A model generated the notes under the pieces. That model was not told the DNA's origin. It was given only the letters and a program-made list of their open reading frames with translations, and made no database searches. A program made the translations under genes and the position numbers. A DNA stretch of 64,000 bases. It comes from Trichosphaerium sp. ATCC 40318 (Eukaryota; Protista; Tubulinea). This document shows positions 1-64,000 of this stretch, piece by piece. Within the stretch, counting starts at the first letter, position 1; the number at the start of each line of letters is the position of its first letter. The stretch lies in the NCBI GenBank assembly GCA_038496445.1, contig JALMLS010000589.1, positions 1 through 64,000 on the forward strand, in the 5' to 3' direction.

Positions 1-444
1 TCAACAGCTTCGTGTATTTCATGGAACATGTCTGGAGGATAACGCCTGTATTTAGACATCTTCTTACTTTGGTTGTAACGCTCAACGGTCTCCTGCCAAC
101 GTTCGTTCAGAAGCGGAAAGCGGTAATTCAATGAGTTTGTTTCAGAACTTGTAACATCGGTAGAAACCTTCTGCGCAGGATCTCTAACGCGTTGGAATTA
201 ATATTAGGTAACTACAGTTAATTTAACCTTATAACGCGTACGTAAAACCGGTATTATATATGTCAATTATGTAAGACAGCGTTTTCTTGCGTCTTTTGGG
301 TTTAACTTCGTTTCTGTAAAACTCTGTGTCCAGCCAAAATAAAAACAGCCAGTCCTCATCAGTAGGTAATAAGGCCTTTCTAAATCGTAAACTGCGCGAC
401 GGGTCAACAAGTAGGAATGACCTTATACCGACTGTTTTTTCCAT
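1..444 (-). CDS. Hypothetical protein, 5' part (runs off the window start)
   Basis: ORF 229-444 (MEKTVGIRSF...IYNTG) is followed on the minus strand by a second open exon at about 185-1 (RDPAQKVSTD...PPDMFHEIHEAV). No recognisable domain. Confidence 0.45.
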
Positions 445-641
445 ACATCACGCGGCGGTATTGTGAATGCGCCGAGGTGCAAGGAAATTACAGATGTGTG
501 GAGTTATTACAATCACTAAACAATTGCGCTCAGTCCAACAGAGTCAAAACTTATTATCTGAGCATCCTAACGTACGTTGAGTGTTATTACGTACTTCCAG
601 TACACGTTAATAAACCTTATGTAACTATTTTAGTGTTAACA

Positions 642-3600
642 ATGTCGAACTTGCGTATTGTTGGCGTTGACGTTGGTGGTACATTCACAGATATAATTTA
701 CGCCGAAATTGGCACTTCGAAAGTTCATACTCATAAAGTCCCTACCACGCCCCAAGATCCTTCGATTGGTGTGGTAACGTACGCTGTGTTTCATTTCTCG
801 CTCTAGACATACCGTTTAAACCTTGCTTTTTTTGTACTCTAACCTTATTGTTATTAACCTCGCGAATTTAGCGGTATAAAGCAATTATGTGAGCAAAACA
901 ATATTCCATTGAGTTCTATCTCCCATGTAATGCATGGTACAACTACAGCTACCAACGCTATATTGGAGCTTGACGGGTACGCTTGTACTGAATTGGGCGT
1001 TGAGAAGTTATTTTTAAGATATCTTCAACAAAAAGCCTAAATTAAACCTTTACACATTCAAATTGCGCCAACAACACTGTTTCCTTTCGCGTTTTAGTTG
1101 TAACTTTCGAAAAAATTGCTGCTTTTCTATCTACTTCTATGTAGTATCTATTTTCCTGCATCCTAACGCATGTACCTTAGGTGCCGTACTGGTATGATCA
1201 CTAACGAAGGCTTTCGCGATATTCTACATATTGGTCGTCATCAACGGCCTCAACACTACTCTATTCAACAAGAAGTACCTTGGCATGACAAAATCCTAAT
1301 TAAGAGGCGCTTTCGTAAAGTAGTAAAACAACGACGTGCGCCTCCTACAGGAGAAGTTCTTGTACCTCTTGATGAAGAAGGAGTAAGAAAGGCTGCGCGT
1401 GAACTAAAAGAACAAGGTGTAGAGGTAAACCAAAGACAGAATTCCTTTGTTTTTTGGTTTTTTTTGACTTTTTGTGCTTTTTAGGCTGTTGCTGTTTGTT
1501 TCTTGTTTTCGTACTTAGATCCTACGGATGAGATAAGAGCTGCTGAGATTGTTAAGGTGAGTATTCTATAAGACCAGTCCACAGAAACAGATAGTTTTTG
1601 GTTTTTTTTTCTTTTTTTTGATTTCTTTGTCTGTTGCGGTTTTTTCACCTTGTTTGCAAGCTTAGCTTGTAAAAAATACTGTAGCATATTTTAATATAAA
1701 ATAGGAAGAATGCCCGGATATGTATGTTTGTTCTTCTGCCAATGTATCGCCAATGTTCCGCGAATTCGAGCGCTTCACTACCGCTGCAATGAACGCCTAT
1801 GTTGGACCTCTAGTATCCAAATACGTAGATAACCTACGTGACACACTGAGAAATAGTGGTATCACAGGTGAATTGAGAGTAATGACATCGAATGGTGGCA
1901 TTGCCACACCACAAATGGTAAAAACACTACTTTACTTTGCCATTATTTATTTTCTCACGTGTTAAATTCCTTTTAAAGGTTCGTGCAAAACCTGTTCAAA
2001 CAGTACTTTCTGGACCTGCCGGAGGTGTATTAGGAAGTGTTTGGATTGGAGAACACTGTGATAGACCAAACTTGATTACTTTTGATGTTGGTGGTACATC
2101 TGCTGATATTGGTATTATTAAAGACTTAAAATACGCTGAGGTAATGTAATATCAAGCTTGTTTTTTGTTTTCAGCAAGCAATGATATTCGTTCGCTTATT
2201 TTTTTATTTCTAGGCTTCTGCTCGTGATACTGAGATTGCAGGATTCCCTCTTATGATTACAATGATTGATATTCACACGATTGGCGCTGGTGGTGGTTCT
2301 ATTGCTTACAAGCACCAGAGCGGACAATTCAGAGTTGGTCCTCAGTAAGTTTACATTATTTCTGTAGACTCTCTTGCCAACAACGCTTTTAGATCAGCTG
2401 GATCAGTTCCAGGTCCTTCTTGTTATGGTAGAGGAGGAAAGAAGCCAACTGTAACAGATGCAAATGTAGTGTTGGGAAGGCTTGCACCAGAGAACTTCTT
2501 GGGAGGAAACATGACCCTTGATATTGCTGCAGCCAAAGCTTCTGTTGGCGGTTTAGCAAAGGAGATGGGTATCACACTTGAGGAATGTGCTTTAGGCATT
2601 CTTACGCTAGTAAACAGTAACATGGCGAATGCCATTAGGTACGATTAAGTGATTTCAGCAAGTTGTTAACAGACTTCATAAAAAAAGGTCCAAGACAGTA
2701 CAGAAAGGTATAGATCCAAGAGAATTTTCTTTAGTTGCTTTTGGCGGTGCTGGACCTCTTTCTGGCGTTGAAGTTGCTGCAAAATTACAAATCCCAGAGG
2801 TTATCATTCCTACATACCCTGTACGTAGCTTACTTTTTATGTTTTTGTTCAACCATTCGTTTTCTGAGAAAATTGTTGGCATGTGACCCCTTTTTGATCT
2901 TCGTACTTGAAAAATTATAGCGACACTCTAGTTTGGGCTAGCTACCATGACTGTGGACGTTTTATTGATACTTTGGTTGTTGCTGTAAAGCACTTTTGTC
3001 TAATGTTTTTTTTCTTGTTAGGGTATCACATCTGCTATGGGCTTGCTTACAACAAACCTTAAATATGATTCTTGTCGTACAGTTTTTGGAACAGAAGGTG
3101 GCATGAACTTTGATAAACTTAATGCTGATTATGAGGCAATGGAAAAGGAACTCAAAACGCTTTTGGTAGCTGATGGAGTAAAGGATGATTGCAGTACGAT
3201 AAATAAATACCACGTAAACTTTCTTAGAAATTAACTATCTGCTAGTAACATTCCACCGTGCTGGAGATTTGCGTTATGTTGGCCAAGGTTACGAGCTACG
3301 TGTTGCTGTACCTTCAGGAAAAATTGACGAAGAATCCATCAAATGTGTACGTCAATTATTATCCTCGTTGTCTTTTTGGTAACTTCTATTGTAGGTATGG
3401 AAAAACTTCTCAGAACAACATCTCGCTGATTATGGTCATATCCATGAAGAAAGCAATGTTGAGTTTGTCAATGCGCGTTTGGTAGCTATTGGTGACGTAC
3501 CAAAAATACAAGAATTAGAGCCTTCTCAAGTATGTACAATCCTGCTACATATTTAGTAAAATTAACAACCAAAAAGGCATCAAGTCAATTAAAAGACTCT

Positions 3601-6600
3601 GTCCTCAAGACTGCAAAAACAATCTTCAATGTCAATGGCATTGTAGAAGAGTTTGAAGTACGTAGTTTAGAACTAGCGCTACTAACATGTTCTCACACTA
3701 TACTAGACAACATTCTATCAACGTGTGAAACTACCTGTTGGTGTAGATATCAAGGGACCTGCTATCATCTGTCAAAAAGATACAACCAGCGTCATTCCAC
3801 CACTTTGTGTTTTCAACGTACGCTATCACTAGCAATTTCTACACTTTAATCTAACTACTATGAAGGTAGCTAAGGATGGAAGTATCATGATTAATACCAA
3901 AGAACTGTGTAAAGCTCTCGCTTCCTCAACAGACGTTACCAAGAATGGTTCGGATTTTTCTTTTACAATCAACCTTGTTCTAAAAACACTTGCCTATTTT
4001 AAGGTGCCATTGATCCAATTACTGCTGCTGTTATACAAGGTGAACTTGAGAATATTGCTATCGAGATGGGATACAAGCTTATGCGTATGTCTTACTCAAG
4101 TATCATTCGGGAATCAGAAGATTTTGGTGCAGCTTTAGTATCAGCTGATGGTCACCAATTATGCGAATCAAAACAATCCACACCTCTTCAAGTATGCCTA
4201 TCTCACGATTTATATATGTCACTCTAACGACACCACTTAGTGTGGACCTATTCCTGGTTACGTTAAGGGAATGTTAAAGATTCTAAAAGAGCGTAAACAA
4301 GAGATCAAAGAAGGCGATGTTTTTGTACATAACGATCCTTACGCAGGTACCCACTGTCTCATTATCCACTTGTTTGAACCATCTCTTGACAACTGAACTA
4401 GGAGCTAGTCACTGCCCTGATGTTGGATTCCTTGTACCTGTGTTTTACGAAGGTGAAATAATTGGATACTCAGCAACTACTGCTCATCATCTTGATATTG
4501 GTGTAAGCCTTTCATCGCGTTTTCTGTTTCTTTTTTTTTATTAATTATGATTTTGTTTTAGTCTTGTGCTCCTGGTTCTTGTGGTATTGTAGATGCTATT
4601 GATTCATACGCTGAAGGCCTCACACTTCGTGCTCTTAAAGTATATGATAAAGGCGTCAAAGTAGAACCAGTTTGGCAGTTTATGCGTGATAATATAAGAA
4701 CATCAGATATGGTTGTAGGAGACATGGAAGTACGTCATTATGTTGGCACTAATTATTTTATACAAAACCCGAAAACAGCAAAAGGTTTATCAATTTTTTG
4801 AGCACGTTTTTTTTATTTTGGATATTTTACAACATTTACTGCTTGTACAACCACTACAAGTATTTCTTTTTCATAATTTTCCTTGATGGTTGAGAACTAG
4901 TTAAAAATTATTTTCGAAAAGAAAGAAAATCCTCTTGTTGGTTGTTCTCTTCTATCAAGTATTTACTGTCTTTATATTAGGCACAAGTAGCTGCAGCTAG
5001 AATTGGAGCAGAACGTTACATTAAACTCGTAACACGTTATGGTAAAGATGTTGTTAATTCAGCATATAAATACCTTCTTGTATCATCTGAGAAGCTTATG
5101 CGTGATGCTATTCGTAAACTGCCTGATGGTAAGGTCTTTGTTGATAATTGTTTTTTTTGAACATCCCTTTGGTTGTGTTGCCCTTAACTTTGTTTTGTAT
5201 AGGCGAATACAAAGCTACTACTTATCTTGATGGATACGAGTACATTGATAAACCAAATTACCATGATTTGCCTCTTTGTGTTACCATTACAATTAAAGGA
5301 GATGATATGGTACTTGTTGCTGTTTACCTTTCTTGGACATGTCCTTCTCGCTTTATTTTATTTTATTGTCGCCGTATTACATACCTAGGACTAATATTAA
5401 CAATATAGATTGTCGACCTCGAAGGCACAGCTGATCAGATTGATGACAAACCTATCAACATGCCTTTCCATGTACGCTTGCCTCGATATTTTAAGTTTTT
5501 CTTTCAATTTTGTTTATTGAGTTACAAAACCTTACATATGATTTATAGGGTACCGTTGATATAGCCATTTGGTTGACTATAAGAAGTACACTTCTTGACT
5601 CTGATGTGTACGGATACATCCCACAGAACACTGGTTTATGTAAACCAATCCAAATTAAGGCTCCTTTGGGTACTTTAGTCATAACACTCGTAGCTTTGAT
5701 TTCTGTTTTATTAATATACTCCCTGTAGGTTGTCTCGCAAACCCAAAGTTCCCAGCACCTACAATTGCTCGTTTCTGTCCAGGTATGAATGCGTTAAAGC
5801 AAGTGATAATTTTTGTTAATGTTTTCTCAAAGGAAATCAGCTTGCTGATACTGTTATGAAGGCTTTGGCCCAAGCAGCTCCTGAACAAGTTTCTGGTGGT
5901 ATTGGTAACCTTAAAGTTATTTCTTTCGCTGGTATGAGACCTAACGAAAGCTCCCACTGGGTACACATGGAGATCTTTGAAGGCGCCTATGGCGGTAAGT
6001 TTTGTCCACTGTTTGTTTCAAAACGTGAGAGCTTACTCAGTTTGATTAGGGCGTTTTGGACAAGATGGTATGGATGCCATTGATACCCTATATGCTAATA
6101 CAAGAAACAATCCTATTGAGGATATTGGTACGTAATTTGAAGAAAAAGGTAAAAGATACTGTAAATTTACTTTTACCTAGAATCTCATTTACCACTTCGT
6201 GTTATGCGTTATGAACTCAGAACTGACCATGTACCTGCTGGAAAATGGCGTGGTGGACTCGGAGCTATTAGAGAAGTTACCTACCTATGTGATCATGCTG
6301 GAGCTTCAGTTGAAGGCGAAGGTACTGTGATACCAACTTTTTAACTCTTTTGTGCTAAAAACTTATTAGGTCACAATCACGCACCTTGGGGTCTTGCAGG
6401 CGGTAGTGATGGCGCTACTGCAAAGCTAACTTTGCGTGCTGCTGATGGATCCACTGAAAAGATGCCTTCGAAGATGGTATGGATTCTAGAAACGAAAAAC
6501 CGTTGTGGAACTAAGTTTCGTTTTTATAGGCATATAAATCAGCTGGTAAAGGAGATACATTTATTGTAACTGGTCCTGCTGGTGGTGGTTATGGTAACCC

Positions 6601-6876
6601 ACTTGAACGTGATCCAGAGAAAGTATTAAGCGATTTCTTGGATGACTATATAACAGTTGAAACCGCGAAGAAGGACTACTGTGTCATCATTGAAAAGGTA
6701 ATAACAAAAAACCCAAAGAACTCTTCTAAAAAAGGAAAAACCAATTCACCTTAGAACTCCGGTTCTTTCGTTTTATTGTAATTAAAATACTCCGGAATCA
6801 ATACTAAAATACACTGTAGGGTGCCGTTAATCATGATGCCACAAAAAAATTGCGTGCAGAGAGCACAAAAGCTTGA
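642..6876 (+). CDS. Fused N-methylhydantoinase A+B (HyuA-HyuB; hydantoinase/5-oxoprolinase family), about 29 introns
   Basis: Exons give [58 protein letters not shown] and AFGGAGPL (A subunit), then [65 protein letters not shown] and [14 protein letters not shown] (B subunit). ATG at 642, TGA at 6874-6876. Confidence 0.92.
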
Positions 6877-7771
6877 GAAAGAGGTAACAAAATAAACCAG
6901 AATTCTTCAAGTCAAAAAAAAAAGTTTTACTTCTTTCCTCAAGCACCCTTCACATATGGTACATTTTTAATTAATCTCTTATAATCGAGGGATATCTAAA
7001 AAATCTCTTGTTTTGGGTGAAAGTTTTAGTACGTGAACTATTTTCGACGTATCATGTGTTTGGAGCCATGCAGATAACAAGATTCCCAAACAGGAGTTTC
7101 TTTTTTCTTGTTTAAGTACATTTCCACGTGTTTGGAGTTTATTTTTTTGTACGTTCTTTAGCAACTACTGCACTACTGTCCAATTTACGGAATTACTTTA
7201 TGTACACCACCACAGCCGCCGCTACAAGGCGCCTTGTAGTTATCCACGTTAGTGTCATTAATTTTACGAAAAAGTTCGAGTGTTTGTTTAACTGTTTTGC
7301 GTTTTGGCGTTTTCTTCGTGTATGAACGTACGTACTCTAATTTATTTACCTGTTTGGCTTTGTACATCACAAAGAGAGTAAATTAACAGTTTTTAAAACC
7401 CCAATACAGCGAGAAATTGTGTTCTTCCAGAAAAAAAATTAATGGATTTAAAGTAAATCACGTGTCTTCGTCTTAAAGGTGCTTCATACCTTGTTGTCTA
7501 CCCGGAGTATTCTAGAATTATTTTCACTACATAATTTACTTACAATCTCCGCTTGTTACTGTGTCTTATTCTTGTCGATATAGTGTAAGCAACAAATCCA
7601 TAAACAGTTCACAGTTTGGATTCAAGTGTTTTTTTGCGGTTTTTTTTGTATTTTGTTTTTTTTCGTCTCAAGAAAAAAAAATCAATCAATTGATTCTCAT
7701 TTTCGTCTCGTTTAAACAAGTATAGAACAACAGCAGAGGGTGAAAATAAGTACATTTATACTATTAAAACA

Positions 7772-8945
7772 ATGTTTGGGCGTATAGAAGAACATACAGT
7801 CGTAAGATCGGTCCATGAAGCACAGCTAGCACAGACCTTATCAGGGGATGAAGAAATGGAAGAATCATGTGCTCTACCTCCTCCCGCACGTTTTATACAA
7901 CGCAGTACTTTTCCTTTAGGCCAAATACGTCTATCTGAAAGCTATGGTGCTGTAACAGCTACTCTGGTATCACCCAGTGTTCAGGTACTTCGGTTTTTTT
8001 TTATTTTGCATGTAATTACTTTGCTTTTTGATTGGGGATATTAAATAATTTTCGAAAAACTCAATAGACCTTTATGAAATTTTTTTTTTTTCTTCCAACC
8101 GTTTCTTGAAGTTCTTTCTGAAATAGGATACCTCCACATGGATTTTTTTTTTTGATTTTTTTTTTAAGGCGCCTCCGAAAAAGTTACCTGAAAACCAAAT
8201 ATATTGTGATGAAGATAGCTGCGCTTTATGTATAAGGCGTAAAATTGCTGATAAGTATAAAGGTACGCGAGAAACGGATAAATTCTATTTTTTTTGTTGA
8301 CGAAATAAATCTTTTTTTTTATGGTAATTCTAAGCCGCCATGATCGATTTTATCAAATCTTTTATACCTTTAACGCATACTATAACGATATATCGATTCA
8401 CACGCATATTGCTAAGGCGACCTCGATAAATATCAATCTCGGAAAAGAGTCTATTTGCTTTTTTTTTTTTCTTTTTTTTCAACAGCTTATTTGTTTGACT
8501 ATCTGACCTCGCTAGATGATCACATTGACGCTGTTAAATGGCAACGCATGGTCAAAGCCGCTGCTGTTCATTACACAAAGAAGTTTGAACATAAATCTAA
8601 GTGGTTAGTAAGAAGAAAGAAAAACAACTTTCTATCACGTTTAGCGCTTCCTTGAACTTATCTTTTTTGATTTTTAGGTCAATGTCCCTCAAATCACCAC
8701 AAAAATGGAAAAAAGCGCATGTCAAGCGTACAAGTAGACAGAGCTTAGTTAAACGTGGTATAACAAAGAAAAGAAAAGGATTTGAATCACAATTTTTAGC
8801 TCACTTCACATTTCCTTTGGAAAATGGTACTCAACTCGAAGCTTTCTTTTTTTTCAAAAAAACAAACTTTAATCTTTGTCACGTGATTTATTTACCAACC
8901 ACGTGTAGCATCAGTAAGAAAGCCTTCAGTTGGGAGCGAAAATAG
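7772..8945 (+). CDS. Hypothetical multi-exon protein with a CxxxxCxxC motif; 3' end uncertain
   Basis: Exons at about 7772-7985, 8169-8262, 8486-8602 and 8679 onward join in frame via GT-AG (..SPSVQ|APPKKLPENQIYCDEDSCALCIRRK..|AYLFDYL..KWQRMVKAAAVHYTKKFE). Confidence 0.5.
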
Positions 8946-9436
8946 ATTATCAGCGTTTGTAAAAGTTCCTAGAGAAGCAGCAATACTAGCACAACTCGCA
9001 GACGGACATTAAAAAAATAAGCGACAAAACACGGTTGGTTTATCATTTTTTTTTTCAAAACCAACAAAATACAGATCACGCGCATCTGTTTAGGCCTTTT
9101 TGAGGCTATTTTTTGTATCTATATAAAGTTGCTACTACGTATTGTCAGTTTACTGCAGATTTGAAGGTTGTTTAACGCTTTCAATTCACAATCATTGTAA
9201 ACCCACTCTGTACGTCATTTCTACGCAGAGAGATTACTCTCGGTTGCTTTCTAAGCGGATAGCAAAGATTCGCACGGTTTTTTCTTAACCGTTTTCTACG
9301 CTCTTAAATAGAGTATGGATCCACTCGCACTTGTGTGAGATATGATAGAGCAGTACAATAGAAATGTGCTTGATTAAGTTTTGTGCTGTGGTCTCAGCTT
9401 TTATCAGAACATACTAACAGTACTACAATTACAGTG

Positions 9437-12121
9437 ATGGGTAAGAAACTGTTATGTTGCGGCGTTTTTGCTGTAATTATCGGATTGTCCATTCCTCTTC
9501 TGTACCAAATGTATCAAGTACGCCAACTGTCTAGTTTACGCCCTGTGAGCCTGATAGCCACTGTTAGACTTCGCATTGGGCAGAAAAGCGCTGGCATCGT
9601 TGTTCAAGCCTTGGTGTACCGTACTTACTCGCAAAACGCTCTTGGCTACGCTCCAACGCTATTTTCGACGCGCCAACGATTGATAACACCAAACGGTTTC
9701 CTTTACCTCAAAAACCAGGAAATAAAGGCTACAAACACCGCGTAACAACTGGACACTTCAACGCTCCCAGTACGCAAAAAACAGACGAAATCAGAGAAAA
9801 AAACCACCAAACGACACTCTTTAGTTTGAAAGCATTTTTATCGTTCTTGCTTGTGGTTCATTCTAATCTCATATTCCCGAAAACAAAAAAAAATCAGTCT
9901 GATTTTTGGGTTTAAAACAGCCCGAATTGACGTTTTTATGACTTAATTTGGTTTAGATAACAAGTTTATGGGTGCTGTTGGTCAACCTCTTGCTCGTAAT
10001 TCAAATATATCTGGAATGCCGCGAGTAAACTTGGACATTAACGACCCAAGCCCTAAAAAAGTAGCTGAGGCATTTTTACATCGGAAGAAAAACTTTGACG
10101 ATCCTTCTTTAAGTACTGATATTGCGAACCTATGGGCTGCTGCTTGGATACAATTTATGATACACGATTGGGTACCAGCTCATTTGGTTGATAAAACAAG
10201 TTTCCTAAAGGTGGACGGGTACGCCAAAGACTTCTTAAGTCTTTCAGTTTTTTGTTATTAAATTTCTCTTTCTAGCAGGGACATGCTCTTCACGACTGAG
10301 TTAACTGATGAGAATGACGGAATTCCAGCTTATAGTAATAAGGTACTATTAAAGACAAAATTCTGATCATAAAAATACACGTGCTAAGCACGTGACTTCA
10401 AAGGCACCACATTGGTGGATGGGATCTCAGATTTATGGTACAAGTATAGAACAAGAGAAATCTCTTCGGTCACTTACTGATGGAAAAATGCGTGTAACAA
10501 AGAACTATATGCCTCTAGACCCTGATACAAATCTTGAACTTGTTGGTGCGGGTAGTCCAAACCTTTGGTTTGGTTTAACAATGCTACACTATATCTTCTT
10601 GCTTGAGCACAACCAGATATGTGATATGCTCAAAGAGAATAACCCATCTTGGGATGATGAAAGACTTTTTCAAACAGCGCGTCTTATCAATACAGCGCAG
10701 ATAGCAAAGATTCATACTATAGATTGGACTACTGCTATTGTACAAGTGAGTTGATTTAACATGTTTTTTTGAAATTAGCACGTGATTTACACGTGGGTTC
10801 GAAGAGGTTTTTTTTTTCTGATTTTTTTTATTTATTAAGCATCCAACTGGTCGTTTTGCTCAACACACTTTGTGGTCTGGATTTCTTGGAGGTTTATTAC
10901 CTTCCCTTGCTGAGAAACGTAAAAGCTTGGGTCCTCTTGATAATTCTTTGATGTGGGGTATTCCCTCCTCAGAGCAAAATACACAAGGAGTAAACTTTGC
11001 GCACACTGAAGAGTTTGTAAGGTGTGTTTAAAGAAGTGTTTTCCATCACCTTTCCTTCTTTTCTATGCTTCCATGGTAACGCTTATTTTTTTAAATAGCG
11101 TATATCGCTTCCATGCTCTTTTACCAGATGTCTTCAAACTTGTATCTCATAAAGGCAACCATGAGAAGATAAAGGTAAGTTCTGCTTTTTTTTTTTCTTT
11201 GAATTATTTTATTTCGCAATTTATTTTGGTTAAACTTTGAGTGTAGGATGTTAAAGCGGAAGACTTTATTATGGCCAAATCCTATTTACTCAATACAAAA
11301 CATCAAATAGATACTATTTACTCTCTTGGAGTTCATAGAGTCGGTCAACTGTCTCTACACAACTACCCTAAATTCTTAACAAATCTAAAAGTACCCGCAC
11401 TAAAGGATGCCATTGATATGGCTGCTGTAGATATTGTCCGTGACCGCGAAAGAAAGGTAAAGCTAATCTATACCCAGCACATTAATACACTAAATAATCG
11501 AGAATAACATGAACTCAGAAATTTCACAAGAAACGATTTTTTCGATTTAACTCAGATTTATCTTACTTTTTTCTTTTCTCGTCTTTTTTTTTGTACTTGT
11601 CTACAGTTACCTAACATAAAGTTTTCGTTTAGACACCTCGGTTTAATGACGTAAGGAGAGCTCTTGGATTAGAGCCGCTAAAATCATATGAAGAACTCAC
11701 TAGAGATAAAGATGATATCGAAACTCTGAAGGAAGTTTACGGCAAAGATGGTATTGAAAAAGTTGATTTAATTGTTGGAACTTTAGCTGAATCTAAAGTC
11801 CCTGGATACTTATTCTCTCCTACAATATATGCTTTATTCACAGTACAAACACAAAGACGTATAGAAGCAGATAGGTTCTTTACAGATGATTATAATGAAG
11901 ATGTTTATACAAAGGAAGGTAAACAATGGGTTGAAAGTTCCACTTTTAGAAGTGTTTTATTACGTCACTTTTCAAGTGATCTTTCTTCCTTTTTACCTCA
12001 AGGAAAGAATGCTTTTATGCCTTGGGATAAAGAAACAAAACCTGTATATGAGGATGTATATGGTGATATCTTAAAAACATTTATTTCTTATGATTGTTAC
12101 TTTGGAGAAGCTGACTACTAA
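9437..12121 (+). CDS. Heme peroxidase of the peroxidase-cyclooxygenase superfamily, alpha-dioxygenase (PIOX)-like, with N-terminal hydrophobic anchor
   Basis: Motifs AAAWIQFMIHDW (distal His), HWWMGSQIYG, DERLFQTARLINTAQIAKIHTIDWT, EEFVSVYRFHALLPD (Tyr plus proximal His), DIVRDRER, PRFNDVRR and RRIEADRFFT. Stop TAA at 12119-12121. Confidence 0.88.
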
Positions 12122-12472
12122 ATAAAAAAAAAACTTCAACATAAAGTTCACCTGATGGTTAAGACATACATTTCTATCAGCAATATTTCGCTAGACTTGT
12201 CTAGCCTTAACAAATCAAGCTTTACATTTCTTTCATACTTGTTGTACTATTTCCTTTCTAAATGGCGTTTGTGTGCCACATACAATTATGTTTTTGAGAA
12301 CCTTTGTTTTGGCTAAAAACACTTTAAAGTCGATTTGCAGGAGCTCTCATACATTATGTTTGCTTTTTATTATTCTTTGCTTTGGGTACAGAGAAAGTAC
12401 AATAAGGCATTATTTTAAGAACAAAAGCTTATCATATTGATAGCAAAAAGACTGAAGAAAGTTGCTACTAAA

Positions 12473-13401
12473 CAGGGCTGAAACTAAATAAGGCTTTTTT
12501 TACAAAAGCCATTTTTTTGCCACCAAATACAGCCTTATTTTTCATCAAATTGCCTTGTTTTTGCCAAAAAAAATGAGCAAATATGAGGCATTGCCTTGTA
12601 ATTTTGGGCTTTGGAGCCTCATATTTGGGCCAAATAGCAAGCAACTGGTTCACTAATTAGCCTTAAAATAGCCTGCATTGTTGGTCCAATAATGCCTCAT
12701 TTTTAGTGCAACAATGAGGCATTTTTGCCCTCAATTTTTGGGCATAACTCAGGCACCATATACTCATAAAACAAGGCTTTATATAGGCACACAATAGTGA
12801 TTCATTTATTAAAGTACAGTACACAAAACACAAAAAACTTCAATGTCCTCCATGTGAAAAAAATCCTTTAGCTAGAAAAAAAAATTAACAAATTATTGGT
12901 ATAATTTTCGCGGACTGGAAAAATGGTTTAAAGTACCTGTACTCCTCTTGTAGGTGCATTTGGGTGCTGCGGTTCGAATGGCGGCGGTTTCGTTAGAATC
13001 CATAAAATACTAAGCGCATGGTGACACTGTCTATATAAAACGTCAGTAGTAAATGAAAAAAATGTTTAGGAAGTGTTGGTGTGGTGGAAACTTACCTTAA
13101 ACCAATGTATCCTTAATGTACAATGTGTACACAACCAATGCCTAATTAGTGCCTGTAAATTTAAGGCTGGCAATGCATAAAAAAACTAGGGCAGGCATTG
13201 CCTAAAAAAAACAAGGCATTGCAACAATTAAGGCAATGCCCAACAAAAGCCTTATTTCAATGCTTGATTTTTGCCTTTTCTGCCATTGCCTTTGCAAGAT
13301 CAGGCATTGCCATTTTTTAATGCCTGATTTTTGCCATCAATGCCTGATTTTAAAAAAATGCCTTCATATTTAAGGCAAAGCCTTGTTTAGTTTCAGCCCT
13401 G
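12473..13401. mobile_element. Non-autonomous hAT-like element/MITE (about 930 bp)
   Basis: 25-bp terminal inverted repeats CAGGGCTGAAACTAAA(T/C)AAGGCTTT with 1 mismatch; dense subterminal GGCATT/AATGCC/AAGGC repeats at both ends; no real ORF. No matching 8-bp TSD (ctactaaa vs aatcacta). Confidence 0.85.
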
Positions 13402-13429
13402 AATCACTACCATCAATGTCACTGAAGTT

Positions 13430-13801
13430 TTAGTTTGAATCAGAGTCCACCCATTTACCATGCTCAAATACTTGTATACCAGGGATATTAACCTTTTTTT
13501 TCACAAACGACTGGGTAGATATCAATGTATGAATACCTTTCAATTCTTTGATCCCGTCATCACTAACTGCAGTGAAACAAACTCGAAGAGTATGAACACC
13601 AACTAGTGATTTGATCCCTTCATCAGTAACCATTGTTTTAGAAACATCTATCCAGTGTACACCAGCTAATGCCTTTATACCTTCATCAGTAACTCTAGTA
13701 GCTGATAGATCAATCTCATGTACACCAGACAACGCTTTGATACCTTCATCTGTAACTGAAGGACAGTGATTCAATTTGATGACATGTACATTTGCTTTCA
13801 C
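13430..13801 (-). pseudogene. LRR gene fragment of the GVHTIxLxxTxVTDEGIKAL family, lacking an F-box and an in-frame ATG (locus A)
   Basis: About 4.5 LRR units; an in-frame TAA lies just upstream of the GTG; the ORF ends 28 bp from the MITE terminal repeat. Confidence 0.65.
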
Positions 13802-14254
13802 TGCAATTGGTTACAGTATTATGGGTCTTGGAATCCATTTTCGGGTCTGTTTGCGTCGTGAAGGTTTAGTGTTCGCTCAAGAGTTGCAAAATAAGTTCAC
13901 AAGTGAAATAAAACAACTTAAACCATTAAAAATTTACTGGAGTCAATCCCAACTTCACTAAGAGCATTCGCTCGAAGAGTATCTAAAGCCCGTAGTACGA
14001 AAAGAGACTTGAGGGTTTTGTATCACTTGCAATTTTCAAAAATGCCAAATTTATGGCAGAGCTGGGCGTTTGAACATTCTTTGCAGTCCAAAAAAGTCTT
14101 TACCTATTCTTGTTGACAATTGTCACTTACGTCGCCAACCTTCCGTACTCCAAACACATAAAACCTTGTAGAGCGCATTATTAATAGATTTGTACTATAA
14201 ACATAGAACGTGTGCAATTGTTAACAAGTAATTCTTCGGCTTTTATTTATCTCT

Positions 14255-15575
14255 TTACAGTATTGTACAACCACGTTTTCTTTTTCCACCAGATGTTTTT
14301 GTCTTTCCACCTGCTGGTGCATTTTCTGCCTCCTCAGCTGCTTTTGCTCTATATTTATCGATGACACGCACTAATTCATAGTATGTTTCTTGCACTGTGG
14401 AGAGACAGTCAGTAAAACATACGAATTTTAAAAAAAAAGCAGAAAAAAGCACGAACCGTTTATGCATGTTTTTGCTGATGCCTCGAAGAAAGGACAACTC
14501 AATTCATCTTTAGCTAATGCTTCTCCTTCTTCTTTACTTACATCCCTGTTCTCTTCTAAAAAAAAAAGTAAGAAGGAGAAGCAGAGAAGCAAAAAAACTG
14601 TTTCTTCGCTTACCCAAATCGCATTTGTTTCCTACTAAGATACAAGGACAAGAATCTTCTTCCTTAACACGAAGAATTTGCTGATAGAACTACAATAGGT
14701 TTAATATAACAAAAACGTAAATCACGTGTCAAAAAAATAAAACGTTTCACGTGGGAAGGTGAGCGGTAAAAAACTCGTAAAGGTCTTTTTTGTACGTACC
14801 TCACTGATACGTTCGTATGAGCTCTTTGTATCAATAGAATAGACGAGAACAAATCCTTCGCCTTGTCTAGAAAGAATTTTAACAAAACGACCCTAAAAGA
14901 AACCTGTGCATGACAACAGCGTTCAGTTGTGGATTTGTGTTGCGCACGTTTTTTTTGAAAAAAACACAACAAACCAAGTTTGAAGCCCTTTGCTGCTTGC
15001 GTACCTTAGGTATTGATCGCGCATAGCTGCATATTCCTCTTGACCTGCTGTATCCATAATATCCAAAGTAATAGCACGACCATCTACAGTAACTTGCTTT
15101 CTAATTTAAAATTGTTACAACCAGGAGGTTCAAACGAAGAAAAGAAGAGTTTATTGTTCTCTTTACGGTATTGTGTTCGAACAAAAAAGGTTTATGCGTT
15201 ATTATACTACGCTAGTAGCCGCAGGAAGTAATATTTTGCTATCATAACGAACAGAGGCCGTTTTAAAGGGCGAGAAAAAGAAAAGTTTCAAAAAAGTAGT
15301 ACCTGTAGCTGTTTTCAATCGTTGGATCTATCACGTGTTACAAAACGTTTTTATAGTATTTGGGTTTATAAAAATAAGCGTACCATACTCATGTACGAAA
15401 TAATTTTGTGTTAGTCGGATTGTAAGACTACTCTTTCCTACCTTCGACGGAGTTAGTTTTTTCTCTTTTGTAATTTACCAAACAGAAAAAAAACTGTTTT
15501 CTCTTTCTACTCGTTACGTACACCGCCTTCTCCAACTACAACGAGTTTATATATGGATGTGTCTGTGCCTGCCAT
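14255..15575 (-). CDS. Ras family small GTPase
   Basis: [52 protein letters not shown] and EASAK; C-terminal polybasic stretch plus CAAX (KRKRGCTIL). Confidence 0.95.
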
Positions 15576-16003
15576 GTTTTTTAATACGTAGTTCAACTGT
15601 GTTGCTGGTGTGATGCTAAACTTAAAAACTAAAAAAAATTTGTTAGGCTAATATTTCGTTGAATTCTAAAAATATAACGTCATTGGCAGTCATTTACTCG
15701 TTTACTTCAAGGAGAGGTATACTGCGAAATCGTCATACTGACTGCAATAAATATTTTATGATATTCTCAAACCTAATGACACAACGTGCTTTCGGACCGT
15801 CACGTGTGCACAAAGCACTTTTTGAGGACAATAACTGTGTTTTCTAAACAGTTTTTATGGATAGCGGTCTAGCGTCGCATAAGGAATACAATAGCGACTA
15901 CAACAGAATGGTAATTAACCGTTTATTGTTGTATATGTGTCCTACTGGAACGTTGAGTGCCGTGTTCGCTTAGATTCGCGTAGGTACTTGTTTCTTCGTT
16001 TTT

Positions 16004-16419
16004 CTACTTGCTTTTAGACCATAGGCGTATAAACTCCTCTTTGGATAACTCCTTATCCTTACTGGAATCTAATTTAAGCATCATGATCTATTATAATAGC
16101 CGTCAGTTAGTAGTCTGACGAAAACTAAACTTTTTTTTCTGTTTGACAAGCGGTTTCGTTTCTATTCACAATTAAAGATCGGTACTACTCGTACCCTCGC
16201 CATTGTTTTAGCTTGGCTCTGGGTGTATCCAGTTGCTACAAGAAAATCTTGTAGTTCGCCTGAATCAATGGTACCACTATTATCCTATCACGTGATTAAT
16301 AAACAATCTAGTGCGCTTTCCCGTTTTACAAAATGGGTTTTTTTAGTTTTGTTTTCTTGTTGTTGTACCTTATCGAACCTTGCGAATACTTCAGCTATTT
16401 TTTGTTCTGTTACAGACAT
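16004..16419 (-). CDS. Small two-EF-hand calcium-binding protein (3 exons)
   Basis: MSVTEQKIAEVFARFDK|DNSGTIDSGELQDFL...|IMMLKLDSSKDKELSKEEFIRLWSKSK*; the first EF loop is canonical. Confidence 0.8.
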
Positions 16420-17010
16420 TGCGTGTCGATAATGGCTTTCGTCGATTTAACTTAGTTGACCAAAGTTCTTATCTGTTTTTCCAGTACTACGATACCTGGA
16501 GACAAGTGTTGGGCAGCAATTATGTTTGTTATGGTAATTAGGTGGTTTGTTTTTATCTAGTGTTTCGACAAAATTACAACGTTTATTCGTGTCATTGATT
16601 ATTTCATGACGGGCATTTTGCAAGTGTTAATCAATAGTATCCTATTTCAAAGATGTTGGACAGTAGTTGTGATCTGCCGAAGCTTGAAACAAATAACTCC
16701 CTGATCAGTGCATCCAGATGATAAACGCCTTATGCAGCTCTCATTAATTGATGGTTTGCTTACCGTTTAATACTTTCACATTATTTCTTGCAAATTTGGG
16801 ACAGCGGTAGCAGAAAGGACGCGCAACAGACTATGTTGAAGTACGTTTATGGTAAAAAACTTACAATAACTTTCTATCATTCAATGATTTTGCTCAACTT
16901 AAATCACAGCTTTAACCACTGTTACAACGAGGGGTGAATCATATCTTCAATGATAACATTACGATAAATCATACCAATACCCTGTGCTTTTATCTTTCCA
17001 CTAGCAAATA

Positions 17011-17838
17011 ATGGACAATTGCAGCGCAATCTTTGATATTGAAACAAGCACGTGCTTTGAGGAGATGCCTGTGGAAGTCATTGTTCACATTCTACAGTTT
17101 GTTCCAACTGAAGCAATGCACTCAGTTGTACACACGTGTAAATTACTGTCGACTATTGCGACAAAACACTTGGAGTACAGTGACAATGGAAGAGAAATCA
17201 TAGTAAAATCAGGAAGATATCTCAAGACTTTATTCAAAACTGCACCTTATCTCATCAGAAAATGTACTCTATCTATTCCATTCAAACTCAATCAAAAGCA
17301 TTTAAAGTACTTACAAGGAGTGTACAACCTCAACTTACAACATAATATTTCAAAGAGTATTGACTTTACAGACTTTGAAATAATGACAAAGAGTATTAAC
17401 CTCGGATCAATGAGTTCAATCACTGACGAGCATCTTAAACAACTCTCAGGATGTGGTATTAAAAAGATCTGTCTACGTTGTACAAAGGTGACCGATGAAG
17501 GTGTGAGAGCTTTATCTGGTATTCATACAATTGATCTTACTTCCACTTCAGTTACAGATTATGGTATCAAAGCATTAGCTGGTGTTCATACAATCAACCT
17601 TGAAAAGACAAATGTAACTGATGAAGGTTTAAAGTCATTGGCTGGCGTTCATACCATAGATTTATCATACTGTAAACATGTGACAGATGAAGGTATTAAA
17701 GCTTTATCAGGTGTTCATACAATCAGTTTAAAGTACAATTGCAATGTGACAGATGAAGGCGTAATGGCACTTAAAGGTGCCACTTTTGTTGTTTTGACAC
17801 ATTGTCCTCGGGTTAAGCTTGTACATAAAATAATTTGA
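17011..17838 (+). CDS. Intronless F-box/LRR protein (locus B)
   Basis: F-box-like FEEMPVEVIVHILQFV...VCKLL followed by GVHTIxLxx(C)xxVTDEG repeats; 275-aa uninterrupted ORF. Confidence 0.85.
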   Translation: MDNCSAIFDIETSTCFEEMPVEVIVHILQFVPTEAMHSVVHTCKLLSTIATKHLEYSDNGREIIVKSGRYLKTLFKTAPYLIRKCTLSIPFKLNQKHLKYLQGVYNLNLQHNISKSIDFTDFEIMTKSINLGSMSSITDEHLKQLSGCGIKKICLRCTKVTDEGVRALSGIHTIDLTSTSVTDYGIKALAGVHTINLEKTNVTDEGLKSLAGVHTIDLSYCKHVTDEGIKALSGVHTISLKYNCNVTDEGVMALKGATFVVLTHCPRVKLVHKII

Positions 17839-17925
17839 TCTCATTTGGCTGGTTTTAGTTTTGACTAAAGATTGACTAACAGTAGTCGCTGAGGGTCATC
17901 CTATTGAATGCATTTCAGTTACCCC

Positions 17926-18849
17926 TTACCCTGTATACACTTTAGTTCCCTTTAAATCTTTAGCGACTCCTCTAGTAGCTTTACTTTTGAAGGCGTAAAT
18001 ATAGGATGCACCAACAAGTGCTCTTATGCCTTTATCAGTCACTGAAGTGTTATTGAGGTGAATAGTATGAACTCCAGCAAGTGCTTTGACGCCTTTATCT
18101 GTTACTGAAGTGCATGTGAGGCCAATGGTGTGTACTCCCTTCAGTGCTTTAACACCTTCATCAGTTACTGAAGTGTTATTGAGGTGAATGGAATGCACTC
18201 CTACAAGCGCTATAACACCTTCATCTGTCACTGAGGTCTTTGTGAGATGAATGCAATGAACTCCTTTAAGTGCTTTTATACCTTCATCAGTTACTGAAGT
18301 GTGAGCAAGATTAATAGTATGGACTCCCTTGAGTGCTTTAATACCTTCATCAGTTACTGAAGTGCAAATAAGGAAAATTGTATGAACTCCTTTTAGTGCT
18401 TTTATACCTTCGTCAGTAACTAAAGTTTCACTAAGGTTAATAGTATGAACTCCAGCAAGCGCTTTAATGCCATTGTCAGTTACTGAAGTGTTACCAAGGT
18501 CAATGGTATGAACTCCAGCAAGTGCTTTGACGCCTTCGTCAGTCGCTAAAGTATTGGGAAGGTAAATCTTGTGAACACCAGCAAATAGTTTGATAATGTT
18601 ATCGTCGAAACGACGTCCTTTAAACGTGATTTTTGTGTATTTAAGAACACCAGCATATTTCGCAGCTGATTTTGCTTGAGTTGGCGTTTTAATCGTAATA
18701 GCGTGGTATCCAATAACATCATGAACGATAGAAGCAAGCAAACGACACGTTTGACAAGCTGCAAAGCGCGATTTGGTTGTATGACGCAAGATGTGCACTA
18801 CAATCTCTGTAGGAAGCCACGGCGAACTCTGGTTTGACACGGGAAGCAT
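17926..18849 (-). CDS. Intronless F-box/LRR protein (locus C)
   Basis: Likely start ATG at 18849 (MLPVSNQSSPWLPTEIVVHILR...CQTCRLL); nine 21-aa LRRs; C-terminal cap GASYIYAF...KGTKVYTG. Confidence 0.88.
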   Translation of the reverse strand: MLPVSNQSSPWLPTEIVVHILRHTTKSRFAACQTCRLLASIVHDVIGYHAITIKTPTQAKSAAKYAGVLKYTKITFKGRRFDDNIIKLFAGVHKIYLPNTLATDEGVKALAGVHTIDLGNTSVTDNGIKALAGVHTINLSETLVTDEGIKALKGVHTIFLICTSVTDEGIKALKGVHTINLAHTSVTDEGIKALKGVHCIHLTKTSVTDEGVIALVGVHSIHLNNTSVTDEGVKALKGVHTIGLTCTSVTDKGVKALAGVHTIHLNNTSVTDKGIRALVGASYIYAFKSKATRGVAKDLKGTKVYTG

Positions 18850-18938
18850 ATCAGCTGTAGGCAGTAACACTGGTACGAGGAAATTAAAGTCAACCTTGTT
18901 ATTTCCGCTTTTTGTCAAAAAAACCGTTAACTCCAACA

Positions 18939-21900
18939 ATGCGGTTGTTGGTTTATGCTGTTTTCTTTGTTTTATATTATGGGCTTGTATCGTGTGCCTG
19001 TTATGATTTAGGATACGAGCAAGTAAGGTTTTAATCAATGATACTCTCTTAAAGCGTCTCTAGATGAACGGACCTACCTCCAGAGATGATTTCCAAGCGT
19101 GGATAACAAGTTTAGTGCTAGTCTTACGTAATACTTGACTGTTAACTCTTTATCTTTTGATCTAGAGCTTAGAGACTACAGAGAAAAGGAAATTATCGCT
19201 ATTGGATTCAACGATACGTTTTACGACATACCACAGATTCAATGGACACAAAAAGCCTTCATACAACCCCAAATGATGTCCCATGAACGTTATTTTTACG
19301 ACACAAGTACGTATAGTATACAACCTAGTTTTAGCCTGAAAAGTTTTCCTTTTGTAGCTACACGTGCTTATACTGTTGACAAATACTTGGACGACTTGAA
19401 TGATCGGTATGGTGGTATAGACGCTGTTCTAATATGGCCTACTTATCCCAGTACAATACTATTATGTCCTGTAGCATTGGGTGACATGTTTTTGCCTTAG
19501 ATATTGGTACTGATGATCGAAACCAATACGACTTGATTCGCTCAATGCCTGGTTACCCTGATAAACTACGCGATGCTGTAAATCAGTTTCATAGTCATGG
19601 CGTACGTGTTTTATTCCCATACAATCCATGGGATAAAGGAACACGTGAAGAAGGAGTACCAGATTGGGTAGCAACTGCTCAAGTGTTAAAAGAAATAAAT
19701 GCGGATGGATTCAATGGTGACACTATGGGTGACATTCCAGAAGACTTTTTTCAACAAGGCATAAAGCACGTGACTTCTAAAAATAGTTGCTACTAAATTC
19801 TAATAACTTTAAAGAGAGGGACATCCTATTGTATTAGAAGCAGAAGACCAAGGCAAGCCATCAATTAACCTTATTTGGCAGACATACGGATGGGGATACT
19901 GGTAAGTGCTTTTTGTTCTTCCTTTCTTAGTTTGTTCTGACTTTTTTTTGGCTTCTAGGAGTTATCCTACAATACCTTGTGTATCTACTTTGAAGTGGAT
20001 TGCTCGTAAGCATGTTACGAATGTATGCAATAGATGGAGTACAGATCATACCGATGATCTACAGTTTGCGTTCTTTAACGGCGTCGGTTATGAAAGTTGG
20101 GAAAATGTTTGGGGTATTTGGAACCAAATGGTACCTAGGGATGCTCAAGCACTTAAACGTATTGCTTCAATTCTTCGGTTCTTTGGAACAGATTTTACAA
20201 CACAGAAATGGACACCTCATACACCAGAAGTCATACAAGGTTCGAGGATTTAAATCATTTACAACACAGTTCTTTTCTTTCTCTTAACTAAAGTTGCTAG
20301 ATATGATTTTCGCTTCAAAATTTCAAACTTCCAATGCATCTATTTGGACAATAGTTAACAGATCTTCGAAAAATATGACAGGCGATCAATTGAGAATAAA
20401 AAGAGAAGGAAATACTCGCTATTTCGATGTGTACCATGGTGTAGAACTACAACCAAAACAAGACGGAGAAAATTACATTCTCAGCTTTGATATTGAAGAC
20501 AATGGCTTTGGTGCCGTCTATGCTACATCAACGCCTATAAGTAATACGTTCACTTCTTTTTTGAGCACAATGAAAGACTTGACAAGACATGCGCTTGGCT
20601 ACTATTCCAAAGAATGGACTGTTTTAGAACAAAAAATGATTCCTATTCTTCCTACTCCAGGAGTGCGTTTACTACACTACTGGCGTTACTCTAATATCTA
20701 TTGTTAGGTTTTAAGCGAGCCTACAGGAATGATTAAAATACCTAGCGGACAATTTAACTTTACAGTCAAAGGGATAGAAATTGAAGGTGCTTTCAACTTC
20801 TTTTCAGCACATTTTTAACACCTTTTATTTCATAGGGTATTATCCTAAAGGTGTTGATTTTCAGTATCCGTGGGAATCTTATCCTAGAAGACAACATTCT
20901 AATACTATGACTGTCAAGGAGTTCTTCATTGATAAGTATCCTGTCACAAACAAGAATTTTGAAACTTTCTTGAAGCAAACCAAGTATCAACCGGAAGATA
21001 AAAAAAACTATCTTCGTGATTGGAATGAAAACAACGGAAGTTTTCCTTTAGGTTGGGATAATAAACCAGTAACATGGATTTCATTAGAAGAAGCAAATCT
21101 TTACTGTATAAGTAGGACACCAAAGGCGAGGTACCCAAAAGAATTTTGTTTACTGTTTCCAAGTGCTTGTCGTTTTCGTTTCAAAATCTCTTCGTTTCTT
21201 CTATAATAACTTGTCTCTATAGATTACCTAATGAATGGGAATGGCAATATGCAGCTCAAGGATTAGACGGAAGGATATACCCATGGGGGAACACGTGGAC
21301 CCCAAGTATGTTGTTTTTTATTTTAGTTAAGCAGTGATTTTATGTACTTAACGCCTTAACAGGTAACGTTCCTGTACCCGATAAAGGTGGTAAAATGCGT
21401 GGTCCTGATGACGTAGATGCTCATATAGAAGGTGCATCACCATTTGGTGTAATGGATATGACAGGAAACGTATATCATTGGTATGTTGGTAAATGTCATT
21501 ATTTCTAATCGTGAACAAGGACAAATAAATTTTGTGATGAGCACACGTGCGCAGCAGTAATTCGCGGAGGAAACTATTATACACCATTGGGTATGTTTAA
21601 AACTATTTATTCCGCACTATTTTATTGCTCTCTCTTTGTACGATTCTGAGAACTAGTACTTTCTTCTTATGTCAGGTGAAACTTTACTTCGTGTATCAGT
21701 CAAATTACGCTGGCTTCAAAAAAACCCCAACTGTACCCTCTTTCATTTCTGAGCCCAAAGTCAACGCTTTCAAACAACCATCTGAATTTTCCTGAAGCCA
21801 TAAATGCATTGAATTTACTGCCTTCAACAGCAAAAACAACCGTGTTTGAAATGTAGCTACAAACAAGTGGTGTTTTGTTTCAAAGTAGTGGATATTCATC

Positions 21901-22040
21901 TTTCTAATTTAAAGCTAGGTTCAAGCTGGTACCAACCGCAGAGTTATAGTTTATTGGAGCACACTAAATATTTACTAATGTCACCGAGTCTGGATAGATC
22001 TGGCGGAATAGGGTTTAGATGTGTTGTTGATAGTAACTAA
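18939..22040 (+). CDS. Secreted protein with an N-terminal glycosidase-like region and a C-terminal FGE-sulfatase (SUMF1/EgtB/PvdO) domain
   Basis: Signal peptide MRLLVYAVFFVLYYGLVSCA; YGGIDAVLIWPTYP, ADGFNGDT, GYESWENVWG; FGE motifs FFIDKYPVTN, RLPNEWEWQYAAQG, YPWGN, SPFGVMDMTGNV and IGFRC. Confidence 0.85.
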
Positions 22041-22115
22041 TAAACAAAATCATGTCAAACATTTTTCAATTGAAGTTATCCTCCTTTTCTATTTCTAGGA
22101 GGTATTACTGATGCA

Positions 22116-22465
22116 TTACTGTGATAAAACTGCTTTGAAACTTGAGGACAATGTGTAAAACCGATGTGATAAATCTATGGTATGAACGCCAGCCAATGAC
22201 TTTAAACCTTCATCAGTTACATTTGTCTTTTCAAGGTTGATTGTATGAACACCAGCCAATGCTTTGATACCATAATCTGTAACTGAAGTGGAAGTAAGAT
22301 CAATTGTATGAATACCAGATAAAGCTCTCACCTTCATCGCTCACCTTTGTACAACGCAGACAGATCTTTTTAATACCACATCCTGAGAGTTGTTTAAGAT
22401 GATCGTCAGTGACTGAACTCATTGATCCGAGGTTAATACTCTTTGTCATTATTTCAAAATCTGTC
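22116..22465 (-). pseudogene. Inverted partial duplicate of F-box/LRR locus B (locus D)
   Basis: The reverse complement is near-identical to about 17368-17667, with a 2-bp deletion (gtgtgaga>gtgaga), then jumps to B's terminal ACACATTGTCCTC, skipping about two repeats. No F-box. Confidence 0.9.
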
Positions 22466-22606
22466 AAAAGACGCTAAGTACTGTTTGGTAGTCAATGCCT
22501 TAAAACGTCGATAGGAGGCTTAAATTAAACGGAAAAAAATACTGATGACATCACCAGCCAAAAGCGAAATAATGGCCATCAGCTCTGGTACATTATAAAA
22601 CCTAAG

Positions 22607-22968
22607 ATGGTATATACAAATCATCGATGGATCAGTACTGAGGTAGCATATTGGCACCTACGACTACTGCTATTTTTATAAATTCTTCGTTAATAGTGTT
22701 GTAGGTGGATGAGTACAGCAACGCAGTGAGATTCTTGTCAAACTTGTTCATGCGACACGAACCAATACTAAGCGATATAAACTACACAGTTCGTATTGTT
22801 GTAAGAAACGCAAAAGCCAATCCAAGGTTGTTCCGCTTAAGGTTATTGAAGCAAGAAGGTGATGTAGAACGCTGTTATTTATTATTTCAAACGTTTCTAG
22901 ATGATACAGAACGTGGTGGACATCCCATCAACAAATTTCCTTTGCCAACATTGTCTAAAGTCGGTTAG
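22607..22968 (+). CDS. Small hypothetical protein (2 exons)
   Basis: MVYTNHRWISTE|VDEYSNAVRFL... joined in phase 0 across a GT-AG intron at about 22643-22704. Confidence 0.4.
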
Positions 22969-23095
22969 TTGATAGAAAAGAGGAGACAAAGTGCAATAAC
23001 TCTAACTAGTGTTTATTAAATACACAAACTTGCCCCATTTACTGTAACTTTACATTAGTAGTTAAAAACTATGTATTTTTGCCCCGATAAGTGCT

Positions 23096-24241
23096 TTAAT
23101 ACCTTCTGAGGTGAATCTTATGAACTCCAACAAGTGCTTTAATACCTTCATCTGTTACTGAAGTATTTTCGAGGTTAATCCTATGAACTCCAGCGAGTGC
23201 TCTAATGCCTTTGTCAGTCACTGAAGTGTTATTGAGGTTAATAGTATGAACTCCAGCAAGTGCTTTAATACCTTCATCAGTCACTGAAGTATTTTCGAGG
23301 TTAATCCTATGAACTCCAGCGAGTGCTCTAGCGCCTTCATCAGTTATTAAAGTGTTATCAAGGTCAATTATATGAACTCCAGCAAGTGCTTTAATGCCTT
23401 CATCAGTTACTGAAGTGTTACCAAGGTCAATAGTATGAACTCCACCAAGTGCTTTAACGCCTTTGTCAGTTACTGAAGTGTGACAAAGGCCAATAGTATG
23501 AACTCCACCAAGTGCTTTAATACCTTCATCAGTTGCTGAAGTGCCATTGAGGCGAATGGTATGAACTCCAGCGAGTGCTTTAACGCCTTTATCAGTTACT
23601 GAAGTGTTATTGAGGTGAATGGTATGAACTCCAGCGAGTGCTTTAATGCCTTCATTAGTTACTGAAGTGTTAGCAACGTGAATAGTATGAACACCAACAA
23701 GTGCTTTAATACCTTCATCAGTTACTGAAGTGTTACAAAGGTCAATAGTATGGACACCAGCAAGTGCTTTAACGCTTTCGTCAGTTGCTGAAGTGCGACA
23801 AAGGTCAATAGTATGGACACCCTTCAGTGCTATAACGCCTTTGTCAGTTACTGAAGTGTTATAGAGGGATATAGTATGAACTCCAGCAAGTGCTTTAACG
23901 CCTTCGTCAGTTACTGAAGTGTTATTGAGGGAAATAGTACGAACTCCAGCAAATGCTTTGACAGTGTTGTCATAAAAATAAGATACTGAGATTTTTGTGT
24001 ATTTAAGAATCCCAGGATGTTTTACAGCTGATTTTGCTTGAGTTGGCGTTTTAATCGTAATAGCGTGGTATCCAATAACATCGTGAATAATAGAAGCAAG
24101 CAAATGACATGTCTGACAAGCTGCAAATCGCGATTTGGTCGTTTGACGTAAGATATGCGCTAATATCTCTGTCGGTAGCTGTAACAAACTTGTGCTGGTG
24201 GTACTGTCAATTCTACAACCCTTTGAGGTAGAAAGCATCAT
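23096..24241 (-). CDS. Intronless F-box/LRR protein (locus E), 13 full repeats, C-terminal cap lost by a small deletion
   Basis: LLQLPTEILAHILRQTTKSRFAACQTCHLL then 63-nt tandem LRR units. The last unit reads CACCTCA|GAAGGTATTAAAGCA (about 20 nt missing), leaving the cap homologue (GCACTTATCGGGGCAAAA...) out of frame at about 23040-23095. Confidence 0.9.
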   Translation of the reverse strand: MMLSTSKGCRIDSTTSTSLLQLPTEILAHILRQTTKSRFAACQTCHLLASIIHDVIGYHAITIKTPTQAKSAVKHPGILKYTKISVSYFYDNTVKAFAGVRTISLNNTSVTDEGVKALAGVHTISLYNTSVTDKGVIALKGVHTIDLCRTSATDESVKALAGVHTIDLCNTSVTDEGIKALVGVHTIHVANTSVTNEGIKALAGVHTIHLNNTSVTDKGVKALAGVHTIRLNGTSATDEGIKALGGVHTIGLCHTSVTDKGVKALGGVHTIDLGNTSVTDEGIKALAGVHIIDLDNTLITDEGARALAGVHRINLENTSVTDEGIKALAGVHTINLNNTSVTDKGIRALAGVHRINLENTSVTDEGIKALVGVHKIHLRRY

Positions 24242-24319
24242 ATCGTCTATATTTGTCTAATTAATAACAGCTAGCCTTGATAGAGGAACCCACAACGTTG
24301 AAAGTAAGTATAACAGCTG

Positions 24320-24346
24320 TTTTATTACGAATTTAAGTCACGTGAT
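24320..24346 (-). promoter_or_regulatory. Upstream element shared with F-box/LRR locus G (contains CACGTG)
   Basis: ATCACGTGACTTAAATTC(G/T)TAATAAAA occurs upstream of locus E here and at 44773-44799 upstream of locus G, 26/27 identical. Confidence 0.5.
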
Positions 24347-24474
24347 ACTGCGGTGTGCTAAAATGTAGAAAAAAAGTGGAAAAAAAGTGATATGAACTGT
24401 TCGCTAGTGGTTGAAAGTTAACGGCTCGGCTCTAAATGACTTTTCAAACAAAAACTCTATTTAACTGGCTAACC

Positions 24475-24751
24475 TAGCGATGTTCCAAACGGATAGATTG
24501 CAAAATTCGTATTTGAACCAAATTTTCTTGGTTTATTCGAATATATTCTCGCTTTTTTTGTGGTGAGATAAAACGGCACATCCGTATTGCTGTCCTGAAC
24601 CCATTTTTTTACATCCGAACACGTCTGATACTTTTTTTTAATAGAGCAAGTGAATAGATAAAACTACAAAATTGTGTTAAAATATGTTTTACTTCCAACT
24701 TTTTACGTTCTGGCGATAGATTCGGTATTCTATTCGTTTGGAACATCGCTA
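24475..24751. mobile_element. 277-bp hAT-type MITE nested in the hAT element
   Basis: Terminal inverted repeats TAGCGATGTTCCAAACG(G/A)ATAGA; perfect 8-bp TSD GGCTAACC at 24467-24474 and 24752-24759. Confidence 0.93.
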
Positions 24752-24797
24752 GGCTAACCGGCTCCAAATTGTTACAATAAAACACGTGTTTGGAAAT

Positions 24798-25406
24798 TTA
24801 TTTGTAGTTTATGTAGTCTAAGTACTTAGCATTAACTGCAGCACAAACTTGCAGTTCTAGAGATTTTGTACTCAGACTAGTACGTTTGCTTGTCATCACA
24901 ATAGAACCACGAGAAAATACTCTCTCAACTGTTGCGGAACTTGCTGGCATTCCTAAGTACACTCTAGGCAAAGCTGAAAGGAGAAAGTAAGAACGGTTGC
25001 CACGCCACCATGTTAATGGACACTGGTTTAAGGCAAGTGCAGGCATCCGTCTGTATTGCTTCAGTTCTTTGGCAATCTAAGAAAAAAAGAAAATAAAAGT
25101 TCTCGAAAAAAAAAAAGAATCCGAGGATCAAGAGCGGAAGCAACATGTTACTTGCCATGGTTTTGATCTTCGTAGAACCCATCTCAGTAACAAATTGTCT
25201 AAGCGCACTTGATCTTCATGCAATAGCGTAGGGTTTGCTTTGAATCCCATTGAGGTAAGCGATAGTTGTTTCAGCTGGGCTTTTGATCCATCGTTTAAGC
25301 ACAATTTACAAACTTGTAAATGCTTGCGAAGTGTATCAGTGCTGGAGTTGCGACTGAATGGTGCTTGACAATAGGCACAAGAAACCTTATCAGGCGAGTC
25401 TATCAT
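24798..25406 (-). pseudogene. hAT transposase remnant: BED zinc finger and C-terminal dimerisation domain, catalytic core deleted
   Basis: CAYCQAPFSRNSSTDTLRKHLQVC (zf-BED) and PLTWW...YLGMPASSATVERVFSRGSIVMTSKRTSLS (hAT dimerisation motif). Confidence 0.88.
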
Positions 25407-26951
25407 GGTCCATAAACAAAAACATCAGCAGTTCTTGTTCGTAGACGTTTTTTGGTTCCGCTACTTGGTTCAGCCGAAAAGATCTAAGTCAATTAAGTCA
25501 TTTATTTTTTTCGTAACAGCCAAATGACTAAGCCGGTTAAATAAGCCGTTTACCAACAACCACTACTGTTAGCCACAAAGGGAGCAACTGGGTTATGGCA
25601 CTCAGTCGCCGCTAGACTCTGTCCCACCCCACGACCCCCTAAAAGGGGGCTTTCTAAATAGTTCCTGTGGCATAATATAGGATAATTAGTGTGCCGAATT
25701 TTTGACTTTTTTGTTGTCCAAGTTCTACATATTTGTGTTTTCGTAAGAAACACGTGTAATTAGCTGCCCGTAGTAAACTTGGAGGCAGGCTGGGTGTATT
25801 TCGAGTGCTTGAAGGAACACAACACATATAACATAGCAAATATGTACATGGTTTAATAGAAGGAAGGCACTCATTTGGTAGACGTTTGCAGTCTCCAACG
25901 CAAAATGGATAGAAACAATTTCACATGCCTGATAAAAAGACAGTATGGGAGCAATACTTCGTACATCACATGCGGTTTTATTCATTAAATGGAATGCTAT
26001 GGCAGTTTTATGCTATCTTACGTGCTTCTTTATCAACAGAGTGTTGTAACTTCCTCAGTATTTAGTTGGCTACTGTATTACAACACGTGATATTTTTTTT
26101 GCTTCAAAGTGATATCACAACCTGTCACTACTTTCAAGTGTCACAAATACGTTATGAAATCAGTCTTAGATAGAGATACTTTCTCGTTAGTCGCTTGGTC
26201 GGATCTTTCAAGGTACAAATGCTGAAAAAAAAAAGCATGTGTACAACTGACCTTCGGTAGCAACGCAAAAATTTTATGATAACTCAAGTGGAACGGGTAC
26301 TCAAGTGGGTGGGACCCAATACTCGTTCCTTGTTAATGGATGAATACCAGAGGGAGCCAAAATAACAAAAACATAACGGCGATAATGGGTACAATTAACT
26401 GTTCAGAGCATAGTCAACTAAATTTCCGTTCCTTTGAGGAAAACTGTACGTTCTTTGTTTGTCAATTGGTACACCTCTAAACTGCTTAAAAGTAGCTTGT
26501 GAACTTATTATCCTTTGTGTGCTGATACGCTAATACTACACGTGTATCATACGTATTTTACATCATAATTTGTTGCTGTCCCTTTTAGTTCTTCGGCCAT
26601 TTTATCTTTTTTTTTCTTCTTGTAGTTTTTCTTTAGCTTAAGTTTCAATAAACTGCCAATTGGCGGTTGTAGTAAACAAAAATATTCTTAAAAACGATCT
26701 GGAACTACCCAATAGACTTTATTAGTGGCGAATAAGCCAGATATACATCAGGGGAATACGACAACAAAGCAAAAACTACAAAAAATAATTCACAGAAAAT
26801 ATCAACTCAACACGCATAGTTTTAGCTAAATGATTGTGTACACCGCCCAATAAATACCCACTAAACAACTTCGCAGTTCATGTGACACTTTTCATAATTT
26901 TAAGAATCACATCTACAACTCAACTCAACCTGGCTTTTAAGCGATAAAAAT

Positions 26952-27353
26952 ATGTCTAAAGCAATGGAAGACTATACTGCATTTATAAATCAAATAAGGA
27001 ACAGAGTTATGAATAACTACAAACAAAATACGTTTAAAGTTCAATACAGATCATACAAAGTCTCTAAACAGTATAATCAACTCAAAAACAAGCACGTGGT
27101 GCTAGACAGACGGCAGATTGCAAAAACCAAACATCAGAATCGTCATGATAAAAAAACACAAAAAAAAGTGATTGAAACAAATTTTTTTTGCAAGGCAACT
27201 TCAAGACAAACACAGCCTTTATACAAACGACAAGAATTCGTAGTGGTTGATACACGACGTTGCCTTAAAGTCAAGGAACAAGACAACGAAATTAAACATA
27301 ATGAGGAAGAGGATCTTGACGTTCAGATGAAGTTGGACTTCATTTTGAATTGA
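26952..27353 (+). CDS. Basic hypothetical protein ending in an xMKLDFILN motif
   Basis: 133-aa intronless ORF with ATG in an A-rich context; a putative AATAAA/TATA-like sequence lies upstream; C-terminus QMKLDFILN*. Confidence 0.5.
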   Translation: MSKAMEDYTAFINQIRNRVMNNYKQNTFKVQYRSYKVSKQYNQLKNKHVVLDRRQIAKTKHQNRHDKKTQKKVIETNFFCKATSRQTQPLYKRQEFVVVDTRRCLKVKEQDNEIKHNEEEDLDVQMKLDFILN

Positions 27354-27606
27354 GAAAAAAAAAATCTGTAAACTCTGTAAAATAGACAAAAAGAGCTTGT
27401 ATTTTTAAAACTCATAAAAAACTACTTTGTACACTAAAAAAACTGTCTCAGTTCCTTTTATGAAAACAAAGGATAGTACTAGAAAGGGTAGTATCCATTC
27501 GAACGTTTTAGGATACTCATAATTCACTACAAAAACTACAAAAATTGCGAAAAAAGGACTTTGATTTTTTTTTTTCGAAAAAAACAATCGCTTCAAATAC
27601 GCCCAG

Positions 27607-29125
27607 CTAAGCTTCTTCTTGCCATATCGAGTGCTCCTTCATAACTAGCGTTTCCTCCAATAAATCCACTAGCATGTACAAAAACACCTCCAGGTACACC
27701 TGAGATCGTAGAGAGTTCTTCATTGCGTTTTCCTTTTTTAAAGATGTCAGATTTTTATGCAGATATTTTTTTGGTTTTTTTCGTACCTTTCCACGCATCA
27801 GGTAGGGATAACCTGTTTTCAAATGAATCATTATTAACAGGAACACACTGTATACGCCATCCATCTGATGAGTTATTTGGGAATAAGACATATAAGATAG
27901 GATCAATATTTGTCTTCTTTTCAATTGAGAACAAATGTTCTTTCCATGGACAGAACGTCGATAATTTAAGAACACGACCAGATGAGTGGACCTCAAGGCG
28001 CTCATCAAATGCTATAATATTTATGAGATGGGTATCATTGAAAATAAACACAAGTCACGTGATAGACAAGCTCAATTGTCGAAAATAATACAAAAAAAGA
28101 AAACAAACCTTTGGCAACGATGTCGCGAGCAGGAAGCCACGATGACGCATAGAACTCTACGAAATGATGAAAATACTCTCCAGTAAGTGCCATTGCTTTT
28201 TCAAATTGAACATTCTCATCAACACCAGTCACATTCCAACCTACATGGCAAATAAGCATGCTTCCGATTTAATAAAAAAAAAAAGAAAACCATTCGAATT
28301 TTTACGGGTTTACTACACACCTGGATTCAACCAACTAACACGAGATGATATGCTTGTATTTCTAGCGTATTTGGCTTCACCTTCGTACTGGTTGATCTGC
28401 AGTAGAAGTTAGAAAAACAGAAAATTCGGATTTTTGCTGAAAACGTAAAAAAAATTAAAATGCTCTAAATGACATACACCGTTATCAATAGCGTCAACTT
28501 CCTCGATAAATTTATTATAGACCTTGATATAAACCTCATCCAAGAGTGTTTCGTCGCTTCCCAAAGAAGGGAACATAGACGACATTACTCTTTTACCAAA
28601 GTGCCTGATTTAATATCTCTACGTTAGCTTGTATGATTTGCACGGTTTAAAAGCGTTGTTCATGAAGTTGTTCATGATTTGCTTACTTGTAGACTAAACC
28701 AGCGCTTGACAAGCGTGTATTGTGCTTATCACTGAAAGTATCCGTGAATTCACGTTGATGGTGATCAAAACGGTTTTTGGAAGGATCATAGATGCCACCT
28801 ACATCAACAACAATGTCCATTGTGTCAATAACATCCTGAGCTCTTGTACGTGTTACTGTCGCGTCCTTGTACTCAGGGAGCTGCGTTGTGGGTAAATAAT
28901 CAATTTGATTTAATTAATGCGTTTACGCACTTGTTTGAGCATAAAGCATGCGAGGGCTATTGTACGGGATTAAATGAAAGTTTTTGAGTAAAATGTACCT
29001 TCATCGCAATGAAACTTTCCGGAGTGCGTTCCTATACGCTGAGTATGTTAGAAAAGACAAAATAACAGTTAATTGTTGGTGAAAACATGTCAAAGTAGTA
29101 TTATATTACGTACTTTAGATGCCAT
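27607..29125 (-). CDS. MYG1: MYG1 exonuclease family protein
   Basis: [57 protein letters not shown]...[16 protein letters not shown]. Confidence 0.93.
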
Positions 29126-29335
29126 TGCTTTTTGTCTTGTAAGGAAACGAAGAATTGTTGCTCCAAAGCCTAAAAATGAGGACAGAATGAACGAAGCAAT
29201 ATTCTCTTATAGTCAACGCATTCTGTCAAAAAAAAGTGCCCAAAACAATTTTGATTAGGCTAAGCCACTAACTGGTGCTAACAAGCGAACAAACAACGAA
29301 ATACAAACCGTAGTAACAGAGTTATTTAATTGGCA

Positions 29336-30444
29336 ATGGCCCAGACCTCAATAAAAATCGTAGTTGTTGGTGATGGAGCTGTTGGCAAAACGTACGTTCG
29401 GTAGTATATGCAATAAGCGTTTCCTTTGCAATCACCAAAGTTATTGTTTTGACGAAACTACAATTTTATATTGCAATCTCAACAACAACGAGTACACATA
29501 CTCTACAAAGTAATACAAACAATTACCAAAAACATAAAACAACGCAACATTGCGCCTTCTTTTTTTACTGCAACTGATTTGTGTACCAAACGGACAACCT
29601 AATACGACAACTGAGCGCTTTATATATACTATACGTATAATAGATATCGGAACTCATAAACAGTTTAGATGCTTGCTAATATGCTACTCAAGAAATGGAC
29701 AATTCCCTGAGGACTACGTCCCTACTGTTTTTGATAATTACACTGGTACGTGTCCTTTTTAATTGCAAAACGCTCTAATGCATCTATACAACCTTCTAAC
29801 ACTATGTAGCAAGCGTCAAAGTGGGCGGAAAGTTAACACAACTTCATCTATGGGACACAGCAGGTACTTTTTTTTAAAACAAACAAAACCCATCTCATGA
29901 CTAGTTCTGATATCCAAAACCGCGTCTGAGCTATTTATTCAAGCTCATTGTTGTATTGAGACGTCATTTTCAATGAATTTTAGTTAAAACCACATTTCGT
30001 CGTGTCTCGTTTCTTCGCTCACTAATGTTCTCTTTAGGTCAAGAAGACTACGACAGGCTTCGACCTTTATCATACAAGAGTACAGACGTATTCCTAGCTT
30101 GCTTCTCAGTCGTATCACCAACGTCATTTGGTAATATTAAGACGAAGTGGTTACCTGAAATTAAACACCATTCCGCATCTTCGAAAGTGATTCTAGTCGG
30201 ATTGAAAACAGATTTAAGATCAGATCCAAGTGTGCTTGATACACTTCAAAAGCAGGAGATGGAACCAACAGTTTTTGATGATGGTAAACGTATGGCAGAA
30301 GAGCTGGGATTGCATAAATACATGGAGTGTTCTGCTTTGCTTATGGACAATTTAAAAGAAATTTTTGATGAAGCTATCAAAACTGTTCTTTATCCAAGTG
30401 GTAAACCAAAGGGCCGTGGAAAGAATAAGTGTACTGTGTTGTAG
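29336..30444 (+). CDS. Rho/Rac family small GTPase
   Basis: IKIVVVGDGAVGKT, FPEDYVPTVFDNY, LWDTAGQEDYDRLRPLSY, LVGLKTDLR, ECSAL; CAAX KCTVL. Confidence 0.95.
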
Positions 30445-30597
30445 GCGCTTAAATTATGTATTGTAAAATACGACACCAACCAACAAACACCACACGGCAA
30501 ATACCCTTTTTTTTGTAACAAAGAATAAACTAAAAAAATTATAATAGTAAATGCGATGCCTTTATTTTGTTTTGGTCGACAATGACATTTTTCGTGT

Positions 30598-31330
30598 TCA
30601 AGGGAATCTCGTCTTGAGAGTAATAAGACATTGAAGTACTTGAAGCATATTGGCGCCATCGTAGAGGTCAGCAGTGCTAAGTTGAAGTTAATAGACATTA
30701 CTGAAGTATTTTAGTTTTTTTTTGGCGCACGTGAATCTGTCCGTATCAGCAATGCCCATACGCTCAATAGCAGCGATGAAATTTCCAATGTTTTCCATTT
30801 GTTTGAAAGCCATTTTGGAAGTATTTATCCTTATACTTCCAGCGCCTATTTTCATGGCAAGATTACAGAGGATAACCTGTTTTACGTCAAAATAAATAAG
30901 AAATAGCGTCATTTAACACGTGGCGTTAAAATACCGCGCGTCGTTTGTCTCAAAGTTGTTTTTATGTATAAATAACGCACTCCATCCTTTAGGGCATCTT
31001 GGAATGAACCACTTGGTACGCTTTGGCCAGTTTTGGCTGCCTAAGAGCTGTATTAGTAAAAAACTTTTATGAAACGTGACAAACTTTGTCTAGCACGTGA
31101 CAGTTGTTTAAAGTGTAAAATTTACGTACAATCCACTGTCTAACCATATTTTCATCGTCTTGGCTGTATTTGCTGTCACGTTTGGCTTGTACCTCAGCTG
31201 TAAGACCTTTGTTTATCGCGTTAGCGTGTCGTAATACAAAACTTTTCAAAAGGGAAAAACGCAGTTGGCTAGCCTCCACGGTTATGTTGGTAAATATTTA
31301 CATACCGTATCCCTTTGGACGAGTTGCCAT
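30598..31330 (-). CDS. Calponin-homology (transgelin/MP20-like) protein
   Basis: MATRPKGYGLTAEVQAKRDSKY, FQDALKDGVILCNL, MAFKQMENIGNFI, TADLYDGANMLQVLQCL. Confidence 0.9.
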
Positions 31331-31459
31331 GTTTGAGAAAAATAGTGTGAAGCACAAAGAAACGAGAAGACAAAAATGTGACACCAAAAACCGCTTAAAC
31401 AAACTTAACCTTCCCCCCCCCCTTGCAAAAAACAAGGAAAAGGGTTGCAGTAATTGGCC

Positions 31460-31919
31460 ATGGAGTCCATAAAGTTTGCTTGGAAAGTTGAATACAAAGG
31501 CTTGGCTAACGGCAAATGTATTGAATCAAAGACGTTTTCTTTATCGCATGATTTTGATGGGTACAAAGGAACTGCCTGATTTTCCTAATATAAATTTAAG
31601 GTTTTTGAGAATGTACCCATCAGGAGATGGCGATAAAAGCATAGGACATGTCTCTATGTTTTTACAAATTCGGTATTGTTGTACACGTGATGTATTGAGG
31701 CCTAACATACGCGTTGAATACACACTGAAGGCAGTACCTTGTGGTGATGCAAAACCACGAGAAAGGTCAGCGACCCGTGTGTTTGAAAAAGATGAGGGTT
31801 TTGGCTGGGATAAATTCTTGGCTACAAGCGAGCTAAATGATAACTACCTTGATAATAACAACGAAATGACATGGCACCTTGAAATTACTAGTATACAAAA
31901 GATCTACAATTCAAACTAA
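31460..31919 (+). CDS. Stand-alone MATH/TRAF domain protein
   Basis: MESIKFAWKVE...|FLRMYPSGD...GHVSMFLQ...GFGWDKFLATSEL...YLDNNNEMTWHLEI; one short intron at about 31561-31600. Confidence 0.8.
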
Positions 31920-32052
31920 GCTCTATGCTTTTATGTTATGGGGCTTCTTTTACCAAAAGCACAATTGTTACCTTTTGGTGTTATGTAACTGTAATAAAAT
32001 TATGCAAAAGTACAGTAGGGAAGGAACTCAAATGTCAATGTTTGTCATAATA

Positions 32053-33015
32053 TTATTGTTTGTTCTTTTTGTACACATCATAGTAAGACCCAATATCAAA
32101 AGTAAGTCCAGATTTAACAGTTTTACCTGGTCTTGGTTTAAATAAAGACTTTGGTATTACCCTAAAGTCTATTGAAAGCCTGGAAAAGTTTGTATCATTA
32201 ACATTATTGTAATGCCAACACTTGCTTCCATAAAATCTGTACATCTACCCAAGAGTTAGAACATAGTGTAGTCAAGCAAGAAACAATCAAAATCAGAGCG
32301 GAGATTTGACATTCAAAGATTTTTAAGCCAAATTAAGATGAGCGGAATGTAGCTCAACAATACTCACTTGACCGTATTCCATAGGTGCCACGGGTTTAAA
32401 ATCACCTTTATCTGGTTCTGATTCAACCCAAAACCCATTGTTTTTGAGAACTAAAGGCGTACTTTAGCGAATCTTTCGTGAAGAGAAAAAATATTCAAAA
32501 AAAAATCAAAAATGTAAGGAGAACAAATCGAGCCTGTACCTTTTGTGAATGGTATCCAGAAGTTTATTTCATTCTCTGGGTGGTTTAAGTCGTAATCTCT
32601 GTGTTTTGTGCCAACAGCGACGTTATTTGGTAGGTGTATACGGAAAGTAGGCCGTTTTTGAAAAACAATCTCTTCCTCGTTAAACATTGGCGCAATAACT
32701 TCCTACCAAGCGTTATTGGTCGTTTTTAGTGAAAACGACATAAAATGACATCCTGTCAAACCGTACCTCTATAAATTGCCAGTACAACTCCAATAGTTCA
32801 TCAAAATGACCTCCTTTGTAAAATTTGTGATGAAAGATGGTGCCTTGGTCAGATTCGAATTTAACAAGTCCAGGAGTTGTGGATTTGGCGTCTAGAGTAT
32901 GGACAGTTTCTAACTCTTCGTATTTCATCATTTTTTGTATAATTGCTCGAAAGTTGTACTTTGATGTGTCATACGTTAAATATTCATGCTTTCTTAGCGT
33001 AAGTAAATCTGCCAT
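32053..33015 (-). CDS. StrG-like (streptomycin biosynthesis StrG family) 2OG-Fe(II) dioxygenase-fold protein
   Basis: FQKRPTFRIHLPNNVAVG, HRD...HPENEINFWIPFT, WVESEPDKGDF, CWHYNNVNDT...RLSIDFRVIP (HxD...H...RxS pattern). Confidence 0.7.
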
Positions 33016-33157
33016 CGAGTAGAAACCGTTGGAGATGGTACAATGCCTGTGGATTGAACAATACTGTTAGTGAATAGCGCTTATACCTATTGCGCGTTGT
33101 GGGGCGACTTAGTAGCTTTTCGGTTGACTGTTCGCGAAAATGCTGATTATTCACAAA

Positions 33158-35071
33158 ATGGACGAGCAACAAGCGTTAACACAAAAAGAGTGGCAGAGAG
33201 TATACGCACAACCACCAACATGGGTAGCTGACGAAGAGACTGTACGCTGTGCCCTATGTAACAGCGATTTTGGATTATTTAACAGAAGACACCACTGCAG
33301 GTATGAAAAACAGGCCTAGAAGGGCGTGGGAATTTAATAAGGTAATTTACACGCGTTAGAGCCTGTGGAAATGTATTTTGTAATACGTGCTGTTCAAAAC
33401 AAGCCAAGGTACGCTATACACAATTACCATTGTCTTCCACAAAAGCGAAGCAAGCAATTTTCAAACGACACTTCTTAAAATCGTCGACAATATGCGCTAA
33501 AGTATCAAGAGTCGTTTGACAGCTATTTAATACAGTTTTTAAACCAATTCTTTATTAAAAACTCGGTACAGTAACTAACACGATTAAAGCTTCCTCAATA
33601 CTCCCTTGATTTATTTCAGCGCGTTTGCGAGTCCTGTAATAAATTACAGGTGGAAATAACGACGTATGTTGGTAAGATAGCAGACCTTGAGTTGCGAATG
33701 AAAGACGTTGGAGCAGAATTTCATAACTTTGAATCACAGTATGGCAAACTATTAAAAACTGGTACGTACTGGTGTACAACACGTTATTTCTAATTGTGAA
33801 GACATTTGAATCGCTTCAGAGAGGCAGAAAAGACTCTTTTGTTTCGTTTTTTTGGGTGGGTTTTTCTGGATTTTTTGGGTGCTTGAGTTCCTTTGGTGAT
33901 TGCCTTGAAATGTGGCTAGTTGTTTGTAAGTACTGCTTAGGTGAAGTATTTTTAAAATATAGAAAAATTCGTAGTCCTTTGAACCTGCGCGTCAGTATTT
34001 CGCCTGATCTACGAAAGCTTGAACGAAGAGATCAAGAAACTGGAGTAATTGAAAGGTAATAAAATAGAATTTCTTTTTTTGAATTCTTTTTTCACGTGGC
34101 AGTTTAAACGACGAAGAATGTACTCTTAATACTTGAGCGTGTATTTGACTTCCAATGTATTTTTTTGATAGTTTTTCATGTCACGTGTCACGAGAAATTC
34201 GAAAAAAATGTTAAGAAAATGTTATTTTGTTTTCTCTGAGTATTTTTTTTTATTTTGTCTGTAGGGACATGCCTATTGGTGATCTTTCTGAAATAATCGA
34301 TGGCCCTACTAGTGAAATATTTAAAAGTAATAAAAACCGGATAGAGGGTGCGTGTACAAAGTTACCAGATAAAAAAAATTGTTTTTTTCAAATCCGAATT
34401 GCGTGTACAAAGAAATTAGTGTTTTGACCGTTTACAGGTATCGAAAACAAGTGTTTTACAATTACTGCTCGTGATGGAAAGACTTGGGATTTATCAGCTT
34501 CTACAATAGAGATTAAGAAAAATTGGATAACTGCATTAGAAGGTAAGCCATACAACTGAAACTTTTTTTGTTGGCAAAAAACAATTTATTAATCCTTTTG
34601 AAGGTATCATCATATTTTATGGTCCACGTGCACCCTACTCTAAGATAAAGGCGCAATTATTTTCTACACGTAGAGATCTTGATAAAGCAATAAGTGCACA
34701 ACGTGGTAGTTACAATGAAAAGATTGAATCGGATAGACAGTCAATAGACTCTCGAATCAGTGATGGTTCTCGCACGCCAACAAGATCAAATGAGAGACGA
34801 CAACTCTTTGGTAGTTCGACTTCCCTCGAAAGAAAGTCTCCCCGTCGTAAGGTAGATACCTCAGATACAAAAGACGCACTTATGGAAGCCAGAGAAGTAC
34901 GGAAACAACAACTACCGTGATTTTTCAAATTAACAGGATTTTTCTTTTTTCTAGAAATTGGATGAACGCGGAGATGCTGTTAGGCAATTAAGTGATAGAA
35001 CAGAAAGAATGGAACTTGAAAGTCAACATTTCTTGTCAAATGCTAAAAAATTATCTGCTGGTATGTCCTGA
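33158..35071 (+). CDS. FYVE + PH + C-terminal R-SNARE-like (tomosyn/amisyn-type) protein
   Basis: WVADEETVRCALC...FGLFNRRHHCRACGNVFC...RVCESC (FYVE); GEVFLKY...KCFTITARDGKTWDLSASTIEIKKNWITAL (PH); ALMEAREKLDERGDAVRQLSDRTERMELESQHFLSNAKKL (v-SNARE-like coiled coil). No transmembrane segment. Confidence 0.82.
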
Positions 35072-35525
35072 GTGAAGAGGCTTTGTTTCTTCTTTTTTTT
35101 TCTGGCAATATTTTTTTTGTTGTTAACTTGATTTATCTAGCGTTTAAATAAAATCCCAACAAAGATATGATGAATGTACAATGTGACTTTTATTCTATTG
35201 TATAACTTAAAAATATGTAAATACCATTTGATCGAACAATAAGACAAATAAAGAAAAACCAAAATTTTGTGAAATTTCATTAAACCCAAAAATCAAACGT
35301 GCACTCTCGGTAATCAAAAAGTGTTTTACACACTTTAGCCTATATAAAAAATTGTGTAGAACATTGTTCAAACAAGTAAGTAGTAATCTATGCAAAAGCA
35401 GTCATAAGTAATAATGCCTCTCGAAAAAACTGACAGTTGACGTTCCCTTCACTGAAAATAAAAAGATGTTACTTCTACTGGTTGTAAACTTAAATACGAT
35501 ATCATAATCACAACATCAACATACA

Positions 35526-36648
35526 ATGGAACGCGATCCAGAACGATTTAGCTTTGTATCGCTACCCATCGAGCTTTTCTATCTAACATGCCAATATCTC
35601 CCTAAAAAAAGCCTGTACGCCTTGAATAGAGTATGCACAACCTGGCACGATGCGTTTTCAACAACTCGCGTGTGGAACGTGCGTCACCGAACCAAAAATC
35701 ACTTTTAACGCCTAAAATAGGAGTCCCGACGCACTTACAATGTAATAGACGTAGACAGCGCAGTTCTGGGTGAAAAACCAATTGTAGCGTTATCAGCGCT
35801 CGAAAACGGCATGGTATACCTCGATTTCGATCCTTTGCACTTGTAGTAGTCCGAATTAACGCTTTTCTAGCTTTTCACAACAACGAAAGAGTGTCACAAT
35901 GTGAGCAAAATTGACACTAACGAAGATGGTCAAAAACTCCGAATCTTAGCGTCACAACCTATTCAACGTTTTAATTATATTCCTCCTGTACATATAGCTT
36001 CTTTTGACTCTAAGGTTGTTTTACAAGTACGTGCATTTCACTTGTCACGTGTTTTAGAATGAAAAACTTTTCATCCTTTTCTTGTTTTTTTACTGTTTTG
36101 ATTATGTGTGACTTACGTTGTTCAAGGGATACAAAGTTTTCAGCGGTGCCTACAAGTTTATTCAAAATACTGTAGAAAATAGCGAATCTGAAATATATCC
36201 TACAGTAAACCCAGAGACTGACGCACACGAGTATAAATTGGAAGCACTAACAGAAGAGGAATTGGAGCTTGCTCAAGAAAAATATGGTAAAATAACTTCA
36301 TTTACAAAACCAGTTACAACGACCATACTACCTTCTGGAGATACTATATTCGTAGCTCCTTATGTTCTTATCAAATCAAGACTTTATATTTCATGGAAGA
36401 ATAAGTTTGGAAAGATAATCAAAGTACCTATTAAGACAAATGTAAGGTTGAATGATATCACGTCAATATCGAAATCATCAAAAGGATCAATCATTTACAT
36501 AGCACATTCTGGTGGTTTTAGACTTTCTTATATTGACTTAGAAAAAGCACGTGATAGTACACGTGATGATATCGATATAGTATCAGATGAAATTATACAT
36601 ATGAAACGGCTGTTGTCTGCTAGAAGAGCATCTATTGCAGACTGCTAG
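35526..36648 (+). CDS. F-box protein with a beta-rich C-terminus (multi-exon)
   Basis: FVSLPIELFYLTCQYLPKKSLYALNRVCTTWHDAF...VW (F-box); further exons lead to ORF 36118-36648. Confidence 0.7.
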
Positions 36649-37129
36649 TGTTTCTTTAATAAAGTTTACATAGCAGTCTTCTTATGCTTTGTGAAAGCAT
36701 TTCTATCCGTTTATATTTGGAGCGTTAAACTTACCGCATGTGTGCAAAGATGTGGTGTGAGTGGACATCAATAGGTATACCCTATGTCGTTTTTCTAGCT
36801 TCAACAAAGACTTGGTAACATGTTCCAACCTAAATCAAAACATAACATATTAACCTTAATTTGCACCCTAGTGTTTTAAGTCTAGTGATAGCTTTAATAT
36901 TGGTGTACCACAGAAAAGGATAAATCTATTTATTATTGGTACGAATACAAGTCATGTGGATTCAATGATTATTCATAAATGTTGATGCTGATACCCAACT
37001 ATCTTTTTTTTTTGAGTAGTCTGGAATTGAACCATTTACAATATGGAGTTGGCTTTACTTACTTCGACTGGCTATTTTCATACCAGGACTTGTATTCTCC
37101 TCCTCTTGTTTACCATTGATGTAATTACA

Positions 37130-37838
37130 TTATTCATATAATTGGCCATTTTCACGCCACCTCGATTCTCCTTTCCACTTACCATTGACATAATGACTCA
37201 GTCTTTCTAATTTGCCACTTTTATACCACTTCTTGCTTTCTCCTTCTTTTTCACCATTGACGTAAGTACACAGTGTCCTCAATTGGCCATTTTGATACCA
37301 CCTCCTGCATTCTCCTTCTTGTATATAATTGATGTAATCACACTGTTCAAATAGTTGACCATTTTCATACCACCTCTTATATTCTCCTTCTTGTTTATCA
37401 TTGATGTAATTACGCTGTTCATGAAGTTGACCATTTTCATACCATCTCTTATATTCTCCTTCCCACTTACCATTGACGTAATTACACTGCCTATGTAATT
37501 GACCACTTTCATACCAGACCTTGTATTCTCCTTCTTGTGTACCATGTTCCCAGTATTGTTGCATTACAATATGGTTGTTCGCTATTTGTTGCCATTTACC
37601 ATGCTTTTTCAAGTCGCCATCAAACCTTGATGTCAATGCTGTCTGTTTTGAAAGAAGAGGCCAAAGCAAATACAATGACATGTCTAAATCAATAATATCG
37701 AGTTGAATCTCGACTGGAAGGCGTAAAAGATGGCAATCATCTGATTGTACACTAAATACCTACGTGTTTGCTGTTACATGCTTCAAATTGTGATTAAATT
37801 GCTTGTACCTTGTTATTTATACTAAGAATCGCTTGCAT
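37130..37838 (-). CDS. F-box-like + MORN-variant (YwqK-like) repeat protein with a degenerate 3' end
   Basis: MQAILSINNK|VFSVQSDDCHLLRLPVEIQLDIIDLD then 24-aa repeats CNYINGKxEGEYKRWYENGQLxEQ. After the TAA at 37130 another repeat continues with a frameshift to about 37065. Confidence 0.8.
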
Positions 37839-38136
37839 TTCATTAACTAGTGGCTACTGAACAATGTGTTTGAACGGATAAGGTAAATATGAAAGTCACG
37901 TGCGTTTGAGCTTTTCGCAAAATGGAGAGCCACGGTTGACTAAAAAAAGAGCTATTTCCCTCAAAAATGACAGAAAAAAGCTACTGGAAGGAACCAGTGG
38001 TCACGGACCTTTCCTCATTGCTTAACCATACGAGGTTCCTTAATAAATGCCAAATTATTTGTATTGTAGTCAGTTAAAAACAGCAGCATAGGTCTTTAGC
38101 CGTGTAACATAAATCACAAGCACAACAAAGAAGTAG

Positions 38137-39015
38137 ATGAATAGTGCTTTGAAATCAGGTTATTGCCACTTATTAAACCTTCCCCTTGAGCTACAGCATT
38201 ATATTATCAATTTAGACTATACAGTTTACATAAAGTGGCCTCTCTTATCCAAAATTACAGCAACAACAACAAGGTTTGATAATGAGCTTAAGAAACACGG
38301 GAAATGGATAAAAACAAAAGTAACAGCTTCTTCTGGCTTGGGAAAGCCCAAGCTATGTATTTTGGTAAACACGTGCTTGTTTTAAAGTGAAACGACAAAA
38401 TCTCTTAAGTTATTTGTTTAGGCAGAGGATACTTTAAGGCATGGTGTATTTCATGGGGTATACAAGCGATGGGATAAACAAGGAAACTTGCTTCAGCAGT
38501 GTTATTATGTAGATGGTATAGTTGAAGGAGAATTTCAGACATGGTATGTCAATGGCAAGTTGAAAAGCAAGCGTCATTACATCAATGGTAAAAAAGAAGG
38601 AGAATGTAAAGCTTGGTATTTTAATGGCCAACTGCATCAACAATATCATTGCATAAACGGTTTAGTTGAAGGAGATTACAAGACTTGGTACTACAATGGA
38701 CAAATCGGCAGTCAATGTAATTATGTCAATGGTAAAAAAGAAGGAGAGTACAAGGCATGGTATGACAATGGTATGTTAAGAATAAAGTTCAATGTTGTTA
38801 ATGGTAAACGCCATGGTGAATACAAAGAATGGTATAGAACCGGTCAACTCCATTGTCAAACTATGATAAGATATGGTAGGCGATATGGACGGTACAAAGA
38901 GTGGTCTATCAATGGTCAGCTACGTACAAATGTTGTGTATGGTGACTCATGGCAATATTGGATTATTGTGCTTGTAGTATTAGTGTTCATTGCCTATTAT
39001 TTATGGGCTTTCTGA
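38137..39015 (+). CDS. F-box-like + MORN-variant repeat protein with a C-terminal transmembrane anchor
   Basis: CHLLNLPLELQHYIINLD...RFDNELKKHGKW (paralogous to the previous gene); one intron at about 38320-38421; about 6 MORN-variant units; tail WIIVLVVLVFIAYYLWAF. Confidence 0.82.
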
Positions 39016-39375
39016 ACACTATCCTGATGAATACTCACAGCAGGATCACTGATGGCGGAGGACAAGCTTACCCTTGATCTTGGAGAAGGGCATGTTGATG
39101 CTACTTTAACACAACTGGAAATGGTACTAGAGTCGCAACAATAGTGCCTTGTGCACTTTATGTAACTGTGCTCTTTTTTTTAAAGTTATATAGCCAGCTA
39201 ACATATATGATCTACCAACCCTCTTGGTTTGACATAAAGCTTAGTTTGTACAAGCAAAGACATTAGCGAAAATGGTATTTGTAATAGTCCATTAACCAAT
39301 TCGCTCGAATAACAACACAGGGTATTCTTTGACTACAGGTTTTTATCTATTTTGTTTACTTTACAAGTTGAGTGT

Positions 39376-39936
<561 letters not shown>

Positions 39937-41929
39937 TCATAAAATGAAACAACCGAAAGGTAGGAGTCTTTGATACGCATATATAAATACATGTACTTGT
40001 GCATACTTTCTAACTTCATTGTAAATGACACAAAAAAGAAACGCTAAATTTAGTGTTATGGAGTTGATTATTGTTTTGACTTAGGTTGTATGACGAACTG
40101 AAATCTTGAATCTGCATACATGTACTGACGCTCTTAAGAGCGTTTGTGTTTTCTTTCTTGCTTTTTTAACCTTGTCAGTGTTTCATGTTTTCACGAAAAA
40201 AATCCCCACTCACTTGTTTACGTGCTCCAATACTGGCTGTTTCGGTACTCCAACAAACGAGATAAGCTAATAAGCTTGATTACGCCCTGCATGTCATAAT
40301 TATAAATTAATTCAAGGTAAGAGATGTTGAACAAAGAACAAGAAAAAAAAGAGAAAAAGGTCTTGATTGTAGTACAACAAGAATCTATATCAACATCAGC
40401 TTGACGCTCGCAATGTAAGACCAACTTGTCAAAACTACATAGAAAACATCATTAAATGCGGAAAGTGTGATGTAAGATAGTGAAGGTGAGGTACCCTTTG
40501 AAGGATGTGGTGCCTTTAAAGACATTATAAGAATAAAGATGGAGTTGTTGCAAATGTATTCCACAATGCCACTATCGGGATAGCAGCATAAAAAACAAAC
40601 CACCATCTATTGTACCCTTTCTACAGACCACAAGTTCTTGCTACTTTTGGTTCCATTCATAGCACATAAACATCATGTTGTCAATTGCTTCAGAGCGTAT
40701 TTTTGACGTTTGGAGGAGCCAGAGTCATCACGTGTTAGAAGAGCCTTAATTGTCTCAAAAGCATTGCTTCCTTTACTTTGTTTGTTTTACTTTTCATCAA
40801 GATTAGTCCTTCATTTGGTGACGAGTTCAGTATGGTCAAGTCAACAAAAACTAATTTGTAACCACTGAAGCTCTCAAGAATTTCGTTGGAGAATCTCTAG
40901 TCAAGTTTTTTCAAAAGTCTCAGTATGAATTGAAGCTAAAGACATTGTCGCGGCCTACATTGCACTGAACGACCCAATCTAAGGCTAGCATACATTGGTG
41001 CTGACCAAAGGGTTTACACAGCAGTTGCACCTGTCGCTCTCAATGTGGGAAGGCAAGGACGCTATCTGCTAGATAGGTTAACTGTTTGGCATTGTAGTCC
41101 TTATAGATACGATAGTTCGTAATCACAAGAGGGTGTGACCCTCCGCCCTTGGAAGCATTGTCAAGTCTGGAAGACTGACCAAGTTCGTTTATATAATTAG
41201 TTGTTATCATTTTTCGCATGGTTCACGTTGGCCGCAAGCAGTTTTTTGAGTGTATTAATTATGATCGCTGTTTTTAAGCAAAGCCTATCCGATGTACACC
41301 GCGATTGGAACACGGGTGAGTGTTTGATGGTGACTAACCAGGGTCCCAGCCTGGAGCGTTGACTTTGTTAATAATAATTGTAATTTTTAACAACTTGGCT
41401 GCCGTCGACTATATAATAAAAATAATGGTTGTTATTGCCATTTGATGACAAAAAGGTGGATAATGTCAAGTCACTTAAAGTTAACGCTTCATTTTTTTTG
41501 TTTACTTTTCTCAAAAAGGAAACCCAGCAACAGTCTTTAATTGTACTACGGTCTCAATACAACATATTTTTTTTCTTTTCTGTTGTACTTCCAAGAACGG
41601 AGTATTAGCATCAATTCACTTTGCCTTTTTAAAATATTTGTAAGACTTGCTCTTTGTATTGATATGTAGAGTCATTTACATCATTAGCTCAAACCAGAAT
41701 GTCTGTAAAGCGAAACTCATAATATACTTGCCGGTGAATTTCGCGAAATGTAGAGCAAACCAAAGCGGAGTTTCGAAAACTATTGTCTGACAAAAGCCTG
41801 CTTTCTTGGTACAGTTGTAATGGTTTGTGGAGTGCATCTGTGGTTATCTTATCACCACATTTGATAAAAAATGTGCATTGCGTTGTCAAGATAAAACGAT
41901 TATACGATGGATCAAAAATCCCAAAAAAA

Positions 41930-43195
41930 ATGGATATAAGATCATTTCTCCTTTGCTTGTTACTTTCATCCTTCATCTTTGTATCAAAGACACAACATAC
42001 TCTAGTAGCTGTAGGATTTCAGATTGGTTCTCAAAGGTCTTTCCAACGCTTTGAGTTGGAGTCTGGAACGCTTATAGGCGATTGTAAGTTCTTAAACATT
42101 TGTCCTTCTCTTTTAAAGTTTATTCTCATTCCTTTGTAGCTTGCGTGTTTCCGACCCAGTTTATTGCTTCAATGAGTGCGTATTTCGATACAAATAAAGT
42201 AGTTTAAGGTTTTCGGCAATGTTAGTTCAAAACGAAACGTCTTCGATTGTTTTTAGAACAAGAGTTTGAGTTTAGTCTCATCTACGACATTCTCTTTGTT
42301 TATTTCGTTTAGCGTTTCTACAGAATGGGAATCTTGCTGTATCTCTTGAGGGTGAAGGTGCCATCAGAGAGGGAATGATACAGACGTTTGGACCAGAAGG
42401 TTGCGTTCCCGTACGTCTTAAACTAATTTTTTTTTTGTTTCATCACATGAAAAACCAATAAACGTTTCGTAACACGTGATTATTTCTAGATTGAAACTTG
42501 CGAGGAAATGGACACGGCTAGGACGAATACAAACATGAATGTTGATCCTGTAACGCGTACCTTGTATGGTACTTTGGGAAACAGTGTTACAGTCAATTCT
42601 TTTACGTCACCTTGCGAACCCACTCCTGTATGTTCGGATATAACAACAGGACCTCCCTCAGTTGCAACAAGTATGATTCTTTGTACAACTGGATTTCAAT
42701 TCTCAACTAACCGTTTCTCTTCCAGCTATTGTCATTGGGATGACAGTATATATGGCGGACCCATTCGATAATGAGATTGTTAAAATGAGCCTTCCAGCAA
42801 GCCCACCTGCTATGTGCTCAATGATAGGAGAACCAATTATTTCGCCATGTACCGAAATAAAAGGTACAACCTAAAACACTGAAATATTGTGGTAACAAAA
42901 AGCAGGGTTTGCAGTATTTGATAGTACACGTATACTGGTTGTTTGTGGTGAAGACGAAATGGGAGACTCTCACTTATACAATATAAATGATGACTCTTTC
43001 ATAGAAACCGGATTCCCTCAGATACCTAACTCTGACAGAATTGTTGGATTAGCTGTAGGTGGAGCTATATGTCAAACGTACTCTCATTGACTTTCTTCTT
43101 TATTATTCATTCTTACTTGTTTTTATTCTAGAAGCCAAATTGATAGTGCTCAGCGTATAGCTCTACTTTCAGGATCAAGTGGTTACAGAAAATAG
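41930..43195 (+). CDS. Secreted Cys-containing hypothetical protein (possible beta-propeller), multi-exon
   Basis: Signal peptide MDIRSFLLCLLLSSFIFVSKT; successive short GT-AG-bounded exons; last exon SQIDSAQRIALLSGSSGYRK*. Confidence 0.6.
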
Positions 43196-43596
43196 TATCT
43201 CAAAATCGTACTTTATGCTCTCCAATATGATAACATCTTGAATAAACTATTCACATTTAAAGTTGTAAGTTGGTTTAAACTGTTGACTCGTAGGCCCTTT
43301 GTATGAGGACTATACTACCATAATCAGACTTTACACGCACGAACACGTGCTATGGATTTGTAAGATACTGACTCTATGTGTTACAAGAGTCAACGTAAAT
43401 GACTAGCAACTATTAAAGTACATGATTTGAACACAAACGATGGAGCACTGGTACACCGTTGTAGTTTTTACTGGTTTTTTATTTTACTGCCTGCTTGAAA
43501 AAGTTGAATACTCGCAAAGCTTGGTAGTGTTAACTGTAGTTAAATCCACTATAAGTTACATACCGCAGATCAATATGTGGTAATAGACGTAGGGTG

Positions 43597-44463
43597 TCAC
43601 AAAATATAGCTTGAGCTAGGGTGAAAACGAACATAGCATGCAGCAAGTGCTTCAATATCCTTTTCAGTTATTGATGTGTTACCAAGGTGAATAGTATGAA
43701 CTCCCTTCAGTGCTTTGACACCTTCATCTGTTATATTTCGACATCCATTGAGGCGTATATCATATACACCCTTCAGTGCCTTTATACCTTCATCAGTTAC
43801 TGAAGTGCCCCTGAGGTTAATAGTGTGAACTCCAGCAAGTGATTTAATACCTTCATCAGTTACTAGAGTTCTATACAGGCTAATGGTATGTACTCCCGCA
43901 AGCGCTTTGACACCTTCATCAGTTATGTTTTTACATCCATTGAGGCGTATTGAATACACGCCCTTCAGTGCGTTAATGCCTTCATCAGTAACTGAAGTGT
44001 TATGAAGGGAAATAGTATGAACTCCCTTCAGTGCTTTAATACCTTCATCTGTAACTGAAGTGTAACCAAGGTAAATAGTATGAACTCCACCAAGTGCTGT
44101 GACGCCTTTATCAGTTACTGAAGTACCAATGAAATGTATAGAATGAACTCCAGCAAGTGCTTTGACACCTTCATCTGTCACATTTTTGCATCTATAAAGG
44201 ACAATAGTATGAACTCCAGCAAATTGTTTAATATCATCTCCAGAATTATATCCTACAATGATCTTTGTGTATCTCAGAATACCAGGATGTTTTACAGCTG
44301 ATTTTGCTTGAGTTGGCGTTCTAATCATAATAGCGCGGTATCCAATAACATCGTGAATGATAGAAGCAAGCAAATGACAGGTTTGACACGCTGCAAATCG
44401 TGATTTGGTCGTTTGACGTAAGATGTGTGCTAATATCTCTGTAGGTAGCTGTAACAAACTCAT
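43597..44463 (-). CDS. Intronless F-box/LRR protein (locus F)
   Basis: MSLLQLPTEILAHILRQTTKSRFAACQTCHLL, near-identical to the N-terminus of E; nine LRRs of mixed 21- and 22-aa types. Confidence 0.9.
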   Translation of the reverse strand: MSLLQLPTEILAHILRQTTKSRFAACQTCHLLASIIHDVIGYRAIMIRTPTQAKSAVKHPGILRYTKIIVGYNSGDDIKQFAGVHTIVLYRCKNVTDEGVKALAGVHSIHFIGTSVTDKGVTALGGVHTIYLGYTSVTDEGIKALKGVHTISLHNTSVTDEGINALKGVYSIRLNGCKNITDEGVKALAGVHTISLYRTLVTDEGIKSLAGVHTINLRGTSVTDEGIKALKGVYDIRLNGCRNITDEGVKALKGVHTIHLGNTSITEKDIEALAACYVRFHPSSSYIL

Positions 44464-45261
44464 TTGCAGAATTTTCGAACGTGATGGCCCTATCTGAAGG
44501 TAAAAATATACCTTTCTTGCAATACAGATACGTGTAGTAGCTTTGAACGCGAGTTAACTGTGATAAAGCAAAGTATCAGACTTGACTTAAGAGATGTGTT
44601 AAGTAGGTAGATTAACGAAAACGAATGACGGAAGTTCACGCCTTTGTTTTATTAGCTCCGAAAAGGGCGCCAAAACATGATTTCTTCAAAATACACCGAT
44701 GTAGTCTACCTCTAAGTTTACTGTAGCAGTTAATTACGCGTGTTTCGTATTTTCGAAGGTGGACACGTGATGATCACGTGACTTAAATTCTTAATAAAAA
44801 AGCAACTTTAAACGTTGCCTTCTAAATAAACACATCTAGATGTGATGGTGTGTTCTTACGTTGATTTGGTCCGTTTAGGCCACTGGACGTGTACTGGTGT
44901 GAACAAAAAGTGCATCAAATCACAGACCATTCTTAATTACGTTGGTACTACATGTTCATTGGAACATGTGACCCCTGAAATTTGCCAACAAATATCATGA
45001 TGAGCTACACACCCACAGAGCTCAGGTACATACTCTAACAATCGGTTCAATAACAGTACCAACTGGGGAAGCATATTATACTGTGACCCAATTGTAGAAT
45101 CATGTGCGGGAGGTTAATATTTTGAGAACTGGTACTCAGCGCAAATGGGCGTGTTGTTTTACAACAAGAATAAAAATTGGGTTTTTAAAGAGCGTGGCAT
45201 CAGTTTTTTTTAAAGTCAATAAAAACGTTGAAAAGTGCATACATAAAATATTTCGAAAATT

Positions 45262-46134
45262 ATGCTTTCTGCCTCACCATGTTGTAAAATTGACAATACC
45301 GCCAGTACAAGTTTGTTACACCTCCCTACAGAGATTTAGCACACATCTTACGTCAAACGACCAAATCACGATTTGCAGCGTGTCAGACATGTCATTTGCT
45401 TGCTTCTATCGTTCACGATGTTATTGGATACCACGCTATTATGATTAGAACGCCAACTCAAGCAAAATCAGCTGTAAAACATCCTGGGATTCTTAAATAC
45501 ACAGAAATCACAGGAGCACGCTATTTTGATGACAACGTTATCAAACAATTTGCTGGAGTTCGTACCATTTGCCTCAATTGCAATTTATTAACAGATGAAG
45601 GTGTCAAAGCGCTGAAGGGAGTTCATTCTATTTTCCTCAGTGGCTCTTCAGTTACAGACGAAGGCGTCAAAGCACTTGCTGGAGTTCATATTATTAATCT
45701 TAGTTGCACTTCAGTAACTGACAACGGTGTTAAAGCACTTGCTGGAGTACACTATTTATCTCAGTAACACTTCGGTGACTGACAAAGGAATTGAAGCACT
45801 CGCTGGAGTTCATACTATTCACCTCTATCATACTTTAGTTACAGATGAAGGTATAAAAGCACTTGCTGGAGTTCATACTATTAATCTTGATGGCACTTCA
45901 GTAACTGATAAAGGAGTTAAAGCACTCGCTGGAGTTCATAAGATTAACCTCAATAACACTTCAGTAACTGATGAAGGTATTAAAGCACTCAAGGGTGTTC
46001 ATACTATTCACCTCAATAACACTTCAGTAACTGATGAAGGTATTAAAGCACTTGTTGGGGCAAAATATATTTTTGCGTATGGTAGTAATGTAAAAGGGGT
46101 CGTAGTGTTAAAAGGGACAAAGGTTAATTTTTAA
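45262..46134 (+). pseudogene. Frameshifted F-box/LRR gene (locus G), divergent from F
   Basis: The start MLSASPCCKIDNTASTSLLHLPTEI aligns with E. A 1-bp deletion at about 45335 (gagatttagc vs gagatattagc) and a second shift at about 45750 split the ORF in three. The C-terminal cap is intact. Confidence 0.82.
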
Positions 46135-46485
46135 AAGACCTTTAATAAACACTACTAGTTGCTACAAACGATTTTTAAGTAGGCTGCTCTTGTGACACAA
46201 ACTAATTCTGCGCGGCAAAGTCTTTAACAAGTCTGTTGGTTGTTGAAACCTAGACCTAAGTCAAGATGTTGTACAACTGTTTTCAAACGTGTATTACTAG
46301 TAAATGGTTCATATAGCGGGTCTAAGTACTCAACGACAGCCGAGCGAAAGATTGTTTACCTAACAAAAGCGAAGTAAAAATAGCGCAAGTCTTAACGTTT
46401 CAAGCACTTGTGTGATTGGTCGTGACTCTGATTTCTGATTATCTATTCGACGTAAACAGTCTCTGTTATTCTTTTTAGCCTAACG

Positions 46486-46750
46486 ATGGATGCTTCTATA
46501 GAAATAGCACAACTAGAAAAGGTAACAATAACAAGACAAGTAAAGATTATCCATTAAAGAGAAGTTTAGAAAATAAATATCCTAAAAAGTAATTTGGCAT
46601 GGATAAAAGATCGTAAAGATTGTACTGACGGCGTAGATAGATCATATCAAGCGTGTATAAGGTATTATTAATATATATTAAAGTATTTTATTTATTATTT
46701 GTACTAACGCAAGTTGCGCTATGTGTGAAGTATACACCAGTATATTTTGA
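46486..46750 (+). CDS. Possible very small 3-exon protein
   Basis: MDASIEIAQLEK|KINILKSNLAWIKDRKDC...QACI|SCAMCEVYTSIF* via two short GT-AG introns, the second with a CTAAC branch point. Confidence 0.35.
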
Positions 46751-46948
46751 ACAATAATGAGCCTTTTGACTCAGTAAATAGTAGACTTAGGGTTTCTAAG
46801 GAAAAAAACCGATCACGTCGAAGAATAACGATTATAAAAGATGTCACCTGTTTTATAGTTGGTGCGTGAACCGGTTTTTCATCTTCAAAGTAAAACAAGA
46901 GCACACAGAATAACGTGAATTGATCAAAAAAATTATTTACTGTAAACG

Positions 46949-48720
46949 GTGAATAACTTTTTTTTAGAACTTCCACTTGAGCTTACACTTCGTATTCTCG
47001 ACTTTGCTGATAATGAATCGATTGTTTGTTTTGGTTACACAAACAGTTCTTATTTTAACTTGTGCTTTGGGTCATTTAGACACGTGTTCGAGCGATATAA
47101 GGCACGTGGGTCTCAGAAACAATATCAGTTCTCATATTTTTTAGAACTCGTTGAAAACGAAGCGCTTACTCAGCAAGTACTACAACGCCAACCAAAATCC
47201 TTGGCGTACGTTGATATATGTCACTATCTAGAGTTAATGTAGATGTATTGCTGTAGATGTAACATCGTTGTTGTCAAGAGTAAAGCATGTCAGCAGAGTT
47301 AGGAAAAGAAGCAGAAAACAACTACGAACTTCTAAGAACATTGACCAGTCTATGGATAACTATCAGCTACCACGAGTTTTATTTATCGGTAGTACACGCT
47401 CTTATAGTGCAGGTAACATAATAGCATATTGCAACGATTGGTTGAAAAACATCTAACCACTCGTATAGCCACACATCTTTTCTGTTTTAAAGAGAAGGAA
47501 AAACGGGAACTAAAACAGTTTAAGCCTTTTGTTTTGAAGTATGTTGTATACCTAGTGAAGCACATTATTAAGCATATTGACGTTGATTCTCTTGATAAAG
47601 ATCATCAAGTACGTGGTGCAATGAGTGAAGTCCGAAACTGACATCGAGATAGTTAATACTACAGCAGTTGGCGAGTGTTAAAGATGTACATTGTTTGAGA
47701 AAGACGCTAAGTCAATGTTCTGTTCCTTTTGCTGAAATATTATCACATGTACCTTATTTACCCGACATACCAGGATGGGGGGAAGGTATGGTATAGTACG
47801 TCATTGAGTAACTATTTTGAGGTTAACAAGATTAAAAGTTGTATCAAAAACATTGAAAGATTCGCAAGCAAAGGGTTTCAATTGAATAGATTTGATATTT
47901 TTAATATACCTTCAAAGCATTTGTACAATACTAAAAAGTTCAACTCGATAACTTTTAAATATGAAGACTTCAGTGTTGAGTACGTTAAAGATAGAATTTT
48001 TTCAATTAAAAAATTTGGGAGAAAAAGGCGTTTCCTCTACCACACTACGATCATGTATTGATACAGCGTCTTGTGGATCTAAAAGAATATTCATTTGTTA
48101 TTGAAAATATAGTACAACTTCGATAACTTTCCGAGTGAAGTTGTGGTGCCCTTTTTAACTTCTTCTATTTACACTTTTGTTTTTCAGATTCACAGTTCCA
48201 ACACACTACAATAACAAGCTTCTATCGATGTTTGAAAATCCAGATGTTATTATATCTTATAATATAAACATATCAGATTACATGATACCAGATAAACTAC
48301 ATGGTACTAGATTGCATAAACATATACAAGAGTTTAAAGAACTTCGTCAACAATCAGACGAATCGCCCTTTTTGGTTGTATTACATGCACCACGATTCAA
48401 AGAATTGATCAAAGCTTATCCAATCAGTAACTACTTTCCAGACTGTAAAGAAGGTACGAGACAGTTTTCTAATAGTATGAGAGTATTTTTCAAGAAAAGA
48501 ATTAACACGTGATTTGTTAGATGGTATGGACTATGTCCTTCGGTATTTTCGTGGTTTTTTCTCAGATGGAGTACAGTTTTTTTCTTTTTCTTTGTTGCTT
48601 CGTTACTAATGCCCATTCTTTTAGAGCTATATATTCTATTATGTTGAAGGTCAAGAGTATTACTTAATGCGTATTATCAAAAGCATGCTTATCAATAAAA
48701 TACTCAGTGCACTATACTAA
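46949..48720 (+). CDS. F-box + degenerate heterotrimeric G-protein alpha-like domain; start uncertain
   Basis: F-box FLELPLELTLRILDF; then G-alpha-like segments NIERFASKGFQLNRFDIF, SITFKYEDFSVEYV, FENPDVIISYNINISDY...TRLHKHIQEFKEL, FKELIKAYPISNYFPDCKE and RIIKSMLINKILSALY*. Confidence 0.6.
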
Positions 48721-49392
48721 TAAAAAGGAAAATTTAAGCTTAAAGATGTCATTATTGCTTATGCACTGTAATCGAAAGTGGGGTATCTGTTGATAGGGCT
48801 GTAGCCGATATTGTGGATGGATAGTTGTGCACAGTACACCCGCCTCTAGACACTGTTTAGAAGCGCACTAGACCATTCATAGCTGGATTGAGCACAACGA
48901 TTTGTTTTGAAAAATACGAATGTGCGCACTTACGGCACAATAATAAAAGAATTGAGAGAAGAAAAAAAAAAGAAAGCATGTGACGTGACAGTGTTCAAGT
49001 TGTTTGTGATTTTTAACTACTTTTTACTTTGCAAATTGCGCTAGAATCTTTTAAGGATACAGTCTATAATGTACATTCATGAACTGTAGAAAATAATCCA
49101 TTTTACTGTACGTTATCGGAAAAACGTAACAAGATGTCGTTCAAAAAAGGAAATTTATCGTTTTTATCATGTTAAATCTTGCTTCGCGTTACGTTCGACG
49201 CTTTCATTACAGCTGCTATAGTACGTAATTACTACACTGAAACCGTTGGATTGCGTTAAGCCATTTACATTCGTAACTGCATTCTTACTCTTATCAAACT
49301 ACCATCTCCGTAGAAAACGTGAAAATAGCAACTTTGTGACGCTTTCAAGTAGTTTAATTGAAACTCTGTTGTGAAAACACAATAAACGACAA

Positions 49393-51618
49393 ATGGTACT
49401 TTATCAATGCTCTCTACTCTGTGGCTGCGTAGGATCAACGAATAAGAGCCAAAGACATGTTCGTAGTAGATTACGAGCAGGATTATTTCGCGCAGCAGTC
49501 GGTACGTATTTCTACGAAGATACGGCCTCTGTAGGGTGTTTTCTACAAAAACAGACTTTTAATATGTCTGTACAGGCATTTTGAGCGCTTTGTCGTTTAT
49601 GTACTTTTTTGTGCTTATAAACATCGCATTACATGAATCCGGGGAGTTTAAACACCGTGTGAACACAATACGAGCAGTTATAAATTTGAGCGAATCAATA
49701 GGCGAAGAACGAGGTAGATCATTGATCTACGCCGCTGGTGGTTTTAACCAAACTGATTTGGATGTTTTACGTAAGTATTCCGTGGCGTGGTTTCTCATAA
49801 ACTCACCAATCAACTTCTAGTTTTTGCCTTTTTTTGTGTTTTGACAGTTTTTTTTCAGTTCAGGCTAGAGCTGCTGTTGATGATAGAACACGTATTTTGC
49901 ATGAACGATATGATCGTGGTGAGAACTACGAATCCTTGGATCTTAGTATTGGATACTTGGAGACGTTTTCTGTAATAAGACAAAGAGTACGTGTTCAAAA
50001 ATTTGTTTTAAACCAAGTTCATCTCAACTACATTTGTTTCTCATAAAACTACATTCTTCTTTTCAAGTGCAACAAGAAAAGAATTACTTTGTGAGTGCAT
50101 TTCTTTGTTCAACACACATGGTACAGTGTAAGCAAAGGACATGCACATGTGCAAAAAGTTAAATTACTAGAAAGTGTTACATTTTTTGGAGTTTTGTTTT
50201 TGCATTACATTGCTGTTGTTGTCGTTACATTCCAAGTTTTTTTAAATTGAAACTGCTTACCTATTTACATCAAGATTGATAGCACAAATGTAACAGAAAT
50301 GATATTTTTAATTATTATACTGAGTCAACAAGACAATTTCAAATATTCACTTTGAAACAAAGTTTTACTGATTTTAAAGATATTACACGTGTTCTTAATG
50401 CAGTTGTTCGTGAAGGCATTGTACGTAGATAAATGACCTCAATTATGTTGATTAATATATTATTAAGCTCTTGGAAGCGCATGGTAGAGTACGAGGTGCT
50501 CTTGGAAGCGTATTTGCTCGAGGTAACAACAAAATAAAATTCTGAAAGGCTTGTAAATAACATTTCACTTTTAGGCTATTTCATCGACCCTACAGAAATA
50601 CTTAACATCAGAAGTGCAAATATTGGCCGTCAAACTGCCTTGGAAGAGCTTACTATATTATTAGAAAATGATGACTTAGTAATATTCAACGCTGCAGTGG
50701 TAATCTAAGCTTCTCTTTTTTTCAACCAAGTATCTTCTTGCTTATACTTTTAAATAGAACTCGCCTCAAGTCCTAGAAGCTCTCAGCCATCTTCAAGTAG
50801 CACAAGGAATTGCTACTATTGTACGGGGTTTTTTAAAGCTACTGTTACATGAAAGCTTATTTTGGATTACCACCAGGCTCCTTTTCAGTTTTCTCCAACA
50901 AACAAGATACCTTTTTCATCTTCAGACTGGTTTGGTAACTATACACTTATTTTAACTGGCTTGAAAGAAGTTAGAAATCATCTATTGTACGTACAAGAGA
51001 TACATCAACGTAAAAATGAAGCTTATAGTATTTGTAGTGAGAAGCTTCAACAACGAAAAGACCATCGCTTAGCGATCATTATAACAGAGTTTTCAATTGC
51101 TTTAATAGCATTAATCCTAGAGATTACAGCTTGTGCAACGCTTATAATGCTTGCATGGCCTGTATTGAGCCTCTTCTGGACCATGGAAGGAAAAGCCAGG
51201 AAGTGCGTGCGGTTTTTCTTTACCAGCCACCTTCGTGGCGTAATTAACACGTTTTTCCTTCTTTAGACTCAGCTCCAGAAATTCAACATTGACTAAAACT
51301 CAAAGTGCTACACTACAAGGAACTAGTGACGATGAAAGAGAGCCTGTTGGCAAACACAACAGCCTTTTACTTGATAATTCAAGTAAGTCACTTGCGTCCA
51401 TTCTATTTTTAACTTCGTTTACCTCAGGTATATCTGATCCTACAGAAGAATCTTCGTCTGAAGAACCTCTACGCAATGAAGAAGAGTCTAGGTACTCTAT
51501 GAAAACTGAAGTTAAGCATGATGTAGAACAACCAAAACCAAAAAGAAAAAAAAGAAGAAAATCAAGAAAAAAGAAGAGAAAAGGGCCTTCTGCTGAAGTT
51601 GCTTCCATAAACGAATAG
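49393..51618 (+). CDS. Two-transmembrane protein with an intervening NIT-like (nitrate/nitrite-sensing) domain and a charged cytoplasmic tail
   Basis: TM1 GILSALSFMYFFVLINIAL; LSESIGEERGRSLIY and QARAAVD (NIT N-terminal pattern); DWFGNYTLILTGLKEVRNHL (NIT C-terminal pattern); TM2 LAIIITEFSIALIALIL; Ser/Glu- then Lys/Arg-rich tail. Confidence 0.6.
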
Positions 51619-52105
51619 AGCAACAACGCCTTGTATATTTACTTGCATAATAGCAATAAAATGCAATAGTTTGCGGTGTATCTTTCATATCTCAATCACG
51701 TGTGATTTATTCCATGGTAGCCTCAACCTTCGAACCTGAGCGATTTTACTAATAAATATGTTGTTATGGAGATTCACGGCGCGTAACAGCGTAATATTCG
51801 GTACAACGAGTTCGTTTATTCTTCGGGACTGGTGTACCTACAGGGGGAATACTACAAGAATAGTTCACTTGTCGCATCATACATGTGATTTTACGATAAA
51901 AACGGCCGGTGTTTTTTATTTTTGACAGCGTATAGGCGTCTACGATGAACCGTTACATCAGTACAAAGGATTGTTTCTACCTTGCAGTATTGTGGTTCGT
52001 TTATTTTCCATTAAAACAATTTTTTGACCCATTTTGACCCAAGCTGTGAAGCATTCTTTAAGAATTTAGAAAAGAACGAAAGCCGCTCGCGAAAAGACCT
52101 GTCAG

Positions 52106-53401
52106 ATGTCTCAAACACTTTTAGAATTATTTCTTACACTATGTCTACCAAATAGAACCTTCTCAAAGAGATGCAAAGTACGTACTTTGGATGAAATATT
52201 TGCATTATTTTTTTATCACGTGGGTCGAAACGGTTTCTTATATTACAAAAGGTTTTCTTCAAAGGAGATAAAATGGTTATGGGGTGGTTAGTTTACTTGA
52301 GTAAAAAAAGCACAAAATTACTTCTTGCTCGCGGTAAAGGCGTTGAATCAACACTACGCAATGCATATGACTTTGGTATAAGATCTACAATACCTGTAAG
52401 TCAGTTTAAACCGTAAAAAAACCCAAAAAAATATCAACACTCGTTGACAATTATTTGCAGTTTTCTCTTTTATTTTTTTGTAGTTTTTGGTTTTTCTTGC
52501 CACGTCGTGAAGTTTACTTATTTTTTTTCTTTTAGAGAGTTAGAAGGCAGTTTACAAAGCGTCTTATTGGTGGTAAAATGTTAAATGAGTTTGTATTTTT
52601 TCATCCGCTAGGACCACCAAATATGACACAAGAGTTTGATCCTTCAGAATTTAAACGTGTAGGACACTTTAAAGTAAAAGGCACGTGACACAAGAACAAT
52701 CTAAACTCAAAAAAAAGGAAAAAAAATCAAAAAAAAAGCACTTTGCGTTCAGTTTGTTCGCGGGTTTTTAGTTATTCCCCTCAGTTCTTATTCTTATTGT
52801 TTTATATAGGGTTTCTAAGCGTTAAAGAGGTTCCAAACGATACCCCAAAAGAAAAACAAACGCGGTTCGTACAACCTGACCAACAACAAAGGAAACAAAT
52901 CGACTGTTCTAATAATACATACCCTTCACCTGCTTCATTCCAATGGGACGACGAGCAAACATTTGATCAAACTGTGAGCGAATCATTCCGAAGTGATTCA
53001 AGACCGCCTCAAATGAGTTCATACGATATAGATATTAATGAAAGCGAATATACACAAGAATGGACAGAAGAGCTACCTGAAGATATTTCAAGTATTCTTC
53101 AACATTCACAAAAAAATTCAACATTACAACCGAATCACGTTGACTCTATCCAAATACGCCAAGACCACAGATGGTATCTCTAGTACAACAACAACAACAA
53201 CAACAACGACATCAACAAATTCAACAACATCAACAACACCAAAGGCAACAAGTTCAACAGCAGCAACAACAATTAAGTTCTATGTCTTTGGCAGAGCGTG
53301 TTGCTTTTCTAGAATCGTTTTGTTGTCAACTACAACGCGAGAAAGAAGTATTAAAAGGAGACGTTGATTTTTTAATGACAATGTATTCTGGTAGCGTATA
53401 A
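52106..53401 (+). CDS. Putative transcription factor with a divergent HSF-like DNA-binding region, poly-Q and C-terminal coiled coil
   Basis: KGVESTLRNAYDFGIR and EFVFFHPL resemble HSF SSFVRQLNxYGF and EFxHPxF; poly-Q; LAERVAFLESFCCQLQREKEVLKGDVDFL. The frame link at about 53140-53170 is unresolved. Confidence 0.5.
53186..53272 (+). repeat. CAA/CAG-rich trinucleotide tract encoding poly-Q
   Basis: A pure (CAA)n run followed by imperfect CAA/CAG/CAT units. Confidence 0.85.
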
Positions 53402-53868
53402 AGCAAGAACTTGAAACTTTTAAAAACCCAGAAACAAAGCGACGTGAAGAGAAAGAGATGAGACAAAAAAAAACTTGAACTCGGAGATTACCCGAACATC
53501 TCAATCTCTTCTATCCAAAACCCCGAAAGGCCTTTCGCGCCAACGATGTATATTATTAACCCCTAAATTATTATGAAAATAAAATATAACTCCAATATGT
53601 CATGTTGTTTATTGTTTGGAAGAGTAGCATGCAGTGATGGCCCTTTTGTTCCAAAGAAAATTATTGAAAAAATTTATTTCCTGTCGTTCGCGTTATTGCC
53701 TTAGTCTTACGGAAGCTCAGTGAAACTTTGCTACAACGTGATATCCCTCAAAGCTTTCGTCTTTCGTTCTGGACTAGCCAACCTTTTTGAGAAACTTTAC
53801 AATAGTGGCCAACACTTGATTTACCAAAAGAAGCAACAACAAAATAAGTATGAAAGCAGAAAGTTTAT

Positions 53869-55209
53869 TTATGCTGTGATAGTAAGAGTGTTTTCGCATT
53901 TAGCAAGCTCGAAAGAATGAGCATGTGGGCTATCACATTGACCTTCGCAGATTCTGACTTGTGTTGTGTACTCACCAGGAATGAAAGGATAGAACTAAGT
54001 GAAGAAGTTAGTGAATACCTTTTTTTTCATTTCTTTTTTTTCAGAACGTACTTGTTGAGGCTTCAAGGAAAACTTCTCTGTTACAGTGTACTTTGCTGGG
54101 CTCTGTTGTACAGCATATCCACCACCACCTGTACAACGTGTATTAGTTATGAAAGCCAAAAAAGTTAAAACATGTGAAAGAAAAAAAACACTTGCCTGCT
54201 GGAAGACCGTCTTTTGGGATTATAGCGAATTGAATCTCTGTAGTTCCAGTGGTATTGAGAACTTGGTAATCACCGCTAAGAGTGACAGTGCCACCTAGAA
54301 GGAAAAGTTTGTAAGAAGAAAAACTCAAACAAAATCTTAGATGTCCAGATTTGTGGTGCTACATACCTCTTCTTACTGTTTTTGGTTCAACTGGGCAAGA
54401 AATGAACTTAGCCGCTGCGGTATCTGAGAAAGGACATACACTGATATCTTCACATACAATAACAGGTTCAGGATCGACGCTAGCGTAAAAGTAAGCGAGA
54501 GGTACAGAAAACAAGCAGTCACGTTTTTCTAAACGACAAAAAAAAGGCAAAAAAGTCCAAAGCCAACGCACTCGTCTACAGCCTTCATGAAAGCTTCAAT
54601 GCCTACGTAAGCACAGAGCAAGTCGCATACTGCAGCTTCAAGTGAGTTATTCAATTGACCGCACAAGTCATCACATGATCCAATAACACCTCCATCTAGT
54701 AAAAAGAATAAGAACCAATTTTTTTACTATCTGCTAACGGTTTTTTTTGCCATTGAACTATCGGTACACAAAAAAAAAAGAGCAACGTAAACTTCAGAAA
54801 CAAGCGCCGCACAAGCCTTGGAGTTGTACAACACCAAGCCTTACAAGCGTGAGCTCACAATAAAGCGAAAAACTTGTCGTTTTGAAACACGTCACGTGAC
54901 AAAAAGGTTTTGGCTTGGGTGTTACGTACTAGCGATAATGTCCAAGATTTCATCAATAGACTGACCAATAAGAGACAACTAAAGCCGTTTTTAGTTAAAA
55001 TTTCGTTAGCGGTTAAATTTGAACGCAGTCAGAGCGTTGACGGCAAAAAAAAACTACTACGATGAAGTTTGTTTATGGAAGATACTTACACAAGTTTGGC
55101 AGTAGGCGTACTCAGCCAGCGGTTGTCTTTGCTTGTTTATGCTGATATTGCTGGCACATACAGCAAGTACGAACGTTAATACAACGATAACAGAGAGAGT
55201 TAACTTCAT
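53869..55209 (-). CDS. Countin-like secreted saposin-B domain protein
   Basis: Signal peptide; YCQTCVSLIGQSIDEILDIIANGGVIGSCDDLCGQL...AVCDLLCAYVGIEAF...VDPEPVIVCEDISVCP and C-terminal FIPGEY...ICEGQCDSPHAHS, matching the layout of Dictyostelium countin. Confidence 0.85.
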
Positions 55210-55731
55210 CTTAGGATACCGATACAAAAAGTGAATTATTAATGACTCACAAGAACACATATCCCTAACTTAATGCTGTGTCATAAATGTGTTGTCTCAG
55301 GATTACCTCCTTTCAGTGTGAAAATAGGTGGAGATGATAGTATACCAGTTCACGTGGATATTCATACAGGATAGTAATATTTCTGAGCACGTGATTATTT
55401 TACTTACAGCTTCGTATGCATAGCTACCTGCAACTAAACTACCCACTGTACATACGCTGTGTTGTTAGACTTCATACTCAGAGTGCTTTTTTTTCTTTTT
55501 TTCGAGCATACTTAGAGCGCTTGGTAGTTTGTTCCATTATTCACATGCTGTAAATTCAACTAATGTCGAAGGTACCGCCACACTCCAGAGTGAGTGAGTT
55601 AATACGTTTTGTATAGCGTAGTGGTTAGTACGCGATACTAAGCAACATAGAGATGATCCAATACACTTGACAAGTCGGAAACTGTCGTTTGGTTTAATTA
55701 TTTTTACAGCGATTTAGTTATTCGGTTACCT

Positions 55732-58700
55732 TTAAACTAAAGGCGTTGTTTCATTTCCATTCTTCTTGGCCAACTTCTTTGCTTTTTCTTCGTTATATAT
55801 ACTCTCAGGTACTTGTACTGTATCAGCATCTACACTAACAGTTGTATGTTGCTGCCCAACACGTTGTTCTCCCTGAAAGCGAAAAAACACATTAGAATAA
55901 GAGTGTTTTGTTTTGATGATTCCTTGTGAGGAACAAATATGGTTTGATGTTAAAATTACTTACTTTATATGTGTAACGACCTTGAGGATACAAAAAGAAG
56001 AATCTTGTTATAATCAAATCTTCATCCCTTACCTAAATAACATGGTAAGTCAAGTTTAACTTTTTTTTACAAAATCGAAGATGGGCTCATTCGAGAACAT
56101 ACAACGTAAATACTGCCATTACTAGCTGTTTTTATAGATCCCATACGACCCATAGAACGTTCATCAATAACCTCCACCATTGCTATACAAGCTATATTCG
56201 TAGAAATTTCAGATTTATCCCAACCTAAATAAAAGAAAAATCAATGAAAAACCTCCGACCAAAGACATGAACTACTGTTGATTTATAGCCATTAATATAT
56301 ACCTGGTCCAGGAGATACATATCCGAAAGAAGTACTAGAATGCTTAGCCAAGTAAATACCTGGACCATAAGCAGCACCAGCAGACATTTTTTTAGTATTT
56401 GAGTAATTTTTCAAACCAACTCTGAATATCGCATGCCAGTTTCCAATAAACGACCCATGGAATGCTATCAAAAATATTAATTAATACTCTCTTATGCCAA
56501 CTCTTAATTTAGATACAAACTAAACATAAAAATCCGATTTTTTGATCTGTAAACGTACCATAAAATGAACCTTTCTTCGCTCTTTTCTTTCGAAAGCGTA
56601 ACTACAAACAAAAAAAATGTTAAACAACGTTTTTGTTGATTTTGCACGTGTGTGTCTCATCACGAACATATGTCTACCCACTAACCTCTTTCTTTGGATT
56701 ATCTGAAACCATCACAAACTGAAACGGTGTCTTCATGGCAGGTATTTGCTAAACAGTAAAGATGAGTTTAAAGTGAACATCAAGTGGTAAACAAACCTGA
56801 GCATCTGGAATTGGTGCCAAATGTGCGCGATTACTCATCAGTATCCACCTTAGCAGTGGATAGCATAAAGCGTCCTTATTTGCAAGCATTTGTATTAACT
56901 GATTTTCAGTCTGGCAATTTGCCATATTGGGTACAGAAGGTATCTTTGATAAAACAGTACTCTAAAAAAAACCCGGATATGAATCAGTAAAATGTTGCCT
57001 TCATTATTCAAACATGACTTTGACGCACAACTCTTTGTTTATCCTTTGTTTTTGGATCTACCATAAAAGTATGCTCTTTCTCCTCAAAAGCATCATCGCC
57101 TGTTTTGATTTTTTCAAAAGCACGCACATTCTAAATAAAAAAGAAATAATAAGAAAATAATAAGAACGGAAGCAAACAACATAAAGTAAAGCACTTAAAG
57201 ACTTTTCAAAGTTATGAGTACATAAATAACCCTAATGGGTCCTAAATAAAAGAAAACAAAGCAAAAGCGCAAAAATGTCAGAAGTGTCAAATGTCAAAAA
57301 CTGCAATGTGTCAAGAAAAAAATTAAAAACGCAATGTCGTACTTCAGGGTAAGGCTCAAATACATCAACATTATTACGTCGTGGATTTTTAACACAACAA
57401 CTTGTGATACTTATAAGTAAATCTACTACAAGTCCTCTATGCTTTATATCCGCCAAAAGATTAAACCCAAGACCATACTCATCAAAACTGTAAAAAGGTA
57501 AGGCTTGCAAAAAACAAAGTTTGTTTGTTACCTATGATTACATAACGCTTTAGAACATACAGCAGGTTTTACACCACGGTATCCTAGAGGTGTATCGCAT
57601 ATAATACAATTATAAGAGCATGTTTCTAATCGTTTTTGTGTATACTCGATAACGTTGAGAAGAAAGTTCGAACCTTCTGAACATAAAATAATTAGCTTGG
57701 TTTTCTTCATTAATCAAGCAGGCGACAACATCAGTTGTCGCTATAACAAATATGCCTGGATTTTACACCTTTTGTAAGGGTGGTTTTGAGTACCCATTAC
57801 TTTACCGTAGATAAATATTGCACATACCAAAGAAGTTCTCATAACGCTTCCAAGCAGCGGCTTTTGTAGGGGAGCTGTGACGTCTATTTGCTTTAGAACT
57901 TTTGCCCTAAATATTGGGATCAGCAACATGCATGCGTACGCCTATGACTGCTTTAAAAGTATTAATATAACAAACCTTTCTTTTCTTTGAAAATAAAGAA
58001 CCACTCCTTTTACGTGTCATTTTTTTCCCTCCACTCTTCTTAGATGATTTACGACGTTTTGACTTTGATGGTGATGATGAAGACTTTTGAGGCTCTATAA
58101 CTTTAGGACTATCTGGCGCAGGTATGGGAGAATTCTTTTTCTTGCGTTCCAGTTGTATCTAATACACTTATAAGGGTAACTCGAAAAGAGATAAAATAAA
58201 CAATTAACTGATTAAGTAAGCAAAGAAAAACTTTTGGCTTATTTTCTTCTTACTTTTTCTGTGTTATCACCCCGCCTGTAGTATGTAATCCAACTCTTTC
58301 GAAGGGCGTCCTTTATCCTATTCTCCAAAAACCACCTAAGCAACTCATGTTAAACAAAAGAGTTGAATAAACTATTAAATTCTTAACCTTAAACCAAAGT
58401 CTCTTGCTCCACGTATTTTCATACCATCCAAAGAAGTTACATCTGTTTGGCATATGTATAAACTAGGTGGCTATACATAGTTAATTACTCATATCAAAGT
58501 AAGGGGTGAATCATTGGCATAGTATAGCTTCACATAACTTACTTCTTCCACATCATTTAAATACCTGCCCAAAAGTTAGATAAAAAAAGATGGAAAACCA
58601 GTTTTCTGACGTACTTCCATGAGAATGTTAGTTGTACAATTATAGGCATTTTATTAGATATACCCCAAGCACTAGCTGTCCATTTATTGATCCAAGCTAA

Positions 58701-59730
58701 ACATAGATGTGAATATAAGAGAGGAAAAAAAACAAAGAAAAAAGCATCGCATTTTTTGACACGTGTCAAAGAGCTAATCTAACAGTAACGTACATGTATC
58801 TACAGACAAACGAATAACCAGTTGTCCGCCAGTGTCTTCAAAGAACCCACAAATAGGATGAGACTTTTTAACCTCAGTTAAATGAGTATTAAGCGTTTCT
58901 CGTATTATTTTGGAATGTTTCTTGTTTTTCTTATCTGGAGCCATAGCTAAATCGATTATAAGCATATGTACGTAATCCTCACGTATTAAAAAAGCGTATG
59001 AGACGATTAACAACGCCAAAAGAGGTAATTTGATTTCGAACCTGGCGAAACGTTTTCTGAAATGATAGAATTATCGTTTAAAGCGCCACTGACATACCTG
59101 GTTTCTCTCCGCGCTTGAGAAAACGAAAGTCTTCAAGACTCTTGTTAAACTGATCTAATTCTTCTTCTAGCTCCGCATCACGCTCTTTCGTACGCTGGTC
59201 GGAGCAATACTCTTATTTAGAGAGTTAGAAATTAGATTCAAGCCTAATAATGAACGTACCAAACACAACTTTATCAAAAGCCTGCTTTATAGTACCAGGA
59301 GGTAATATTTTTATGTCTGAGGAGAATTGAAGACGATCGACAGGTGTAAGTAGAGTAAATTCGCCTAACGCCCTGTTATTTGTGTCTATGGGTTTTCAAT
59401 ATGTTTTACCTTTTGGGTACTCATCTGGGACAACTAGTACAAGCGTATCAGAGAAAATTAAATCGTGTAAAACTCGAAATACACATTACCTAACGCTACG
59501 ACTTCCTTATTACCATCTTTTAGGTGTAGAGAGAACGATACCGTTATATCACCATCGAAAGACACATCTAACTTGAATAAGATATATATCGTATACTTGA
59601 CGCGATATTACAGCGTAGCACCGCCAGAAAAAATTATTTAGAGAACTGTACCTGTTATTTTTGAATCATCCGCAGAATAAGCTTTCTTTGCTTCTTCAAT
59701 GTCTTTCTGTATTGTAGTAGCGCGAGACAT
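55732..59730 (-). CDS. PARP6/PARP8-like ADP-ribosyltransferase, many introns
   Basis: CIICD...KPAVCSKALC zinc region; VVDLLISITSCC; AFHGSFIGNWHAIFRVGLKNYSNTKKMSAGAAYGPGIYLA; CIAMVEVID; DEDLIITRFFF. Confidence 0.88.
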
Positions 59731-60321
59731 GCGCTATAAATACAAGACTACAAAAAAAAACGTTTTTGAACTTTCACCGAACTTAAACTGTTTTGATATA
59801 CGGCTTTGAAGTTCCGAAGCCACAAGATTTGAGCGTTGCAATCAATTACATAAGTTTTTTACTTGAATTGCTAGTGTCTTGCCGACTTGCACCAACATTA
59901 ACCCGCTGTGTGCACTAATGGAGTGGTACGCGCGCCAGGTATAAGCAATGAGGCCCTCTTTGTAGTATAACCTAAATCGCTCTCAAAAGCTCCTGAAACT
60001 ATTCAGATATCGTTTAAGCATTGATTCACGTGAATAAAGAATACTCATATCATTAAGCAATTCATCGATTGACATGAACTTCAGTAGAAAACTTTTTTAT
60101 TATTTCTGGTTGTTGATTACAGAATTCAATGAAGTTGCCCAAATTAAACATCCTGAAACTGTTGCACAATCCATTATTGTAACTATTAGTAACCAACTGA
60201 TTTAGTAATTTGTTTACCACATTTTTGCCAAGAAATCACTGAACTCTTAAGTCTGGGTAGTGCGAAATTTATCAGAATAAAATAGCTCGGAATTGTAGCA
60301 TATTACTTAAAACAAAACAAC

Positions 60322-61886
60322 ATGACAACTACAACACCTGATATGTGGACAAGCGATAAAGTTAGAACAACGTTTATAGAGTACTTTGTGACAAAGCACA
60401 ATCATGTACATCACCCATCTTCTCCAGTATTCCTAAGTAATGATCCGACTTTACTTTTTACAAATAGTGGCATGTGCCAATTCAAAGACATCTTCCTCCA
60501 AACGTCTTCATGTCAAGAATTGCCTTCAAACCGTCTTATTACTCACCAAAAGTGTGTACGTATTGGAGGAAAACATAATGACTTGGATGAAGTTGGTACT
60601 GATGGCACGCATCATACTTTTTTTGAAATGTTGGGAAATTGGTCTTTTGAAGACTATTGGCAAGAAGACATTATTCCTTGGGTATGGGAATTATTAACGA
60701 AAGTCTACAAGCTTGATGAAAAAAGGTACGGCACGTTCAATACAGAAATATGCTAAATCATTACAAAGGCTGTATGTGACATACTTTGGTGGAGACGAAA
60801 AGCTTGGGTTAAAACCTGACAACAAAGTGAAAGAGATTTGGTCTAAATTTTTACCAGAAAACAAGATTGTACCGTACGGCTTAGAAACATTCTCAAGAAC
60901 GAAGCAATAATATAATTAATTATAACCTCTCCCAGATTTGGTAGTAAAGATAATTTTTGGGAAATGGGAGAGATAGGGCCTTGTGGAACGAGCACGGAGA
61001 TTTTCTATGATATGGTTCCAAACAGAGAAAATGTTGGAAACTTGATTGACATTGACAAACAGATTGTCGAGATATGGAACGTTGTATTTATGAAATACCT
61101 ACGGTATGTATTACGTACTAATATATACAGTAAAATACTTACATATCTTAGTGTAATAGACCGTTCTGTGAAGTTACTACCAAGCAGATATATCGATACT
61201 GGAATGGGATTGGAGAGGTTGACGTGTTGTCTTCAAAACAAAATGTGCAACTACGATACAGATGTTTTCGAAGAAACAATAAGCACCATCAATGAAATAA
61301 CGCCTTGTTGTTATACAGGAAAGTATGGTGAAGAAGACGAGAATGAAAAAGATAAGTCCTACAGAATTCTATGTGATCACATTAGAACGATTGTGTTCAT
61401 CCTGACAGACGGCATTGTACGTTTCTTAACTATTATGAACTTCTTGTACAAGCCGCTCTCATTCTCTATCTAGGTACCAGGTCCCAAAGGAAGAAGCTAT
61501 GTGCTTCGATTACTGATAAGAAGATGCATCAATGTCGGAAGGCGCTTGACTTCTGAAGGGCCATTTCTTGACAAGCTAGTACATTGTGTTGTGCAAAAAC
61601 TTGGTCACGTGTACCCTGAAGTAGTAAAACGTGAAAAGCATGTTTTGGAAGAAATTAAGAAAGAACAGCTGTTGTTCTTAGAAGTAGTACAAAAGAGTAC
61701 GAATGAATAGTGTTAAAAATGTTACTAATTGTTTTGATAGGTATTAAAGAGTTCAGAAAAAGAACGAAGAAGTTGAACCATGGCGATTCTATACCCCAAA
61801 AGACAGTTCAATTATTAAGAGAGTCGCATGGTATGCCAAAAGATGTTATTGACACTCTGTGTAATCAATTTGGATTTGTGTTGTAA
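60322..61886 (+). CDS. Alanyl-tRNA synthetase paralog comprising only the aminoacylation and tRNA-recognition domains (no editing or C-Ala domain)
   Basis: [87 protein letters not shown]. Stop TAA at 61884-61886 just after SHGMPKD, followed by AATAAA and a convergent gene. Confidence 0.88.
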
Positions 61887-61944
61887 GATTACTATTGTTT
61901 CTCTGAATAAACATTCTCTATTAACTACAACGGCGGAAGAAATT

Positions 61945-64000
61945 TTATTCTTTTACATTTATAACTTTGCCCGTTTTGTGGTTTTTCATTGTGTATGGAA
62001 ATATCCAGGCTGGTCTTACTATGACTAACACAACAAGGACGATGATGACAATCAATAAAATGGCAGCTGTAATTCCACCAATTAAGTATTTAGTTGTGGT
62101 ACTTGTTCCGGATGACTTGCTGGCATTGCATTCAGTGTCATCAACAATCAAAAACAAAGTACTTGTTTCTAAGTATGAGTAAGAAGTACGTTGAAAGTAG
62201 TAATATGCTACCTTGTTTGACATTGCCATTACGACATCCATCAATCTCAATATTGGGAACAGAGTCTACTTTGCAGTTGGTTTCGTCATAGCTGGCAAGT
62301 GTTGAGCTTTTCAGAAGATCTGCTGCTTCATCCACAATCATATTGGCCCCTTAGAGGAGAATTTTGAGCACTCTTTAATTTGTGATAGTCTTACCTTCAA
62401 TCTCAATACATCCTTTGACATCGAAAGTTACAGTACCATTAGTCATAATCGTACTTCCATTTGTCCAAATCAAGTCACCTTTAACATATCAGAAAATGAA
62501 GCATGACTGCGTTATGGTTGCATTGTGGTACCTAGAATTACAATGACTCCGCTTTTTAATATCAACAAAGGCGGTACTACATAGTCTCCAAGTACTGTCC
62601 ACGTGCCATTCACACATTCTTGTTCCTCAATTAATTTGTCTCCTATTTCACAAATAGAATTCTCGTCTGCAAGTTGCAGTCCCGAATCAGAGTTGTACCA
62701 AAGTTCTCCATTAGGTCCAAATTCAGCGCATTGAACACCCGATTGATTTTTATGGCTAAATACAATATTTCCTGTACGCCAATGAGAAACCAATGAGGAA
62801 AAAAAAAGAAAAACAAGAAAAAACAGCGAAAAAACCAATACACAGGTTTGGTCAAATATTAAGTGCGTTGTGTAGATCATATGTACCTTGTATGTCTATG
62901 ACAAGTACTTCTTCATGTGCTGCAGCTGCTATAAGACCCGTTTGTTTATTGTATCTTATCCTTTGTACTTTTTTTGGATCATATTGTTTTTTGAAGAAAA
63001 CAGAGTTCTGTGTAGGGTTACCTGTAGATGGTTTATTAGCTCATTTTCGTGACAAAATTTTTGATACCTTTGTAAGATTAACAACCTCTTACAAAGGCTG
63101 CCTGACACAAAAAACAAAGTTACTTTGGGGCTATTTTACAATATTTTAACGAAACTGTGAGTGAATTCCGATTTAAAGATAGATTCTTTGCTCAACGTAC
63201 GAACATCGTATTTGTAAATCTCATATCCATTACTTACAAGCAACTCATACTCTGAAATGAAGGTACATCCCTTTATTTTTAATGTCAAATTTTGTGATGT
63301 TGAAAATACTGAAAACTTACTTGTGCTCCATACTGGTCCCAGTTAGTTCTGGCTATATTATAATCATGGTGATATAAACCGGTTGATTCATCTTTTTTAT
63401 AAGTCAAAGGACCAACACCACTTATTCTAATGTTTCCAACAACCAAATAAGTGCCACTTGGGTTAAATTCAAGGTGTCTGAAATGGCGTGATGGAATATA
63501 ATCTGGTAACTCTATTTCGTCAACATATTTTATAGATGGCCACTCAAACATCACCTTATTGTACTCATTAGAAAGAAAAATCAAGAAAAATCTAGAAAAA
63601 AGGACGCATCGAAATGCTGTTTTGTTGAACACGAAAAAAACAAAAAAAAAAGCATTTACGATTTTTTTTGTGGATGAAGCACTAGCGTAGAGTATATTTC
63701 CATTGATTGCCAAACCTATTTTATTAATGACATAAATGTTAGCTTTAAAATAACCAAGCAGGGGATAAAATCACGGTACCTTGAGGTTGAGTTGGGGCAA
63801 ACTTTCCATTATTCTGCCATGTCTCTATTTCGAAACCAGGTATTAAACAACCTATTTGTTGGATACTGTTTAGTAACAACTTGTACAATATGACGCACAC
63901 CTGTTGCATTCATTGCTATAATTTTGCCCGCGTTGTCGTCTGTTGTAACAGCCAAAAGAGCAGTATTGTCATCTATCCATAGCATATCCTGTAAACCATA
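61945..64000 (-). CDS. Large single-pass membrane protein (beta-propeller-like ectodomain), 3' part only
   Basis: Multiple exons with WD-like strands (LEFNPSGTYLVVG, CAEFGPNGELWY), a Cys-containing stalk, TM YLIGGITAAILLIVIIVLVVLVIV and a short tail; continues past the window end. Confidence 0.7.

Follow-up and report, generated by a model that had tools for sequence, protein, structure and literature searches.

Why should a marine amoeba carry a series of F-box/leucine-rich repeat (LRR) loci among its ordinary genes, with repeats that agree along most of their length and differ at a few exposed codons? How free-living amoebae recognize giant viruses and intracellular bacteria is, to our knowledge, poorly understood. 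The question arises from a window of 64,000 nucleotides of Trichosphaerium sp. ATCC 40318 (contig JALMLS010000589.1), in which an earlier note, made from the sequence alone, had seen a repertoire of receptors that tag foreign proteins for ubiquitination.

Seven loci and four reading frames

Seven LRR loci, A to G, are located in both orientations as the earlier note described, and all are built from one type of 21/22-residue repeat. That note took them for an F-box/LRR family. Full frames of this architecture are confined to B, C, E and F; the remaining three, A, D and G, are debris, which had been missed. B (17,011–17,838, + strand) is intact, with 275 residues, an F-box-like segment and five LRRs, and is an older, divergent paralogue. 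C (17,926–18,849, − strand) is also intact and encodes 307 residues with an F-box, nine LRRs and a C-terminal cap. F (43,597–44,463, − strand), intact with 288 residues, has an F-box and eight LRRs, three of them of a 22-residue Cys type, and lies head-to-head with G. E (23,096–24,241, − strand) encodes 381 residues with an F-box and 13 LRRs; its repeat 14 lacks about 20 nt, which puts the frame out and deprives the protein of its C-terminal cap.

Among the debris, A (13,430–13,801, − strand) is an LRR-only remnant of three clear repeats and some degenerate ones, with neither an F-box nor an in-frame ATG. D (22,167–22,467, − strand) is a gene fragment rather than a gene, a 301-nt inverted copy of positions 17,365–17,667 of B with 97% identity and a 2-nt deletion. 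G (45,262–46,134, + strand), with an F-box and eight LRRs, is a transcribed pseudogene with two frameshifts, a 1-nt deletion near 45,336 followed by a stop at 45,337–45,339 and a 2-nt deletion near 45,752; it entered the analyses as separate pieces only. The near-identical N-terminus reported for C, E, F and G is borne out (77–94% amino acid and 86–96% nucleotide identity over 53 codons), and their repeat numbers of 9, 13, 8 and 8 agree with the claimed range of about 8–13.

RNA contigs of paralogues are numerous (153 in one run), the RNA runs all coming from one sample. Among the named loci, RNA was compared at F and G; exact transcripts were found for the pseudogene G only, and no exact long contig was seen for F. 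The G contigs match the genome with 0 differences and 0 gaps and bear both frameshifts, which rules out an assembly error behind them. The description of the family as intronless fits B, C, E and F, whose frames are uninterrupted at the DNA level. In transcripts of G, by contrast, a 43-nt GT..AG intron (45,558–45,600, + strand) is spliced out of the first LRR unit. This splicing, seen in two RNA runs, takes out the variable codons of that unit and shifts the frame. The neighbouring genes had been called intron-rich, and the one examined has four GT..AG introns of 54–79 nt that are spliced in RNA. No tRNA genes were found.

An FBXL-type architecture

With the Pfam F-box profile PF00646, E (22.8) and F (21.8) score above the cut-off, C falls just short of it (19.7 against 20.5) and B is a weak case (an F-box-like match of 19.0 bits, under the cut-off); the Pfam search gave no F-box in A and D. 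The canonical F-box tryptophan and one leucine are replaced in these proteins, and a sequence search found no solved F-box relative of the F-box region. An AlphaFold2 model of E (pLDDT 90.5) has as its best structural match the FBXL2-SKP1 complex (6o60, Z 27.5), in an alignment that spans both F-box and LRR and includes the N-terminal helices; FBXL17-SKP1 (6wcq/6w66) also matches. Together, the Pfam matches in C, E and F and the FBXL2-SKP1 fold match uphold the proposed F-box plus LRR architecture. The three x positions of the I-x-L-x-x-T motif had been assigned to the concave beta-face; in the model, the first x is predicted to lie on the beta-strand in most repeats, but the other two in the loop that follows. 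No NACHT/NB-ARC or effector domain was found in any locus by the Pfam search.

Relatives and giant viruses

The closest matches overall are transcripts of Trichosphaerium ATCC 40318, in keeping with the amoebal host assumed earlier, and the best MMETSP0405 matches are 47–52% identical. A single Trichosphaerium transcript falls into one clade with C, E, F and G (support 100/96). As had been anticipated, there are no one-to-one orthologues with the nearest sampled relative, four loci standing against one transcript. Comparable proteins are present in Stygamoeba and Clydonella.

The closest named matches outside amoebae belong to the Nucleocytoviricota, in which the same F-box/LRR architecture is common, a point that the earlier note had missed. 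One alternative is that the loci are domesticated or decaying giant-virus genes, with a diversity owed mainly to many separate transfers, or that they act not as receptors but against viral F-box effectors, as decoys or competitors. The nearest Atlas clusters are likewise Nucleocytoviricota, and one giant-virus contig encodes the same architecture with 42% identity. The best viral fold matches are F-box/LRR proteins of Tupanvirus, Hyperionvirus, Catovirus and Pithovirus (28–35% identity), and the GVHTIxL repeat type also occurs in viruses. Giant-virus-like F-box genes in Trichosphaerium are already known: the accessible part of PMC10521059 lists about 1,568 virus-matching models, with F-box and MORN the commonest, treats these genes as lateral transfers and ties them to the cell cycle. 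Its Table S3 has at least about 180 rows each naming proteins prefixed Harvfovirus20_, Harvfovirus8_ and Harvfovirus3 (identified by prefix only), and the virus taxa matched here are among the best-hit donors in the part of that study available. Phage records gave no match, nor did a viral scan with a single protein (query P0027).

However, C, E, F and G are, to judge from their sequences (dS 0.11–0.34, shared flanks), recent in-genome duplicates nested among Trichosphaerium paralogues, and the proteins of Stygamoeba and Clydonella add to this. It follows that the diversity now seen was generated in the host, whatever the deep origin. In the unrooted tree, whose deep branches lack support, the viral sequence and most of the gene-dense metagenomic ones group apart, likewise without support. 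As an account of these loci, a diversity owed mainly to viral transfer, or a decoy role, is improbable.

Exchange of repeat units

The repeat units are recombinant mosaics. Among scaffold site pairs, 128 of 171 fail the four-gamete test. The left half of a unit shows no correlation with the right half (r 0.03), and by scaffold distance, units of one gene are about as far apart as units of different genes. The state of a silent leucine base is associated with that of codon 7 (p 0.004) and with that of codon 9 (p 0.0004), and certain unit pairs differ at only 2 of 51 scaffold bases but at 7 of 9 x bases. The repeat reshuffling that had been suggested is thus seen between paralogues of one genome.

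Whole genes have been copied as well. An element of 31 nt upstream of E (24,315–24,345, − strand), containing TCACGTGA, is 94% identical to its counterpart upstream of G (44,773–44,803, + strand), and the two genes also share a 3' motif. E and G are thereby shown to have arisen by DNA-level duplication including the flank, and retroposition is disfavoured because both elements are common to the pair.

Probable selection on three codons

Selection was analysed on 34 repeat units of 63 nt each, with codons 7, 9 and 10 as the variable codons. The variation is concentrated at these I-x-L-x-x-T positions, where the earlier note had placed it. The scaffold is under purifying selection, with an omega of 0.19 across the 34 units, as is suggested also for the F-box and linker of C, E, F and G (dN 0.03–0.11 against dS 0.11–0.34). 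At the three x codons, omega is 2.45, and about 2–3.5 over analyses. Comparison of site models M2a and M1a gives a 2dL of 36 or 23.8, depending on the tree, and M2a picks exactly codons 7, 9 and 10 with a posterior of 1.0. Null simulations including recombination, per-codon rate variation, or an older or faster patch attained 23.8 in 0 of 72 and 1 of 108 cases, i.e., 1 of 180. The dN/dS check proposed for the variable codons thus gives an omega above 1 in the site model, but the pairwise test is borderline, with a ratio of 1.85 and a p of 0.04–0.13 when the choice of the best three of five face codons is allowed for. Because of this, we regard selection for amino acid replacement at the three exposed codons of each unit as likely rather than certain. 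The sample is also small, with 34 units and three codons. Of the outcomes that the earlier note had named as refuting, none was clearly obtained.

The same data may be read as nearly neutral turnover of a redundant giant-virus-type family, in which the fold alone is conserved and the exposed codons are unconstrained, the apparent omega above 1 being made by gene conversion and uneven silent rates. The debris at three of the seven loci and the truncation of E agree with this, as do a pairwise ratio of only 1.10 across all five face codons and of 1.28 with a more generous dS, obtained by dropping the least variable silent codons. Some silent sites are indeed nearly invariant (TCA in 28 of 28), and dN at the x positions roughly matches dS in the relatives and the viral gene, for which there are few units, near saturation. 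Against it, besides the simulations, stands the pattern of change within codons: at third bases, variability is no higher in the x codons than in the scaffold, but at the first two bases it is about double. Positions with a consensus A are changed in 94 of 204 cases in x codons versus 19 of 176 silent sites, and the per-site p is 0.016–0.053. Neutral turnover is accordingly a serious contender, if on balance an unlikely one.

The consensus of the variable patch, AAC-CTY-AAT-AAC, raises the further idea of a targeted, adenine-specific mutator of the kind found in diversity-generating retroelements (DGRs), or of somatic cassette assembly like that of lamprey variable lymphocyte receptors (VLRs), since the variable codons are AAC, AAT and AAC, in which bases 1 and 2 vary and base 3 is mostly fixed. 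DGR-type adenine mutagenesis is rejected: silent adenines of the same units change less often than the remaining silent sites (17/124 versus 59/199, p 0.001). The third-base variation equals that of the scaffold, and the linkage of the variable codons to a neighbouring silent base marks them as inherited and not as fresh mutations. The preference at the first x for Asn, Asp, His, Ser, Cys and Tyr also recurs in relatives and the viral gene. Within the window, no template repeat was seen and no reverse-transcriptase-like ORF of at least 120 residues, nor was any use of D as a cassette donor. The RNA contigs of G are identical to the genome, although contigs drop rare variants. Such a mechanism is very improbable here. 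The apparent selection for change at the three surface positions, taken together with repeat swapping, points to an arms race with some partner.

A possible recognition repertoire and its parallels

The reading that we favour, with a probability of about 0.6, is a birth-and-death family of SCF adaptors that evolves like the fungal HNWD repeats. The loci would be members of a large family of FBXL-type substrate adaptors that has expanded within the lineage of a Trichosphaerium-like amoeba. Their F-box would dock on Skp1-Cul1, and the LRR solenoid would bind a protein target for ubiquitination. Genes would be born by DNA-level duplication (E and G, the D fragment) and die frequently (A, D, G, the tail of E). 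The 63-nt units, whose swapping within and between genes is shown statistically, may be exchanged by ectopic recombination or gene conversion, which would keep the scaffold uniform and re-assort the short surface patches, a mode best described as germline concerted evolution with probable diversifying selection. The selective pressure would probably come from some biological partner that itself changes fast; proteins of viruses or symbionts are the foremost candidates, and self/non-self or selfish-element proteins are alternatives. A more tentative reading is that hundreds of such adaptors form a defence repertoire of the amoeba, in which exchange and three-codon selection yield specificities against viruses and symbionts, and that viruses turn the same scaffold on the host.

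In lampreys, somatic assembly joins silent cassettes into a single VLR locus, and the products are surface or secreted proteins. The lamprey analogy drawn earlier holds for the copying of short LRR pieces and for the constant scaffold with a variable face, but the proteins here begin with an F-box and the closest mechanistic parallel is the germline concerted evolution of HNWD. As in FBXL2 and FBXL17, N-terminal F-box helices are followed by an LRR solenoid; unlike in these SCF receptors, the repeats are very short (21 residues) and highly self-similar, and the genes are multi-copy and short-lived. The F-box genes of nematodes have C-terminal domains other than LRRs. They too expand in a lineage-specific manner, with an F-box under purifying selection and a positively selected substrate-binding part (Thomas 2006, cited in PMC8120010), whereas diversification here proceeds through repeat exchange.

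The HNWD genes of Podospora (het-d, het-e) and other fungal NLRs whose repeats are highly conserved share with the present loci unit exchange within and between genes, variable repeat number and pseudogenes, and in HNWD, as is likely here, a few codons per repeat are under positive selection on the binding surface. Their role in non-self recognition has been demonstrated (PMC1805685, PMC4986451). They differ in having WD, ANK or TPR repeats rather than LRRs, and NACHT and death domains rather than an F-box. Arrays reshuffled by recombination are also found in the brown algal ROCO LRRs, in which positive selection acts on four sites of the concave face in each repeat and an immune role has been proposed (PMC11378527), and in Tetrahymena LRR genes with 90-bp exons (PMC6564038). 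However, one repeat equals one exon in these genes, in contrast to the continuous coding arrays and F-box seen here.

Giant-virus F-box/LRR proteins have the same architecture and repeat type, and the NEX1a F-box-LRR expansion of the amoeba-associated Neochlamydia resembles the present family in its birth and death (PMC4209131), but the genes of viruses and chlamydiae are presumed to encode effectors directed against the host. Each ingredient has a precedent in other systems, and only the discovery of a target would make the family more than moderately surprising. An F-box family that combines HNWD-style exchange with probable selection on the binding face nevertheless supplies concrete candidates for recognition, with three codons that can be mutated. 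The accessible part of PMC10521059 contains no analysis of repeat exchange or selection, and the approximately 1,500 “virus-derived” Trichosphaerium genes that it reports may largely be expansions of a few repeat families within the host rather than separate transfers.

Organization and decay of the F-box/LRR loci

A single type of leucine-rich repeat (LRR), with the consensus AGVHTIxLxxTSVTDEGIKAL, occurs in a six-frame motif scan at seven loci from 13430 to 46134, with both strands represented. Ordinary eukaryotic genes lie around these loci, namely a haem peroxidase, a Ras-like gene, an FGE-sulfatase-like gene, a Rho GTPase, a MATH-domain gene and ubiquitin. The MATH-domain exon (31476-31919, + strand) represents another type of ubiquitin-ligase adaptor in the same region.

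Of the seven LRR loci listed in the earlier note, full reading frames are present only in B (17011-17838, +; five clear repeats), C (17926-18849, −; nine), E (23096-24241, −; 13) and F (43597-44463, −; eight). Gene death is frequent in this family. Locus A (13430-13801, −; three repeats) lacks an F-box and an in-frame ATG, D (22167-22467, −; two repeats) is a fragment, and G (45262-46134, +; eight repeats) carries two frameshifts. E has lost the cap present in C and G through a deletion of about 20 nt in its last repeat that shifted the frame. Just downstream of A, at 13160-13390, are degenerate short GGCAATGC/GCATTGCC repeats, direct and inverted, possibly a small mobile-element remnant.

The arrays of C, E, F and G have a 63-nt period (Tandem Repeats Finder) and, as had been noticed, differ in repeat number while sharing a near-identical N-terminus (77-94% amino acid identity over F-box and linker). 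The N-terminus of B, an old paralogue, is about 26% identical to that of E.

Pfam F-box scores for C, E and F are at or near the cut-off. In the AF2 model of E (pLDDT 90.5), an LRR solenoid comes after three helices at the N-terminus, and the model's top solved match with two aligners is FBXL2 bound to SKP1 (Z 27.5, rmsd 3.8, model residues 16-360); FBXL17-SKP1 likewise ranks high. From this likeness we infer Skp1 binding and SCF adaptor activity. In most repeats of the model, T-I-x (codons 5-7 of the 21-codon unit) forms a strand, with the other two variable positions (codons 9 and 10) in the loop that follows. By standard LRR geometry, all three x codons are predicted to lie on the concave side and its edge.

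Duplication and repeat exchange

The genes arose by duplication at the DNA level, since E and G have an upstream element and a 3' motif in common. D, which repeats 301 nt from the middle of B in inverted orientation (97% identity, 2 nt deleted), is a case of a short gene piece copied to a new site.

The arrays are mosaics, which bears out the suspected reshuffling of repeats. Of 171 informative site pairs in the scaffold (the unit outside its variable codons), 128 fail the four-gamete test. The left and right halves of a unit show no correlation, and a unit resembles those of other genes about as closely as those of its own gene. Units of E, F and G have no collinear correspondence, though N-terminal dS is only 0.11-0.27. 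Across genes, the variable codons next to the central Leu are linked to its silent third base (p 0.004 and 0.0004), and by about 12 nt away linkage is no higher than background. Surface variants are thus passed on in short blocks, which are re-assorted.

The variable patch (consensus AAC-CTY-AAT-AAC, variation at bases 1-2) resembles the target of a diversity-generating retroelement (DGR). However, the third bases of the variable codons are as variable as those of the scaffold, adenines show the least variation of all silent sites, which argues against adenine mutagenesis, and the variants show linkage with neighboring silent bases.

Selection at the variable codons

Positive selection at the three x codons of each repeat is probable, at roughly three chances in four, while the F-box and scaffold are under purifying selection. 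Among 34 in-register units from C, E, F and G, omega was 0.19 for the scaffold and 2.45 for the x codons. In a site mixture that did not pre-specify the codons of interest (M2a versus M1a), 2dL was 36 on the IQ-TREE tree and 23.8 on the FastTree tree, and the omega > 1 class consisted of codons 7, 9 and 10 (posterior 1.0). Because recombination can mimic such a signal, nulls with neutral x codons were simulated: none of 72 with free recombination reached 23.8, and one of 108 did so with per-codon rate variation or an older patch.

A tree-free pairwise ratio at the x codons was 1.85, and unchanged without pseudogene G (1.90). The site model gave dN/dS above 1 at these codons, but the pairwise test allowing for codon choice was weaker (p 0.04-0.13), and the ratio was 1.28 with the least variable silent codons dropped and 1.10 across all five face codons. 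In Trichosphaerium transcripts and a viral gene, the x codons are again variable, with dN close to dS in few, near-saturated units, so a variable face characterizes this type of repeat in general.

Transcription

RNA contigs came from three runs of one sample, and are indeed RNA, since the four GT..AG introns of the gene adjacent to F are skipped. Over 45255-45557 and 45666-45885 they agree with G at every base and without gaps, so both frameshifts are real. In two runs, a 43-nt GT..AG intron (45558-45600) is spliced from the first repeat of G, leading to a stop. Hence G is a pseudogene that is transcribed, and it is not strictly intronless as the family had been described. The 43-nt GTTCGT...GAAG segment spliced from G recurs in the first repeat of E (23902-23944, −), where splicing would shift the frame. 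No exact long contig was listed for F in the three runs, although contigs show presence, not absence. Paralogue contigs matching at 90% or more are many (153 in one run), which shows a family that is both large and transcribed.

Relatives in amoebae and giant viruses

The top sequence matches come from one transcriptome (JGI 3300016894), whose match co-clusters at 90% with an MMETSP0405 protein (taxon 498012, Trichosphaerium sp. ATCC 40318); best identities to Trichosphaerium matches are 47-52%, a level that does not establish the same strain. Similar proteins are present in Stygamoeba and Clydonella. A tree of the N-terminal part joins C, E, F and G to a single Trichosphaerium transcript (support 100/96) inside a wider Trichosphaerium set; the deep branches of the tree lack support. 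The window's GC content (34-39%) and intron sizes agree with the published Trichosphaerium genome, which has 37.7% GC and a mean intron of 75 nt (PMC10521059).

Outside amoebae, the named proteins that come closest are F-box/LRRs of giant viruses, the nearest Atlas clusters are Nucleocytoviricota, and the nearest viral proteins by fold are from Tupanvirus, Hyperionvirus, Catovirus and Pithovirus; one giant-virus contig has an F-box/LRR match at 42%. PMC10521059 describes about 1,568 Trichosphaerium models with viral matches, F-box and MORN being commonest, to these same virus taxa. In the portion of Table S3 consulted, the best matches of hundreds of "viral LGT" models fall on just a few viral proteins, a pattern suggestive of family expansion within the host and not of many transfers. 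A gene-dense contig of an NCBI assembly that looks giant-virus-like carries, at 1488-16214, two tandem LRR genes of the same type with FNIP and ankyrin genes.

Comparison with recognition systems

The earlier note's evolutionary reading largely survives these tests. The family is neither an NLR nor a DGR system, nor a demonstrated VLR, but in mode of evolution it is like the Podospora HNWD non-self recognition genes (PMC1805685) and brown algal ROCO LRRs (PMC11378527), which are driven by the same evolutionary recipe, and like nematode F-box families, in which the F-box is under purifying and the binding part under positive selection (PMC8120010). An immune role for the candidate repertoire is plausible; that its targets are foreign is speculative. 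The combination of F-box/LRR proteins, HNWD-style repeat evolution, an amoeba and a giant-virus-shared scaffold was not found described in the literature searched. Every single ingredient has precedent.

Other features of the window

Two head-to-head MORN_2 genes with a 72-nt repeat (37060-37750, −, and 38140-39015, +) share an F-box-like N-terminus (62% identical), for which Pfam made no F-box call. There seems to be a frameshift near the 3' end of the first gene; the second apparently contains an intron and terminates in a hydrophobic tail. Their best sequence matches are MMETSP-type transcripts, one named Trichosphaerium, and their nearest Atlas clusters are Nucleocytoviricota. Adjoining the pair is a ubiquitin gene (39376-39912, −) with one canonical ubiquitin followed in tandem by a diverged ubiquitin-like domain. 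Across the whole window, the palindrome CACGTG (60 observed, 9.6 expected) and TCACGTGA (7 observed, 0.7 expected) are over-represented, in both intergenic DNA and introns.

Follow-up and report, generated by a model that had tools for sequence, protein, structure and literature searches.

Substrate receptors of the FBXL type in SCF ubiquitin ligases (Skp2, FBXL2, and plant TIR1/COI1) have an N-terminal F-box followed by an LRR solenoid and belong to the cysteine-containing (CC) LRR lineage with its TxVTDxG motif. Plant NLR/R-gene LRRs reportedly have hypervariable xxLxLxx residues under diversifying selection; their hypervariability is limited to solvent-exposed beta-strand positions, where omega is >1, and the genes evolve by birth-and-death and sequence exchange between paralogues. 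Expanded F-box families of nematodes and plants, mostly with FTH, FBA, kelch, or other recognition domains, are positively selected (Thomas 2006, as cited in PMC8120010; PMC3719486): they expanded in a lineage-specific manner, with the F-box under purifying selection and the substrate-recognition domain positively selected. Giant viruses have F-box/LRR proteins as well, and Trichosphaerium F-box genes have been listed as putative viral transfers (PMC10521059; PMC5753266). Chlamydial NEX1 (PMC4209131) and Ralstonia GALA/RipG (PMC2244805), both bacterial effectors, have an F-box and a conserved linker, with LRRs in varying number, and form large expansions in amoeba-associated organisms; for NEX1, overall purifying selection only was reported (global dN/dS, 0.29-0.63; PMC4209131). 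Diversity-generating retroelements (DGRs) of the Bordetella phage BPP-1 Mtd type vary AAY-rich codons at positions 1 and 2, avoiding stops, in one variable window of a C-type lectin or Ig fold.

We analyzed a 64,000-nt window of the marine amoeba Trichosphaerium sp. (contig JALMLS010000589.1), in which locus E (23096-24241, minus strand) is a complete, intron-free open reading frame (ORF) of 381 aa, in which an F-box and a linker precede 14 LRR units (21 residues each). Locus E belongs to a very large, lineage-specific F-box/LRR family of this organism. It shares the domain order, CC lineage, and TxVTDxG motif of FBXL-type receptors but has units of 21 rather than ~26 residues, extreme copy number, and three hypervariable positions per unit. 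Its family resembles plant NLRs in the confinement of hypervariability and omega >1 to probably exposed strand positions and in birth-and-death with exchange between paralogues, but locus E has no NB-ARC or TIR signalling domain, and its presumed output is ubiquitylation. Lineage-specific expansion and the contrast between F-box and recognition domain recall the nematode and plant F-box families, here on a regular LRR lattice and in a unicellular amoeba. The amoeba family is far larger than its giant-virus counterparts, and the codon-level pattern is undescribed. Unlike NEX1 and GALA/RipG, locus E is not a bacterial effector, and no close sequence relationship to either was seen in the search for relatives; omega >1 at the variable codons further sets its family apart from NEX1. 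With DGRs, locus E shares AAY-rich codons that vary at positions 1 and 2 and avoid stops; it differs in having no adenine specificity, template/variable repeat pair, or Avd, in the lack of a DGR-type reverse transcriptase among the six examined, in its eukaryotic LRR scaffold, and in thousands of variable windows across its family rather than one.

The F-box, presumed to be the Skp1-binding module, was at 24065-24187 (minus strand; aa 19-59, LLQLPTEILAHIL...). It matched Pfam F-box PF00646 (aa 19-56; 8.2e-5; 22.8 bits, above the cut-off of 20.5) and F-box-like PF12937 (aa 20-59; 3.7e-5; 23.8 bits, slightly below the cut-off of 24.3). Its LPxEIL motif was kept in paralogues, and the F-box was also present in MMETSP transcripts and one giant-virus MAG. 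Ahead of the first LRR unit, the F-box was followed by a conserved linker and N-terminal cap (23969-24064, minus strand; aa 60-91, HAITIKT...YFYD), which were alignable among paralogues and were modeled by AF2 as short strands and helices (pLDDT, 64-70). The LRR array with its stop codon (23096-23968, minus strand) had 14 units of 63 nt, the last one shortened by the stop; it matched LRR_6 (PF13516; 1.2e-22) and was detected by TRF as a 63-nt tandem array (23108-23959; 13.5 copies; 83% matches), within which units 10-11 and 12-13 resembled a two-unit duplication. The F-box plus LRR domain architecture of locus E is established.

The unit register was E-G-I-K-A-L-A-G-V-H-T-I-x5-L-x7-x8-T-S-V-T-D, and mapping onto the LRR consensus LxxLxLxxN places the variable residues at x5, x7, and x8. 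The first of 14 variable 12-nt windows (x5-Leu-x7-x8), placed from the codon table, was at 23921-23932 (minus strand), and the remaining ones followed at 23921-63k to 23932-63k (k = 1..13; minus strand), the last being 23102-23113. Amino-acid entropy peaked at unit positions 13, 15, and 16 (x5, x7, and x8), with 3.0-3.45 bits versus 0.1-2.1 elsewhere. The single-sequence AF2 model of the array was a solenoid (pLDDT, ~90) to which each unit contributed one strand and one helix; the strands spanned unit positions 11-15, with x5 and x7 alternating with core residues I12 and L14. Foldseek with this model gave >500 LRR matches at E <= 1e-3, including FBXL2-SKP1 (6o60), COI1-ASK1 (3ogl), and the Ralstonia RipG4 LRR domain (9j7j). 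In the model, the hypervariable sites of the family coincide with beta-strand positions, and from standard LRR geometry x5 and x7 would be exposed on the concave surface, with x8 at the strand exit.

Genome-wide searches used the Trichosphaerium assembly (70.3 Mb; 642 contigs). The locus E protein gave 152 matches out of 2,472 first-look candidates in its own genome, and a degenerate DNA pattern for G-V-H-T-I-x-L-x-x-T gave 2,399 matches versus 0 with the reversed control. Outside the genome, the best relatives were MMETSP and JGI transcripts of <=47% identity, with the architecture of locus E and CxxITDxG units retained. A protein on a giant-virus MAG contig was 42% identical over aa 20-378, with an F-box and 21-residue VHTIxLxxT units. 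The F-box/LRR family is common to the amoeba and giant viruses, and the viral relatives make a host-virus interface plausible. Its members most likely serve SCF ubiquitin ligases as substrate receptors.

Within the window, three paralogues were recognized. Locus C (17926-19038, minus strand) had 63-, 126-, and 189-nt periods (TRF); locus F (43597-44463, minus strand) was identified from the ORF list, TRF, and its codon trend; and locus G (45104-46134, plus strand) consisted of three overlapping ORFs, each in a different frame, with a unit spacing of 124 nt, not 126 nt, between 45660 and 45784. The claim that loci C, F, and G follow the codon trend of locus E was confirmed, although the trend was weaker.

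The variable codons of locus E took the form NNC-CTY-NNT-NNC, and the codon lists given by the original prediction were reproduced exactly, with all listed codons present in register. It had described a third base that stays fixed while positions 1 and 2 change within an almost invariant flanking frame. The frame was nearly invariant as stated (scaffold pairwise difference of 0.12 at codon positions 1 and 2), and the excess at positions 1 and 2 of the variable codons was upheld, with mean pairwise differences of 0.637 and 0.453, respectively, among the 13 full units. Fixity of the third base was not: its difference of 0.188 fell between those of two-fold (0.165) and four-fold (0.253) scaffold silent sites. 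Third bases in locus E followed NNC in 14/14 x5 codons, NNT in 11/14 x7 codons (GAA twice and AGA once), and NNC in 11/14 x8 codons, and the mean over 47 arrays was 0.401 at the variable-codon third base versus 0.318 and 0.208 at scaffold silent sites.

In a set of 50 genes with 634 units, C was the third base at x5 in 69% and at x8 in 59%, and T was the third base at x7 in 71%. The C share of Y-ending two-fold codons was 0.73 at x5, 0.70 at x8, and 0.13 at x7; elsewhere it was 0.14-0.15 for scaffold His and Asp and 0.36 for non-LRR parts. These position-specific C/T shares are a codon memory of an ancestral AAC-CTY-AAT-AAC unit. Other subfamilies had T at all three variable codons (L062, 11/11; L029, 17/17) or TCA at x7 (L017, 16/19 units), and subfamily third bases ran in step with the scaffold silent sites of each subfamily. 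The “fixed” third base is lineage-specific and no more conserved than scaffold silent sites; because it is both silent-like and lineage-specific, the pattern reflects young tandem-amplified units and not constraint on the third base or a mechanism directed at it. The truly non-random part is the excess change at positions 1 and 2 of the x5, x7, and x8 codons (0.64 and 0.45 in locus E).

Variation of this form had been likened to adenine-directed DGR mutagenesis, in which a reverse transcriptase would miscopy the adenines of an invariant AAC-CTY-AAT-AAC template and the copy would replace the variable stretch. The NNC-CTY-NNT-NNC form, with its AAY plurality, does mimic DGR variable repeats, and omega >1 would also be expected, adenines being at codon positions 1 and 2. 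Substitutions were tabulated by consensus base and codon position, as the original prediction had proposed (634 units, 50 genes), and no adenine bias was found in the scaffold: non-consensus fractions were 0.132 for A, 0.138 for C, 0.122 for G, and 0.224 for T, and in locus E the A sites were the least variable of all (0.051). Confinement of the mutagenesis to a window of ~12 nt fared no better; no adenine bias was found inside that window, where x5 position 2 (A) was off-consensus in 28% of units versus 29-41% at the non-A third bases. Within arrays, variable-codon sites were no less variable where G, C, or T was the majority base (0.49) than where A was (0.36), and in L062 x7 was AGT in 11/11 units, a fixed A in a variable codon, while x5 and x8 varied.

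An adenine-misreading polymerase is expected to treat x5 positions 1 and 2 equally. Position 2, however, kept A in ~72% of units (1.19 bits), whereas position 1 was near-uniform (1.92 bits), an asymmetry explained by the genetic code, Y, H, N, and D being the residues specified by NAY. These four residues made up 69% of x5 (D141, N125, Y123, and H50). Of the others, S was frequent (S64), K, E, and Q (K11, E6, and Q3) were together in 20/634 units, hydrophobic residues were few, and proline was in 0/634. This strongly filtered amino-acid spectrum shows selection acting on the variable positions, and the family of locus E has no adenine specificity.

The components of a DGR were also sought. No match to the Avd model (NF033474) was found over the whole 70-Mb assembly. 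In favor of a DGR, the genome has many reverse transcriptases, with >150 RVT_1 matches, none of them on the locus E contig among the matches listed; scoring covered the best 150 of 205 candidates with the general RVT_1 model, which is not DGR-specific. The best six ORFs examined, which carried RVT_1 (6/6), RNase H (4/6), and AP endonuclease (2/6), are LINE-type. A template search near locus E turned up a sole non-coding LRR fragment of ~230 nt at 22094-22394. This fragment copies part of the neighboring gene (17011-17838) in inverted orientation, with a 2-nt deletion and three substitutions, all outside the variable codons. It was discarded as a DGR template, being a copy of another gene with zero variable-codon differences.

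Eukaryotic SSU rRNA genes (~2.65 kb) were present on many contigs of the assembly; the host is a eukaryote, not the prokaryote, phage, or plasmid that defines a DGR host, and the family is a nuclear one of thousands of units. The rRNA genes and the genome size also rejected a bacterial origin, such as an amoeba-associated chlamydia. Seven gene pairs were 95-99.9% identical. The two closest (L007/L008 and L041/L042) were one scaffold base apart each, and 0/81 variable codons differed between the copies (27 units), where a DGR would be expected to show continued diversification between otherwise identical copies. With four of five defining features contradicted, the DGR reading is rejected, and we regard it as extremely improbable.

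Pairs of 98-99% identity had a coding divergence of 1.4-1.6% and a flank divergence of 0.4-2.0%; the two are similar, and the coding region is therefore not hypermutated. Per-site differences in these pairs were ~4.0% at variable positions 1 and 2, 2.2% at their third bases, and 2.0% at scaffold third bases. Whole codons were replaced (AAC to GGT; CGT to GAC), and a four-base change, T GCT to C/G AAG, recurred in two units of one pair. Such patchy multi-nucleotide replacements are typical of conversion between units or paralogues and are its signature here.

A targeted process that does not depend on adenine, either hypermutation or preferential micro-conversion at the 12-nt window with selection merely filtering its products, would fit some of these observations: variable codons had ~3 times the scaffold difference per nucleotide in the 98-99% pairs, 4/14 changed variable codons had two or more differences, and variable-codon third bases were slightly faster than scaffold silent sites. 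Against it, no regional hot spot was found at silent sites in or beside the window in 12 gene pairs; the silent site within it (cod14.3, 0.139) and those flanking it (cod12.3, 0.086; cod17.3, 0.046) were not elevated relative to the scaffold (0.119). The two near-identical pairs, with zero variable-codon change in 27 units, also speak against it, as does the size of the excess, which at ~2 times the silent rate is far under any known hypermutation system. We consider this explanation very unlikely. Still harder to credit is the broader proposal that the three-codon windows are targets of directed diversification in a eukaryote or its giant viruses, a recognition repertoire generated and not merely selected that would feed ubiquitylation.

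Selection was assessed with Nei-Gojobori counts in 12 independent close gene pairs. The non-LRR part gave dS of 0.036 and dN of 0.020, the scaffold gave dS of 0.129 and dN of 0.039, and x5, x7, and x8 gave dN of 0.24-0.25 and own-codon dS of 0.22-0.26. Variable-codon dN was thus ~1.9 times the scaffold silent rate and ~1 times the rate at its own silent sites (0.92, 1.15, and 1.03). Raised own-codon dS at x5 and x8 probably reflects C-ending codons decaying in a T-preferring genome together with whole-codon conversion. Across the 12 pairs, silent sites had diverged 3.6 times as far in the LRR part as in the N-terminal part.

Maximum likelihood codon models were fitted in IQ-TREE (GY94+F1X4), each partition on a fixed tree. 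Omega at the variable codons was 3.0 (5 genes, 38 columns) and 2.5 (19 genes, 24 columns), compared with 0.24 and 0.17 for the scaffold and 0.83 and 0.36 for the non-LRR part of the same two gene sets. Omega = 1 was rejected at the variable codons in both (2dlnL = 10.7, p = 0.001; 2dlnL = 25.4, p = 5e-7) under models without recombination, which can inflate likelihood tests of omega >1. There is a site-specific excess of non-synonymous change at x5, x7, and x8, and we infer that selection is the cause of omega >1 there.

Relaxed constraint would account for this without diversifying selection: the three exposed positions would drift freely, while duplication and concerted evolution keep the rest, silent sites included, uniform. 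The own-codon ratios near 1 in the 12 pairs agree with it, conversion patches are evident, and the 3.6-fold silent divergence of the LRR part implies that a large share of the difference comes from the shuffling of standing variation. Free drift is at odds with the rejection of omega = 1, with the 2- to 4-fold excess of differences at variable positions 1 and 2 over scaffold silent sites, and with the strong amino-acid filtering at these positions; we judge relaxed constraint unlikely.

Diversifying selection plus repeat homogenisation, which the original prediction had named beside a mutator and had favored, is borne out by omega of 2.5-3.0 against 0.17-0.24 in the scaffold and by the patchy, conversion-type replacements. 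Our best reading, which we hold to be very probably correct, is a hugely expanded family of probable F-box/LRR SCF receptors in which units duplicate in tandem, conversion is patchy, and the concave face is under diversifying selection. Counted against it, own-codon Nei-Gojobori dN/dS was only 0.9-1.15 in the 12 close pairs. The F-box would dock on Skp1, and the 14-unit LRR solenoid would present ~40 variable side chains, three per unit, as a substrate-binding surface. Arrays would expand by tandem duplication of one-, two-, or three-unit blocks, as suggested by the 126- and 189-nt periods of locus C, and because of this expansion silent positions, variable-codon third bases among them, would be young and near-identical, carrying the subfamily's ancestral AAC-CTY-AAT-AAC state. 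Diversifying selection would retain point changes at positions 1 and 2 of the three exposed codons, where only a limited range of polar and aromatic residues (D, N, Y, S, H, G, R, and C) would be accepted, all of them reachable from AAY with the third base unchanged. Short gene-conversion patches would then carry whole variable codons among units and paralogues. This pattern agrees with LRR receptors generally and with F-box families that have expanded (Thomas 2006, as cited in PMC8120010).

A DGR-like mutator targeting eukaryotic LRR genes would be unprecedented if true, but the tests argue against it. What is left is a clear but conventional case: probable ubiquitin-ligase adaptors that form an expanded family, with a binding face that by codon models evolves 2.5-3 times faster than silent DNA (recombination may inflate this figure). 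The family is a reasonable candidate, in a putative role, for an interface of host-virus conflict in a little-studied marine amoeba. A caution also follows for repeat annotation: NNY-type variation at positions 1 and 2 of AAY-derived codons is how young repeats selected for polar binding residues look, and should not be read as a DGR signature unless adenine specificity appears elsewhere in the repeat.

The window was AT-rich (GC content, 0.34-0.39), with few long ORFs. The draft genome of Trichosphaerium sp. was reported as 70.87 Mb (GC content, 37.7%), with F-box and MORN as the commonest domains among putative giant-virus-derived genes (PMC10521059). Both F-box and MORN occurred within this window, the latter as MORN-like 72-nt repeats at 37069-37545 and 38574-38771 (TRF).

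At least six copies of the F-box/LRR family lie in 33 kb of the window, in both orientations (13430-13801 [-], 17011-17838 [+], 17926-19038 [-], 23096-24241 [-], 43597-44463 [-], and 45104-46134 [+]); the family is therefore clustered locally, besides being scattered across many contigs. Divergence was compared between the two parts of these genes in 12 paralogue pairs (loci L002-L057) and the window genes. The LRR array had a dS of 0.129, against 0.036 for the F-box and linker part of the same gene pairs (3.6 times higher). The F-box/LRR genes are mosaics, in which the arrays have been reshuffled or else the N-terminal part has been homogenised.

An inverted partial duplicate (~230 nt; 22094-22394) of the F-box/LRR gene at 17011-17838 (+) lies 0.8 kb from locus E (23096-24241 [-]). 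Complementarity between the two arms, at 17503-17667 and 22167-22331, is 99%, and the duplicate differs from its source by three substitutions and a 2-nt deletion; because the deletion disrupts the reading frame, it is a pseudogene fragment. The paralogue at 45104-46134 (+), locus G, is spread over three different frames (open reading frames 45104-45448, 45396-45767, and 45727-46134), with a unit spacing of 124 nt, against 126 nt, between 45660 and 45784; this probably reflects either pseudogenisation by a frameshift or an error in the assembly.

An F-box protein with 21-residue LRR units, 42% identical to locus E, was encoded on a giant-virus MAG contig (IMG/VR GVMAG-M-3300007519-48; L061, 3001-4056). 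It retained the VHTIxLxxT core, and the three variable residues of each unit (x5, x7, and x8) were variable there too.

Elsewhere in the window, a run of short open reading frames with shifting frames (19135-21337 [+]) resembles the exons of a gene with introns. The motif YPWGNTW, present in one of the pieces, is in our reading reminiscent of formylglycine-generating-enzyme/sulfatase-modifying domains. Two divergent arrays of a 72-nt (24-amino-acid) repeat, at 37069-37545 (-) and 38574-38771 (+), look like MORN-type repeats (YxNGxxEGxxxxW-like); MORN and F-box are listed in the Trichosphaerium sp. genome paper as the most frequent virus-like domains (PMC10521059).

The eukaryotic SSU rRNA gene was unusually long (~2.65 kb) and present in at least 10 dispersed copies in the Trichosphaerium sp. 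assembly (contigs C481, C177, C410, C581, C75, C6, C176, C46, C34, and C592), which agrees with the genome paper (PMC10521059), where 22 dispersed copies are reported.
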